The notes beneath the pieces were generated by a model. The model made no database searches. It saw only the letters and a program-made list of their open reading frames with translations, and was not told where the DNA came from. Source: Planctomycetota bacterium (lineage in GTDB: Bacteria; Planctomycetota; Phycisphaerae; Sedimentisphaerales; Anaerobacaceae). Taken from it: a stretch of 35,292 nt of DNA. Made by a program: the position numbers and the translations under genes. Location of the stretch: contig JAFNGF010000143.1 of assembly GCA_017885385.1 (NCBI GenBank), positions 9,884 through 45,175 of the forward strand. The letters run 5' to 3'. Below, in pieces: positions 1 to 35,292 of this stretch (position 1 is its first letter; the number at the start of each line of letters is the position of its first letter).

Positions 1-360
1 AATATGGACTTTGAAAAGGCCGCCTTCTACTGCGCCAAGATTCTGAAAAAATTGATGCCCATAAAGAGCGGCGATGTCATTAACATCAATATACCCTTGC
101 TGTCGGCTGGAGAGCCGAAAGGCGTAAAGGTTGTGCCTCAATCAACGGGCGGCCTGCACGAGTATTACATCGCTCAAAAAGATGAGCAAAGCCAGACCCT
201 ATTCCAACTGGCTGGAGGCACCCACCGCTCTGAGATAAGCTCAACCGACACCACTGCGTTGGCAGAAGGCTTTATAACTATAACGCCCCTGGTCGCTGAT
301 ATGACCAGCCACAGCAAAATGGCCGACCTGCAATCTCAAGTAGAAAGCATCTCTCTATAG
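1..360 (+). CDS. surE: 5'/3'-nucleotidase SurE, C-terminal part (5' end outside window)
   Basis: The frame is open from the window edge to TAG 358-360. The translation (..DVININIPLL..GVKVV..TDTTALAEGFITITPLVADMT) fits the conserved SurE C-terminal pattern (NVNxP ... DTDAL..G(Y/F)I(S/T)ITPL..D(L/M)T). Confidence 0.7.
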   Translation, partial: NMDFEKAAFYCAKILKKLMPIKSGDVININIPLLSAGEPKGVKVVPQSTGGLHEYYIAQKDEQSQTLFQLAGGTHRSEISSTDTTALAEGFITITPLVADMTSHSKMADLQSQVESISL

Positions 361-438
361 GCTGGATGCCGGTCATCCCGATCTAGTCGGGAGCACAGCA
401 TCGGCGAACTTATTTGCTGAGAAATTGCCGCATCTCAG

Positions 439-467
439 TTGACATAGCGTATTGAGTGCTGTAGAAT
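439..467 (+). promoter_or_regulatory. sigma70-like promoter candidate TTGACA-17 nt-TAGAAT
   Basis: TTGACA lies at 439-444 and TAGAAT at 462-467, with an exact 17-nt spacer. The pair sits about 70 nt upstream of the 538 ATG. This is a motif match only. Confidence 0.4.
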
Positions 468-537
468 AAACGTTTGTAAGGTTTGCATCCTGACGGCGCA
501 ACGGTGGAGCCTATTTCTTTATAAGAGGGAGGATAGA

Positions 538-1335
538 ATGAGCAGAAGCGCATTCACACTGATTGAGCTTTTGGTAGTAATTGCAATTATCGCCGTTCTG
601 ATGGCAATTCTACTGCCTTCCCTGCAGCTGGCAAGGGAGCAGGCCAACGCTATCCGCTGCATTAGCAACCTGAGAACGCTGACGTTAGCCTGGCTAGTAT
701 ATAAGGACGACTATGATGCCAAGATGGTGGGCGGCCATGTCGGAGAAAAAAGGAGCGGCATTCTTGTTGACTGGGTGGATAGCCCATCCAGTGGCCAGGC
801 CCCGCTGGATGAGAAAAAGGCATCTTGCAGAAGGGGCCTGCTGTGGCCTTACGTCAAGCTTATAGATGTATACCGCTGCCCCGGCGACTTAAGAAAGATG
901 AACCCACCGCACTGGGCCTTTCGCAGCTATTCCATCAGCGGCAACATGTTCGGAGAGGAAAGATTTTCAGGGTGGACTGGAAGGGCGCTACGGCTATACA
1001 CGGAGATAAAACAGCCTGCCGATAAGTACGTCTTCGTAGAGGAAATCGATCCGAGAGGATACAACATGGGCTCCTGGGTCGTTAACGCGCCCCCCAGCAA
1101 CAGCTGGATCGACCCGCTGGCAATCTGGCACAACAAACAAAGCACACTCAGTTGGGCCGATGGGCGGGCTGAAAAACACCGATGGGTCGATAGGAGCACT
1201 ATGGAAGCTGCCCAGGATGCCTTCGATGGTCTGCAGCGCGCGTTCGATAGGACCCCGCCCGCAGGCGAGGGCGAAGACCTGAAATTCATGCAGGACCGCT
1301 ATCAATTATGGCCCACCAGGCGCCCCTATCCGTAA
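538..1335 (+). CDS. prepilin-type N-terminal cleavage/methylation domain protein, H-X9-DG (DUF1559-like) family
   Basis: ATG 538 is preceded by GAGGGAGG (525-532). The N-terminus MSRSA|[22 protein letters not shown] is a class III signal with Glu at +5. The C-terminal IWH(198)[10 protein letters not shown](208)G (nt 1129-1164) is an exact H-X9-DG signature. Confidence 0.85.
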
Positions 1336-1434
1336 GGGCCTCAAACTCGACAGATTCTCTCGGCATTGAGAGCACAGACCTTATAACATAAACACGGGCA
1401 CGGCCTCCTTGGCGCCGCGGCCGGCGGCAAGACA

Positions 1435-2010
1435 ATGTTCGACTTGTTTGAACAGCCCTGGACGTTGGTGGGCGCTGCGGTGCTGGTGTTATTCGGCATG
1501 CTGACATTCCGCAGCGTCCTCCCGGAAAAACGCCGGTGGTGGCAATTGGCCGTGCCGGCCTTCATTGTTGCAGCCGCATTCGGGACGGACCTTCTCGTTC
1601 AGACCGACCGCGAGAAAATTTACGCCCTGCTTAAAAAGGGCATGAAAGCCATTGAGCAAGAAGACCCTAACGCCCTGGCGGCAATCATTTCCGCCGATTA
1701 CAACGATTCCTACCATAACAGTAAACAAGAATTGATGGCCCACACCTGGAGACAGATGGAGCGGTCCGGCGTCCAGAAAATCAAAAAAAACAGTGCTCTC
1801 GTACAACTGTCACCACCGCAGGCAACTGTCAATCTGATAGTATTGGTAAGATTCGAGCAGGATAGTTACATCGCTCAGAATTACAAGCCGTGGCTGCTGA
1901 TAAAGATAAGAATCAATTTTCAAAAGCAGCCCGACAAGAGCTGGTTGATTAACAGAGCCGAAGTGCTTGAGGTCGATAAACAACCGGTTCAATGGCGGCA
2001 GGTCAAATAG
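1435..2010 (+). CDS. hypothetical membrane-anchored protein (two N-terminal hydrophobic segments, possible NTF2-like C-terminal domain)
   Basis: This is a 191-codon ORF with no competing ORF. The hydrophobic N-terminus reads WTLVGAAVLVLFGMLTF / LAVPAFIVAAAFG. I recognised no family motif with certainty. Confidence 0.55.
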   Translation: MFDLFEQPWTLVGAAVLVLFGMLTFRSVLPEKRRWWQLAVPAFIVAAAFGTDLLVQTDREKIYALLKKGMKAIEQEDPNALAAIISADYNDSYHNSKQELMAHTWRQMERSGVQKIKKNSALVQLSPPQATVNLIVLVRFEQDSYIAQNYKPWLLIKIRINFQKQPDKSWLINRAEVLEVDKQPVQWRQVK

Positions 2011-2041
2011 CCGGGCGGCAGTGTCAAAACGGTCCGCACAA

Positions 2042-2123
2042 GGCGGATAAATATTCAGCCCCGCACCGGGACCAGCACCTACGGGCAAGTCTGAGTTCTG
2101 TGGCCGGGACAATTGGTGCGGGG
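2042..2123. repeat. degenerate copy (f) of the double-hairpin repeat family, with an expanded loop; sits between convergent genes
   Basis: GGCGGATAAATATTCAGCC resembles arm A of copy e. It is followed by CCCCGCACC (2059-2067), which pairs with GGTGCGGGG (2115-2123) across a 47-nt loop. Confidence 0.3.
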
Positions 2124-2166
2124 CGGGGCGGCGTTGCTGCGATTGAGGATGCCGCTTGCCAGCGGG

Positions 2167-2352
2167 TTATAGCTTTGCAGACTTACAGAGGCTTTTTTCT
2201 CCGGCTGCAACCCGGCCGCAGATCTTGCAATAGAACTTGCCGCCTTTGACAAGGGCTTTGTACTCTTTGGGATTGCTTAGCTGAAATCCCAGATTCGTCA
2301 AATAACACAAGTGTTTGCCGTGGCTTGGATGAGGCATTGCTGCTTTGGCCAT
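2167..2352 (-). CDS. small hypothetical Cys-containing protein (61 aa, CxxC...C near the C-terminus)
   Basis: ATG at 2350-2352 follows AAGGG with about a 6-nt spacer, whereas the track start at 2379 is TTG. The translation is MAKAAMPHPSHGKHLCYLTNLGF..KFYCKICGRVAAGEKSLCKSAKL. I could not assign a family. Confidence 0.4.
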   Translation of the reverse strand: MAKAAMPHPSHGKHLCYLTNLGFQLSNPKEYKALVKGGKFYCKICGRVAAGEKSLCKSAKL

Positions 2353-2374
2353 AATCTGCCCTTTCAAATCATCA

Positions 2375-2430
2375 GTCAATTTCTAACTGTCAATTTTCAA
2401 TTTACAATTGTCAATTGTCAATTTACAATT
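2375..2430. repeat. 8 tandem heptamers (GTCAATT TCTAACT GTCAATT TTCAATT TACAATT GTCAATT GTCAATT TACAATT)
   Basis: Read directly from the sequence. The array fills the divergent intergenic region between the small minus-strand ORF and hisF. On the minus strand it creates repeated TTGACA hexamers. Confidence 0.85.
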
Positions 2431-2473
2431 GCTTTCGGTCGGCGGATTCGACTCTATTACGGAGATAGGTCTT

Positions 2474-3238
2474 ATGGACTACAGAAGAATTATCCCCTGC
2501 TTGGATGTGAAGGACGGGCGATTAGTCAAGGGCATCAACTTTGTGAAGCTAGAAGATGTGGGCGACCCCGCAGAAAATGCCGCCGTTTACAGCCAGGCGG
2601 GGGCAGACGAATTGGTCTTTCTCGATATCACGGCTACCATCGAGAAGAGAAAGACACTCCTGGATGCGGTCAAAAGAACGGTAGAGAGAATTTCCGTGCC
2701 GCTGACCGTCGGCGGGGGAATAGGAAGCTGCAAGGCAATCCAAGAACTGCTGGTAATCGGCGTATCAAGGGTATCCGTCAATACTGCCGCGGTGCGAAAT
2801 CCGAATTTCGTCAAAGAGGCATCTAAAGAATTCGGCAGTGATAAAATCGTCGTGGCGATAGACACCTCCAGCAATTCACAGCTGCCATCGGGCTTTGAAG
2901 TCATAGTGACCGGCGGTACTGTCGGTACAGGCCTTGACGCAGTCGCGTGGGCGAAAAAGGTGGAAGAGCTGGGAGCAGGAGCAATCCTTCCTACAAGCAT
3001 GGACACCGACGGCACACAGGCTGGATACGACATCCCTATGACTAGAGCGATTGCTGATGCGGTATCGCTGCCGGTGATTGCATCCGGCGGAGCCGGAACG
3101 CTCGAACACCTTTATCAGGCCATTGTTGAGGGCCACGCGGATGCAGTGCTGGTGGCGTCAATAGCCCACTTTGGCAAATACACCATAAGGCAGATGAAAG
3201 AGTATTTAGCCAAGCATCAGATACCTGTGAACCTGTGA
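2474..3238 (+). CDS. hisF: imidazole glycerol phosphate synthase cyclase subunit HisF
   Basis: ATG 2474 has GGAG 10 nt upstream. MDYRRIIPCLDVKDGRLVKG..ADELVFLDITA..PLTVGGGI..SVNTAA..ASGGAG..ADAVLVASIAHF is the canonical HisF pattern. The longer track ORF starting at 2408 reads through the heptamer array. Confidence 0.95.
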   Translation: MDYRRIIPCLDVKDGRLVKGINFVKLEDVGDPAENAAVYSQAGADELVFLDITATIEKRKTLLDAVKRTVERISVPLTVGGGIGSCKAIQELLVIGVSRVSVNTAAVRNPNFVKEASKEFGSDKIVVAIDTSSNSQLPSGFEVIVTGGTVGTGLDAVAWAKKVEELGAGAILPTSMDTDGTQAGYDIPMTRAIADAVSLPVIASGGAGTLEHLYQAIVEGHADAVLVASIAHFGKYTIRQMKEYLAKHQIPVNL

Positions 3239-3410
3239 AATTGCCGGCGGTCAACCACAGATTACACAGACTTGCTTCTTAACAGTGTGAATCCGTGTAA
3301 ATCCGTGTCTAAATTGCCAATTGCATATCGAAAGTCACACCTTAGAGCTGCCGATATAAGGATTGTATGAGTTCTGCCCGCCGGTGGTGGGCCGCAGTCT
3401 TTCGTCAGAT

Positions 3411-3459
3411 GATTTTCGATTTACGATTTTCAATCGGCAATCGCCAATCGTAAATCTCG
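3411..3459. repeat. 7 tandem heptamers (GATTTTC GATTTAC GATTTTC AATCGGC AATCGCC AATCGTA AATCTCG)
   Basis: Read directly from the sequence. The GATTTNC sub-unit recurs at 22367-22387. Confidence 0.85.
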
Positions 3460-3739
3460 TAAGGGCCTGTAATGTTCGGTAAACTGAAGAAAAACGGGTT
3501 GACTTTCAGCCCTGGGTCTTTCAGTATTCAATGGTATCCGAGCAGCAGAAGCTGCGTCAGCAGCAGCCGGCGAAGGCCCAAACCTGCCCAGATGCCCCCC
3601 TTGATGGTCCGCAAAGCCGACTGGCGCCGGTAGAACTGGCCACCGACTCTTCTTGTCTCCGCGATGTGCTTGACTTTCTCAGCATCCGGTTCGTGCCCGC
3701 AAACTCGAAGGTTTCCTCGACCACAAAACCGCATAAAAA

Positions 3740-3795
3740 CCCGCGGTAAAACCACGGGCTAACTATTTAGCCCCCAAATTTATTTGGGGGTTGTT
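3740..3795. terminator. three overlapping hairpins (copy a of the double-hairpin family); candidate bidirectional terminator
   Basis: The three hairpins are CCCGCGGTAAAACCACGGG (3740-3758), GGGCTAACTATTTAGCCC (3756-3773) and CCCCCAAATTTATTTGGGGG (3771-3790). On the minus strand the last hairpin read is followed by TTTTTAT, about 80 nt after the stop of the 3836..4477 gene. Confidence 0.5.
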
Positions 3796-3835
3796 CATTC
3801 CGGTATTTATGCCGGGGTTCTTCTTGTCTTACAAC

Positions 3836-4477
3836 TTACAGCGTCCCACGTCTGCGCAGTAAACTCACGAGACTCACACCAATCGTGCAAAGCAAAATAG
3901 CAGCCGGTGCAGGTATCACTTGTACATTATCGACGCCCAGAATCGACTCATACGAACCTGGCACTGCTCCGTCTGTGGTGGTGAAATCAAGCGTGTAAGT
4001 ATCGCTGACTGGCAAAACATACGAAATCCTCGTCCAGTCCACATTCTCATCCTCAGCGAGTTCATGGCCCGGAGTATTATGCTCGAAGAGCGTTACGCTG
4101 CCTGTTGACCAGGTCAATGTTCCCACAGCCGTGTCGTAATATGGGGCGATGTCTCCGAAGTCGAAGAAATAGTCGAACTGCAAAACAAGTCCGGCGTTGG
4201 CTATAAAGGTCTGACTGAGGGTCGCAACGTCTGTCCCCATGGTGTCAGTGCTCCACAGCGAGGCGAAATAACTGCCCTCGGTCGGTGTCCAGTCGGGCGC
4301 GATCGGAGGCACGACGTCACGGGACATCTCGAAATCGGTCACAAACACGGTTCCCGTGGAGGTCCAGCCTGTAAGGTCGGTGGTTTCGAATCCTCCGTTG
4401 GTGATGTTACTCTGTGCCGCCGGGCACAGAAACAGTACCACACCCACAAGAAGTGGGATGCATTTGTTACCCTTCAT
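3836..4477 (-). CDS. secreted protein with a PEP-CTERM-like C-terminal sorting signal (PAP variant) and a jelly-roll/CBM-like N-domain
   Basis: ATG 4475-4477 has GGAGGAGG 5 nt upstream, whereas the track start at 4537 has none. The signal peptide is MKGNKCIPLLVGVVLFLCPAAQS. The NGGFETTDLTGW motif is present. The C-terminus VIPAPAAILLCTIGVSLVSLLRRRGTL follows the Pxx-P / TM helix / Arg cluster pattern. Confidence 0.8.
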   Translation of the reverse strand: MKGNKCIPLLVGVVLFLCPAAQSNITNGGFETTDLTGWTSTGTVFVTDFEMSRDVVPPIAPDWTPTEGSYFASLWSTDTMGTDVATLSQTFIANAGLVLQFDYFFDFGDIAPYYDTAVGTLTWSTGSVTLFEHNTPGHELAEDENVDWTRISYVLPVSDTYTLDFTTTDGAVPGSYESILGVDNVQVIPAPAAILLCTIGVSLVSLLRRRGTL

Positions 4478-4553
4478 AAAACCTCCTCCGATATTCAATT
4501 GTTTGCTTAAATACTCCTCAAAAATACTATTATACAATAATTGGTGTCTCCTG

Positions 4554-7500
4554 TCAAGGCGAAACTAATACGGAATCGCGTCCTTCAATCAAAACTCCGC
4601 TCGTGGTGCTTCCAGTCAGGATGCCTTCGGTATCGCCAAGTTTGAATCCGCATTTAAACGTAAGGAATCCATACATTGCATCGGGCAATCCGTCGGCATT
4701 CATATCTCGAATGGTGGGCGCACGCACCGGTGCGGCTTCAGCTCCAGTCCGTCCAAATCGCACCGTTGATGAATTCAAGGTCGTTACATTGAAGCTGGCG
4801 CTGCCGAAAACCACAACGGAGATGGTGTAATTCTTGCTGAGGTACACCCTGTTCGGTGTCTGGTTGGGGTAGATGTCGATACCTATGGCCAGGAGCAGCC
4901 AGCCATCCTGGCAGGTCCAGGGAAGGTTGTCCTGGCCGCCACTGAAGACATAAGGACTATCGACAATGCGGTCATGGTTTCCATCCGGCGTCGTCCAGTC
5001 GCTCCAGAAATTACCGCCGATTGGCGCATCCAGGTTGAAGACGTTGCCGCTTCCGCCATCGACATGCGCCTGCACGTGATTACTGATAAAGTTGTTGTTG
5101 TAGATAGTATTGACGTTGGAATTGTTCAGTTGGATTCCAGCCCATGTGCTCGAGCTGCACGTGTTGTGTGATAAGGTGTTGTTATTAGATTCTCCAAGGG
5201 ATATTCCAGCGAATTCTAGATTAACCCTGTTGCCTGTTAGGGTATTGCCGGAAGAATTGTCCAGGTTGATTCCACTCCATGTGTTCAGTTCAGCAATGTT
5301 ATCAGTTAGGTTATGGTCTTGGGAATGGTAAAGGCTTATTCCATTGTCGTTGTTCGAGTTGCATGTGTTGCCTGTTAGGGTATTGTTACTGGATTCCCAA
5401 ATGGCAATTCCGTTGCCGTTGTTCAAGCTGCATGTGTTGTCTGTTAGGGTATTGCCGGTGGAGTTTTGCAGGTTGATTCCTTCGCCGTTCAGACTATTCG
5501 TGTTGCCTGTTAGGTTATTCTTTTCGGAATAGTAAAGTCTGATTCCAGCCCATGAGCTCGAGTTGCATGTGTTGTCTGTTAGGTTGTTACCAATGGAATA
5601 GTCAAGACATATTCCAACGTTGTGCGAATTATTCGTGTTGCCTGTTAGGGTACTTCCATTGGAATAGTAAAGGTTGATTCCAGCCCATGTGTTCAATTCA
5701 GAATTGTTTCCCTCTAAGGTATTGTTATCGCAAGCGTGAAGGTCAATTCCAACGTTGTTCGAATTATTCGTGTTGCCTATTAGGTTATTGTTGTTACTAG
5801 ATCCCCAAAGGTTGATTCCAGCGCCGTCGTTCGAGCTGCATGTGTTGGTTGTAATGGTATTACCGGTGGAATTTTCCAGCCAGATTCCAGCCCGTTTGTT
5901 CGATTCACAAATGTTGCCTGTTAGGGTATTGCCTGTGGAATTGTACAGGCCGATTCCATCATAGTCGGTGCTCGAATTACATGTGTTGTTATTTAAAGTA
6001 TTGCCGTTGGAGGAATCGTGTATAGCGATTCCACACCAAGCGTTCGATTCACAAACGTTGCCTGTGAGGGTATTGCCGGTGGAATTGTCAAGGCTGATTC
6101 CAACGCCGTTCGAATTATTCGTGTTGCCTGTTAGGTTGTTACCGGAAGAATGCCACAGGTTGATTCCAGGCCCTGTGTTCGATTCAGAATTGTTTCCTTC
6201 TAAGGTATTGTTTTCGGAATAGTCAAGGGCGATTCCACGGCCGTTTAAATTAGTTGTGTTGCCTGTTAGGGTATTGCCGGAAGAATTCCCAATGTAGATT
6301 CCATTCCCAAAACTCTGGATATTTAGATTTTTGACGGTGACTCCGGTCCTTGCGAAAAGTGCGACTCCGTCACCCGACCCTGGTCCGACTACCCTATGCC
6401 CAGCCCCATCCAGAGTCAGATTGTCTTGGTCTATTCGGATGGATCCAGTCACATCTTGGGTCAGAGTATATGTCCTTGTAACAGGGTCCCACGTCCCAAC
6501 TGAGGTATTTGTGGGGATGGAAATTGCGGTTGTTGTGAAGCTCCAGATATTGCCCGTATATGTCGTGGCCCCGTCAAATTCATGTATCCGCCAATAGTAG
6601 GTGGTGCCGTATGCAAGGACTTCGGGGGTATAGGTGGTTTCTATCTGAGTGCCCTTATCTGTACCGCCTGTACCGGAAACCACATCAGCTTGATTGGTGC
6701 CAAAGTAGATATGGTGTGAAATCGCACCACTTCCGGGCGTCCAGTTCAGGGCAATATCAGTCGGCACATCCGTCGCCCCATTACCGGGGCTTGGGTTGGC
6801 GGCCTTGAAGGTGATCCAGGGCGAAAGAAACGTCCCGGAGATAATTGCCCGCGTCGGGATAGTCGGACCTTGCCACGCAACAGCCAAGTTGTCGTCACCC
6901 CCGCCTTCTGAGTGTAGGGCCTCGATGTAATATATTCTACCAGCCTCCAAAGCGATCTCACTAGAGCGTTGTTCAGGCGTCCTATCGAAGTCGCGCGAAG
7001 GCGTCCAGCCCGGCACGCTGGCAATCTGAACCGCGTGGGCAGGATCCTCATCCGTGCTCAGCCACAGTTGGCTCTGGTCATCGCTGGCAATCCAGAAGGT
7101 GTAGTTGCCGGTCTGTGGCGGATATAGATAGCCACGAACATGCGTCCCGTAGTTGTCCCTCCAATTTATGGGGCCTTCAAAACTTGTCCGCAACTCACTG
7201 CGATCAGGGCTATCCGGGAATGTAGGAAGGTTGAAGAGCGTTTCCAGAGTCTCGTTTGTGCCCCAGAAGTACTCGAACAAAATGTTGCCTGCTCCCTGTC
7301 CTTGTGTTGTGAACCTCCAGATATTGCCCGTATATGTCGTGGCCCCGTCAAATTCATCTATCCGCCAATAGTAAGTTGTGCCGTATGAAAGGGTTCCTGG
7401 CGGATCGTAGCTGGTTCCAATCTGAGTGCCCATGTCCGTGCTGGGTGTACCGGCAGCGACATCGGCCTGATTGGTACCAAAGTAGATATGGTGAGAAATC

Positions 7501-8432
7501 GCACCAGTTCCCTGCGTCCAGCTAAGGACCGCATCTGTCGGCACATCTGTGGCCCCATTTGCCGGGCTCGGATTTGCCGCTCTATGGCTAGGGGCAGGGG
7601 GACTAAGCATGTAACCAACCGCATTGAGAAACATCTGTGCTCCATCTACGTACAAATCACACATACCCGCCGTTTGTGAGTTCTTGCCACCGCTCTCGCG
7701 AGAGCCGGTCAGGAACACCAGCCGATGACCGGCCAGCGTGTCCGTTCCTGCACCACCCGCGTGCGTCAATGTGGCCCCAGCCTGCCATTCGGCAATAACC
7801 ATGCCCCCAACAGGACCATTGCCCGCTGCTGAAATCGTGGCCAGGACTGTCCCATTGTTTACTGGATCGGTATTAATAGAGATGCCCGCCGCCGTGGTGC
7901 CGTCGGTGGGATACGTGGCGAGCCCGGCATAAGGATTGATCATGGTACCGTCGGTCAGCGGGATTCCCGCGAAGATCGGGTGGGTCGGGTCATTGACAGT
8001 CAGCGTGATGTTCCCGGTGATGTCCGGTATTGTATTGCCGGTGGTGTACCCCATGCGGTTGTACCGCAGGGTGTAACCATTCAAGATGATCATGGGAGCG
8101 GAAATGGTGTTCCACGCTGTGGCTGAAGCGTTCTGATAATGGTTACTGGCAGCCGAGCGACTGATGATCACCAAATCCGCTCCATTAAGAAATGCCGGAT
8201 CAGGAGTGGCAGTCGTGATATAGCGCGTTACGTCGTAGCCGTTGGCAGTGAGCAGGTCGGTGTACCCCTTATCGGGCGCCTCGGTGAATCCAGCACCGCT
8301 AGCACCGTCCGATGGCGCATCATCAGCTCCATGGAAGGAGACCCAGACGATTGTCGCCGCTTGTGCCGATGAGACAGCCGCCAAACCAAACGCAAGGAAC
8401 ATGACAATTAGGAAAAGCAGTCGTCTACACAT
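4554..8432 (-). CDS. giant (1292 aa) secreted protein: N-terminal alpha/beta domain, FN3/Ig-like module, PA14-like domain, second FN3/Ig-like module, about 20 parallel beta-helix repeats, C-terminal Ig-like domain
   Basis: ATG 8430-8432 has GGAGG about 7 nt upstream. The signal peptide is MCRRLLFLIVMFLAFGLAAVSSAQA. The PA14-like stretch contains GNYTFWIASDDQSQLWLS..LAVAWQGP (aa ~383-538). PbH1/NosD-type units NTLTGNTxNSNxxGIxL span aa ~665-1130. The frame is uninterrupted for 1292 codons. Confidence 0.9.
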   Translation of the reverse strand: MCRRLLFLIVMFLAFGLAAVSSAQAATIVWVSFHGADDAPSDGASGAGFTEAPDKGYTDLLTANGYDVTRYITTATPDPAFLNGADLVIISRSAASNHYQNASATAWNTISAPMIILNGYTLRYNRMGYTTGNTIPDITGNITLTVNDPTHPIFAGIPLTDGTMINPYAGLATYPTDGTTAAGISINTDPVNNGTVLATISAAGNGPVGGMVIAEWQAGATLTHAGGAGTDTLAGHRLVFLTGSRESGGKNSQTAGMCDLYVDGAQMFLNAVGYMLSPPAPSHRAANPSPANGATDVPTDAVLSWTQGTGAISHHIYFGTNQADVAAGTPSTDMGTQIGTSYDPPGTLSYGTTYYWRIDEFDGATTYTGNIWRFTTQGQGAGNILFEYFWGTNETLETLFNLPTFPDSPDRSELRTSFEGPINWRDNYGTHVRGYLYPPQTGNYTFWIASDDQSQLWLSTDEDPAHAVQIASVPGWTPSRDFDRTPEQRSSEIALEAGRIYYIEALHSEGGGDDNLAVAWQGPTIPTRAIISGTFLSPWITFKAANPSPGNGATDVPTDIALNWTPGSGAISHHIYFGTNQADVVSGTGGTDKGTQIETTYTPEVLAYGTTYYWRIHEFDGATTYTGNIWSFTTTAISIPTNTSVGTWDPVTRTYTLTQDVTGSIRIDQDNLTLDGAGHRVVGPGSGDGVALFARTGVTVKNLNIQSFGNGIYIGNSSGNTLTGNTTNLNGRGIALDYSENNTLEGNNSESNTGPGINLWHSSGNNLTGNTNNSNGVGISLDNSTGNTLTGNVCESNAWCGIAIHDSSNGNTLNNNTCNSSTDYDGIGLYNSTGNTLTGNICESNKRAGIWLENSTGNTITTNTCSSNDGAGINLWGSSNNNNLIGNTNNSNNVGIDLHACDNNTLEGNNSELNTWAGINLYYSNGSTLTGNTNNSHNVGICLDYSIGNNLTDNTCNSSSWAGIRLYYSEKNNLTGNTNSLNGEGINLQNSTGNTLTDNTCSLNNGNGIAIWESSNNTLTGNTCNSNNDNGISLYHSQDHNLTDNIAELNTWSGINLDNSSGNTLTGNRVNLEFAGISLGESNNNTLSHNTCSSSTWAGIQLNNSNVNTIYNNNFISNHVQAHVDGGSGNVFNLDAPIGGNFWSDWTTPDGNHDRIVDSPYVFSGGQDNLPWTCQDGWLLLAIGIDIYPNQTPNRVYLSKNYTISVVVFGSASFNVTTLNSSTVRFGRTGAEAAPVRAPTIRDMNADGLPDAMYGFLTFKCGFKLGDTEGILTGSTTSGVLIEGRDSVLVSP
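5043..6440 (-). repeat. about 20 degenerate ~66-nt coding repeats (parallel beta-helix coils)
   Basis: The core GTGTTGCCTGTTAGGGTATTGCC recurs with small variations near 5228, 5368, 5434, 5636, 5913, 6056 and 6256 on the plus strand. Confidence 0.8.
6528..6803 (-). repeat. coding duplicate R2 of the ANPSPxNGATDVPTD...YYWRIxEFDGATTYTGNIW module
   Basis: The module covers aa 544-635. The 43 nt at 6541-6583 are identical to 7315-7357, and 6585-6599 equals 7359-7373. The offset is exactly 774 nt (258 codons). Confidence 0.9.
7305..7580 (-). repeat. coding duplicate R1 of the same module
   Basis: The module covers aa 285-376. See R2 for the identity details. The two copies bracket the PA14-like domain. 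Confidence 0.9.
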
Positions 8433-8837
8433 AATAGTCCTCCCTCAAAATGGTCAAACAACAATGACGATAACACACGATGCTTTCGCACATTATTATT
8501 GGACATGTAGGAACAATCCTCCATTCTTGTCTTGCACGTACTTTTGCCGCCAATATCTTTTACCAGTATAGCCGCTAAGTGCGGAAAGTCAAGAAATAGG
8601 AGTGGATTTTGGGGATTTTCTAATAAGCTCCATCGCATCTCAGGCTCAAACGGCGTTCTTGCCAGCGAAAATGCGGTTTTAGGTACCTATGAGGGTGTAT
8701 TGCAGGATTTTAAGTCCCCAGCGTCTGCTTTGTGCTCTTATGATCTTGTCCACTTTTCCTTTTATTTCTCATCGAAGTTCAGGCTCGCGAATCGCCCGTG
8801 ATGTATTCCCAACTTGCATCCTTCGGCACAGTTTATC

Positions 8838-8914
8838 CTGAGCGCAGCCGAACGGGCTCAGAGCCTGCCCTGAGCGGAGTTGAAGGGACAGGTTCTACGA
8901 CCGGGCAGTAGAAC
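8838..8914. repeat. cluster of three short palindromic units
   Basis: The units are CTGAGC-12 nt-GCTCAG (8839-8862), CCCT-GAGCGGAGTTGA-AGGG (8868-8887) and GTTCTAC-GACCGGGCA-GTAGAAC (8892-8914). Confidence 0.4.
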
Positions 8915-9004
8915 CCTAAAGTTGGCATTGGCCACACACCAGAAAGGCCTGGCAGGCTGTGGTGCTGTCAGCCCCTTTTCCGGCCTTTTATGTTGAAAAT
9001 TCGC

Positions 9005-9034
9005 TTGACGCCGACCTTCCCGGTTGTGTATGAT
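9005..9034 (+). promoter_or_regulatory. promoter-like TTGACG-18 nt-TATGAT pointing into the purine heptamer array
   Basis: TTGACG lies at 9005-9010 and TATGAT at 9029-9034. This is a motif match only, with no supporting gene downstream. Confidence 0.25.
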
Positions 9035-9069
9035 ACATATATAACTAAATTAAATAGAATCGCAATACT

Positions 9070-9216
9070 AACAGATGACAGATGACAGAAGACAGACGAC
9101 AGAAGACAGAAGACGGAGGACAGAAGACAGATGACGGAAGACAGAGGACAGAGGACAGAGGACGGAAGACAGATGACGGAAGACGGAGGACAGAAGACAG
9201 AAGACAGAAGATAGAA
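9070..9216. repeat. 21 tandem heptamers, consensus GAC(A/G)GAN (plus strand about 6/7 purine)
   Basis: Counted unit by unit: AACAGAT GACAGAT GACAGAA GACAGAC GACAGAA GACAGAA GACGGAG GACAGAA GACAGAT GACGGAA GACAGAG x3 GACGGAA GACAGAT GACGGAA GACGGAG GACAGAA x3 GATAGAA. Confidence 0.95.
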
Positions 9217-9315
9217 TAGGGAAACCAGGGAACCAAGGTAACAGGGTGCAGGTGAGCAGGATAACAGGGAATCAGGATGCAGGAGATCAGCAGGCCAAGG
9301 AATCAGGATGCAGCC
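9217..9315. repeat. degenerate ~8-nt periodic purine-rich array phased on CAGG/AAGG
   Basis: The units read AACCAGGG AACCAAGG TAACAGGG TGCAGGTG AGCAGGAT AACAGGGA ATCAGGAT GCAGGAGA TCAGCAGG CCAAGGAA TCAGGATG. The array directly abuts the heptamer array. Confidence 0.6.
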
Positions 9316-9501
9316 AACTTGTTCGACAATTGTCGAGGATCCTCTACAAATCGGCCCCTTTTTATGCAAAACAAAGCCAATTTCTGTAAAGGCCAAATGA
9401 ACGCAAACTCAATAATAACAAGGGACTATGAAAAAAGATGGGCTTTGAGAGTCGAGCAAAAACAAAGCCAATCAAACCCAATTATACTTAGCATCTTGAT
9501 T

Positions 9502-10707
9502 TCAATGTGCGATGATGCTGGATATTCTAAAGACCGGCAGCAATAGGGCAATCGCAATAGTGCCGATGATTGTGCCGAGGACCGTGATCATTAGCGGCTC
9601 TATAAGAATCATAACGTTCTTGATTGAGCCTTGGAGCTTCTTTTCATAGAAGACAGACATCTTATCACAGACCTCGCCCAGCCTGCCGCTTTTTTCTCCT
9701 GCTCGCAGCATCTGGATAATGCCGGGTGCGATTAACCAGCCGCGCGGCGAAATCAGAATCGAGTCGGACAACTGGTAGCCGTCACGAATTTTGTCGCTCA
9801 CATCGGTCCAAAGCTCCTGAAAATAGGAATTCTGACACGAGCCTTGTATTACCTGTATTGATTCCAGCACTCTGACGCCCGTATTGACCATCGTGGCCAT
9901 AATGCGCATGCTGCGGCCCACCACCATATCGACAAACATTGTGCCGATCACGGGCGTGCGGATTTTGACGGTATCAATCACCCGACGGCCGATCGCGGTG
10001 CGGGACAAATAGTATAGTGCCACCGAAAGCAATATACCCGCGGTCACGACAGCGGTCATTATCTGGAAATTGCCCAGTATCTTACTGAAGCCCACCAAGA
10101 TCTGCGTAAGTTTGGGAAGTGCCGCACCTCTGGCTTCGTAAATCCTCATGAACCGCGGCAGAACAAAGAACATAAGCGTTCCGGTCGCGGCCACCGCCAT
10201 CAGGGCCATTATAAATGGATACGTAAGCGCTCCTTTTATGCTCTTACGAGTTTCAGCCTCAAAGCTTAGATAGCCGCTGAGCACGCTCAGCATTTCTGCC
10301 ATTCTGCCGGACGCCTCTGACGCCTTGACCATACTTATAAACATCGAATTAAAAACTCTCGGATAGGGAGTCAGCGCCTGCGAAAAATTTTCGCCGCCTT
10401 TGACCCTTTCAGCTATATTCATAATTATCGTCCTGAATGCTCCCTGCTCAGCCTGCTCGGCGATGGCGTCCAGAGCATCGCTCAGCACCACGCCGCTATC
10501 GAGCATCACCGACAGCTCCGTAGTGAACAGTATCAGCTCCGCGTGCTTTACTTTTGCCCTATGTAGCCCACCTGGTGACCCAAGGTCTGGGTGACTGAGC
10601 GGCTGAGGGGGGCCTTTCGGCGCGGTGCTTTCCACCTGATTAGCCGTTGGGGACGAATTTGGCGTTGATTTTATTGTTGCCACAGTCATTGTTTTCGCAC
10701 TCACCAC
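9502..10707 (-). CDS. gspF: type II secretion / type IV pilus platform protein (GspF/PilC family)
   Basis: The protein is about 400 aa with the duplicated T2SSF-type organisation and three hydrophobic segments (YPFIMALMAVAATGTLMFFVL, IMTAVVTAGILLSVALYYL, LMITVLGTIIGTIAIALLLPV). It starts 11 nt after the ATPase gene. The start is uncertain: 10707 is GTG, and an ATG is available at 10689. Confidence 0.9.
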   Translation of the reverse strand: MVSAKTMTVATIKSTPNSSPTANQVESTAPKGPPQPLSHPDLGSPGGLHRAKVKHAELILFTTELSVMLDSGVVLSDALDAIAEQAEQGAFRTIIMNIAERVKGGENFSQALTPYPRVFNSMFISMVKASEASGRMAEMLSVLSGYLSFEAETRKSIKGALTYPFIMALMAVAATGTLMFFVLPRFMRIYEARGAALPKLTQILVGFSKILGNFQIMTAVVTAGILLSVALYYLSRTAIGRRVIDTVKIRTPVIGTMFVDMVVGRSMRIMATMVNTGVRVLESIQVIQGSCQNSYFQELWTDVSDKIRDGYQLSDSILISPRGWLIAPGIIQMLRAGEKSGRLGEVCDKMSVFYEKKLQGSIKNVMILIEPLMITVLGTIIGTIAIALLLPVFRISSIIAH

Positions 10708-10718
10708 TGTAACAGATT

Positions 10719-12437
10719 TTATGGTTCTGCCTGGGTAGTTCTCAGTATCTCCTCAATAGAGACGATTCCGGCCTTTACCTTTTCAATTCCGTCTGCCTGC
10801 AGCGGAACCATTCCTTTTTCAAGCGCCTTTGCCCGGAGTTTCTTGGTGCTGATATGGTCGTCAATCATCTCTGCGATTTCATCATCGGGCACAAATAGCT
10901 CGTGAATAGCGATTCGGCCGACATAGCCCGTGTTGCGGCATTTTTTGCACCCTACGCCGCGGTGGAATTTGCCGACTCCCGTTGCCACTTTCTCAACGGC
11001 TCTTTTTATGCCGGCGGCCGGCTCATACTCGGTTTTGCAGCTGGCGCATATTTTGCGCACCAATCGCTGAGCCAGGACTCCAATCAAAGAAGCGCTGACC
11101 AGATATGGAGCAACCTTCAAGTCCACCAAACGTATCACCGCCCCGGGCGCGTCATTGGTATGCAGGGTCGACAAAACCAGATGGCCGGTCAGAGCCGCCT
11201 GTACCGCAATGTTGGCTGTGGCCTCATCGCGTACCTCGCCGACCATTACTATATCGGGGTCCTGCCGCAGCAGGCTCCGCAGAGCGGTGGAGAATTCAAA
11301 GCCCGCACTGCTGTTGACTTGAAACTGATTTATGCCCGATATGTTGCACTCCACAGGGTCTTCGACCGTGCAGATGTTTACCTCTTCCGTGTTTAGCTCA
11401 GATAGAGCAGCATATAGCGTGGTATTTTTGCCCGAACCGGTTGGTCCCGTCACCAGGACTATTCCATTAGGCGCCTGTATTATTTCTCTGAAACGCTGGA
11501 GGTTTTCGTAAGTGAATCCGAGCGACTCAAGATTATAGAAAACCTTCTGGGGGTCGAGGACCCTGATAACGACCTTTTCGCCGAAATTGGCGGGCATAAC
11601 GGATACCCGCAGATCGATCGGTCTGCCTTCGACCAGCACGTGAATGCCGCCATCCTGCGGCAGACGGCGCTGAGCAATGTCGAGCTCCGCCATAATCTTG
11701 ATGCGAGAGACTATTGCCGGATGCATCTGATGCGGTGGACGCAGCTTCTCATAGAGTTTGCCGTCCACACGATATCTGACGCGAAGTTTTTTGTCGTCAG
11801 GCTCAATGTGAATGTCACTGGCGTTTTCCTTAACGGCGTTATAAAGCAAATAATTGACGAGTTTGACGACCGGCGACTGACCCGCCACCTCCTCAAGGTT
11901 GCCGATATCCTGGGTGATGTTCTCCAAAAGCGTAAAATCTTCCAGTCCCTTGTCGTCGATAATATCGTCAATGACAAAGACGTTGGCGGCGGGCAAATAC
12001 GTCTGCAGCGTAGCTTTGATGTCCTTTGTAGTTGCGCATACCACCTGGACCTTGCAGCCGCTTATACGCCCTATTTCATCAATCAAGAATACGTTTGTAG
12101 GCTCACTCACCGCTACGGTCAGCACGTCACAAACCTTAAATAGCGGCAGTATAATATGCTCTTCGAGAAACTCTCTGGGCAGAATTTCCAACGCTTTTGG
12201 GTCACAAATCTTGGGGCTGACCTGGGCGTACGGCACGCTGTATGCCTCAGCCAGAGCCGCGGCTATCTGATTTTCGGTGCAGTAGGCCATCTCGACCAGA
12301 AGCTCGCCGAGCAGCTTGCGATGGCCCTTTTCCTTCTGTTCGGTAAGGGCCTTTTCAATTTGCTCGGCCGTCACGACCCCTCGCGCCAGCAGCAGCTGCC
12401 CTAGCTGAGTCTTGTTTTCCACCGCTATTTGAGCCAT
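10719..12437 (-). CDS. gspE: GspE/PilB-family secretion ATPase with an MshEN/T2SSE_N-type N-terminal domain
   Basis: Motifs read: Walker A GPTGSGKNTT, Asp box VEDPVE, Walker B DPDIVMVGEVRD, His box GHLVLSTLHTN, and tetracysteine CASC...CKKC. The N-terminus QLGQLLLARGVVTAEQIEKALTEQ fits the 24-residue MshEN motif. Confidence 0.95.
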   Translation of the reverse strand: MAQIAVENKTQLGQLLLARGVVTAEQIEKALTEQKEKGHRKLLGELLVEMAYCTENQIAAALAEAYSVPYAQVSPKICDPKALEILPREFLEEHIILPLFKVCDVLTVAVSEPTNVFLIDEIGRISGCKVQVVCATTKDIKATLQTYLPAANVFVIDDIIDDKGLEDFTLLENITQDIGNLEEVAGQSPVVKLVNYLLYNAVKENASDIHIEPDDKKLRVRYRVDGKLYEKLRPPHQMHPAIVSRIKIMAELDIAQRRLPQDGGIHVLVEGRPIDLRVSVMPANFGEKVVIRVLDPQKVFYNLESLGFTYENLQRFREIIQAPNGIVLVTGPTGSGKNTTLYAALSELNTEEVNICTVEDPVECNISGINQFQVNSSAGFEFSTALRSLLRQDPDIVMVGEVRDEATANIAVQAALTGHLVLSTLHTNDAPGAVIRLVDLKVAPYLVSASLIGVLAQRLVRKICASCKTEYEPAAGIKRAVEKVATGVGKFHRGVGCKKCRNTGYVGRIAIHELFVPDDEIAEMIDDHISTKKLRAKALEKGMVPLQADGIEKVKAGIVSIEEILRTTQAEP

Positions 12438-12470
12438 AATTGCTATTTTATTTGAATTTGGTGATTGTTC

Positions 12471-12806
12471 CTACGCGAAACTCTTTACGGCTTCTGCCAG
12501 CTCCGTGTAGCGGTCAAATTCGTTGTCGAGCCGAGTGACTTCCAGAATTTTCGCGCAGTTTTCATCAAGCCCTGCCAGTCTAAGCTGGGTTTTATTCTCG
12601 CTGCAGTGCTGCTGCATCCACAGCAATAGTTCCAATCCCTGGCTGTCGATAAATCCGACGGCGCGCATATCAAGGACTAAGCCAGCTCTGCGTTTTGCGG
12701 TCACATTGGTAATTGTGTTACGAAGCAGCTCTGTAAAATCGGCATCCAGCTCGCCCTGCAGCGCGATCACCGTGACATCGCCATAATCTTGGGTCTTGAC
12801 TTTCAT
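12471..12806 (-). CDS. STAS-domain protein (anti-sigma-factor-antagonist fold)
   Basis: The translation MKVKTQDYGDVTVIALQGELDA...LVLDMRAVGFIDSQGLELLL is typical of SpoIIAA/STAS proteins. Its ATG overlaps the upstream stop (ATGA at 12803-12806). Confidence 0.85.
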   Translation of the reverse strand: MKVKTQDYGDVTVIALQGELDADFTELLRNTITNVTAKRRAGLVLDMRAVGFIDSQGLELLLWMQQHCSENKTQLRLAGLDENCAKILEVTRLDNEFDRYTELAEAVKSFA

Positions 12807-14503
12807 CTGATTAGCACTCCCACCGCAGCGGTGCCGTACTCTGAAACGCCGTAACTGCGGTAAACTTCACTGCTGCCGTTCTGGATAATGTCCCACAGCT
12901 GATAGACTTCGCTGTTAAGAAAGACTCTGCCGACCTTCTCATCAAACTGCGTGCCCAGGCCGTTCTTTATCTCTGCCAGCGCGTCTTCGACGGTTCTTGC
13001 GTCTCTGTACGTCCGCTTAGAGGTCATTGCGTCGAAGCTATCGGCTAGGCCGACGATTTTGCCTACCAACGGTATCTGGGCGGCGGCCAAGCCATTGGGA
13101 TACCCACGCCCATCCGCGCGCTCATGGTGGCACAATACGCCCGGCACAATGTCACGCATCTGCTTAATCCCACCTAAGATGCCGGCTCCGATGGAAGGAT
13201 GTCTTCTTATGCGCTCCAGCTCTTGCTCGGTCAGCCGGCCCTGCTTACGCAGCACGGCTTCATCTATCCCAATTTTGCCGATGTCGTGCAGCAGGCCGGC
13301 CAGGTATATCTTGTGTATCTGCTCCTGCTCTAACGGCTCGATGTGGGCAACTCTCTCGGCAATCCATCGGGAGATGAGCGCAACCCGTTCGGAGTGGCCT
13401 CGCGTGTACTTATCCTTGGCATCGATACTGCTGGTCAGCGCTTTTAACGAGCCTATGAACAGCTCTTTAAGGTCGTTGAAAAGCCTGCCGTTTTCGATAA
13501 ACACCGCGCAGCCGCCGGCGACAGAGTTGAACAGTTTCACGTCGGTGCTGTCGAAATCCGGCTTGTCGAGCCTGTTTATGGCAACCATCAGTCCTATGAT
13601 GCAGTCGCCGGTTTTAGTTCTGTGTGTGAAGTGCGAATCTGCCCCTTCTTTTCCGCATAGCGGCACCGCGATAATGTTTTTTATGTTTGCCGGCCAGGCA
13701 TATTTGAAAGGAGAATCCACTTCGCTATCGAGCAGGGCTTCCTTGCCGCCGTTTATTTCGTCGACCAGTCGGCCATGCAATAAGGCCGCCGTATGCTCAT
13801 CTATATCTATCAGCCCGGACCCAGCCGCCAAGGCCAGCTTCTTTTCGCTGTCGACCGTCTTTTCCAGCAGTATTGCGATACCCTCGACAAGAACGATCTC
13901 GGTCAGACTATCACAAGCCATCTGGAGAAAGTTGGCGTCCGGCTCAGTGACCTTCATGTGTGTGCTGAGCTTGTGGAGCAGCACCAGCTCTTCATAGGTT
14001 TGGGATAGCTCAGCACTGATAACTTCAATTTCTTGCTCGGTCTTAAACGAGGATTCAAAACTCTCTACCAAAAGTCCCAGCATTTCACTTAAAGCCACTT
14101 CGGGCATTTGATATCTCTGGTCAACCTCTTTGTCCGTGTCAGAATGCAGACGTTTACCGAGGTCGATCAGGGCAGCTCCAACCACTTTGGCCTGCCCGTT
14201 TCTGTTGGAGGCTGGTTTTAAAGCGGCAGCCAAAACCGTGCTGCTCGTTGCGTGTACTGGATCCGCTTCTGACGCATCGCTGTCAGACGCGCTCGTGCTG
14301 GTACACATCACGCATAGCGCTTGGCGTGTTAGCTCGCCAGCGTTGCTTTCAAATCTGCCAGCTCCACGCAGCAAGACAAGCTCACCGTCGGCATCGTAAA
14401 CTGCAAAATTAGCGCCGAGCTTGTTTACCCTGCCGCCAAACCTCTTTAACTGGTGCATCTGCGATTGGCTGAGACTCTTGCCGGTTGTTGTCAACATAAG
14501 CAT
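12803..14503 (-). CDS. GAF-domain HD-GYP phosphohydrolase (putative c-di-GMP phosphodiesterase)
   Basis: HD is read at aa 406-407 (LLHDIGK). HHERADGRGYP (aa 459-469) is a complete HD-GYP signature. A GAF-like region spans aa ~185-340. The N-terminal ~170 aa are unassigned. Confidence 0.9.
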   Translation of the reverse strand: MLMLTTTGKSLSQSQMHQLKRFGGRVNKLGANFAVYDADGELVLLRGAGRFESNAGELTRQALCVMCTSTSASDSDASEADPVHATSSTVLAAALKPASNRNGQAKVVGAALIDLGKRLHSDTDKEVDQRYQMPEVALSEMLGLLVESFESSFKTEQEIEVISAELSQTYEELVLLHKLSTHMKVTEPDANFLQMACDSLTEIVLVEGIAILLEKTVDSEKKLALAAGSGLIDIDEHTAALLHGRLVDEINGGKEALLDSEVDSPFKYAWPANIKNIIAVPLCGKEGADSHFTHRTKTGDCIIGLMVAINRLDKPDFDSTDVKLFNSVAGGCAVFIENGRLFNDLKELFIGSLKALTSSIDAKDKYTRGHSERVALISRWIAERVAHIEPLEQEQIHKIYLAGLLHDIGKIGIDEAVLRKQGRLTEQELERIRRHPSIGAGILGGIKQMRDIVPGVLCHHERADGRGYPNGLAAAQIPLVGKIVGLADSFDAMTSKRTYRDARTVEDALAEIKNGLGTQFDEKVGRVFLNSEVYQLWDIIQNGSSEVYRSYGVSEYGTAAVGVLIR

Positions 14504-14544
14504 GCCCTAAGTTTATCGAACGGGTGAGCCTAAATCCTAATCCA

Positions 14545-14940
14545 TCATGGGTTCTCTTGGCTTACCGCCCGGTGATACAAAATGTCCTCGATGTTGCCCA
14601 GCAGCTCCCTCGGGCTGAATGGTTTGCTCAGACAGTCAGATATCTGCAAGTTCTCCTGCTGCTCTTGCGATATGGCGAAATTCCTGGCTGTCAGCAATAT
14701 CACCGGTATGTCCTTGGTCTGCTCAGTCTGCCGAAGCTTCTCCACGAGCTCCAATCCTGTCATAGCCGGCATCTGGAAATCCGTAACGATAATATCCGGC
14801 TTCTCTTGGCAAGCCAGCTCAAAGGCCTCCACGCCGTTTTCCGCCGACACAACCTCGTAGCCGTTATTGCGGAGCTTTATCGCCACCACGTGAACGATGT
14901 GTATCTCGTCATCAACCACTAAAACTTTCTTTCCCGTCAT
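14545..14940 (-). CDS. single-domain response regulator (CheY-like receiver, no output domain)
   Basis: ATG 14938-14940 has GGAGGAG upstream. The translation KVLVVDDE...DIIVTDFQMPAMTGLELV..ILLTA fits a receiver domain. The protein is 131 aa in total. Confidence 0.9.
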   Translation of the reverse strand: MTGKKVLVVDDEIHIVHVVAIKLRNNGYEVVSAENGVEAFELACQEKPDIIVTDFQMPAMTGLELVEKLRQTEQTKDIPVILLTARNFAISQEQQENLQISDCLSKPFSPRELLGNIEDILYHRAVSQENP

Positions 14941-15074
14941 TATTTCTCCTCCCCAACAGATTAGTATTCTGCATGATTTTGCGGTTAGCCGGCTGCTGTT
15001 TGCGATGGGGCTGCAACCTTTTTTGCCGCAGAGAGCACAGCCGGCTCAGAGTCCCGATGTATCGGGATATCTTT

Positions 15075-16553
15075 TTATCTCTGTAAACTCTGTGTACTCT
15101 GCGGCTCTCTCATCTGGGCGGTTGCCAAAGGCAGCTCAAAGCTAAACGTGCTTCCGACGCCGGGCTGACTGCTGACAAATACCCGGCCGTCGTGAACTTT
15201 TTCGACTATTTGTTTTACAAGGTTAAGCCCCAAGCCGGTCCCTTTTGCTTGCTTTTTATTTGCATCGACTCTGTAGAATTTATCGAAGATGTGTCCAATT
15301 TCATCCGGCGGTATCCCCACGCCCGTGTCGTTCACGGTAACTCGTGCTATACCCGCGGTTTCATCGACCGCTGTTTCAACCGAGACCGACCCTCCACTGG
15401 GCGTGTACTTTATTGCGTTGCTGAGCAGATTGACAATCACCTGCGAAATCATGTCTCTATCTGCGTACACCTGGTCATATACTATGGGCTTTTGCGTAAT
15501 CACGTTGATATTTTTCTCCTCAGCGTAACCTTTTATCATTTGTAGCTGCTCTTCTATAAGTATTGTTAAGCTGACAGGCTTTTTTTCCACCTTTATCAGG
15601 CCGGACTCTATGCGTGAGATATTTAGAATGTCTTCAATCAGGCGATTGAGCCTTTTGGCCTGATTCTGAATTATTGAGTAAAACTGCTTCCGGGTCTTTT
15701 CATCGTCCGCTTCGCCATCGGCGAGCATCTCCGAGTAGGCGGTAATGGAGGCAAGCGGCGTCTTCAGCTCGTGGGACACGTGGCTGACGAAATCATTCTT
15801 CATCTGGGATATTTCCTTCTCGCGCGTAATATCGTGCAGCACCGCTACGACCCCACAAATTTCCTGGCGCTGATCGTAAACGCAGGAAACGATGCAGTCG
15901 AAAGTCCTCGGCCTTGCATCCTGTGCCAACTGGATTTCCCGCCTGGTTGCCTCTATCTTGCTGCGCCTGCTCTGGCGAAGAAAATCTATGAACACACTCT
16001 TACTTTTGTCGACCAGCTCGCCAATGGGCTTATGCTGTGCGTTTTTGTAATCAAAGTCAAAGAGTCTGCCCGCGGCCTCATTGGCCATTAGCAACCTGTC
16101 GAGCTCGTCAATAACGATAACGGCGTCCCGCAGGCTGTATATAATGGCTTCAGTGTTTCTCTTTTGTCTGTGCGACAGTTGAATCTGGAGCTGCAGATCC
16201 TTAACTTCATTTTGGAGCCGATCTATCGTCCCAGAATACTCCTTGACGCGGTCATCAATCGCTCGGGTCAACTCCTTTGTGATCGCACTGAGCTTCGGCC
16301 TGTTGTTAACGGGCTGGTCTTGTTTTAACCATTTGGCTATGGACGTGACTGCCCCAGCCAGTCTAACGCAATGCCAGCCGAGCCAAATCACGCCCATAGC
16401 CGCTATGCAATACGCGATAAGAAGCGGCACATCGTACCACTTGCTTGCGGCTGCTGCGACGGGCGAATCTTTCCACCCGGCCAGAGTCGCCGCCAGCAAA
16501 CTACACACCACGACGGTGGTGACTATCGCGTATGCTTGTCTTGCAAACTTCAA
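15075..16553 (-). CDS. membrane sensor histidine kinase (2 TM, coiled coil, PAS-like, HisKA, HATPase_c)
   Basis: Motifs read: H-box SHVSHELKTPL, N-box NLLSNAIKYTP, and G-boxes DTGVGI and GTGLGL. The start is uncertain. TTG 16553 has GGAG 8 nt upstream and gives MKFARQAYAIVTT.... The track start at 16595 is also TTG and lies inside a hairpin repeat. Confidence 0.88.
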   Translation of the reverse strand: MKFARQAYAIVTTVVVCSLLAATLAGWKDSPVAAAASKWYDVPLLIAYCIAAMGVIWLGWHCVRLAGAVTSIAKWLKQDQPVNNRPKLSAITKELTRAIDDRVKEYSGTIDRLQNEVKDLQLQIQLSHRQKRNTEAIIYSLRDAVIVIDELDRLLMANEAAGRLFDFDYKNAQHKPIGELVDKSKSVFIDFLRQSRRSKIEATRREIQLAQDARPRTFDCIVSCVYDQRQEICGVVAVLHDITREKEISQMKNDFVSHVSHELKTPLASITAYSEMLADGEADDEKTRKQFYSIIQNQAKRLNRLIEDILNISRIESGLIKVEKKPVSLTILIEEQLQMIKGYAEEKNINVITQKPIVYDQVYADRDMISQVIVNLLSNAIKYTPSGGSVSVETAVDETAGIARVTVNDTGVGIPPDEIGHIFDKFYRVDANKKQAKGTGLGLNLVKQIVEKVHDGRVFVSSQPGVGSTFSFELPLATAQMREPQSTQSLQR

Positions 16554-16595
16554 AGTAACAACTCCAACTCTATTGCGTTGCACCGGGGCACCCAA

Positions 16596-16634
16596 CCCCG
16601 CAATAAATTGCGGGGCTAAACATTTAGGTGGCCC
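16596..16634 (-). repeat. copy (c) of the double-hairpin family, canonical orientation on the minus strand, between secretin stop and kinase start
   Basis: CCCCGCAATAAATTGCGGGG (16596-16615) overlaps GGGGCTAAACATTTAGGTGGCCC (16612-16634). Confidence 0.6.
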
Positions 16635-16660
16635 GATACGCTAGTTTCCTAGTTGTCTGA

Positions 16661-18463
16661 TTACCTGCTCCGCCACTTGGGAGCCGCCTGCCGGTCAACA
16701 GTCTCCAGCACAATCCTTTCCAACTTTTGAGCTTCATCCGGGCTTGTTTCAGCAAGAATCCTCTCTTTCAGCCGTATCGCCTCCAGGAACGTCGGACGCA
16801 GCCATAACGCGATGCCAAGCTCCTTCATTGCGGATTCGTTGTCACCTTCAATGTAGTATCTGGCAGCTTTTGCGTAACAATCGTCCGCCAGTTTTGCTCT
16901 GCCTATGCCCAGCATCTCGTCCTTTGAGCTCACTATCTTTCGGCTTACATCCTCTGCTCGAGCCTGTCCGTCAGTCTCGTTCGGCTCCTCGATAATGTGA
17001 GGAGTAAGCAGAACGACCACTTCCTCGCGCTTGGACTGATCAGCAGTACCTCTGAATAGCACCCCTACAATTGGGATATCGCCCAGCAGAGGAATTTGGG
17101 TTTTGCCGGTGGTAACTGTGTTCCTGAACAGTCCTCCGATAACTATGGTCTGGCCGTCTTTGACAATGATGTTGCTGACCAGCTCGGCGGAAGTTTCGTC
17201 AGGGATGTTGTTGGCTTTCAGGGTGCCGGAGCTGTCTTTGGGATGGATGTCCATCCGGATGTAGCCGTCGTTGCCGATATACGGCCTGAACGAAAGCTTG
17301 GTTCCGGTATCGAGGAATTCGACACTCTGAGTTGTGGAAATCTCGGTCTGTGTGGTTTGCGACTGGTAGCCGAGCTTTTTACCGATGTAAACCTGGCCAA
17401 GCTGCTTATTGACAGCGAGTATCTTCGGGTTAGCCAGAATGGTCACGTCGGAAACCTCTTCGATGGCTCTGATGAACCCCGCGATGTTGTCGTGGGCAAA
17501 GCCAACGGTCAGGCCACCGGTCTTGGTTACCTGGCCCGTGCCGGCAGACTTGAAGTAGTCAGACGACCCTCGTGTAATATCGCCAGCGGCCGCTGGTATC
17601 GCTGGTATCTGAGTCAGTACCCCCTGCAGTGTGCTCCAGTTGATGCCAAATTGCGTATCTTCGGTAAGCGTCACACTAAGGACCGTCGCCTCGATCAGGA
17701 CCTGTCTTGGCCTGACGTCAATTTCGCCCAGAAGCTGGGCTATCTGCTCAACGTTTTCCGGATAGTCATGCACAATGATAGTGTCGTTCATTGCGGTAGC
17801 ATCGCCGCCGCCGGTTACCTTGGTTATGGATTCACCGGTCGGGAAATCGGTTACGGCAGCGGTTGTAGTCTCCAAGCGACCGGTCTGGCTCAGAATCGGC
17901 GTCACCAGCTTCTTGGCTTCCGCGGCGGAGACGTAATACAGGGTAAACATCTGGTACACCATTCGCTCCGGGTCTTCCTTGATTTTTTTGAACTCGTCTT
18001 TGGTGTATACCTTGATTAGGCTGCCCTGCTGCTGATACTTGAAGTTTTCGCCTAAGATCGCATCCATCGCTTCTTCAAAGGTTACGTCTTTAAGGCTCCT
18101 AAAGGCCAGCTGACCGTCGACGCCCGGCGAAGGCACAATGTTCTTCTTATACAAGCTTGCCAGCATTGCCAGCGCGTCGCGTATGCCGAACTGTTCCTTG
18201 AGCTCAAACGACTGTACTGCGGCTCTTGCGGACCCGCCCGCGGCGGGCTGGACCGGCTGCAGAGCAGCTTGGCTCACGGCCACGGTTACTTCAACAGGCA
18301 TTAGGGACCCCGCTTGTCGGGAACCCTCATCGGGATTAGCTCCCATCGAACCTGGCTCGACGCTGCCAAAGACAGCGATCGCTATCACAGTCGATATGAA
18401 GCACGTGAGAGCTAGTCCCTTTCCAATCTGCATTTTGTCACTCACGCTTTTTTGTCTGTACAT
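16661..18463 (-). CDS. secretin (GspD/PilQ family) with a C-terminal TPR-like extension
   Basis: ATG 18461-18463 has AGGAG 8 nt upstream. The secretin C-domain motifs LANPKILAVNKQLGQVYIG and IPLLGDIPIVGVLFR are present. The C-terminal ~100 aa contain DDCYAKAARYYIEGDNESAMKELGIALWLRP. Confidence 0.9.
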   Translation of the reverse strand: MYRQKSVSDKMQIGKGLALTCFISTVIAIAVFGSVEPGSMGANPDEGSRQAGSLMPVEVTVAVSQAALQPVQPAAGGSARAAVQSFELKEQFGIRDALAMLASLYKKNIVPSPGVDGQLAFRSLKDVTFEEAMDAILGENFKYQQQGSLIKVYTKDEFKKIKEDPERMVYQMFTLYYVSAAEAKKLVTPILSQTGRLETTTAAVTDFPTGESITKVTGGGDATAMNDTIIVHDYPENVEQIAQLLGEIDVRPRQVLIEATVLSVTLTEDTQFGINWSTLQGVLTQIPAIPAAAGDITRGSSDYFKSAGTGQVTKTGGLTVGFAHDNIAGFIRAIEEVSDVTILANPKILAVNKQLGQVYIGKKLGYQSQTTQTEISTTQSVEFLDTGTKLSFRPYIGNDGYIRMDIHPKDSSGTLKANNIPDETSAELVSNIIVKDGQTIVIGGLFRNTVTTGKTQIPLLGDIPIVGVLFRGTADQSKREEVVVLLTPHIIEEPNETDGQARAEDVSRKIVSSKDEMLGIGRAKLADDCYAKAARYYIEGDNESAMKELGIALWLRPTFLEAIRLKERILAETSPDEAQKLERIVLETVDRQAAPKWRSR

Positions 18464-18507
18464 AGTTGTTCGCTCCTACAATTGAAAATCCTCAATTTTG
18501 AATTTCT

Positions 18508-19116
18508 TCAATTTTCAACTACCTGGCTCAGCTTCAAGGTCACTTGTGATTGTCCACATCTTATAGTCACTTGGTTCTGTTCAATCTGAACTACTTCACA
18601 ATCCAACGTGCGGACTCCTTCGCGGATGAGCAATTTATCGCCCACCGAAAGCAGTTTTCCGTTTATAAAAGCCTGGAGAGGGTCTTTTACTATTGCCTCC
18701 AGATTCAGCCGGGCCCCCAGCAAGTTGATTACTTCTCGATCGCCCTTAGCCGAAACGACTCTCACTTCTTCAGCGCCGGTTCGATTTTGCCCTTCTATGC
18801 CTTTGATTGACTTCCACCAATCGCCTGGCGCAAAAAAGTCCCTGGCGATGACATCGTGGCGGCCCGGAACTTTCGGCAGCTCCACAAAGGATATTTTAGA
18901 AGGCGTTGCCGGCTGTCCCTGCGAAGACGCCGATGTCTGCTGCATCGTCGGGTTCGCCTGAGCAGACTGTGGTGCGTCTTTGCGGAGCAGCCTAATCCAC
19001 ATAAATGCCATCACTGCGACTAAGCACGCCGCCAACACCGCCTTTTTCTTATCTGCCAATGCGCTAAGTATCTTATTAGCCTCACCATTGCTGCTATTTT
19101 TTGTCTTTCGCCTCAT
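18508..19116 (-). CDS. PilP-like / hypothetical inner-membrane-anchored pilus assembly protein
   Basis: The protein has one N-terminal TM segment (AVLAACLVAVMAFMWI), a low-complexity linker and a beta-rich C-domain. It sits between the PilO-like gene and the secretin. The call rests on position and architecture only. Confidence 0.5.
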   Translation of the reverse strand: MRRKTKNSSNGEANKILSALADKKKAVLAACLVAVMAFMWIRLLRKDAPQSAQANPTMQQTSASSQGQPATPSKISFVELPKVPGRHDVIARDFFAPGDWWKSIKGIEGQNRTGAEEVRVVSAKGDREVINLLGARLNLEAIVKDPLQAFINGKLLSVGDKLLIREGVRTLDCEVVQIEQNQVTIRCGQSQVTLKLSQVVEN

Positions 19117-19163
19117 ACCTTCTCTCTGAGGCCTCCAAGAGCACGTCGTTGCGATCAGAAACC

Positions 19164-19733
19164 TTATCCCGGCTCGACATTGGGCCTGTAATAAACGACC
19201 GCCCTTGTCTGCATACTTACCCGGCCGCTAAAATCGCCATCATTCACCATTCTTACACTCTCGATGCGGACGAGCCTATCTAATCGCTGCAACTGCTTAC
19301 AAAATTCAAATATCTGGCTCAATCTGCCTTTACACTGCACGTTCACAGGTATACAGCTCAGCTTATCCGCCGGACGAACGGCGGATTGATCGGCTTTTAT
19401 TTCCTCGCCCGGAGCAACCACCTGTTCTGTCAGATTATGCTGGCCCATCAAATTGGCTATCTGCTGCAGGAAGCTGCCAAGGTCTCTGCCGGCGGGCACA
19501 CTTGTTTGGTAGTTACAAACGACGCTTTCAAGCTGCTGTAACCTTTTTTGCAGATCGGGTAGCTGCCTCTGCTCAGCCGCCGCCTTGGCAATAACAAGCC
19601 TCTGTGCACTTCTTGCCCGGTTAACAGCCTTAACTCTTGCTCGCAAAGGCAGAAATCCGAGAATTATGAAATCGGCCACCAGCACCACAGCTACAACGAA
19701 AATTATTACTTGTTGTTTTTTCCAAGAGAACAT
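19164..19733 (-). CDS. pilO: PilO-like pilus assembly protein
   Basis: The protein has an N-terminal TM segment (VIIFVVAVVLVADFIILGFL), a coiled coil and then an alpha/beta domain. It sits in the conserved position after PilN. Confidence 0.65.
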   Translation of the reverse strand: MFSWKKQQVIIFVVAVVLVADFIILGFLPLRARVKAVNRARSAQRLVIAKAAAEQRQLPDLQKRLQQLESVVCNYQTSVPAGRDLGSFLQQIANLMGQHNLTEQVVAPGEEIKADQSAVRPADKLSCIPVNVQCKGRLSQIFEFCKQLQRLDRLVRIESVRMVNDGDFSGRVSMQTRAVVYYRPNVEPG

Positions 19734-19786
19734 TAGGCAACTCTGTCTATCTTCACCACTTTTTGCTCAGGCAATGTCCTGTCGAG

Positions 19787-20533
19787 TCACGACTCATCTT
19801 GTCGGTAGTTTGCCAGATAGCAGCTTATCTCAAACTCGCTTACCTGGTACTTGGCGGCTGCCGGCTGGGCATCGGTTCGCATCTGGCCGGATGTCTTTGC
19901 TGTCCTTGTGTCACCACCGGCCGTAGAGCTGCTGCCTGCATCGACCGTTTTGTAGCGTGAGAACGAAGGACGAACCAGGCAGAAATACGGCGAATCCTCC
20001 AATCTGCATATTAGCTCCGCTACATCGCTCGGATCTGAGGCAACACCATTTATTACGATCTTGAATCTGACCTTGCCGAGCAGCGGCGCCTGTTTACCGC
20101 CAAAACTGCCGCTTGCGACTCTAACCACAGAAGCGCTTGTGGCTTTCTGCTCGGACGTCTGGTCAAACTGTTCCGCAGTAAATTCCACTTTGCTCAGGAT
20201 AATCTTTGCGTCGACCAAGAAACTCATTTCGGCCAAAACGCTTGCCACATCAATTCTGGAAACGATTTCTTCGATGACACGTGCTTTTCTCTGCAATTCT
20301 GCAAGCTCGCTTTCAACCTTTTTGAATTCTCCCGATACACTCTGCGCCTGTGATTGCTTGGGGGCCATTTGAGCAAGCTCTGCTGTTGCCTTCGAAACCG
20401 AGCGAATAGAAACAAGATGCCACGCCATCATTACCACAAACATACCACCCAGAGCGACGCACTGCGTTCGGTAGCTGATTTGCCGGCGTCTGCCGCTTTT
20501 GTACCATTCTGGAAGAAAATCAATCTCTTTCAT
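19787..20533 (-). CDS. pilN: PilN-like pilus assembly protein
   Basis: The translation MKEIDFLPEWYK is followed by a single TM segment (CVALGGMFVVMMAWHLV) and a coiled coil. ATG 20531-20533 has AGGA 7 nt upstream. The alternative start at 20554 would overlap pilM by 17 nt. Confidence 0.7.
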   Translation of the reverse strand: MKEIDFLPEWYKSGRRRQISYRTQCVALGGMFVVMMAWHLVSIRSVSKATAELAQMAPKQSQAQSVSGEFKKVESELAELQRKARVIEEIVSRIDVASVLAEMSFLVDAKIILSKVEFTAEQFDQTSEQKATSASVVRVASGSFGGKQAPLLGKVRFKIVINGVASDPSDVAELICRLEDSPYFCLVRPSFSRYKTVDAGSSSTAGGDTRTAKTSGQMRTDAQPAAAKYQVSEFEISCYLANYRQDES

Positions 20534-20537
20534 ACGG

Positions 20538-21698
20538 CTATCCTGCGGCTCCATCCCAGCCCTTAAGGCTAAGCCCGACAGCTACGGCCCACTCACAAAG
20601 CAGGCCTCGCCTGTCACTGTCGAGATTTATATGCATGCCCTCGCCGGACAGGTTGAAGCCCTTCAACGGCTGGGCCGCCTCGATTTCAACCGCCAATCTT
20701 CGCGTCAAGACGTTAATCAACGTACTTTCGTATGCCTCACCTCCGGTTAAAAATGCTCGCTCGACGCGTTTCCCGCGGAAAGTCACGGTATAATATCTAA
20801 GGCACAGTGATATCTCCGCTGCCAGCTCTTCGGCAACAGCTCCTATGGCATCGGTTATGGCCTGCCGTGTCGCCGTATCAAGGGATCGACCGCCTTTGTC
20901 CGGGTCCTGGTCCATCAATTCGGCCTCTGATGTCAGTAAGCCTCTTTCTGCTCGAAGCCTGCTTCGGAGCATTGATGCTTCACTGATTTCGATGCCCAGT
21001 TTAGCCGCGATTCCCCTGTCGAAATTTTCGCCGCCAAGGGCCATCTGCTTAACGAAACAAATCTCTGTTCCGCGGCCAAAGACCACGCTGGTGAACTGGG
21101 CCCCTATATCCACAAAGACAGCTGTGCGCTCCTTGTCCTGCTGCCGCCTGAGAGACCTCTCAAAGCTCCTGAACAACGCGCACGGCACCGTATCTATGGC
21201 TACCGGCTTAAGGTTAGCCTCCTCAAGCATGGCAATATGACTTTTTATTGTTTCGTTGTCTGTGGCAAACAATATCAGCTCATTCTTAACCTCATCGCCC
21301 TGCTGAACACTGCCGGCAAGTATATATTTAATTGCGTCTGTATCCGGATTCAGTGCGAAGCGGTTGGCAGCTTCTTTTGCCAAGGTCTGCTCGATCTGAC
21401 CTATCTCGGTCTCAGACAGGCGCAGACTCGTGATCTTCAGCTTGTCATTCGGCAAACATGAAACGACATTTCGGCCGCGGAATTTACCGTCCGCCAATAT
21501 CCGTTTTATCGCCGAAACAACGAACTGCTTTCTTTCTTGGCCGTCGCCGTTTATCTTGGGATCAATGCGAACTTTGTCCGCCGCAAGAACTGCAATCTGG
21601 CTGTCATTAATCACCAGCTGGAGCATCTTGACATAGTTATGGCCGATGTCCAATCCTATCGGTCGCAAGCCTCGAGTCTTTAAGTTCCAGCTTAGCAT
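20538..21698 (-). CDS. pilM: PilM (actin-like ATPase-fold pilus assembly protein)
   Basis: IGLDIGHNYVKMLQL and VFVDIGAQFTSVV are phosphate-binding motifs of the actin/HSP70-like fold. The protein is 386 aa and directly precedes the PilN-like gene. Confidence 0.85.
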   Translation of the reverse strand: MLSWNLKTRGLRPIGLDIGHNYVKMLQLVINDSQIAVLAADKVRIDPKINGDGQERKQFVVSAIKRILADGKFRGRNVVSCLPNDKLKITSLRLSETEIGQIEQTLAKEAANRFALNPDTDAIKYILAGSVQQGDEVKNELILFATDNETIKSHIAMLEEANLKPVAIDTVPCALFRSFERSLRRQQDKERTAVFVDIGAQFTSVVFGRGTEICFVKQMALGGENFDRGIAAKLGIEISEASMLRSRLRAERGLLTSEAELMDQDPDKGGRSLDTATRQAITDAIGAVAEELAAEISLCLRYYTVTFRGKRVERAFLTGGEAYESTLINVLTRRLAVEIEAAQPLKGFNLSGEGMHINLDSDRRGLLCEWAVAVGLSLKGWDGAAG

Positions 21699-21715
21699 TT
21701 AGGTTCGTATCCTGA

Positions 21716-22216
21716 CTAGTTGCCTATCGAGATGTAGCCGGTGACAGGCTCTACTCTAATCGTCTTGGTAACGCCCGCTGCTTGCAGGCTGATGACGCCG
21801 CTGTTCAAAGCAGTGTTATTACCGTTAATGGGGCTTCCGAGATAATCAAACTGGACCTCGCTGGTGGCGTCAAAATTTGCATCGAAAATATCAACTCTAT
21901 TTAGTCTGCGGTCGTTACGGAAATCTACGACGTAATTGAATCCTTTTTTTACCGGGTGCGGTATTACGTTGTCATTCTGATCCTTTATCTGGTAAGTCTC
22001 AGCAGCTTTATCAAAAACCACAGAAAAATTTTGGCCTCTGCTGATTGCCATACTTTTAGCGTATTCCAGGTCCGCTGCGACAATGTTTGCCGCGGATTCA
22101 ATCTGTATGCTTGCCGCCGACGACATCATAGGTACTACCATCATCCCTGCTATGGCCAGCAGCACTACCACAATAAGAATCTCAATAATCGTAAAGGCAC
22201 GGGCACAAAAAACCAT
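21716..22216 (-). CDS. GspH/FimT-like pseudopilin (prepilin-type N-terminal methylation domain)
   Basis: ATG 22214-22216 has GAGGAGG 11 nt upstream, whereas the track start at 22225 is GTG. The N-terminus is MVFCARA|FTIIEILIVVVLLAIAG with Glu at +5. Confidence 0.8.
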   Translation of the reverse strand: MVFCARAFTIIEILIVVVLLAIAGMMVVPMMSSAASIQIESAANIVAADLEYAKSMAISRGQNFSVVFDKAAETYQIKDQNDNVIPHPVKKGFNYVVDFRNDRRLNRVDIFDANFDATSEVQFDYLGSPINGNNTALNSGVISLQAAGVTKTIRVEPVTGYISIGN

Positions 22217-22250
22217 CTTACACACTGCCTCCTCTCAAATGACAAAAGGC

Positions 22251-22394
22251 CAAATACGAAACCCGAAGCATAAAATACGAAACAAATACAGATGACAAAA
22301 ATACAGAACTCGAAACAAGTCGAGCAGCGTCCTGAACATTCGGCGTTTGAAGCTCGAATTTGTTTCGGATTTCGATATTCGATATTCGAGTTTT
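22251..22394. repeat. composite A/T-rich short-period repeat block with dyad symmetry
   Basis: On the left, AAATACGAAAC occurs twice (22252, 22273) 21 nt apart, with AATACAGA variants nearby. On the right (22360-22394) are five heptamers: TTGTTTC GGATTTC GATATTC GATATTC GAGTTTT. GTTTCGGATTT is a 10/11 reverse complement of AAATACGAAAC. Confidence 0.75.
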
Positions 22395-22688
22395 TGCTTC
22401 TTGGCTCATTATGAACCCTACCTCCGTCTTCTTTTCGGCTCGTTTTAGCTGTGCCTTTACCTGCACGTTAGCCGGCTCGGACGAACCTGCCGGCACTGCC
22501 AACCCAGGATCCGCTGAAGTTAACAGAACATACACTCACTTTCGACTTACCGGCACAACTTCAGGCCGCACGTGCGGCGATACAAATGTCACATCCCATA
22601 CTTTATGCAGTTAAGGCCAACAAAATTGGCACAATCGTCAAGGCAACAGAGCAAGAAAAGTAGAGGCAAAACGCCGCCTTGAAGACGT

Positions 22689-22727
22689 GGCTGAATATTC
22701 AGCCCCACGTCTCACGTGGGGTTTTTT
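22689..22727 (+). repeat. copy (e) of the double-hairpin family, with a T-run on the plus strand
   Basis: GGCTGAATATTCAGCC (a perfect 16-nt palindrome, 22689-22704) overlaps CCCCACGT-CTC-ACGTGGGG (22703-22721), followed by TTTTTT (22722-22727). Confidence 0.65.
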
Positions 22728-22798
22728 CTTATTCGTCGCATACAAAGGCCGATAAGCAGCTTCTGCCTCGGCCACTCAAGAAAACCCATAAGCGCTTA

Positions 22799-24577
22799 TT
22801 AGTCTCTGCGGATACTTCTGAAAAACGCCCCGGCTGCCTGCCCCCACTTCTGTACCGCCCCTTGCTCGGACCAGGTGATGATAGCCGTCTTTGTCGGTGC
22901 GGCGGTAATAGCGGCATTGCTGCCGGACTCGTCGAATTTCCAGTGCGCTATCAGCCCGGGCAGTCCGTCAACGGGTGGATAGACCTCGTTCACATTCAAC
23001 GCCCGGTTGTAGATGCGCACGTCGTCGATCAAGCCGCCGTAGACGTAGCCTGGCGCAGGAGTCCTGTCAGTGGCAATGTTAAGATGTCCGTCGCCGAATC
23101 CTGGACTGTTAAGCCACACACCCGTGGTGCGAGGGATACCATCCAGATAAGAGGTCATTACGGCTCCACTTCGGACGATCCCAACATGGTGCCATGCACC
23201 TGCAAGCTCGCTGAGCAAAATCCCGGTGTCCCACGATTTAGGACTCGGCAGGTAATCCCGATGGTAAACAGTAAGTTTTTTGGGACTACCGGAATTGAAT
23301 TGGAGCGTCCAGTGGTTTGTCGATCCGCTGGGGTTGCATTTTGAGATTATACCCGCCCAGTCCTTCTGGGAAGAGGCGGGCTTTACCCAGACCGACAAAG
23401 TATAGTCATTGGCCACTTGGAGCTTGGTCAGCGAGTTAGGGGTCTGCACATAGTCGTCAACTCCGTCGAACTGCAGCGCCCCGCCTGTTCGACCACCTGT
23501 AGGCTGCCAGGTCGCGCCGTTGTACAGCACTGCAACATTGGCGCTGCTGGAGGAGTCTGCGGCGGTTTCAGCCAGTCCATCGTCTGTGAATAGGGCGCCA
23601 AGAACGGTCAAATTAGCACCGCCGGCCCCGAGCAGCGTACGTCCATACACGACAGCCAATCCGTTAATCTGTAGAGCGGCGGCGTTTTTTATCGTTAGCT
23701 CACCAGTCACGAGCAATGCGGGCATGTTTTTTGCCGCTACGATTATGTTTCTGTCTCCCTGGATTGTCAGATCGCCGACAACTACGAGCATACTCTCGAT
23801 TCTGACGTCGCCGGCCAACACCAAGTCGCTGCTGCGGTAGCACACCTGTACGGGGTTGCTATATGGCCCGAGCGTAACGCCGGAAAGACTGCTTGAGGTT
23901 ATGACCACCGTACTGTATCTTGAAGTAAAATCAGCGACCGTAATTCGAGGCCAGACCAGCGACAAATCTGTGGTTGCCTTATGCCGGCCGCCTATAGTTC
24001 CAGTCAACGCACCGGCAAATACATCACCGTTAATTGCACCCCTGTTTTCCAACGTGCCGTTACAATAGAGGTCGCCGTTGATTCTGACGCCGGACCAGAT
24101 AATCGCGGCGCTTCCGGTCCACAACGCTATACACGGGTCAAGGCGAAGGTCACCCGATAAGCTGCAACGACCTACTTCCTGGCCGGCCTTCATCCGGTAA
24201 GAGTTACAGTCTATGATGTAATTGCAGTAGTCAGTCGGGTCCGAGTCATCGCGAACCACTGCGACCTCGTAGTAATCCTCGCTTCCTGCTGCCAGCTGCT
24301 GCGCCGCAGCTCCGGTCCAGTATTCCGAAGCCACATCCTGCGGGTACAAAACCAGCCCTTTGGCGTGCTCCAAACCGGACTCAGCCAGGTAATCCATCTG
24401 CGTGCGCAGTATCATATTCTCGCCGCAAGCCAGCTCCACATCGCTTCGCGACATAAAGCCCAGCGACAAAATGGTTATGGCCATAATAACAAAGAGGACG
24501 ACAAGTAAAGCTGCCCCTCTGTCTGTATATCGTATATCGTATGTCGTATGTCGTAATTCAATCATTTGCTTAGTCAT
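22799..24577 (-). CDS. large GspK-like minor pseudopilin with a C-terminal LamG (Laminin_G_3-type) lectin-fold domain
   Basis: The N-terminus RGAALLVVLFVIMAITILSLGF..EL resembles GspK. The LamG domain spans aa 367-532 (nt 22982-23479): ALQFDGVDDYVQTP...TLSVWVKP...GGLIDDVRIYNRAL. The ATG overlaps the end of the upstream gene by 8 nt. Confidence 0.8.
   Translation of the reverse strand: MTKQMIELRHTTYDIRYTDRGAALLVVLFVIMAITILSLGFMSRSDVELACGENMILRTQMDYLAESGLEHAKGLVLYPQDVASEYWTGAAAQQLAAGSEDYYEVAVVRDDSDPTDYCNYIIDCNSYRMKAGQEVGRCSLSGDLRLDPCIALWTGSAAIIWSGVRINGDLYCNGTLENRGAINGDVFAGALTGTIGGRHKATTDLSLVWPRITVADFTSRYSTVVITSSSLSGVTLGPYSNPVQVCYRSSDLVLAGDVRIESMLVVVGDLTIQGDRNIIVAAKNMPALLVTGELTIKNAAALQINGLAVVYGRTLLGAGGANLTVLGALFTDDGLAETAADSSSSANVAVLYNGATWQPTGGRTGGALQFDGVDDYVQTPNSLTKLQVANDYTLSVWVKPASSQKDWAGIISKCNPSGSTNHWTLQFNSGSPKKLTVYHRDYLPSPKSWDTGILLSELAGAWHHVGIVRSGAVMTSYLDGIPRTTGVWLNSPGFGDGHLNIATDRTPAPGYVYGGLIDDVRIYNRALNVNEVYPPVDGLPGLIAHWKFDESGSNAAITAAPTKTAIITWSEQGAVQKWGQAAGAFFRSIRRD
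24525..24559. repeat. 5 tandem heptamers GTAT(A/G)TC (coding strand GAATTAC GACATAC GACATAC GATATAC GATATAC) inside codons 7-18 of the K-like gene
   Basis: Read directly from the sequence. The array translates to ..ELRHTTYDIRYT.. just before the hydrophobic segment. Confidence 0.9.
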
Positions 24578-25181
24578 CGTCGGTTACAATGCTCTGGCCG
24601 TCGGCGCTTAGCAGATTTCCCGCCCAGCCGCGAACGGCACTGTTTATCTGGTAGTGGTGCACAACGCCGTCCTCGGCAAGGTCAAACGAAATACTAACAA
24701 ATTTGGTCCGCGGCGGCGCAACATCAACCAGAAACTCTACGTTGCTGCACTGTGGTATCAGCGTCGCACGTGTCACGCTGTATCCGCTTGGTGATAGTGC
24801 TGCCACGTTGGCCAGCAGCACCACAGACGTATCGGACGCCGGAAATTCGCAAAGCCGCAGATAGTTTTTGCCCGTCCCTCTTTCGACATACACCAGCTCG
24901 TTGACGTTAATCTGTCCGTCGCTGTTGTCGTCAGCCTGCCAGACGGCCAATTCGCCGCCCGGCGTGCCGCAGATCAACCTGCACTGCCGAATCAGTTCCG
25001 AAATCCTGAGCGTGGCAAAACGGACTTCCGCCTGCTTGCGACTTGTATCGTCAGTGGCATCGGTTGCCCTGCCCAGAGCGAAAGCAAGCGTGGCCACAGT
25101 CGTTAGAATCAGACTGCTAACAACCAAAGCCACCAGCAGCTCGACCAGCGTAAAGCCGTGCTCGTACTTGGTATCTCGCAT
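24570..25181 (-). CDS. GspJ/PilW-like minor pseudopilin
   Basis: The N-terminus MRDTKYEHG|FTLVELLVALVVSSLILTTVATLAF is a prepilin-type motif with Glu at +5. Confidence 0.8.
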   Translation of the reverse strand: MRDTKYEHGFTLVELLVALVVSSLILTTVATLAFALGRATDATDDTSRKQAEVRFATLRISELIRQCRLICGTPGGELAVWQADDNSDGQINVNELVYVERGTGKNYLRLCEFPASDTSVVLLANVAALSPSGYSVTRATLIPQCSNVEFLVDVAPPRTKFVSISFDLAEDGVVHHYQINSAVRGWAGNLLSADGQSIVTDDD

Positions 25182-25198
25182 CTCGTATCTCGTATTTC
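25164..25198. repeat. 5 tandem heptamers (coding strand GAAATAC GAGATAC GAGATGC GAGATAC CAAGTAC) spanning the start codon of the J-like gene
   Basis: The minus strand reads TAG-GAAATACGAGATACGAGATGCGAGATACCAAGTAC. TAG is the stop of the I-like gene, and the ATG of the J-like gene lies in unit 3. Confidence 0.9.
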
Positions 25199-25696
25199 CT
25201 ATTTACTTATGAGCCGATTTATGATCGCGATCGGTCTACCGCTGTAATGCACCCGCACCGTGACGCGAATGAAATTCGCCTGTCCGGCTCCACTTTGCTG
25301 CGGCACATAAACAGACTCACAGGTTGCGTTCCTGCTGAAGTTGGCGTAAGCCGGGTCCGTAAATATAGTCCCTGCGGAGTCTTTCAACTGCCCTTGCGGC
25401 TCGGAGTAACCATTATAGTTAGCGACTATTTGCTCAAACGGAGTATTTACAATTTGCTCGATTAAATCACCTGCCAGCTTGGCGCCCAGCGTTCGGCGAG
25501 TACCTTCAGCTCGTATCTTTGCGCCGTCGGCAAAAGGAAGCAGGACACCAGCCGCCGCAATACCCAATACCACGGTGGCCATCATCGCCTCAGCGAGCGT
25601 AAAACCACAGCGTGCACAACGGTAGGATGGGCACCGCCCACCAATTTGATAGCAGCGTGCAGTGCACACCCTACCTCTCTTTCTGCTAATAATCAT
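25199..25696 (-). CDS. GspI/PilV-like minor pseudopilin (start uncertain)
   Basis: ...RCG|FTLAEAMMATVVLGIAAAGVLLPF is a prepilin-type motif with Glu at +5. ATG 25694-25696 gives an unusually long, Cys/Arg-rich 31-aa leader. A GTG nine codons further in is also possible. The track start at 25804 overlaps the upstream gene by 119 nt. Confidence 0.7.
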   Translation of the reverse strand: MIISRKRGRVCTARCYQIGGRCPSYRCARCGFTLAEAMMATVVLGIAAAGVLLPFADGAKIRAEGTRRTLGAKLAGDLIEQIVNTPFEQIVANYNGYSEPQGQLKDSAGTIFTDPAYANFSRNATCESVYVPQQSGAGQANFIRVTVRVHYSGRPIAIINRLISK

Positions 25697-26165
25697 AGTA
25701 TCGTTTTCCGTTATTGTCGGTTCCGCTGGTGTCGGCTCGTATTTCCGCCGTGGCTCCCTTACATATCCAGCCGTGACTATCGTCGGCGTTGGGCGGGAAA
25801 TCATCCCCGTCTGCGAGCATCTGGATCGTAGTCAGATTGTTGAAGGGATTTACCGGAATCTTTTGCATATATGGGCCGCGCTCGAACCCGGCAGTCCCTA
25901 CCGCAGCAGTTTGGCCGCTGGCGTTGCTCGACATTGTAGCCTGCTCAATAAAGGCCTGCTCCGTAGGTCCGGGAGCAACTTCCAGATGCTGGCTTTTATA
26001 GACCAGAATGAAGTTGCGAAGCAACTGCAAATCGGTTGCCAGAGCACTCGCCTTGGCCGACGTTGTACTATTGCCAACGGTTGCGATGACGACCGCGGCC
26101 AGGATTCCGAGCAAGACCACCACCACGAGAATCTCGACAAGCGTAAAAGCTCTTGCCTTGTTCAT
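25686..26165 (-). CDS. GspG-like pseudopilin / type IV pilin, paralogue 2
   Basis: ATG 26163-26165 gives MNKARA|FTLVEILVVVVLLGILAAVVIATV. The track start at 26249 reads through a palindromic repeat. Confidence 0.85.
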   Translation of the reverse strand: MNKARAFTLVEILVVVVLLGILAAVVIATVGNSTTSAKASALATDLQLLRNFILVYKSQHLEVAPGPTEQAFIEQATMSSNASGQTAAVGTAGFERGPYMQKIPVNPFNNLTTIQMLADGDDFPPNADDSHGWICKGATAEIRADTSGTDNNGKRYYDY

Positions 26166-26195
26166 AGCTTGCCCTTTCGCATTGACGCACACTTT

Positions 26196-26302
26196 GTCAT
26201 TCCCTCGCAAGGTTGTCATCCCTGCCTTGGAGCAGGGACGGGAATCCACAACGCGATAGATTTCTGGATTCCTGCCTCCGCAGGAATGACAAGCCTGTCA
26301 TT
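26196..26302. repeat. nested palindromic element built on GTCATTCC / GGAATGAC between the two G-like pilin genes
   Basis: The outer pair is GTCATTCC (26196-26203) with GGAATGAC (26283-26290). Inner hairpins are CCCTGC-CTTGGA-GCAGGG (26220-26237), GGAATCCA-16 nt-TGGATTCC (26241-26272) and TTCCTGC-CTCC-GCAGGAA (26269-26286). The last two share the bases TTCC and are therefore mutually exclusive. Confidence 0.7.
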
Positions 26303-26432
26303 AAAAAGGCTGACCTGCTTTCGGCAAAAGCCTTAGCACGATCAGCCTATTTGTCTATTCCATCATTCTGGCCAGCCTAAGCTGGCGATCTGTCGTGGCA
26401 AGACCCACCAGACTTCCGCTGCCACTACACTC

Positions 26433-26912
26433 TTAGAGAGCGGCATGGGCAGCAGTGTCACAAGCGTGAAACGCTCCGGTATCGGTGTTGAAGTACCAGC
26501 CGACACTGCCATCCGTGACGATCGGAGGTGTGGCTGCCGTCCCCTCGGCAGTTCCATCACTATCGACGAACTGGTTCGTCGGGATCTTCATCAGGTAGGG
26601 ACCATAACAATCAGTTGTAGTAGTAATAGGTACAGCCGCTCCGAAGATATCGGTCTTGCCGGTCAAGGCGAGCACAAAGCCAGCCGCGCCTGTATGGGTG
26701 CCATTTGTCACGCCAGGCAGATTGTCATTGTGCTGAATCTTATACAGCTCAATCTGCGAGCGAACGGACGAAAGGTCGGTGACCAGACTGGAGAGCTTGG
26801 CTTCGCTGCTGGCCTCAGTGAATTGAGGTATCACGATAGCAGCCAGGATGCCAAGAATGACCACGACGATCAGAATTTCCACTAATGTAAAACCACTTTT
26901 CGCTTTCATCAT
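26433..26912 (-). CDS. GspG-like major pseudopilin / type IV pilin, paralogue 1 (first gene of the cluster)
   Basis: The N-terminus is MMKAKSG|FTLVEILIVVVILGILAAIVIPQF with Glu at +5. An SD-like GGGGTG lies upstream. Confidence 0.9.
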   Translation of the reverse strand: MMKAKSGFTLVEILIVVVILGILAAIVIPQFTEASSEAKLSSLVTDLSSVRSQIELYKIQHNDNLPGVTNGTHTGAAGFVLALTGKTDIFGAAVPITTTTDCYGPYLMKIPTNQFVDSDGTAEGTAATPPIVTDGSVGWYFNTDTGAFHACDTAAHAAL

Positions 26913-27277
26913 TCACCCCTTTTTGAAATAAATTCCTCGTTTGATACGATTGACAACATTCAACACAGAGATTTTTTTCACAACTTAAGTATCGACCTAA
27001 TTGTTAGGCCACTTAACTACGTTTGTTTTCTTCGGTAAGCAGTAACCTCCTCCAAAAAATTAGCTGGACTGACAACTGACTGGCACAATACTTCAAACTT
27101 TCACGATGACATTACACCAACGAGGGAGCAAATCCTTACGTCCGGGAAATACTTTACACTGCCGCTCGTAAGGCTCCCGTAAACGTTCAAATAAAGTCTA
27201 AAAAATAAATTTCGCCCCGCCAAATTGTCGGATGTAAAAAAACCAATATTAAATGATGGAAAACCCGCAGTGAAACT

Positions 27278-27329
27278 GGGGGCTAAATATTTTTTGTATT
27301 TAGCCCCACAATTTATTGGGGGGTTTTTT
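27278..27329 (+). repeat. copy (b), the best copy of the double-hairpin family, abutting the tsaE stop codon
   Basis: GGGGCTAAATA (27279-27289) pairs perfectly with TATTTAGCCCC (27297-27307). That overlaps CCCCACAAT..ATTGGGGGG (27304-27323), which is followed by TTTTTT (27324-27329). Confidence 0.7.
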
Positions 27330-27780
27330 AACTGCACAATGTCATATATTGGGGTGCATTTTTGATATGAATTTTGCGTTTGGTCTTGCCGGCGTGCGTT
27401 ATTTCGATGCGAATGTAATCCATAGTCTGAAGGGCTGCCTCGATCTTGTCCGCCCATTCAATAAGAACGACCGAGCCGGGATAGCAAAAATCGTCGAAGC
27501 CTATCATTTCGAACTCGTCAAGCGAATTCAGTCGATACGCATCCACGTGGTAGATATCGAGCCCGCCCTTATACTCATTAACTATGACGAATGTAGGGCT
27601 GGTGACGCGCTTGCGGTCTTGAGCACCCGTTCCCGCCGCAATGCCCTTAATAAAATGGGTCTTGCCGCTTCCTAAAGGTCCGCAAACCGCTATGATTTCG
27701 CCGCCCTTTAACTGCTGCCCTATCTTGCGCCCAAGCTCAATGGTTTGCTCAGGCGATTCTGATGTGATGTCCATCTCCAT
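27328..27780 (-). CDS. tsaE: tRNA N6-threonylcarbamoyladenosine biosynthesis ATPase TsaE
   Basis: The P-loop GPLGSGKTHF is present, together with SPTFVIVNEY and YHVDAYRL. The protein is 150 aa. Confidence 0.9.
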   Translation of the reverse strand: MEMDITSESPEQTIELGRKIGQQLKGGEIIAVCGPLGSGKTHFIKGIAAGTGAQDRKRVTSPTFVIVNEYKGGLDIYHVDAYRLNSLDEFEMIGFDDFCYPGSVVLIEWADKIEAALQTMDYIRIEITHAGKTKRKIHIKNAPQYMTLCS

Positions 27781-27825
27781 AGTCAGTATGAATATCTCGG
27801 CGCCAACAAGTCGATTCCTCGGCTA

Positions 27826-29526
27826 TTATTTTCCCAGTTGAGCGGGGTAATAATAGCCCATCGTCTGAGCGGCGACGCCCAGGCGATATTGATGGTCCTG
27901 CATCAGACAAACTCGCCGGTCGGAGGCGGGGATGGTGCTGGTATAAATCCGAAGCTCGCCTTTAACACAGGTGATTACTTCTTCCCGATGGTCGCCCAGG
28001 CAATCAACAACGGCGATTACGCGACCCCCGATGGGCTGAAAGACCTGCCCGTCCCAGTCCCGAATGTCGCCGGAAAAGAGCACCTCTTTTTGCGGATCGG
28101 CATCCCACCAGACCGGGCGTGGACTCAAAGGCCGTTTCTCGCTAAACTCTAATAGCTTTCCCTGGGAGCTATAAAGCCATCGCTTTTTAAGGTCTCTTTC
28201 ACCGACAAAGACCTCCATGCCGGGGGACTCTGCCAGGATGTCGCCGACCATTCCCTGGTTGTGAAGGTGCTGCGTAGGCTCTTTGTGTGCCCAGAGCTTG
28301 CGGCCGGTTTTGGCATCAACCAGACAAATACCATCGGTTTTCTGGCGTGTTTCTAAGCCGTAAAAGACCTCTAAGCCGGGATTATTCGGGTCTATATCGG
28401 CGACGTAACAGACATCAGGATGTCCCATTTCCAGAGTCCAAAGCCCCCTGCCGTTGTCGTCCAGCACGGCTGCACCCAGGACCAATTCATCTCGGCCATC
28501 CTGATCGACATCGGCGGTAATCAAGCCGTGCGAGCTTTGTCCGCCGTATTTTGCTTTTTCTTGAGGCGATTCCCAATACCAGATTTGATTGAAATCTTTG
28601 TCGAGCGTTTTTACCTTGATCAGGTTATATGTGCCCCGCTGCATAATCAGAGACGGCGTCTTTCCATCGAGATACGCCACAGTCAGAAAATTGCGGCAAT
28701 AATAGTTATAGCTATCGAAGCCATCGCGGCTCAACCAGTCGGTCTTAGCAATAAATTTGCCGGTCTGTCCGTCAATCTTGATTAAATATTCAGGCCCACT
28801 CGTTACCAACCCTTTTTCATCTCGCGGGTCGCCGACGCCGGCCTTGCAATAGACTTCGGCTTTGCCGTCGCCGTCTACGTCGTAGACAATCCAGGGCGAG
28901 TACCAGATACCGGCCTCGATCGACCAGCCCATATCGTACCGCCACAGCATCGTGCCATCCAAACGGTAGGCTTCAAGTTTGTAGGTGGTGGTGCTCTTCT
29001 TCCAGTAGCCGGGCTGCTGATAGGGGTCGGTGTTGAAATCGGGCTGCTTTATGACAAATTCATAAGCCCCATCGCCGTCCAGGTCGCCGATGCCGACTTT
29101 CTGAAAGTCGTAATCGCCTTTCAATGGAATACTGATGTACGACCGGGCCCGGCCTGTCAGCGTAACCTCAACTTCACCCACTTGTTTGGGTGCCGCCGGT
29201 CCCTTCTTCGCACCGTACTCGTAAAGTTCATAAGTAAGGACCTTGCCGCCCATATCCTTCTGGGGAGCCTTGTCGACAAAGTTGGTCAGTCGATGCGGCT
29301 TGCCGGTCGTCAAAAGATCGGATCGATCCCCAGCAGAACGGTGGATATGGAAGCCAACGTCTTCAGGATCGCTCTGGAGCAGTCGCCAGCTCAAAAAGAC
29401 TGAGCCATCCTCACGCTCAAGGGCAACCAGACCTCGGTCCAGTTTTTCTGCGGCGGTCAGCACAGTAGTAAGAGCGGGCAGCAGAAGCAACCATGCCGCC
29501 CAGCTAAACATTAATCGACATTTCAT
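27826..29526 (-). CDS. PL11-like rhamnogalacturonan lyase homologue (YesW/YesX-type beta-propeller), secreted
   Basis: ATG 29524-29526 has GGGAGG 10 nt upstream and gives the signal peptide MKCRLMFSWAAWLLLLPALTTVLTA. I recognise co-linear matches with YesW-type lyases: EKLDRGLVAL..FLSWRLL, GDLDGDGAYEFVIK, YRLDGTMLWR, VYDVDGDGKAEV, GPEYL, YLDGKTPSLIMQRGTY, ADVDQDGRDE, LRIYTSTIP and YRLGVAAQ. The track start at 29700 would overlap thiL. Confidence 0.85.
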   Translation of the reverse strand: MKCRLMFSWAAWLLLLPALTTVLTAAEKLDRGLVALEREDGSVFLSWRLLQSDPEDVGFHIHRSAGDRSDLLTTGKPHRLTNFVDKAPQKDMGGKVLTYELYEYGAKKGPAAPKQVGEVEVTLTGRARSYISIPLKGDYDFQKVGIGDLDGDGAYEFVIKQPDFNTDPYQQPGYWKKSTTTYKLEAYRLDGTMLWRYDMGWSIEAGIWYSPWIVYDVDGDGKAEVYCKAGVGDPRDEKGLVTSGPEYLIKIDGQTGKFIAKTDWLSRDGFDSYNYYCRNFLTVAYLDGKTPSLIMQRGTYNLIKVKTLDKDFNQIWYWESPQEKAKYGGQSSHGLITADVDQDGRDELVLGAAVLDDNGRGLWTLEMGHPDVCYVADIDPNNPGLEVFYGLETRQKTDGICLVDAKTGRKLWAHKEPTQHLHNQGMVGDILAESPGMEVFVGERDLKKRWLYSSQGKLLEFSEKRPLSPRPVWWDADPQKEVLFSGDIRDWDGQVFQPIGGRVIAVVDCLGDHREEVITCVKGELRIYTSTIPASDRRVCLMQDHQYRLGVAAQTMGYYYPAQLGK

Positions 29527-29552
29527 AACTTGTACCTCCCTAATTGCCCCTG

Positions 29553-30476
29553 TTACCTCTTGAAATGGTCGTATCCCCGGGCCTGCAAATCGTGGAGACG
29601 ACCATCGGGCATTTTTATTTGCATTTTTTTTGTGTCGGTGATTGTGCCGATTTGCGTAATAGGCAACGGCCCTTTCCACTTGCTCAGCAATTTTTGACAC
29701 TCGCGCGGCGCAAGTGTAAAAAGCAATTCAAAATCTTCGCCGTCGTTCAGCGCCGAACTTAACGGCTCTTCAGCCTTTCCGGCCTGCTGCGATATGGGAA
29801 TCTGCCCGGCATTTATAACAGCGCCCACGCCGCTGGCTCGGCAGATGCGATTTAGGTCGCTGCTCAGCCCATCGCTTACATCAATCATCGCGTTCAACTT
29901 TACCATTTGAGCGATTTTTATTGCCTCTTTCACTCTCGGCTCAAAATTAAGATGCCTGCCGCTAATAGCGCCTCCAAGGGCGCCTGTAACGCATATAGTG
30001 TCGCCGACTTTCGCGCCGGACCTTTTTACCGGTTCGTTGCCTGCAGGCCTGCTGAGCATCGCCACATTTATCGCAAACGGCTCATTGTTCTTCCAGCAGG
30101 TAATGTCACCGCCCACGAGCGGGCAGGCAAATTTATCGCCGGCCAAAACGATGCCGCTATGCAGTTCCTTCAATTCTTTCTCGCCGAAACCTTTTGGCAT
30201 CGCAACAGATACCACCGCAGCGACCGGCACAGTTGCCATCGCGGCGCAGTCGCTAAGGCTGACCGCCATAGCCTTATAGCCAACCTGTTTTAGAGTGGTT
30301 TCTCGCAGGTCGAAGTGCACGCCATCGAGCAGCATGTCTGTAGTGACCAAGACAGACACATTTTCAGCCAGCTGGATTTCGGCCATATCATCGCCGATGC
30401 CGATGGGGAAATCTGTCGCGGGCAACCTTCTCTGGCGTGCAAACCACTCGGTTATTTCATCTTCCGTTATGCTCAT
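29553..30476 (-). CDS. thiL: thiamine-monophosphate kinase ThiL
   Basis: The motifs IGIGDDMAEI, VTTDMLLDGVHF and GGDIT, plus the C-terminal domain, are typical of ThiL. ATG 30474-30476 has GGTGA 8 nt upstream, whereas the track start at 30488 is GTG. Confidence 0.9.
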   Translation of the reverse strand: MSITEDEITEWFARQRRLPATDFPIGIGDDMAEIQLAENVSVLVTTDMLLDGVHFDLRETTLKQVGYKAMAVSLSDCAAMATVPVAAVVSVAMPKGFGEKELKELHSGIVLAGDKFACPLVGGDITCWKNNEPFAINVAMLSRPAGNEPVKRSGAKVGDTICVTGALGGAISGRHLNFEPRVKEAIKIAQMVKLNAMIDVSDGLSSDLNRICRASGVGAVINAGQIPISQQAGKAEEPLSSALNDGEDFELLFTLAPRECQKLLSKWKGPLPITQIGTITDTKKMQIKMPDGRLHDLQARGYDHFKR

Positions 30477-30489
30477 CGTTTTTTTCACC

Positions 30490-30528
30490 GGGGGCTTGAA
30501 ACCCCGCGTAAAACGTGGGGCTAAATAT
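30490..30528 (-). repeat. copy (d) of the double-hairpin family, immediately after the argH stop
   Basis: The element comprises GGGG-CTTGAAA-CCCC (30491-30505), CCCCGCG-TAAAA-CGTGGGG (30502-30520, one G-T pair) and GGGGCTAAATAT (30517-30528). On the minus strand the hairpin is followed by TTTCAAG. Confidence 0.55.
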
Positions 30529-31917
30529 CTATCGTTGCGACAACTGCTTGTTCCAGTACGTTATTTGTCTTTTTGCCTGGTCAGGTCCGGCTGCACCCTC
30601 AGTAATATATCTGCAAACCACATTTTTCGCACCTAAGTGCTCATAAACATCCTGCTCTATGCGGGCAGCATATTTCTTGAGCTCATCCAGACTCAATTGC
30701 GCAAGTTTCTTGTTTTGCCTTTCACAGTCAGCTACCAGCGACCCAACTATGCCGTGAGCCTCGCGGAACGGGACGCCCTTTTTGACCAGATATTCAGCCA
30801 AGCTAGTGGCATCCAGAAAACCTTCGTCCAGCCGGGCGGAAATCTTCCCCGTATCGAATTTTGTATTCGAAGCAATCGCCGCCGCCATATCCAGCGACCG
30901 GCTTACGACGTCGCTTGCCGCGAAAATGTGAGTCTTATCTTCCTGCAAATCGCGGTTATAGCCGGTCGGCTGCGATTTTAGAATAGTCAGCATCGCCATC
31001 AACGAGCCGTAAACAACGCCTGTTTTTGCACGAATAAGCTCCAGAACATCGGGATTACGCTTCTGAGGCATCATGCTTGACGAGGTGCAATACCGGTCAT
31101 CAATTCGCACAAACCCAAATTCATTGGAAGAGTAGATGATCCAGTCTTCCGCCAATCGCGATAGATGTGCTGCGATAAGCGCGCAATCAAAGACAAACTC
31201 CGCGCAAAAGTCCCTGTCGCTTACGGCGTCTATACTATTGTAGCTGATATCGGAAAAACCTAATTGGCCGGCGGTGCTTTTTCTATCTATCGGCAGCGTT
31301 GAGCCGGCTATCGCACCGCTGCCCAACGGCGAAATATTCACCAGGCTGCGGCAGTTTTTCAGCCGAATAAAATCACGCTCAAACTGCTCCACAAAGCTCA
31401 AAAGATACACGGCAATAACCACCGGCTGAGCACGCTGCAGATGCGTATAGCCCGGCATTACGTCCTCGGTGTGCTCGGCTGCCAATTCCACAAACGCTTT
31501 CTGCAGCAGCGTCAGCTTGGCCTGCAAAATTTCTATCTGGTCGCGCATCCACAGCCGAATGTCGGTAGCAACCTGGTCGTTTCGACTTCTGCCGGTATGA
31601 AGTTTCTCCCCGGCTTGGCCGATCTTCGCTATCAGTGCAGCTTCGATCGCCATGTGAATATCTTCATACCTCTTGTCGAATTTGAACCGCCCTTGTGCGA
31701 TTTCGTCTCCGATTTCGATAAGCCCGGCTTTTATCGCCTTGAATTCCGACTTGCTGATTAGGTTTTGCTCAGCCAGCATCTGCGCGTGGGCAATCGAGCC
31801 GACAATGTCATATTTGTAAAGCCGTCGGTCCACCGAGAGCGATTCCACAAAATCAACCGTCAGCTCATCAGGCTCACCGCTCAGCCGTTTCTCCCAGCTT
31901 TTTGTTCTTTCAGCCAT
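30529..31917 (-). CDS. argH: argininosuccinate lyase ArgH
   Basis: The motifs TGRSRNDQVATD, the fumarate-lyase signature SSSMMPQKRNPD and YTHLQRAQP are present. ATG 31915-31917 has GGGAGC about 8 nt upstream, and the track start at 31950 is less likely. Confidence 0.95.
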   Translation of the reverse strand: MAERTKSWEKRLSGEPDELTVDFVESLSVDRRLYKYDIVGSIAHAQMLAEQNLISKSEFKAIKAGLIEIGDEIAQGRFKFDKRYEDIHMAIEAALIAKIGQAGEKLHTGRSRNDQVATDIRLWMRDQIEILQAKLTLLQKAFVELAAEHTEDVMPGYTHLQRAQPVVIAVYLLSFVEQFERDFIRLKNCRSLVNISPLGSGAIAGSTLPIDRKSTAGQLGFSDISYNSIDAVSDRDFCAEFVFDCALIAAHLSRLAEDWIIYSSNEFGFVRIDDRYCTSSSMMPQKRNPDVLELIRAKTGVVYGSLMAMLTILKSQPTGYNRDLQEDKTHIFAASDVVSRSLDMAAAIASNTKFDTGKISARLDEGFLDATSLAEYLVKKGVPFREAHGIVGSLVADCERQNKKLAQLSLDELKKYAARIEQDVYEHLGAKNVVCRYITEGAAGPDQAKRQITYWNKQLSQR

Positions 31918-31946
31918 TTTATTTGCTCCCAAAAGTAATAGCGGAA

Positions 31947-33149
31947 TCAACCGGAGCTTTCACGGATATGCCCGGCAACATTTCGGCCAAGCCGGCGACA
32001 TTGCTCCAGCTCGCCGGCGTCGGGTGCGAATTGGACCTCGACAACCGGCTCTACCAGCTCCAGGCTGTTATTTTTTACAAACTCGGTCATCGCCTTGACT
32101 GCGCCGCCGGCCCAGCCATAGCTGCCAAGAATTCCGACCGCGCGTTTCTTGACCATTTTGGTCTCCAATAGCCGCAGCAACGAATCCATCAGCGGAAAAA
32201 TCTTCGTGTCATACGTAGGGCTGCCCAATATAAGCCCTTTGTAACGCCAGACGTCTCGGATGATATAGGAAACGTGGCTCCGCGAGACGTTATGAACGCG
32301 CACTGCCGCAAGGCCCTGCTCGGATAGACCTTCAGCCGCTGCCTCGGCCATTCTCTCGGTGTTGCCGTACATCGAGCCGTAAGCGATGACCACGCCCCGT
32401 TCTGCTTCATATCGGCTCCACCGGTCGTACAAGTCGATGATCCGCTCCGGGCGCTTTCGCCAGATGGGCCCGTGCGTTGGGGCGACAATCTTGACCTCTA
32501 AATCCTTCAATCTTGTCATAGCCTTTTGCACCATGGGCGAATATCTGCCGACTATGTTGGAAAAATAGCGCAGGATTTCGTCCTCGAAGTAAGCGATGTC
32601 AAGAGTGTCATCGAAAATACCGCCGTCCAACGTGCCGAATCCTCCGAAGGCATCGCCGGAAAAAAGAATCTTATCCGCCGGCTCGTAGCTCATCATCGTC
32701 TCGGGCCAGTGAACCATAGGCGTAAGCAGAAACTTCAACTTCTTTCCGCCCAGCTCTAATTCATCGCCGTCCCGGACAACTTCCACGCCGTGCTTAATGC
32801 CGTAGAGCCGGCCGAGAAACTCAGCGGTTCTCTTGTTGCCCACAATCTTCATCTGAGGGAATATTTCCCGCAAGACCGGGACGGAGCCGGAATGGTCCGG
32901 CTCTAGGTGGTGGATTATCAAGCAGTCGATTTTCCCTTGCGGACCGAGGATGCCTCTGAGCTTTTCGAGGTAGCCGGACAGTGAAATCTCCTTAACCGCG
33001 TCCAAAAGAGCGACCTTGCGGTCGAGAATCAAATAGGAGTTGTAACAAACCCCTTTTGGCAGCGGCCAGATCGCCTCAAAAAGCGAGGTCCGTCGGTCAT
33101 TGACCCCGACCCAATAGACGCTATCGGTGACGGGCACGGCTGACTGCAC
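31947..33149 (-). CDS. flavodiiron protein (FprA-type A-type flavoprotein: metallo-beta-lactamase-like plus flavodoxin-like domains)
   Basis: The diiron motif HHLEPDHSGS is present, and the flavodoxin-like domain contains VVIAYGSMYGNTERMA. The start is GTG at 33147-33149, with GGGGGA upstream. Confidence 0.9.
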   Translation of the reverse strand: MQSAVPVTDSVYWVGVNDRRTSLFEAIWPLPKGVCYNSYLILDRKVALLDAVKEISLSGYLEKLRGILGPQGKIDCLIIHHLEPDHSGSVPVLREIFPQMKIVGNKRTAEFLGRLYGIKHGVEVVRDGDELELGGKKLKFLLTPMVHWPETMMSYEPADKILFSGDAFGGFGTLDGGIFDDTLDIAYFEDEILRYFSNIVGRYSPMVQKAMTRLKDLEVKIVAPTHGPIWRKRPERIIDLYDRWSRYEAERGVVIAYGSMYGNTERMAEAAAEGLSEQGLAAVRVHNVSRSHVSYIIRDVWRYKGLILGSPTYDTKIFPLMDSLLRLLETKMVKKRAVGILGSYGWAGGAVKAMTEFVKNNSLELVEPVVEVQFAPDAGELEQCRRLGRNVAGHIRESSG

Positions 33150-33245
33150 TATCTCTATCCCCCTGTCAGAATCTGCGGTCTATGGTTACTCGTCGCCGTG
33201 CCGGCGATGGCTAAACGCCGACAGGCGACAGACTTTGGACATCCT

Positions 33246-33644
33246 TTAGCTGACGGCAATCTCTTTGCTCGACTCCCACAGCCCATGAATGTTACAGTAC
33301 GCCACAGCGTGCAGCGTGCCCGACCTGGACGTCCTCATGGAAGCGACGGCCTCATGGTACGTATAGACCGGCCCTTTATTCGGCCCTTCGGTTGATTCAC
33401 CGTGAGCCTTGAATTCGACATGGGCGACATGCTGGATGAATTTGCCGCCCTGGACGTGGAAGTAAAGCGAAATCCACCCTATATGATGCTCGGTGGTATT
33501 AGGATGCGCTACTTCTTTACCCAGAGTGACCTTGACCTGAAACAGCTCATCGGCTTTGACTTTTGCCGGGCACTCAATTACCGGGACATGTTTTTCGGTT
33601 TTCCAATCCGCACTCTGAATGTATTGGCTTATTTCTGCCATCAT
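33246..33644 (-). CDS. 1Fe superoxide reductase (neelaredoxin type)
   Basis: The motifs DWKTEKHVPVIE, HPNTTEHHI, VEFKAHGES and YCNIHGLWE match the neelaredoxin/SOR iron-site pattern. GGAGGTG lies 4-7 nt upstream of the tandem ATGs at 33644 and 33641. Confidence 0.88.
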   Translation of the reverse strand: MMAEISQYIQSADWKTEKHVPVIECPAKVKADELFQVKVTLGKEVAHPNTTEHHIGWISLYFHVQGGKFIQHVAHVEFKAHGESTEGPNKGPVYTYHEAVASMRTSRSGTLHAVAYCNIHGLWESSKEIAVS

Positions 33645-33887
33645 AACACCTCCATTTGTCTCTGAGCAATCTCCCAAAACTCTGATCTTCTTGGCAGATA
33701 ATAAGGGTAGCGTATCGGGATGTCAAGCCCATCATAGTCGGTGTTCGCAAAGGCAGACTCTTGACTGGGCACAGTCATTGTGATAGGTTACCGTAGGTTG
33801 ACCCTTTGAAAGCCTCAGATGCTCAGGGGCAAAAGGCTCGCCGGAAAAATGTGTTTCAAAAAGTATATATTTGCAAAGGAATTCAAA

Positions 33888-35291
33888 ATGAAGTCGATAA
33901 AGGCCTTTTGTCTGGTTTTGGCGGCGGCGTTTATCGCTGTCGGGTGTCAGCAGGAACTAACCGAGCCATCCAAACCAGCAAAGTCACTCCACCAGGCGGC
34001 AGCAGAGGGTGACATTGGCAAGCTGCAATTGTACATCAAGCAAGGCGCGGATGTCAATGCGAGGGACCCCAATCAAAGGACCCCACTGCACGACGCGGCT
34101 GAATACGGACACAAAGATATAGCAGAGCTGCTTATTGCCGGCGGTGCAAACGTCGATGCAAACGACCTGAAGGGCCTGACGCCCCTGCATGTGGCAGCCT
34201 CTGCGGGCAAAAAAGACGTGGCAGAATTACTAATTGCCAAAGGCGCCAATGTCAATGCAAAGGACGGCAAGGAAAGGAATCCGCTGCACTACGCGGCTGA
34301 GCAAGGCCAGAAAGCTATAGCGGAACTGCTTATCGCTAACGGCGTTGACGTCGACGTAAAGGATGAAGCGGGTCAAACGCCCCTGCACTGGGCGGCCTTT
34401 AAGGGACAGAAGGATATGGCGGAATTTCTGATCGCAAAAGGTGCAAATGTCAACGCAAAGCACGCATACGACCTTATTCCTCTACACATGGCGGCCGGTA
34501 CCGGCCAGATAGAGGTGGTCAAACTGCTCATCAGTAAGGGCGCCAAAATCAACACGGACCGCCCTTATGAGCGCACAGTCCTGCACGTGGCGGCTGAGCG
34601 AGGCCAGAAAGATGTGGCTGAGCTGCTCATCGCCGGAGGCGCAGATGTCAACGCAAAGGACCCCTGGGGCTCAACTGCGCTGCACCTGGCGCTCAACGGC
34701 GGGCACCGCTACGCGGCCGAATTACTCATTGCCGCCGGCGCCGACCTCAGCGCACGGGACGCCCAGAGCAATACGCCCCTGCATAGTGCGACCATGAAGG
34801 ACCAGAAAGAAGTCGCCCAGACCCTTATCTCCGGGGGCGTCGATATAAACGCGGAAAACAACTTCCGGCGAACGCCCCTTCACGCGGCGCTCGACCGCGG
34901 CTCATGGGCCGTGGCGGACCTGCTCATCGCCCAAGGGGCCAATGTCAACGCAAAGGATAAGGTCGGTTGGACGCCCCTGCACTTTGCCGCTAACGGACGC
35001 AACAAAGACATAGCCAGAAGTCTCATTGCCAAGGGCGCCGATGTCAATGCCAAGGAGAATACAGGCCTGACGCCCCTGCACCTTGCCGCCGACGCCGGCG
35101 ACAAAAATACGGCTGAGCTGCTTCTGGCTGAGGGCGCCCTGGTCGAAGCAATGGATGAGTCGCGGCTGTCACCCCTGCACCACGCCGCCAGAGACGGCCG
35201 CTGCGATGTCGCTGAGCTTGTAATTGAAGCCGAGGTACATGAACTTGGGGATCTGGAAGCTTCGGCCCTTCTCGCGCTCCCACGCAGTGGT
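33888..35291 (+). CDS. ankyrin-repeat lipoprotein, 3' end outside window (not in the ORF track because no stop is reached)
   Basis: ATG 33888 has AAAGGA upstream. The lipobox is LAAAFIAVG|C (Cys20). The frame stays open for 468 codons to the window edge and contains 13 consecutive 33-aa ANK units (TPLHxAAxxGxxxxAELLIAxGAxVNAKD). Confidence 0.85.
   Translation, partial: MKSIKAFCLVLAAAFIAVGCQQELTEPSKPAKSLHQAAAEGDIGKLQLYIKQGADVNARDPNQRTPLHDAAEYGHKDIAELLIAGGANVDANDLKGLTPLHVAASAGKKDVAELLIAKGANVNAKDGKERNPLHYAAEQGQKAIAELLIANGVDVDVKDEAGQTPLHWAAFKGQKDMAEFLIAKGANVNAKHAYDLIPLHMAAGTGQIEVVKLLISKGAKINTDRPYERTVLHVAAERGQKDVAELLIAGGADVNAKDPWGSTALHLALNGGHRYAAELLIAAGADLSARDAQSNTPLHSATMKDQKEVAQTLISGGVDINAENNFRRTPLHAALDRGSWAVADLLIAQGANVNAKDKVGWTPLHFAANGRNKDIARSLIAKGADVNAKENTGLTPLHLAADAGDKNTAELLLAEGALVEAMDESRLSPLHHAARDGRCDVAELVIEAEVHELGDLEASALLALPRSG
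33984..35231 (+). repeat. 13 tandem ~99-nt ankyrin-coding repeats
   Basis: The recurring core ACGCCCCTGCAC...GCTGAGCTGCT(C/T)AT(C/T)GCC...GTCAA(C/T)GCAAAGGA shows a 99-nt periodicity. The periodicity stops at about 35231. Confidence 0.85.
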
Positions 35292-35292
35292 C

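Follow-up and report, generated by a model that had tools for sequence, protein, structure and literature searches.

A kinase-receiver-HD-GYP-STAS cassette predicted to travel with the extension ATPase of a type IVa pilus-like machine

A 17-gene locus in a 35,292-nt stretch of DNA (the window) from a Sedimentisphaerales/Phycisphaerae bacterium of the Planctomycetota is predicted to encode a type IVa pilus-like machine, whose extension ATPase and a dedicated post-translational control module probably form one evolutionary unit. The module is a cassette encoding a histidine kinase (HK), a stand-alone receiver (REC), an HD-GYP phosphodiesterase and a STAS protein. This cassette, not the hybrid gene set, is in our view the real finding of the locus. 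We found no paper in the literature describing an HK-REC-HD-GYP/GGDEF-EAL-STAS-ATPase module, and the conserved, partly motor-fused cassette points to an undescribed on/off switching of such machines.

Results

Every protein of the locus (positions 9502-26912) was scanned with Pfam and NCBIfam profile HMMs. All 17 genes were called on the minus strand, as given throughout below, with the domains and spacings that the first-pass annotation had proposed, including a 4-nt overlap between the HD-GYP and STAS genes and a 134-nt gap between the HK and REC genes. The absences that it had listed were also borne out: PilT, GspC/L/M and a prepilin peptidase were not found in the window, where a PilT query matched solely the PilB-type ATPase. 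They were likewise missing among the called genes ~10 kb beyond either window end, where an ordinary split locus would have placed them. Flanking genes on the same strand code for proteins with Sec signals (a rhamnogalacturonan lyase and a PA14/beta-helix protein of 1292 aa); L008, L019 and L023 also have PA14/beta-helix genes close to the locus.

Two of the pilin genes encode 159-aa prepilins. Prepilin 1 (26433..26912; N_methyl 33.1 bits; leader MMKAKSG/FTLVE; two C-terminal Cys) is a candidate major pilin. It scored 51.2 bits against the GspG model, under the 88.85 cutoff, and its PDB matches covered the alpha1 helix only, with geopilin, GspG and PilE matched alike. Prepilin 2 (25686..26165; N_methyl 29.9 bits; start MNKAR/AFTLVE), also called at 159 aa in L005, scored 50.8 bits against GspG, again under the cutoff. 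The "I-like" minor prepilin of 165 aa (25199..25696; N_methyl 23.3 bits), so labelled by position, has a long Cys/Arg-rich leader ahead of GFTLAE and matched PilV and GspH only weakly; the "J-like" one of 203 aa (24570..25181; N_methyl 31.5 bits) gave weak ComGF and PRK10557 matches. The next gene encodes a modular minor pilin of 592 aa (22799..24577), in which a GspK/PilX-like N-terminus (RGAALLVVLF, without Glu5) is followed by a beta-rich centre and a C-terminal ConA-like lectin domain (Laminin_G_3 91.2 bits; LamG match to PDB 4qvs at 7e-9). Its match to the GspK model was N-terminal only, at 25.5 bits against a cutoff of 130, and it is likely a tip subunit. Two gammaproteobacterial loci, L055 and L073, also have LamG pilin-like genes. 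The GspH/FimU-like minor pilin (21716..22216; 166 aa, as also called in L089; MVFCAR/AFTIIE) passed the Pfam GspH cutoff with 25.9 bits against 21. Of the G/H/I/J/K labels of the first-pass annotation, those for G, I, J and K match through N-terminal helices only, below the family cutoffs.

Between the 592-aa pilin and GspH-like pilin genes lies a 573-bp intergenic region (22226..22798) that had been described as repeat-filled, where Tandem Repeats Finder reported just 2.7 copies of a 7-mer. It contains a hairpin at 22701-22723, and both a promoter-like block at ~22585-22650 and a GGAGG-N9-ATG block at 22409 are conserved in L012, L010, L029 and L014. An upstream ORF of 63 codons (22218-22409) stops 1 nt ahead of the H-pilin ATG. 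An independent assembly has exactly the same intergenic sequence, and no Rfam family matched it.

The platform genes encode PilM, an actin-like cytoplasmic protein (20538..21698; PilM_2 82.4 bits; TIGR01175 109.8 bits), PilN (19787..20554; 23.4 bits, above the 22.8 cutoff), with an N-terminal IDFLPEWY similar to the INLLP motif that binds PilM, and PilO (19164..19733; 45.1 bits, with a weak GspM match of 21.4 bits). In the PilP position is a 202-aa bitopic protein (18508..19116), whose single TM helix is joined by a disordered linker to a C-terminal beta domain, modelled by AlphaFold2 with pLDDT ~90 over residues 119-199. Its position and topology agree with the earlier "PilP-like" label; its sequence and fold gave the label no support, with no match in Pfam, NCBIfam or PDB sequence and profile searches and nothing in Foldseek at E<=0.001 (PilP 2ivw ranked 37th, E 0.71). 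The family is confined to Phycisphaerae, with every member named "hypothetical". The secretin (16661..18463; Secretin 135 bits; Secretin_N 32.8 bits) is short and covers the whole PilQ model (10-428 of 428), matching the GspD model over its C-terminal half only. The PilC/GspF platform protein (9502..10707; T2SSF 168.8 bits, two domains) is equidistant between the GspF and PilC models. The ATPase (10719..12437; T2SSE 445 bits) is a PilB-type extension ATPase whose N-terminal domain is MshEN-like (60 bits); it scored 58.8 bits against NF053729, above the cutoff of 38, and its best full-length PDB matches were PilB structures (5zfr, 5tsg, 3jc8), with GspE matched only from residue 158.

To judge from these genes, the core of the machine is type IVa pilus-like. 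The "T2SS/T4P hybrid" of the first reading is overstated for a locus with a full-length PilB-type ATPase, PilM/N/O and a short PilQ-like secretin. H/I/J/K-type minor pilins are core parts of type IVa pili too and so are no T2SS marker. More distant relatives (52-61% ATPase identity) carry a genuine PilT in this locus, placed between PilB and PilC, and in many of them the secretin is followed by a PilW/Tgl-like TPR lipoprotein.

A possible but rather unlikely alternative is a type II-like secretion machine: folded polysaccharide-degrading enzymes would be driven out through the secretin by a short pseudopilus, and what the cassette governs would be secretion, not a surface pilus. The absence of PilT from the window and flanks is in its favour, against which stand the PilT and PilW-like lipoprotein of related loci, the missing GspC/L/M, an ATPase without the GspE N1 domain and the short PilQ-like secretin. 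The major pilins do score best against GspG, though below cutoff, but pilin helices cannot tell GspG from type IVa pilins. The flanking Sec-signal genes, the PA14/beta-helix genes near three related loci and the reported clustering of Bacteroidetes "T2SS" with type IVa pili (Denise et al. 2019, PMC6668835) also speak for secretion, whereas the lectin domain on the GspK-like pilin suits an exposed adhesive tip.

The cassette opens with a membrane-anchored PAS-HisKA-HATPase sensor kinase (15075..16595, start perhaps 16553; H-box SHELKTPL; assigned by Pfam and NCBIfam), which has orthologues in 19 related loci. The stand-alone REC (14545..14940; Response_reg 93.1 bits), without an output domain, has the DD pocket, the phospho-acceptor Asp in TDFQMP, the Thr and the Lys-Pro; its gene is preceded by a strong GGAGGAG Shine-Dalgarno. 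Ahead of its HD-GYP domain, the phosphodiesterase (12803..14503; HD_5 112 bits) has a PAS/GAF-like N-terminal domain, a long helix and a GAF domain; the GAF is weak by sequence but borne out by its fold, the AlphaFold2 model of the protein matching tandem-GAF regulatory segments. Of 24 sequences scanned, 23 contained both the HD and the HHExxDGxGYP motif: the window, where the latter reads HHERADGRGYP, and 22 relatives. The PDB matches V-cGAP3 (5z7c) and PmGH (4mcw) were both at ~1e-32, making the protein equally similar to a cGAMP-specific enzyme and to c-di-GMP enzymes. The 111-aa STAS protein (12471..12806; STAS 60.5 bits) matched TM1442 and SpoIIAA in the PDB, passed TIGR00377 (74.3 against a cutoff of 53.45) and has Ser at the SpoIIAA phosphorylation position (DSQG), as do most relatives; four have Gly. 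Domain scans found no DNA-binding output domain in the cassette proteins.

Gene neighbourhoods were compared across related genomes. HD-GYP and STAS genes lie immediately upstream of the ATPase gene in 22 of the 23 informative Phycisphaerae-type (Planctomycota-type) loci, at 61-87% ATPase identity; HK and REC genes accompany them in all 19 that extend far enough, and the secretin gene is upstream in 17. The 4-nt HD-GYP/STAS overlap was found again in most relatives. Absence of the cassette from this position in close relatives would have refuted the first-pass reading; its conservation there speaks for a control dedicated to this machine. Other Planctomycota PilB paralogues (L045, L068, L072, L076, L082) are without the cassette. 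The Desulfobacterota, Gammaproteobacteria and Myxococcota carry the module at the operon head, immediately upstream of the ATPase; in Desulfobacterota (L071, P0024 locus) the order, 5' to 3', is cassette-ATPase-PilC-pilin-PilMNO-X-secretin. The cassette does sit between secretin and ATPase in the window, as first annotated; gene orders suggest that it was not inserted there but is an ATPase-linked module travelling with the ATPase, with the Phycisphaerae order a permutation. Moreover, 11 proteobacterial or myxococcal genome loci, and L088 as well, encode an ATPase with STAS fused to its N-terminus. Gene calls by JGI, NCBI and Logan each independently give such STAS-MshEN-T2SSE single proteins, and at least 15 clusters (50% identity) have STAS and MshEN within one stretch.

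In the modules of Desulfobacterota, Gammaproteobacteria and Myxococcota, GGDEF-EAL often replaces HD-GYP. The ~300-aa N-terminal regions of the gammaproteobacterial (GAF-)GGDEF-EAL proteins and the HD-GYP sensor are homologous (hhalign probability 97.4%, E 1e-11). EAL-type motifs were present in 5 of 5 gammaproteobacterial GGDEF-EAL proteins checked and an intact GGDEF in 2 of 5, suggesting phosphodiesterase activity as the common denominator. L088, L056 and L030 (which retains STAS only) have no phosphodiesterase, so the c-di-GMP branch appears non-obligatory.

The ATPase MshEN domains were compared with the published relaxed c-di-GMP motif, with 11 constrained positions per motif. In the window, motif I agrees at 10 of 11, with Gln replacing Arg/Lys; motif II is degenerate, with 8 of 11 and a spacer of 7 residues instead of 5. 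Because the window-clade ATPase thus falls outside the relaxed motif, direct c-di-GMP binding by it is doubtful. Of 21 Phycisphaerae-type ATPases, 19 had no exact motif match and none had more than one, whereas 9 of 11 fused proteobacterial ATPases had one or two. It is conceivable, if unlikely, that the core runs from HK through REC to STAS/ATPase without c-di-GMP, the HD-GYP or GGDEF-EAL protein being an optional accessory that serves as scaffold or trigger enzyme or acts on another nucleotide (3'3'-cGAMP). The phosphodiesterase-free modules, the degenerate motif II of the Phycisphaerae clade and the best HD-GYP PDB match, a cGAMP-specific phosphodiesterase, would all suit such a core. The strictly conserved catalytic motifs, the canonical MshEN motifs retained by fused ATPases, and the occurrence of two unrelated c-di-GMP-degrading domains at one and the same position beside a homologous sensor argue against it.

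We consider it quite improbable that STAS is a classical anti-sigma-factor antagonist, controlling pilus gene transcription by partner switching and leaving the ATPase untargeted. The NCBIfam anti-sigma antagonist model that it passes, its best matches (TM1442 and SpoIIAA) and the phosphorylatable Ser speak for this role; the Ser is nevertheless Gly in four relatives, and no RsbW/SpoIIAB-type kinase, PP2C phosphatase or sigma factor was found in the locus or the relatives' loci. A free partner-switching STAS is also hard to reconcile with covalent fusion to the ATPase in many genomes.

Co-transcription of the cassette with the structural genes is plausible. Hairpins without U-tracts at the secretin/HK and HK/REC junctions could split transcripts. 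That the cassette is an unrelated neighbour sharing the operon by chance is very improbable, as in at least four phyla it stays beside the ATPase while the other operon genes are permuted, and it is fused to the ATPase through STAS.

Discussion

Most likely, STAS gates the extension ATPase post-translationally, with the two-component system and the c-di-GMP phosphodiesterase as inputs. The membrane PAS-histidine kinase would sense a signal and phosphorylate the stand-alone receiver; the HD-GYP phosphodiesterase would act as second input, removing or sensing c-di-GMP or a related cyclic dinucleotide. The small STAS protein, predicted to be translationally coupled to the phosphodiesterase, would then bind the PilB-type ATPase at its N-terminal region and gate either the activity of the enzyme or its docking to PilM/PilC, switching filament assembly on or off. 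The filament, with the lectin-domain minor pilin likely at its tip, would probably serve adhesion to polysaccharide or support secretion. The analysis documents gene content and domain architectures, the conserved place of the cassette beside the ATPase, the STAS-ATPase fusions of other phyla, the HD-GYP/GGDEF-EAL exchange on a homologous sensor and the conserved catalytic motifs; we infer all physical interactions, the direction of regulation, the ligand and the cellular output.

Compared with a T2SS, the window locus is without GspC/L/M and its ATPase is without the GspE N1 domain. With type IVa pili it shares the PilB-type ATPase, PilM/N/O and PilQ-like secretin, and differs in having no PilT in the window.

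Gene content of the cluster

The minus-strand cluster at 9502-26912 is real. ORF listing and profile searches bore out the parts list and coordinates of the first-pass annotation, and the junction sequences and spacings were as it had given them. In order of transcription, the cluster opens with two 159-aa prepilins, three more prepilin-like genes, a 573-bp gap and a GspH-like pilin (21716-22216). PilM, PilN, PilO, a 202-aa protein (18508-19116) and the secretin follow, and the cluster ends with a PAS-histidine kinase (HK), a receiver-only protein (REC), a (GAF-)HD-GYP protein, a STAS protein (12471-12806), a T2SSE ATPase with an MshEN domain (10719-12437) and the T2SSF platform protein. The 592-aa product of the third of these prepilin-like genes (22799-24577) is GspK-like at its N-terminus and has a Laminin_G_3 lectin domain. 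Both flanks of the cluster carry housekeeping and polysaccharide-active genes. The JGI metagenome contig Ga0494785_000012 (192 kb) is near-identical to the window except for a 56-nt difference in repeat number, and one window protein has a 99%-identical entry filed under Sedimentisphaerales. Ranked by ATPase identity, the nearest genomes (74-87%) are MAGs of Phycisphaerae, Sedimentisphaerales or "Planctomycetota".

Conservation of the cassette beside the ATPase

For the synteny survey, the window proteins were compared by tblastn with 80 loci retrieved with the ATPase (related loci carry L-numbers). The cassette was kept at the equivalent position in relatives, with the HD-GYP and STAS genes directly upstream of the ATPase gene in 22 of the 23 informative Planctomycota-type loci. 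HK and REC were also present in all 19 Planctomycota-type loci that reach far enough, and the secretin was located upstream of the cassette in 17 loci. In the exception, L030, the STAS gene still adjoins the ATPase gene and a TPR protein is encoded upstream. Other Planctomycota PilB paralogues are without the cassette.

A Desulfobacterota locus has the order HK-REC-GAF-HD-GYP-STAS-ATPase-PilC-pilin-PilM-PilN-PilO-(171 aa)-secretin. L071 has the same order, but its STAS is fused to the ATPase, and L088 encodes HK, REC and a STAS-ATPase fusion without a phosphodiesterase. Nine gammaproteobacterial loci encode HK and REC, a sensor-region protein of ~600-750 aa and a single STAS-MshEN-T2SSE protein; Pfam detected (GAF-)GGDEF-EAL in the three of these that were scanned (L050, L055 and L073). 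The myxococcal locus L056 has a fused ATPase with a kinase before it. The fused proteins are single genes in the calls of several sources, with the Pfam domains STAS, MshEN and T2SSE. A representative search with STAS plus MshEN gave at least 15 clusters (50% identity) whose alignment covers both domains in a single stretch; this is a lower bound for the fusions because the top matches were mostly multi-MshEN proteins. In a neighbour-joining tree of the ATPases, the STAS-separate and STAS-fused forms each formed one clade. Since the cassette heads the operon in the Desulfobacterota, Gammaproteobacteria and Myxococcota loci, its position in Phycisphaerae, at first read as an insertion between secretin and ATPase, is better explained by gene blocks permuted around a module linked to the ATPase. 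Collectively, these gene orders indicate that the cassette belongs to the ATPase and is a conserved, portable regulatory module centred on the STAS-ATPase pairing.

Machine type

The first-pass annotation regarded the machine as a T2SS/T4P hybrid. The ATPase, the secretin, PilM/N/O and the related loci point instead to a type IVa pilus-derived system. Residues 10-571 of the ATPase gave a full-length alignment to PilB of Geobacter and Myxococcus (PDB match, ~1e-149). The GspE structures in the PDB aligned only from residue 158 on, so a PilB/MshEN-type N-terminus takes the place of the N1 domain that binds GspL. A GspE with the N1E domain was thus not found, and the GspE model TIGR02533 covered residues 85-568 only, at 600.6 bits (cutoff 630.25); the PilB model TIGR02538 spanned residues 12-569 at 598.3 bits (cutoff 675.65). 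For the secretin, the GspD model TIGR02517 scored 211.5 bits (cutoff 351.35) over model positions 283-596 only, which speaks against a GspD secretin with N0-N3 domains, and the PilQ model TIGR02515 scored 196 bits (cutoff 284) over its full length. The secretin therefore covers only the C-terminal half of the GspD model versus the whole PilQ model. PilM_2, PilN and PilO each scored above their own Pfam cutoffs, and the N-terminus of PilN (IDFLPEWY) is INLLP-like. There were no matches to T2SSC, T2SSL or T2SSM in the cluster, which has separate PilM, PilN and PilO instead of a GspC/L/M platform; a weak GspM trace on PilO reached 21.4 bits against a cutoff of 60.

The PilT retraction ATPase, GspC/L/M and a prepilin peptidase (PilD) are, as first reported, absent from the window; they are missing too among the genes called in the ~10 kb past each end, and a PilT query matched only the single ATPase in the window. 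Two relatives with ATPases 52-61% identical to that of the window, L028 and L030, have the classical pilB-pilT-pilC order, with a genuine PilT between PilB and PilC (11488-12804 and 11652-12884, respectively; TIGR01420 418-427 bits, cutoff 319). Seven relatives (L016, L017, L020-22, L027 and L028) encode a TPR lipoprotein of 390-440 aa between the secretin and HK, matching the PilW/Tgl model below cutoff; no such lipoprotein is encoded in the window. Both PilT and the TPR lipoprotein have been lost from the locus in the sub-clade of the window organism. Minor pilins of the H/I/J/K type are core parts of type IVa pili too. Together, these comparisons favour a type IVa pilus-derived machine rather than a hybrid, and its mixed make-up is ordinary for non-model phyla. 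Many "generic" type IV filament systems have parts matching the profiles of several types (Denise et al. 2019; PMC6668835).

The 202-aa protein occupies the PilP position and has no detectable similarity to PilP in sequence or fold. A PDB profile search with 15 orthologues returned nothing relevant, and a Pfam scan of all family members returned only a T2SSC match to one relative at E 0.1. The AlphaFold2 model, built with 36 sequences, has a confident C-terminal beta domain, for which Foldseek found no match in the PDB at E<=0.001.

The phosphodiesterase slot

The HD-GYP protein carries both the HD metal site (HDIGK) and the HHExxDGxGYP motif (HHERADGRGYP), and these are kept in relatives: both motifs were found in 23 of 24 sequences scanned, the GYP pattern being unmatched in L008. 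HD_5 was matched at 112 bits, and the PDB matches were PmGH, PA4781 and V-cGAP3. This is a large family, with 1,703 clusters at E<=1e-5, and its only annotation is "HD-GYP domain-containing protein". Over their first ~310 residues, the HD-GYP proteins of Phycisphaerae share homology with the N-terminal part of the GGDEF-EAL proteins of Gammaproteobacteria (hhalign probability 97.4%, E 1e-11, 272 columns). In an AlphaFold2 model of this sensor region (mean pLDDT 75), a small alpha/beta domain is joined by a 45-residue helix and a GAF domain, and the model matches tandem-GAF regulatory segments of cyclic-nucleotide phosphodiesterases and cyclases. Among the gammaproteobacterial proteins, E[VI]LxR was found in five of five, DDFG[TA]G in three and an intact GGDEF in two. 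That the same genomic slot holds two unrelated c-di-GMP-degrading domains on one sensor scaffold argues for selection on nucleotide degradation or on nucleotide-dependent signalling. In L005, ~8 kb past the right end of the window, a 104-aa protein (L005:1950-2264) has a weak PilZ match and could be another c-di-GMP receptor in the neighbourhood.

The STAS protein and a proposed relay to the ATPase

The STAS protein is of the bona fide anti-sigma-antagonist type (Pfam STAS 60.5 bits; TIGR00377 74.3 bits, cutoff 53.45), and the Ser at the SpoIIAA position is present in the window (DSQG). The same position is Gly in four relatives (L012, L018, L023 and L025). Neither the locus nor the related loci encode an HATPase_c_2-type kinase, a PP2C or a sigma factor. 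Classical partner switching seems unlikely for the STAS protein: the absence of such partners from these loci, the Gly in four relatives and the fusions to the ATPase argue against it and for a direct action of STAS on the ATPase. HK and REC have the expected two-component domains (HisKA 72.2 bits, HATPase_c 106.5 bits, Response_reg 93.1 bits), with the H-box and the receiver Asp legible in the sequence, and phosphotransfer from HK to REC is the predicted pairing.

The published MshEN motif for c-di-GMP consists of two 24-residue units, [RKPN]hGxxhhxx[GAS]hhxxxxhxxxhxx[QNKRYWST], with a 5-residue spacer (PMC5013675). ATPases were scored against this relaxed pattern (PMC5013675). The window ATPase has no exact motif and does not fit the pattern, and it passes NCBIfam NF053729 (58.8 bits, cutoff 38). 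Its motif I agrees at 10 of 11 positions, with Gln at position 1 (QLG versus RLG), and its motif II at 8 of 11, shifted by two residues through a 7-residue spacer and ending in Ala or Gly, not Gln. The Gln-first motif I and the shifted motif II without a terminal Gln thus place this clade outside the published pattern. Of the 21 Phycisphaerae-type ATPases, 19, the window's among them, have no exact motif and none has two or more; one or two exact motifs at the canonical 5-residue spacer were found in 9 of 11 fused ATPases. Changes at Arg9 are reported to shift MshEN affinity at most fivefold and changes at hydrophobic positions more than tenfold (PMC5013675), so c-di-GMP binding by the window ATPase appears possible but doubtful.

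This doubt favours a relay through the phosphodiesterase and STAS proteins, which, by analogy with FimX-PilZ-PilB (PMC8389850), would carry the signal to the ATPase. The 4-nt HD-GYP/STAS overlap was seen again in most relatives, which fits such a relay. More broadly, STAS proteins may represent a widespread class of dedicated cofactors or N-terminal regulatory domains of PilB-type ATPases, in a portable module of HK, REC, STAS and an exchangeable c-di-GMP phosphodiesterase (HD-GYP or GGDEF-EAL on one sensor scaffold). Across Planctomycetota, Desulfobacterota, Gammaproteobacteria and Myxococcota, this module would gate a family of compact type IV filament machines, a generalisation to which we give even chances. 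Such a class may have gone unrecognised until now.

Pilins and the role of the filament

Both 159-aa major pilins scored 51 bits against the GspG model (cutoff 88.85) and had no match to Pfam T2SSG. They match GspG, geopilin, PilE and PilA equally, over the alpha1 helix only. The GspH-like pilin exceeds the Pfam GspH cutoff (25.9 versus 21 bits), the K-like pilin matches GspK at the N-terminus only (25.5 bits, cutoff 130), and the I- and J-like labels of the minor pilins are by position only. Ahead of GFTLAE, the "I-like" minor pilin carries a Cys/Arg-rich leader of 29 residues, MIISRKRGRVCTARCYQIGGRCPSYRCARC (25610-25696, minus strand), whose length far exceeds that typical of type IVa prepilins. 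A lone 265-aa prepilin-type (N_methyl) protein is encoded 8 kb from the cluster on the opposite strand (538-1335, plus strand) and may serve as a further substrate for the machine or for the missing peptidase.

The lectin-bearing tip pilin favours a filament that works in adhesion. Alternatively, the filament may be a secretion piston and not a surface pilus, a reading with which the missing PilT and the neighbouring genes are compatible. These neighbours, on the same (minus) strand and with Sec signals, encode a 1292-aa PA14/parallel-beta-helix protein (4554-8432) and a rhamnogalacturonan lyase (27826-29700). Their products are possible cargo or co-functioning adhesins. PA14/beta-helix genes occur near the locus again in L008, L019 and L023. 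Tandem repeats of 66-69 nt at 5305-5689, in a low-GC stretch (0.44) inside the PA14/beta-helix gene, are probably coding repeat modules.

Transcription, the 573-bp gap and repeats

Spacings in the block from the H-like pilin gene to pilC range from a 17-nt overlap to 134 nt. A strong Shine-Dalgarno (SD) sequence lies ahead of REC, and hairpins without U-tracts follow the secretin and kinase genes. The secretin/HK junction differs in length and structure among relatives, and its hairpin is not conserved. A promoter/terminator consensus scan of 8400-27900 gave counts no higher than shuffled controls, so transcript boundaries cannot be called from it. We infer that the block is co-transcribed.

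The 573-bp gap, first described as repeat-filled, is not filled with repeats, and its sequence is the same in an independent assembly. It contains a hairpin with a 10-bp stem that directly follows the gene for the K-like pilin, a block of ~65 nt that is conserved in L012, L010 and L029, and a conserved GGAGG-N9-ATG upstream of the H-like pilin. In L012, L010, L029 and L014 this ATG is in frame to the G/A-F-T-x-x-E of the H-like pilin, giving unusually long and variable leaders of ~17-87 residues. In the window, it opens a 63-codon ORF (22218-22409, minus strand) with its stop 1 nt before the SD-ATG of the pilin itself; short 7-nt repeats lie inside this ORF. A sigma-54 reading of a conserved TTGGCC-N5-TGCAT in the gap was rejected by hand, the GG-to-GC spacing being 9, not 11. 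Rfam returned nothing credible for the whole window at gathering thresholds or for both intergenic regions at E<=10.

Downstream of pilC and convergent with it, the region 9005-9330 (plus strand) has a sigma-70-like promoter, TTGACG-N18-TATGAT (10/12 matches), followed by ~21 copies of a heptamer (GACAGAA/GACGGAG) and 2.6 copies of a 31-mer. No other region of the window is as dense in GGA (19 per 300 nt versus a median of 3). In two JGI contigs of the same organism the array has 8 more units (56 nt), so heptamer copy number varies. The array resembles a CsrA-sponge sRNA, but a conserved sRNA of this kind was rejected, since relatives are without such tandem repeats and Rfam gave no match. A 21-nt unit present 2.7 times, with a 7-mer TCAATTT substructure, overlaps the start of a His_biosynth-family gene at 2375-2431.

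Comparison with known systems

The on/off control of extension ATPases in type IV pili and related secretion machines is under active study. Known cofactors, namely c-di-GMP via MshEN, FimX-PilZ, PilZ/PlzR, SgmX/MglA and PATAN receivers, stem from a handful of model proteobacteria, cyanobacteria and myxobacteria. The locus and its relatives suggest another solution, a STAS on or beside the ATPase that takes its input from a two-component system and a cyclic-dinucleotide phosphodiesterase. Split versus fused forms and HD-GYP versus GGDEF-EAL forms amount to natural experiments, through which the idea can be tested directly with purified proteins. Phycisphaerae are abundant anaerobic polysaccharide degraders with almost no genetics, and the locus is a first handle on surface-filament regulation in this class. 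STAS and HD-GYP both go unmentioned in a 2024 review of PilB cofactors (PMC11656802). Full-text literature searches found nothing tying STAS to PilB, GspE or MshEN ATPases, nor this cassette; because the literature searched omits most subscription journals, the cassette and the STAS-ATPase link are probably, not certainly, new.

In the FimX-PilZ-PilB system of Xanthomonas (PMC8389850; PMC5595344), pilus assembly is controlled by a protein with c-di-GMP-turnover-type domains and a small adaptor that act at the PilB N-terminus, much as proposed here. The common logic would be three layers, a nucleotide enzyme or sensor, an adaptor and the ATPase. The adaptor here would be STAS, not PilZ, and the enzyme is, judged by its motifs, a catalytically intact HD-GYP (GGDEF-EAL elsewhere) with a PAS/GAF-GAF sensor. 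Also unlike FimX-PilZ-PilB, there is a dedicated histidine kinase and receiver, and every part lies in one block with the ATPase. The MshEN-like N-terminal domain is shared with the c-di-GMP-binding ATPases MshE and PilB (PMC5013675; PMC7096442; reviewed in PMC11656802). The fused proteobacterial relatives, like MshE/PilB, keep canonical tandem MshEN motifs, whereas the window clade deviates.

In the partner-switch system HsbA-HsbD (PMC5085249), and perhaps in the partner pair SiaC-SiaD (PMC8457831), a small STAS or STAS-like protein is likewise tied, genetically and functionally, to a c-di-GMP enzyme and a phosphorelay. Their targets are diguanylate cyclases and they have dedicated kinase/phosphatase partners, whereas the enzyme of this locus is a phosphodiesterase, the conserved partner is a secretion-type ATPase, and genes for such a kinase or phosphatase are absent. 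A precedent for a STAS protein binding and regulating a P-loop ATPase is MlaB, the accessory subunit of the ABC ATPase MlaF. The window STAS matches the MlaB model weakly (30 bits, cutoff 90), a relationship only at the STAS-superfamily level, and MlaB-MlaF involves another ATPase superfamily and another cellular process. Finally, the locus shares PilB, PilC, PilM, PilN, PilO, a secretin and several prepilins, including an H/I/J/K-type set, with type IVa and "generic" type IV filaments (PMC6668835). It differs from them in being without PilT, pilotin and peptidase, in its pseudopilin-like pilins, in a K-like pilin with a lectin domain and in the regulatory cassette embedded in the cluster.

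What the first reader, a model, noticed from the sequence alone, without database searches (positions are those of the whole stretch)
24525..25198. Matching 5-unit heptamer arrays (coding-strand consensus GAnATAC) sit exactly on two consecutive minor-pilin gene junctions
At the I-like/J-like junction the minus strand reads TAG GAAATAC GAGATAC GAGATGC GAGATAC CAAGTAC. The upstream stop abuts unit 1 and the J-like ATG lies inside unit 3 (25164-25198). At the J-like/K-like junction, 18 nt after the K-like ATG, it reads GAATTAC GACATAC GACATAC GATATAC GATATAC (24525-24559). That stretch encodes ..LRHTTYDIRYT.. of the leader. Two independent arrays share the unit length, the copy number and the consensus, and both lie at translation-initiation regions of adjacent cistrons. 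This is unlikely to be chance. One possible role is a phased binding site for an RNA- or DNA-binding regulator. Another is an unstructured initiation region that sets minor-pilin stoichiometry. Because 7 is not a multiple of 3, slipped-strand copy-number change could also switch the K-like/LamG tip protein on and off. The imperfect units argue against frequent slippage.
Basis: seen in the sequence. Interest (0 to 1): 0.65.

Follow-up and report, generated by a model that had tools for sequence, protein, structure and literature searches.

The report
Heptamer repeat arrays at pilin gene starts
The two 7-base repeat arrays are real and not chance, but they belong to a lineage-wide class of heptanucleotide simple repeats that settle in the spacers and cleaved leader-peptide codons of pilin-like genes in Sedimentisphaerales. 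They show no sign of being an on/off switch.

Summary
Dimers of GAnATAC give 7 hits against 0.04 expected, and every hit lies in these two arrays. They are not a private pair. Period 7 is the only tandem-repeat period in the window, and it dominates 0.93 Mb of orthologous loci (68 arrays against at most 12 for any other period from 4 to 13).

In non-redundant orthologous operons, a heptamer array sits in the K-like leader in 20 of 79 loci, with 13 different units. One sits at the J-like start in 9 of 53 loci. The arrays are translated in frame as part of the leader. Three arrays carry a variant unit exactly where a perfect unit would read as a stop codon, and leader lengths in relatives differ by 7 residues, which is 3 units.

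The K-like array did not change copy number in strains up to 3-4% diverged. The I/J array has one strain variant lacking one unit in the untranslated spacer, with the ATG kept.

Best reading: these are slippage-born heptanucleotide repeats tolerated in unconstrained spacer and leader DNA, with at most a tuning effect on translation initiation. Phase variation is not supported. A regulator-binding role is not excluded. This is a new member of a known kind.

The parts
25164..25198 (-). I/J junction heptamer array: GAAATAC GAGATAC GAGATGC GAGATAC CAAGTAC. Units 1-2 and the start of unit 3 form the 17-nt untranslated I-J spacer. The J-like ATG is inside unit 3. Units 3-5 encode MRDTKY of the J-like leader.
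   Evidence: The J-like leader consensus in relatives is MRDTRYEKG|FTLVE, encoded by CGAGATA CGAGATA CGAG. One strain variant lacks 25180-25186, which removes one unit and keeps the ATG.
24525..24559 (-). K-like leader heptamer array: GAATTAC GACATAC GACATAC GATATAC GATATAC. It is translated in frame as ELRHTTYDIRYT, upstream of the conserved RG|AALLVVLF segment.
   Evidence: Homologous leaders carry arrays with 13 other units. No copy-number variation was seen.
22371..22389 (-). Third array of the same class (TCGAATA x2.7) in the K/H intergenic region. It lies near the start of a 64-codon upstream ORF that follows a GGAGGT Shine-Dalgarno-like site.
   Evidence: The same array is in L090, and other units occupy the same intergenic region in L092 and L093.
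25199..25804 (-). I-like pseudopilin gene (N_methyl motif). The likely true start is the ATG of MIISRKRG.., which overlaps the G2-like stop. Its stop TAG abuts the I/J array.
24570..25181 (-). J-like pseudopilin gene, 203 aa, leader MRDTKYEHG|FTLVELL.
22799..24577 (-). K-like minor pseudopilin with a C-terminal LamG (Laminin_G_3) domain. Its ATG overlaps the J-like stop. Public gene callers start it 4 codons later (MIELRH..). Either start lies upstream of the array.
21716..22225 (-). GspH-like pseudopilin gene, downstream of the K/H intergenic array.
2375..2431 (+). Same class of period-7 array (TCAATTT/ACAATTG, 21-nt super-period). It lies in the divergent spacer 45-100 nt upstream of hisF (ATG near 2475). 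This shows the class is not confined to pilin genes.
9071..9216 (+). Longest array of the class: 21 copies of ACAGAAG/ACGGAGG, in the 1-kb spacer after the T2SS-F gene at the end of the secretion/pilus cluster.
3411..3450 (+). Two short adjacent period-7 arrays (GATTTWC x2.7 and CAATCGS x2.9) downstream of hisF.

Best explanation
The two arrays are heptanucleotide simple-sequence repeats of one unit family (TACGNNA on the coding strand). They belong to a class of period-7 tandem repeats that is characteristic of this lineage (Sedimentisphaerales, Phycisphaerae, Planctomycetota). Heptamer over-representation is already known in other bacteria, such as cyanobacteria, Beggiatoaceae and Xanthomonas.

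The arrays arise and turn over by slippage, and apparently by copying between sites. They persist where sequence constraint is lowest. Those places are short intercistronic spacers and the codons of the N-terminal leader, which prepilin peptidase is expected to cut off pseudopilins.

At the I/J junction the array forms the 17-nt spacer plus the first codons of the J-like leader. In the K-like gene it forms codons 7-18 of the leader. The ribosome reads through the arrays in all three unit phases, and selection keeps only the frame open.

Any functional effect is most likely a passive or 'tuning' one. The arrays would set the stop-to-start and Shine-Dalgarno-to-AUG distance in 7-nt steps, supply an AT-rich initiation region with little structure, and set leader length.

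Shown: class membership, positional enrichment, in-frame translation, and slow copy-number change. Inferred: slippage as the generator, cleavage of the leader, and any tuning effect.
For: Period 7 is the only repeat period in the window: 6 arrays against 0.18 expected, while other periods stay near zero. It also dominates 934 kb of orthologous loci, with 68 arrays against at most 12 for periods 4-13.

Nearly all arrays are intergenic or within the first 170 nt or so of an ORF. None lies in the interior of a credible gene.

At the orthologous K-like leader, 20 of 79 non-redundant loci carry an array, with 13 different units. That pattern fits turnover rather than a conserved motif.

Translation through the arrays is supported in two ways. 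In all 3 arrays whose perfect unit would give an in-frame stop, a variant unit sits at exactly that position (L023, L098, L123). Homologue leaders also differ by 7-residue (21-nt, 3-unit) indels, as in P0003/P0029 against P0034 and P0026 against P0012.

The only single-unit indel seen lies on the untranslated side of the I/J array and keeps the ATG.

The leader region is generally permissive. REP-like hairpins are also inserted and translated there, in the window's I-like leader and in L011, L103 and L108.

The window's K-like array sequence recurs in the G2-like leader of L092. Copies with unrelated flanks exist in the same metagenomes.

Literature: heptameric SSRs are over-represented in many bacteria, and a polymerase-slippage explanation has been proposed (PMC4692102).
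Against: Arrays are about 5-fold more frequent at the K-like and J-like starts than in other non-coding DNA of the same contigs (p = 5e-9 and 2e-4). They are 4.5-fold more frequent at operon gene starts than at other gene starts (p = 1e-6). Pure neutrality does not predict this unless leaders are unusually permissive.

All 11 clusters of the TACGNNA family in about 2 Mb of fetched loci lie on the gene-sense strand.

The GAGATAC unit at the J-like start is shared by loci whose K-like proteins are only 50-60% identical.

Why the period is 7 remains unexplained.

No transcript or protein data could be obtained.
Confidence: 0.6

Rival explanations
1. The arrays are selected cis-regulatory elements. 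They would be phased binding sites on the mRNA, or on DNA, for a multi-domain or multimeric nucleic-acid-binding protein. Candidates are ribosomal protein S1, cold-shock or CsrA-like proteins, as proposed for TAACTGA repeats, or a heptad-binding repressor. Such a factor would coordinate translation or stoichiometry of the minor pseudopilins.
For: Arrays are enriched at operon junctions. All 11 TACGNNA clusters are in sense orientation. A limited set of units recurs across genomes: AAAATTC 7 times, ACGAGAT 6 times, ATTATTG 6 times. The I-J spacer has only weak Shine-Dalgarno-like sequence. There are published analogues in which heptamer repeats lie next to start codons, with reporter effects in Nostoc (PMC4679880; bioRxiv 10.1101/2022.06.06.494920).
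Against: There are 13 unrelated units at the orthologous K-like position, and about three quarters of orthologues have no array there. Position relative to the ATG varies from -100 to +55. The arrays are not consistently unstructured. No Rfam family matches. No candidate binder was identified.
Confidence: 0.2
2. Phase-variable contingency locus. Slippage by one unit within the K-like leader (7 nt, not a multiple of 3) would switch the LamG-bearing K-like protein off and on, as in the neuO heptanucleotide tract of E. coli K1.
For: The tract lies inside the 5' coding region, and its unit length is not divisible by 3. Leader length differs by whole sets of 3 units among relatives. One single-unit indel exists at the neighbouring I/J array.
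Against: The K-like array is identical in 9 contigs. It has no gaps in strains with 34-43 substitutions per 1.1 kb. No frameshifted allele was seen in 79 non-redundant loci. The arrays are short (4-5 units) and imperfect. The one indel seen does not change a reading frame. Caveat: only assembled contigs were available, not raw reads, so rare variants would be missed.
Confidence: 0.06
3. Peptide-level selection. The 7-residue periodic leader (for example RDTRYEI) would be the selected object, for instance for recognition by the prepilin peptidase, and the DNA periodicity would be a by-product.
For: The J-like leader consensus MxxTxYxxG recurs in many relatives, some without a clear DNA repeat. 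T..Y-type peptides recur in K-like and G2-like leaders.
Against: The periodicity is 7 nt, not 21 nt, and it continues into the untranslated I-J spacer. The same class occurs in purely non-coding DNA: hisF upstream, the K/H spacer, and 9071-9216. K-like leaders encoded by arrays are chemically unrelated, for example KFKIQNS, IINNQLS and RHTTYDI. Codon third positions in the J-like leader are no more fixed than in flanking codons.
Confidence: 0.07

Closest known systems
TAACTGA heptamer direct repeats of marine Beggiatoaceae, some cyanobacteria and Bacteroidetes (MacGregor 2015, PMC4679880)
   Same: Sets of 2-6 tandem heptamers, many per genome. [quoted passage not shown] Some overlap the end of the upstream ORF or sit at the periphery of proteins. 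Function is unknown, and a translational role has been proposed.
   Different: That family has a single fixed unit (TAACTGA) with stops in all three forward frames, so it is never translated in the forward orientation. Here there are many unit families, the arrays are translated inside leader peptides, and the host is a different phylum (Planctomycetota).
Cyanobacterial heptanucleotide repeats: STRR of Calothrix/Nostoc, and GGGGAYT and TTCAAAA repeats of Nostoc PCC 7120 (PMC4692102; bioRxiv 10.1101/2022.06.06.494920)
   Same: Lineage-specific over-representation of period-7 tandem repeats. They are dispersed in intergenic DNA near start codons or promoters. Length and sequence vary between close relatives. 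TTCAAAA, a Nostoc unit, is also the commonest K-like leader unit here.
   Different: The cyanobacterial arrays are described as intergenic, and some are G-rich and form quadruplexes. Here the arrays are AT-rich (70% A+T) and often lie inside coding leaders.
neuO heptanucleotide VNTR (AAGACTC)n of E. coli K1 prophage CUS-3 (PMC13001214; further details are from my own recollection of Deszo et al. 2005)
   Same: A heptanucleotide tandem repeat inside the 5' coding region. It is read in all three phases as a 7-residue periodic N-terminal extension, and the frame is kept only for certain copy numbers.
   Different: The neuO tract is long, perfect and hypervariable between isolates, and it acts as an on/off switch. 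Here the tracts are short (4-5 units), imperfect, and stable across strains.
Promoter heptad repeats bound by regulators: the TTTTGAT repeats of the Vibrio cholerae ctxAB promoter (bioRxiv 10.1101/2021.05.14.444153) and the 7-bp hmw1A repeats of Haemophilus influenzae (PMC8262952)
   Same: Tandem 7-bp units upstream of a gene, where copy number tunes expression.
   Different: Those act at the level of DNA and transcription upstream of the promoter or in the 5' UTR. The two arrays here lie inside an operon, on and after start codons. No binder is known.

Membership tests
Heptanucleotide simple-sequence repeat (SSR/VNTR; STRR-like class) | Head-to-tail tandem copies of a 7-nt unit, more frequent than chance | tested here: met
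   TRF gives 4.4 and 3.6 copies. There are 6 arrays against 0.18 expected in the window. The pattern test gives 7 hits against 0.04 expected.
Heptanucleotide simple-sequence repeat (SSR/VNTR; STRR-like class) | Lineage-wide excess of period 7 over other periods | tested here: met
   68 period-7 arrays against at most 12 for any period from 4 to 13, in 934 kb of orthologous loci.
Heptanucleotide simple-sequence repeat (SSR/VNTR; STRR-like class) | Copy number differs by whole units between strains or relatives | tested here: met
   A 7-nt deletion in the I/J array of the X16 strain. 21-nt (7-residue) leader indels among K-like homologues. No change in the K-like array among close strains.
Heptanucleotide simple-sequence repeat (SSR/VNTR; STRR-like class) | The same unit family is dispersed at several loci | tested here: met
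   TACGNNA arrays occur at J-like, K-like and G2-like starts and two other sites. Copies with unrelated flanks exist in the metagenomes. Arrays like the one at 9071-9216 recruit 130-245 contigs per run.
Phase-variable contingency locus | Repeat tract inside an ORF or promoter, with unit length not divisible by 3 | tested here: met
   The K-like array lies at codons 7-18 and has a 7-nt unit.
Phase-variable contingency locus | Copy-number heterogeneity within or between closely related populations, giving frameshifted (off) alleles | tested here: not met
   No indel in the K-like array in 9 contigs or in strains 3-4% diverged. No out-of-frame K-like leader in 79 loci. Only contigs were available, not raw reads, so rare variants are not excluded.
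Phase-variable contingency locus | Long, near-perfect tract that supports high slippage rates | tested here: not met
   The tracts have 4-5 units with 88-95% matches.
TAACTGA-type start-codon-proximal heptamer repeats | Unit TAACTGA | tested here: not met
   The units here are GAnATAC and others. No TAACTGA array appears in the window's TRF or period scans.
TAACTGA-type start-codon-proximal heptamer repeats | Forward orientation directly upstream of, or overlapping, the ribosome-binding region, with no canonical Shine-Dalgarno site | tested here: inconclusive
   The I/J array covers -17 to +17 around the ATG, and only AGGA/GAGA-type weak matches are present. The K-like array is downstream of the ATG. 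Other arrays lie 45-150 nt upstream.
Operator or RNA site for a heptad-binding protein | A conserved unit sequence recognised by one protein, and a demonstrated binder | not testable with these tools
   Units differ between orthologous sites, which argues against a single specific binder.

The most novel reading that the evidence does not exclude
Heptamer arrays in Sedimentisphaerales could be a functional, sequence-flexible 'initiation cassette' system. Portable tandem heptamers, some carrying their own ATG, would be copied between gene starts of the type II secretion/pilus cluster. They would be read by a periodic RNA-binding factor or by the ribosome itself, to set the relative synthesis of the minor pseudopilins. 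This would be a bacterial post-transcriptional regulon defined by 7-nt periodicity rather than by a motif.
Probability: 0.15. Interest if true: 0.6.

Novelty: new member of a known kind. Interest (0 to 1): 0.35.

Why it matters
Heptamer tandem repeats are over-represented in several bacterial phyla, and their origin and role have stayed unexplained for decades. This locus adds Planctomycetota (Sedimentisphaerales) to that list. It also offers an unusually clean natural experiment: the same junctions of one conserved operon carry arrays with many different units across about 80 related genomes. Some arrays are translated as cleavable leader peptides, and others lie in spacers. That allows simple tests of whether the 7-nt periodicity itself, rather than a sequence motif, affects translation initiation or coupling. 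For annotation it has a practical use. Odd 7-residue periodic N-termini of pseudopilins in this clade are repeat-encoded leaders, not errors, and start codons can lie inside the repeat.

Tried and rejected
1. Chance or assembly artefact. Rejected by the shuffle tests and by identical arrays in 9 independent contigs.

2. Read-level heterogeneity. Only Logan contigs were available for all 24 DNA runs. Laying 12 runs gave one 7-nt variant at the I/J array and none at the K-like array. Rare variants cannot be excluded.

3. RNA evidence. No RNA run holds the region, so transcript ends and processing could not be examined.

4. Known RNA families. There were no Rfam matches in the whole window.

5. 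'Unstructured region' as a general property. Of 49 arrays, 57% have MFE 0 on the sense strand, but a subset (AAATTCG, AATATCG, GTAATTG, AGCGTAC) folds strongly. The mean does not differ from shuffles (Wilcoxon p = 0.62).

6. Nucleotide-level versus peptide-level constraint at the J-like leader. Codon third-position diversity there is no lower than in flanking codons, so the test was uninformative.

7. Literature on heptamer repeats in Planctomycetes or Sedimentisphaerales. Nothing was found.

8. My crude regex for prepilin motifs outside the operon found none, probably because it was too narrow. I therefore did not test whether arrays track prepilin-type genes genome-wide.

9. Gene calls in the fetched loci are my own greedy longest-ORF calls. 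Positions relative to 'starts' are therefore approximate.
Full report
**Observation.** On the minus strand the window reads TAG GAAATAC GAGATAC GAGATGC GAGATAC CAAGTAC at 25201..25164, and GAATTAC GACATAC GACATAC GATATAC GATATAC at 24559..24525.
- The I-like stop abuts the first array, and the J-like ATG (25181) lies in its third unit.
- The second array begins 18 nt after the K-like ATG (24577). That ATG overlaps the J-like stop (ATGACTAA). The array encodes ELRHTTYDIRYT.
- Tandem Repeats Finder reports 3.6 and 4.4 copies.
- GANATACGANATAC with at most 1 mismatch hits only these two arrays, 7 times against 0.04 expected.
- Nine independent contigs from different samples carry both arrays unchanged.

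**Context.** The arrays lie in a type II secretion / type IV pilus-like cluster. In order it encodes two G-like pseudopilins, I-like, J-like, K-like with a LamG domain, GspH-like, PilM, PilN, PilO, an unassigned protein, secretin, histidine kinase, response regulator, an HD-domain protein, T2SS-E ATPase and T2SS-F. Homologues of the K-like protein are named Sedimentisphaerales, Phycisphaerae or Planctomycetota by their sources.

**They are not a private pair.** A period scan of the window finds tandem arrays only at period 7. There are 6 at score 9 or more against 0.18 expected, while other periods stay near zero. The other arrays are:
- 2375-2431, upstream of hisF;
- 3411-3450;
- 9071-9216, with 21 copies;
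- 22371-22389, in the K/H spacer.

I fetched 16 orthologous loci from genomes and 80 from metagenomes. In 934 kb of these, period 7 gives 68 arrays against at most 12 for any period from 4 to 13. Almost all arrays are intergenic or within the first 170 nt or so of an ORF.

**Positional pattern across relatives.** I anchored loci on the conserved RGAALLVV segment of the K-like protein. In 20 of 79 non-redundant loci an array lies in the 120 nt before the anchor. About 4 would be expected from the density in other non-coding DNA of the same contigs (p = 5e-9). At the J-like start, 9 of 53 loci have an array against about 2 expected. Operon gene starts carry arrays 4.5-fold more often than other gene starts (41/391 against 12/477, p = 1e-6).

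The units at the K-like position are very diverse, with 13 canonical types, among them TACGACA, AAATTCA, TTCTAAA, AATATCG, TACGCAA, AATAGTC and AAATTCG. About three quarters of orthologues have a short, non-repetitive Lys/Arg-rich leader instead.

At the J-like start many relatives share the leader MRDTRYEKG|FTLVE. Its coding sequence, CGAGATA CGAGATA CGAG, is itself a two-unit heptamer repeat. In the window, L018, L098 and L011 this core is extended by further units, in the window into the untranslated spacer.

**The arrays are translated.** Protein N-termini of K-like homologues show 7-residue periodic peptides such as KFLNSKFKILNSK, IINNQLSIIN and ETRNSKLETRN. Relatives differ by 7-residue indels, which is 3 units. 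In all three K-like leader arrays whose perfect unit would create an in-frame stop, a variant unit sits exactly at that position: TAA to AAA in L098, TAA to TTA in L023, and TAG to TGG in L123. The leader region also accepts other insertions that are read through, such as REP-like hairpins in the window's I-like leader and in L011, L103 and L108. This fits a segment whose sequence matters little because it is removed. Cleavage at G|F or G|A by prepilin peptidase is inferred from the N_methyl motif, not shown.

**Dynamics.** Only assembled contigs were available for public runs.
- Strains with 34-43 substitutions over 1.1 kb have no gap in either array.
- One strain (run X16) lacks 25180-25186. 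That removes one unit on the untranslated side and gives TAG GAAATAC GAG ATG. The ATG and the frame are kept, and the I-stop to J-start spacer shrinks from 17 to 10 nt.
- On longer time scales turnover is fast. At 94% K-like protein identity the K-like array is unchanged (L090). At 85% it is gone (L091). At 80% it is replaced by AAATTCA or TTCAAAA arrays (L093, L092).
- In L092 the window's K-like array sequence (ACGACAT x2, ACGATAT x2 and more) sits instead in the G2-like leader, MNNDIRHTIYDIRHTSRDSA|FTLVEIL.
- Near-identical 32-33-nt copies of both arrays occur in other contigs with unrelated flanks. One includes the ATG and runs into a different ORF.

Arrays therefore seem to be copied between sites as well as to slip.

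- Phase variation: not supported. The K-like tract is stable, no out-of-frame alleles were seen, and the tracts are short and imperfect. Raw reads were not available, so rare variants remain possible.
- Unstructured initiation region: both arrays have MFE 0.0 on the sense strand. Over 49 arrays, however, there is no general deficit of structure (p = 0.62), and some units are strongly self-complementary.
- Phased binding site: in favour are the junction enrichment, the sense orientation of all 11 TACGNNA clusters, and recurring unit families. Against are the unit diversity at one orthologous site, the variable offset from the ATG, and the absence of arrays in most orthologues.

No Rfam family matches and no RNA data exist.

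**Comparison with what is known.**
- Heptameric SSRs are reported as over-represented in many bacterial genomes, and polymerase slippage has been proposed as the cause. Xanthomonas GGGAATC repeats and Nostoc repeats vary in length between close relatives (PMC4692102).
- TAACTGA repeats in Beggiatoaceae, cyanobacteria and Bacteroidetes lie just upstream of start codons without a Shine-Dalgarno site. S1, Csp or CsrA have been proposed as binders (PMC4679880).
- In Nostoc, (TTCAAAA)3-type repeats lie near start codons and affect reporter expression (bioRxiv 10.1101/2022.06.06.494920).
- neuO carries a translated heptanucleotide VNTR that phase-varies (PMC13001214).

I found no report for Planctomycetes or Sedimentisphaerales. 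The present arrays are a new member of this known kind. Their distinguishing trait is that they are often read through as pseudopilin leader peptides.

**Verdict.** The arrays are real, non-random and related to each other. They are best explained as lineage-typical heptanucleotide repeats tolerated in spacer and leader DNA, with at most a tuning effect on initiation or coupling (confidence 0.6). A selected binding-site role remains possible (0.2). An on/off switch is unlikely (0.06), and so is peptide-level selection (0.07).

Noticed in passing
window 9071-9216 (and 9232-9313): A 21-copy heptamer array (ACAGAAG/ACGGAGG) followed by a 31-nt repeat of 2.6 copies, in the 1-kb spacer after the T2SS-F gene. 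In four sediment metagenomes, 130-245 contigs per run match it at 90% or more, with depth 30-80 times that of the flanks. This unit family is therefore very abundant in these communities. An alternative allele skips 9105-9297. The same unit (GAAGACA) lies upstream of G2-like genes in L092 and L123.
   Followed up: partly
window 2375-2431: A heptamer array with a 21-nt super-period, in the divergent spacer between hisF (+, ATG near 2475) and a small cysteine-containing ORF of about 60 aa on the minus strand (ATG near 2352). On the minus strand the array contains two TTGACA hexamers, so it may create -35-like boxes.
   Followed up: no
window 25600-25700 (minus strand): The I-like leader (MIISRKRGRVCTARCYQIGGRCPSYRCARCG|FTLAE) contains an inserted REP-like element, GGTAGGGTGTGCACTGCAC. 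The same element occurs next to the K-like leader in L123. It appears to be translated as part of the leader.
   Followed up: partly
window 26200-26330 (minus strand): The G1/G2 intergenic region holds hairpin repeats of the type ATTCCTGCGGAGGCAGGAAT ... GGAATGACA. These recur at pilin junctions of other loci (L147, L152, L165). They look like a second family of small dispersed repeats in this lineage.
   Followed up: no
window 22218-22412 (minus strand): A strong GGAGGT site and an ATG open a 64-codon ORF (MSQEAKTRISNIEIRNKF...). Its start carries the TCGAATA array, and it ends at the ATG of the GspH-like gene in another frame. In distant relatives the same ACGGAGGTAGGGT site directly precedes the H-like start. 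This may be a remnant or an upstream ORF of the H-like gene.
   Followed up: partly
L092 7975-8020: A relative (79-87% identical K-like protein) carries the window's K-like array sequence in the leader of its G2-like pseudopilin. Its own K-like leader has a TTCAAAA array. This suggests arrays are copied between leaders within the operon.
   Followed up: yes
window 22700-22730 (minus strand): A GC-rich hairpin, CCCCACGT GAGA CGTGGGG, lies just after the K-like stop. It may be a terminator or a REP element, which would make the H-like and downstream genes a separate transcription unit.
   Followed up: no
window 5305-5689: 66-69-nt tandem repeats (2-3 copies) inside the 1292-aa gene at 4554-8432. 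They correspond to its NxxTGNT-type beta-helix repeats and are ordinary coding repeats.
   Followed up: no
L098 1244-1279: The J-like start array contains two ATG-bearing units 14 nt apart, in different frames. Only the second is in frame with GFTL.
   Followed up: no
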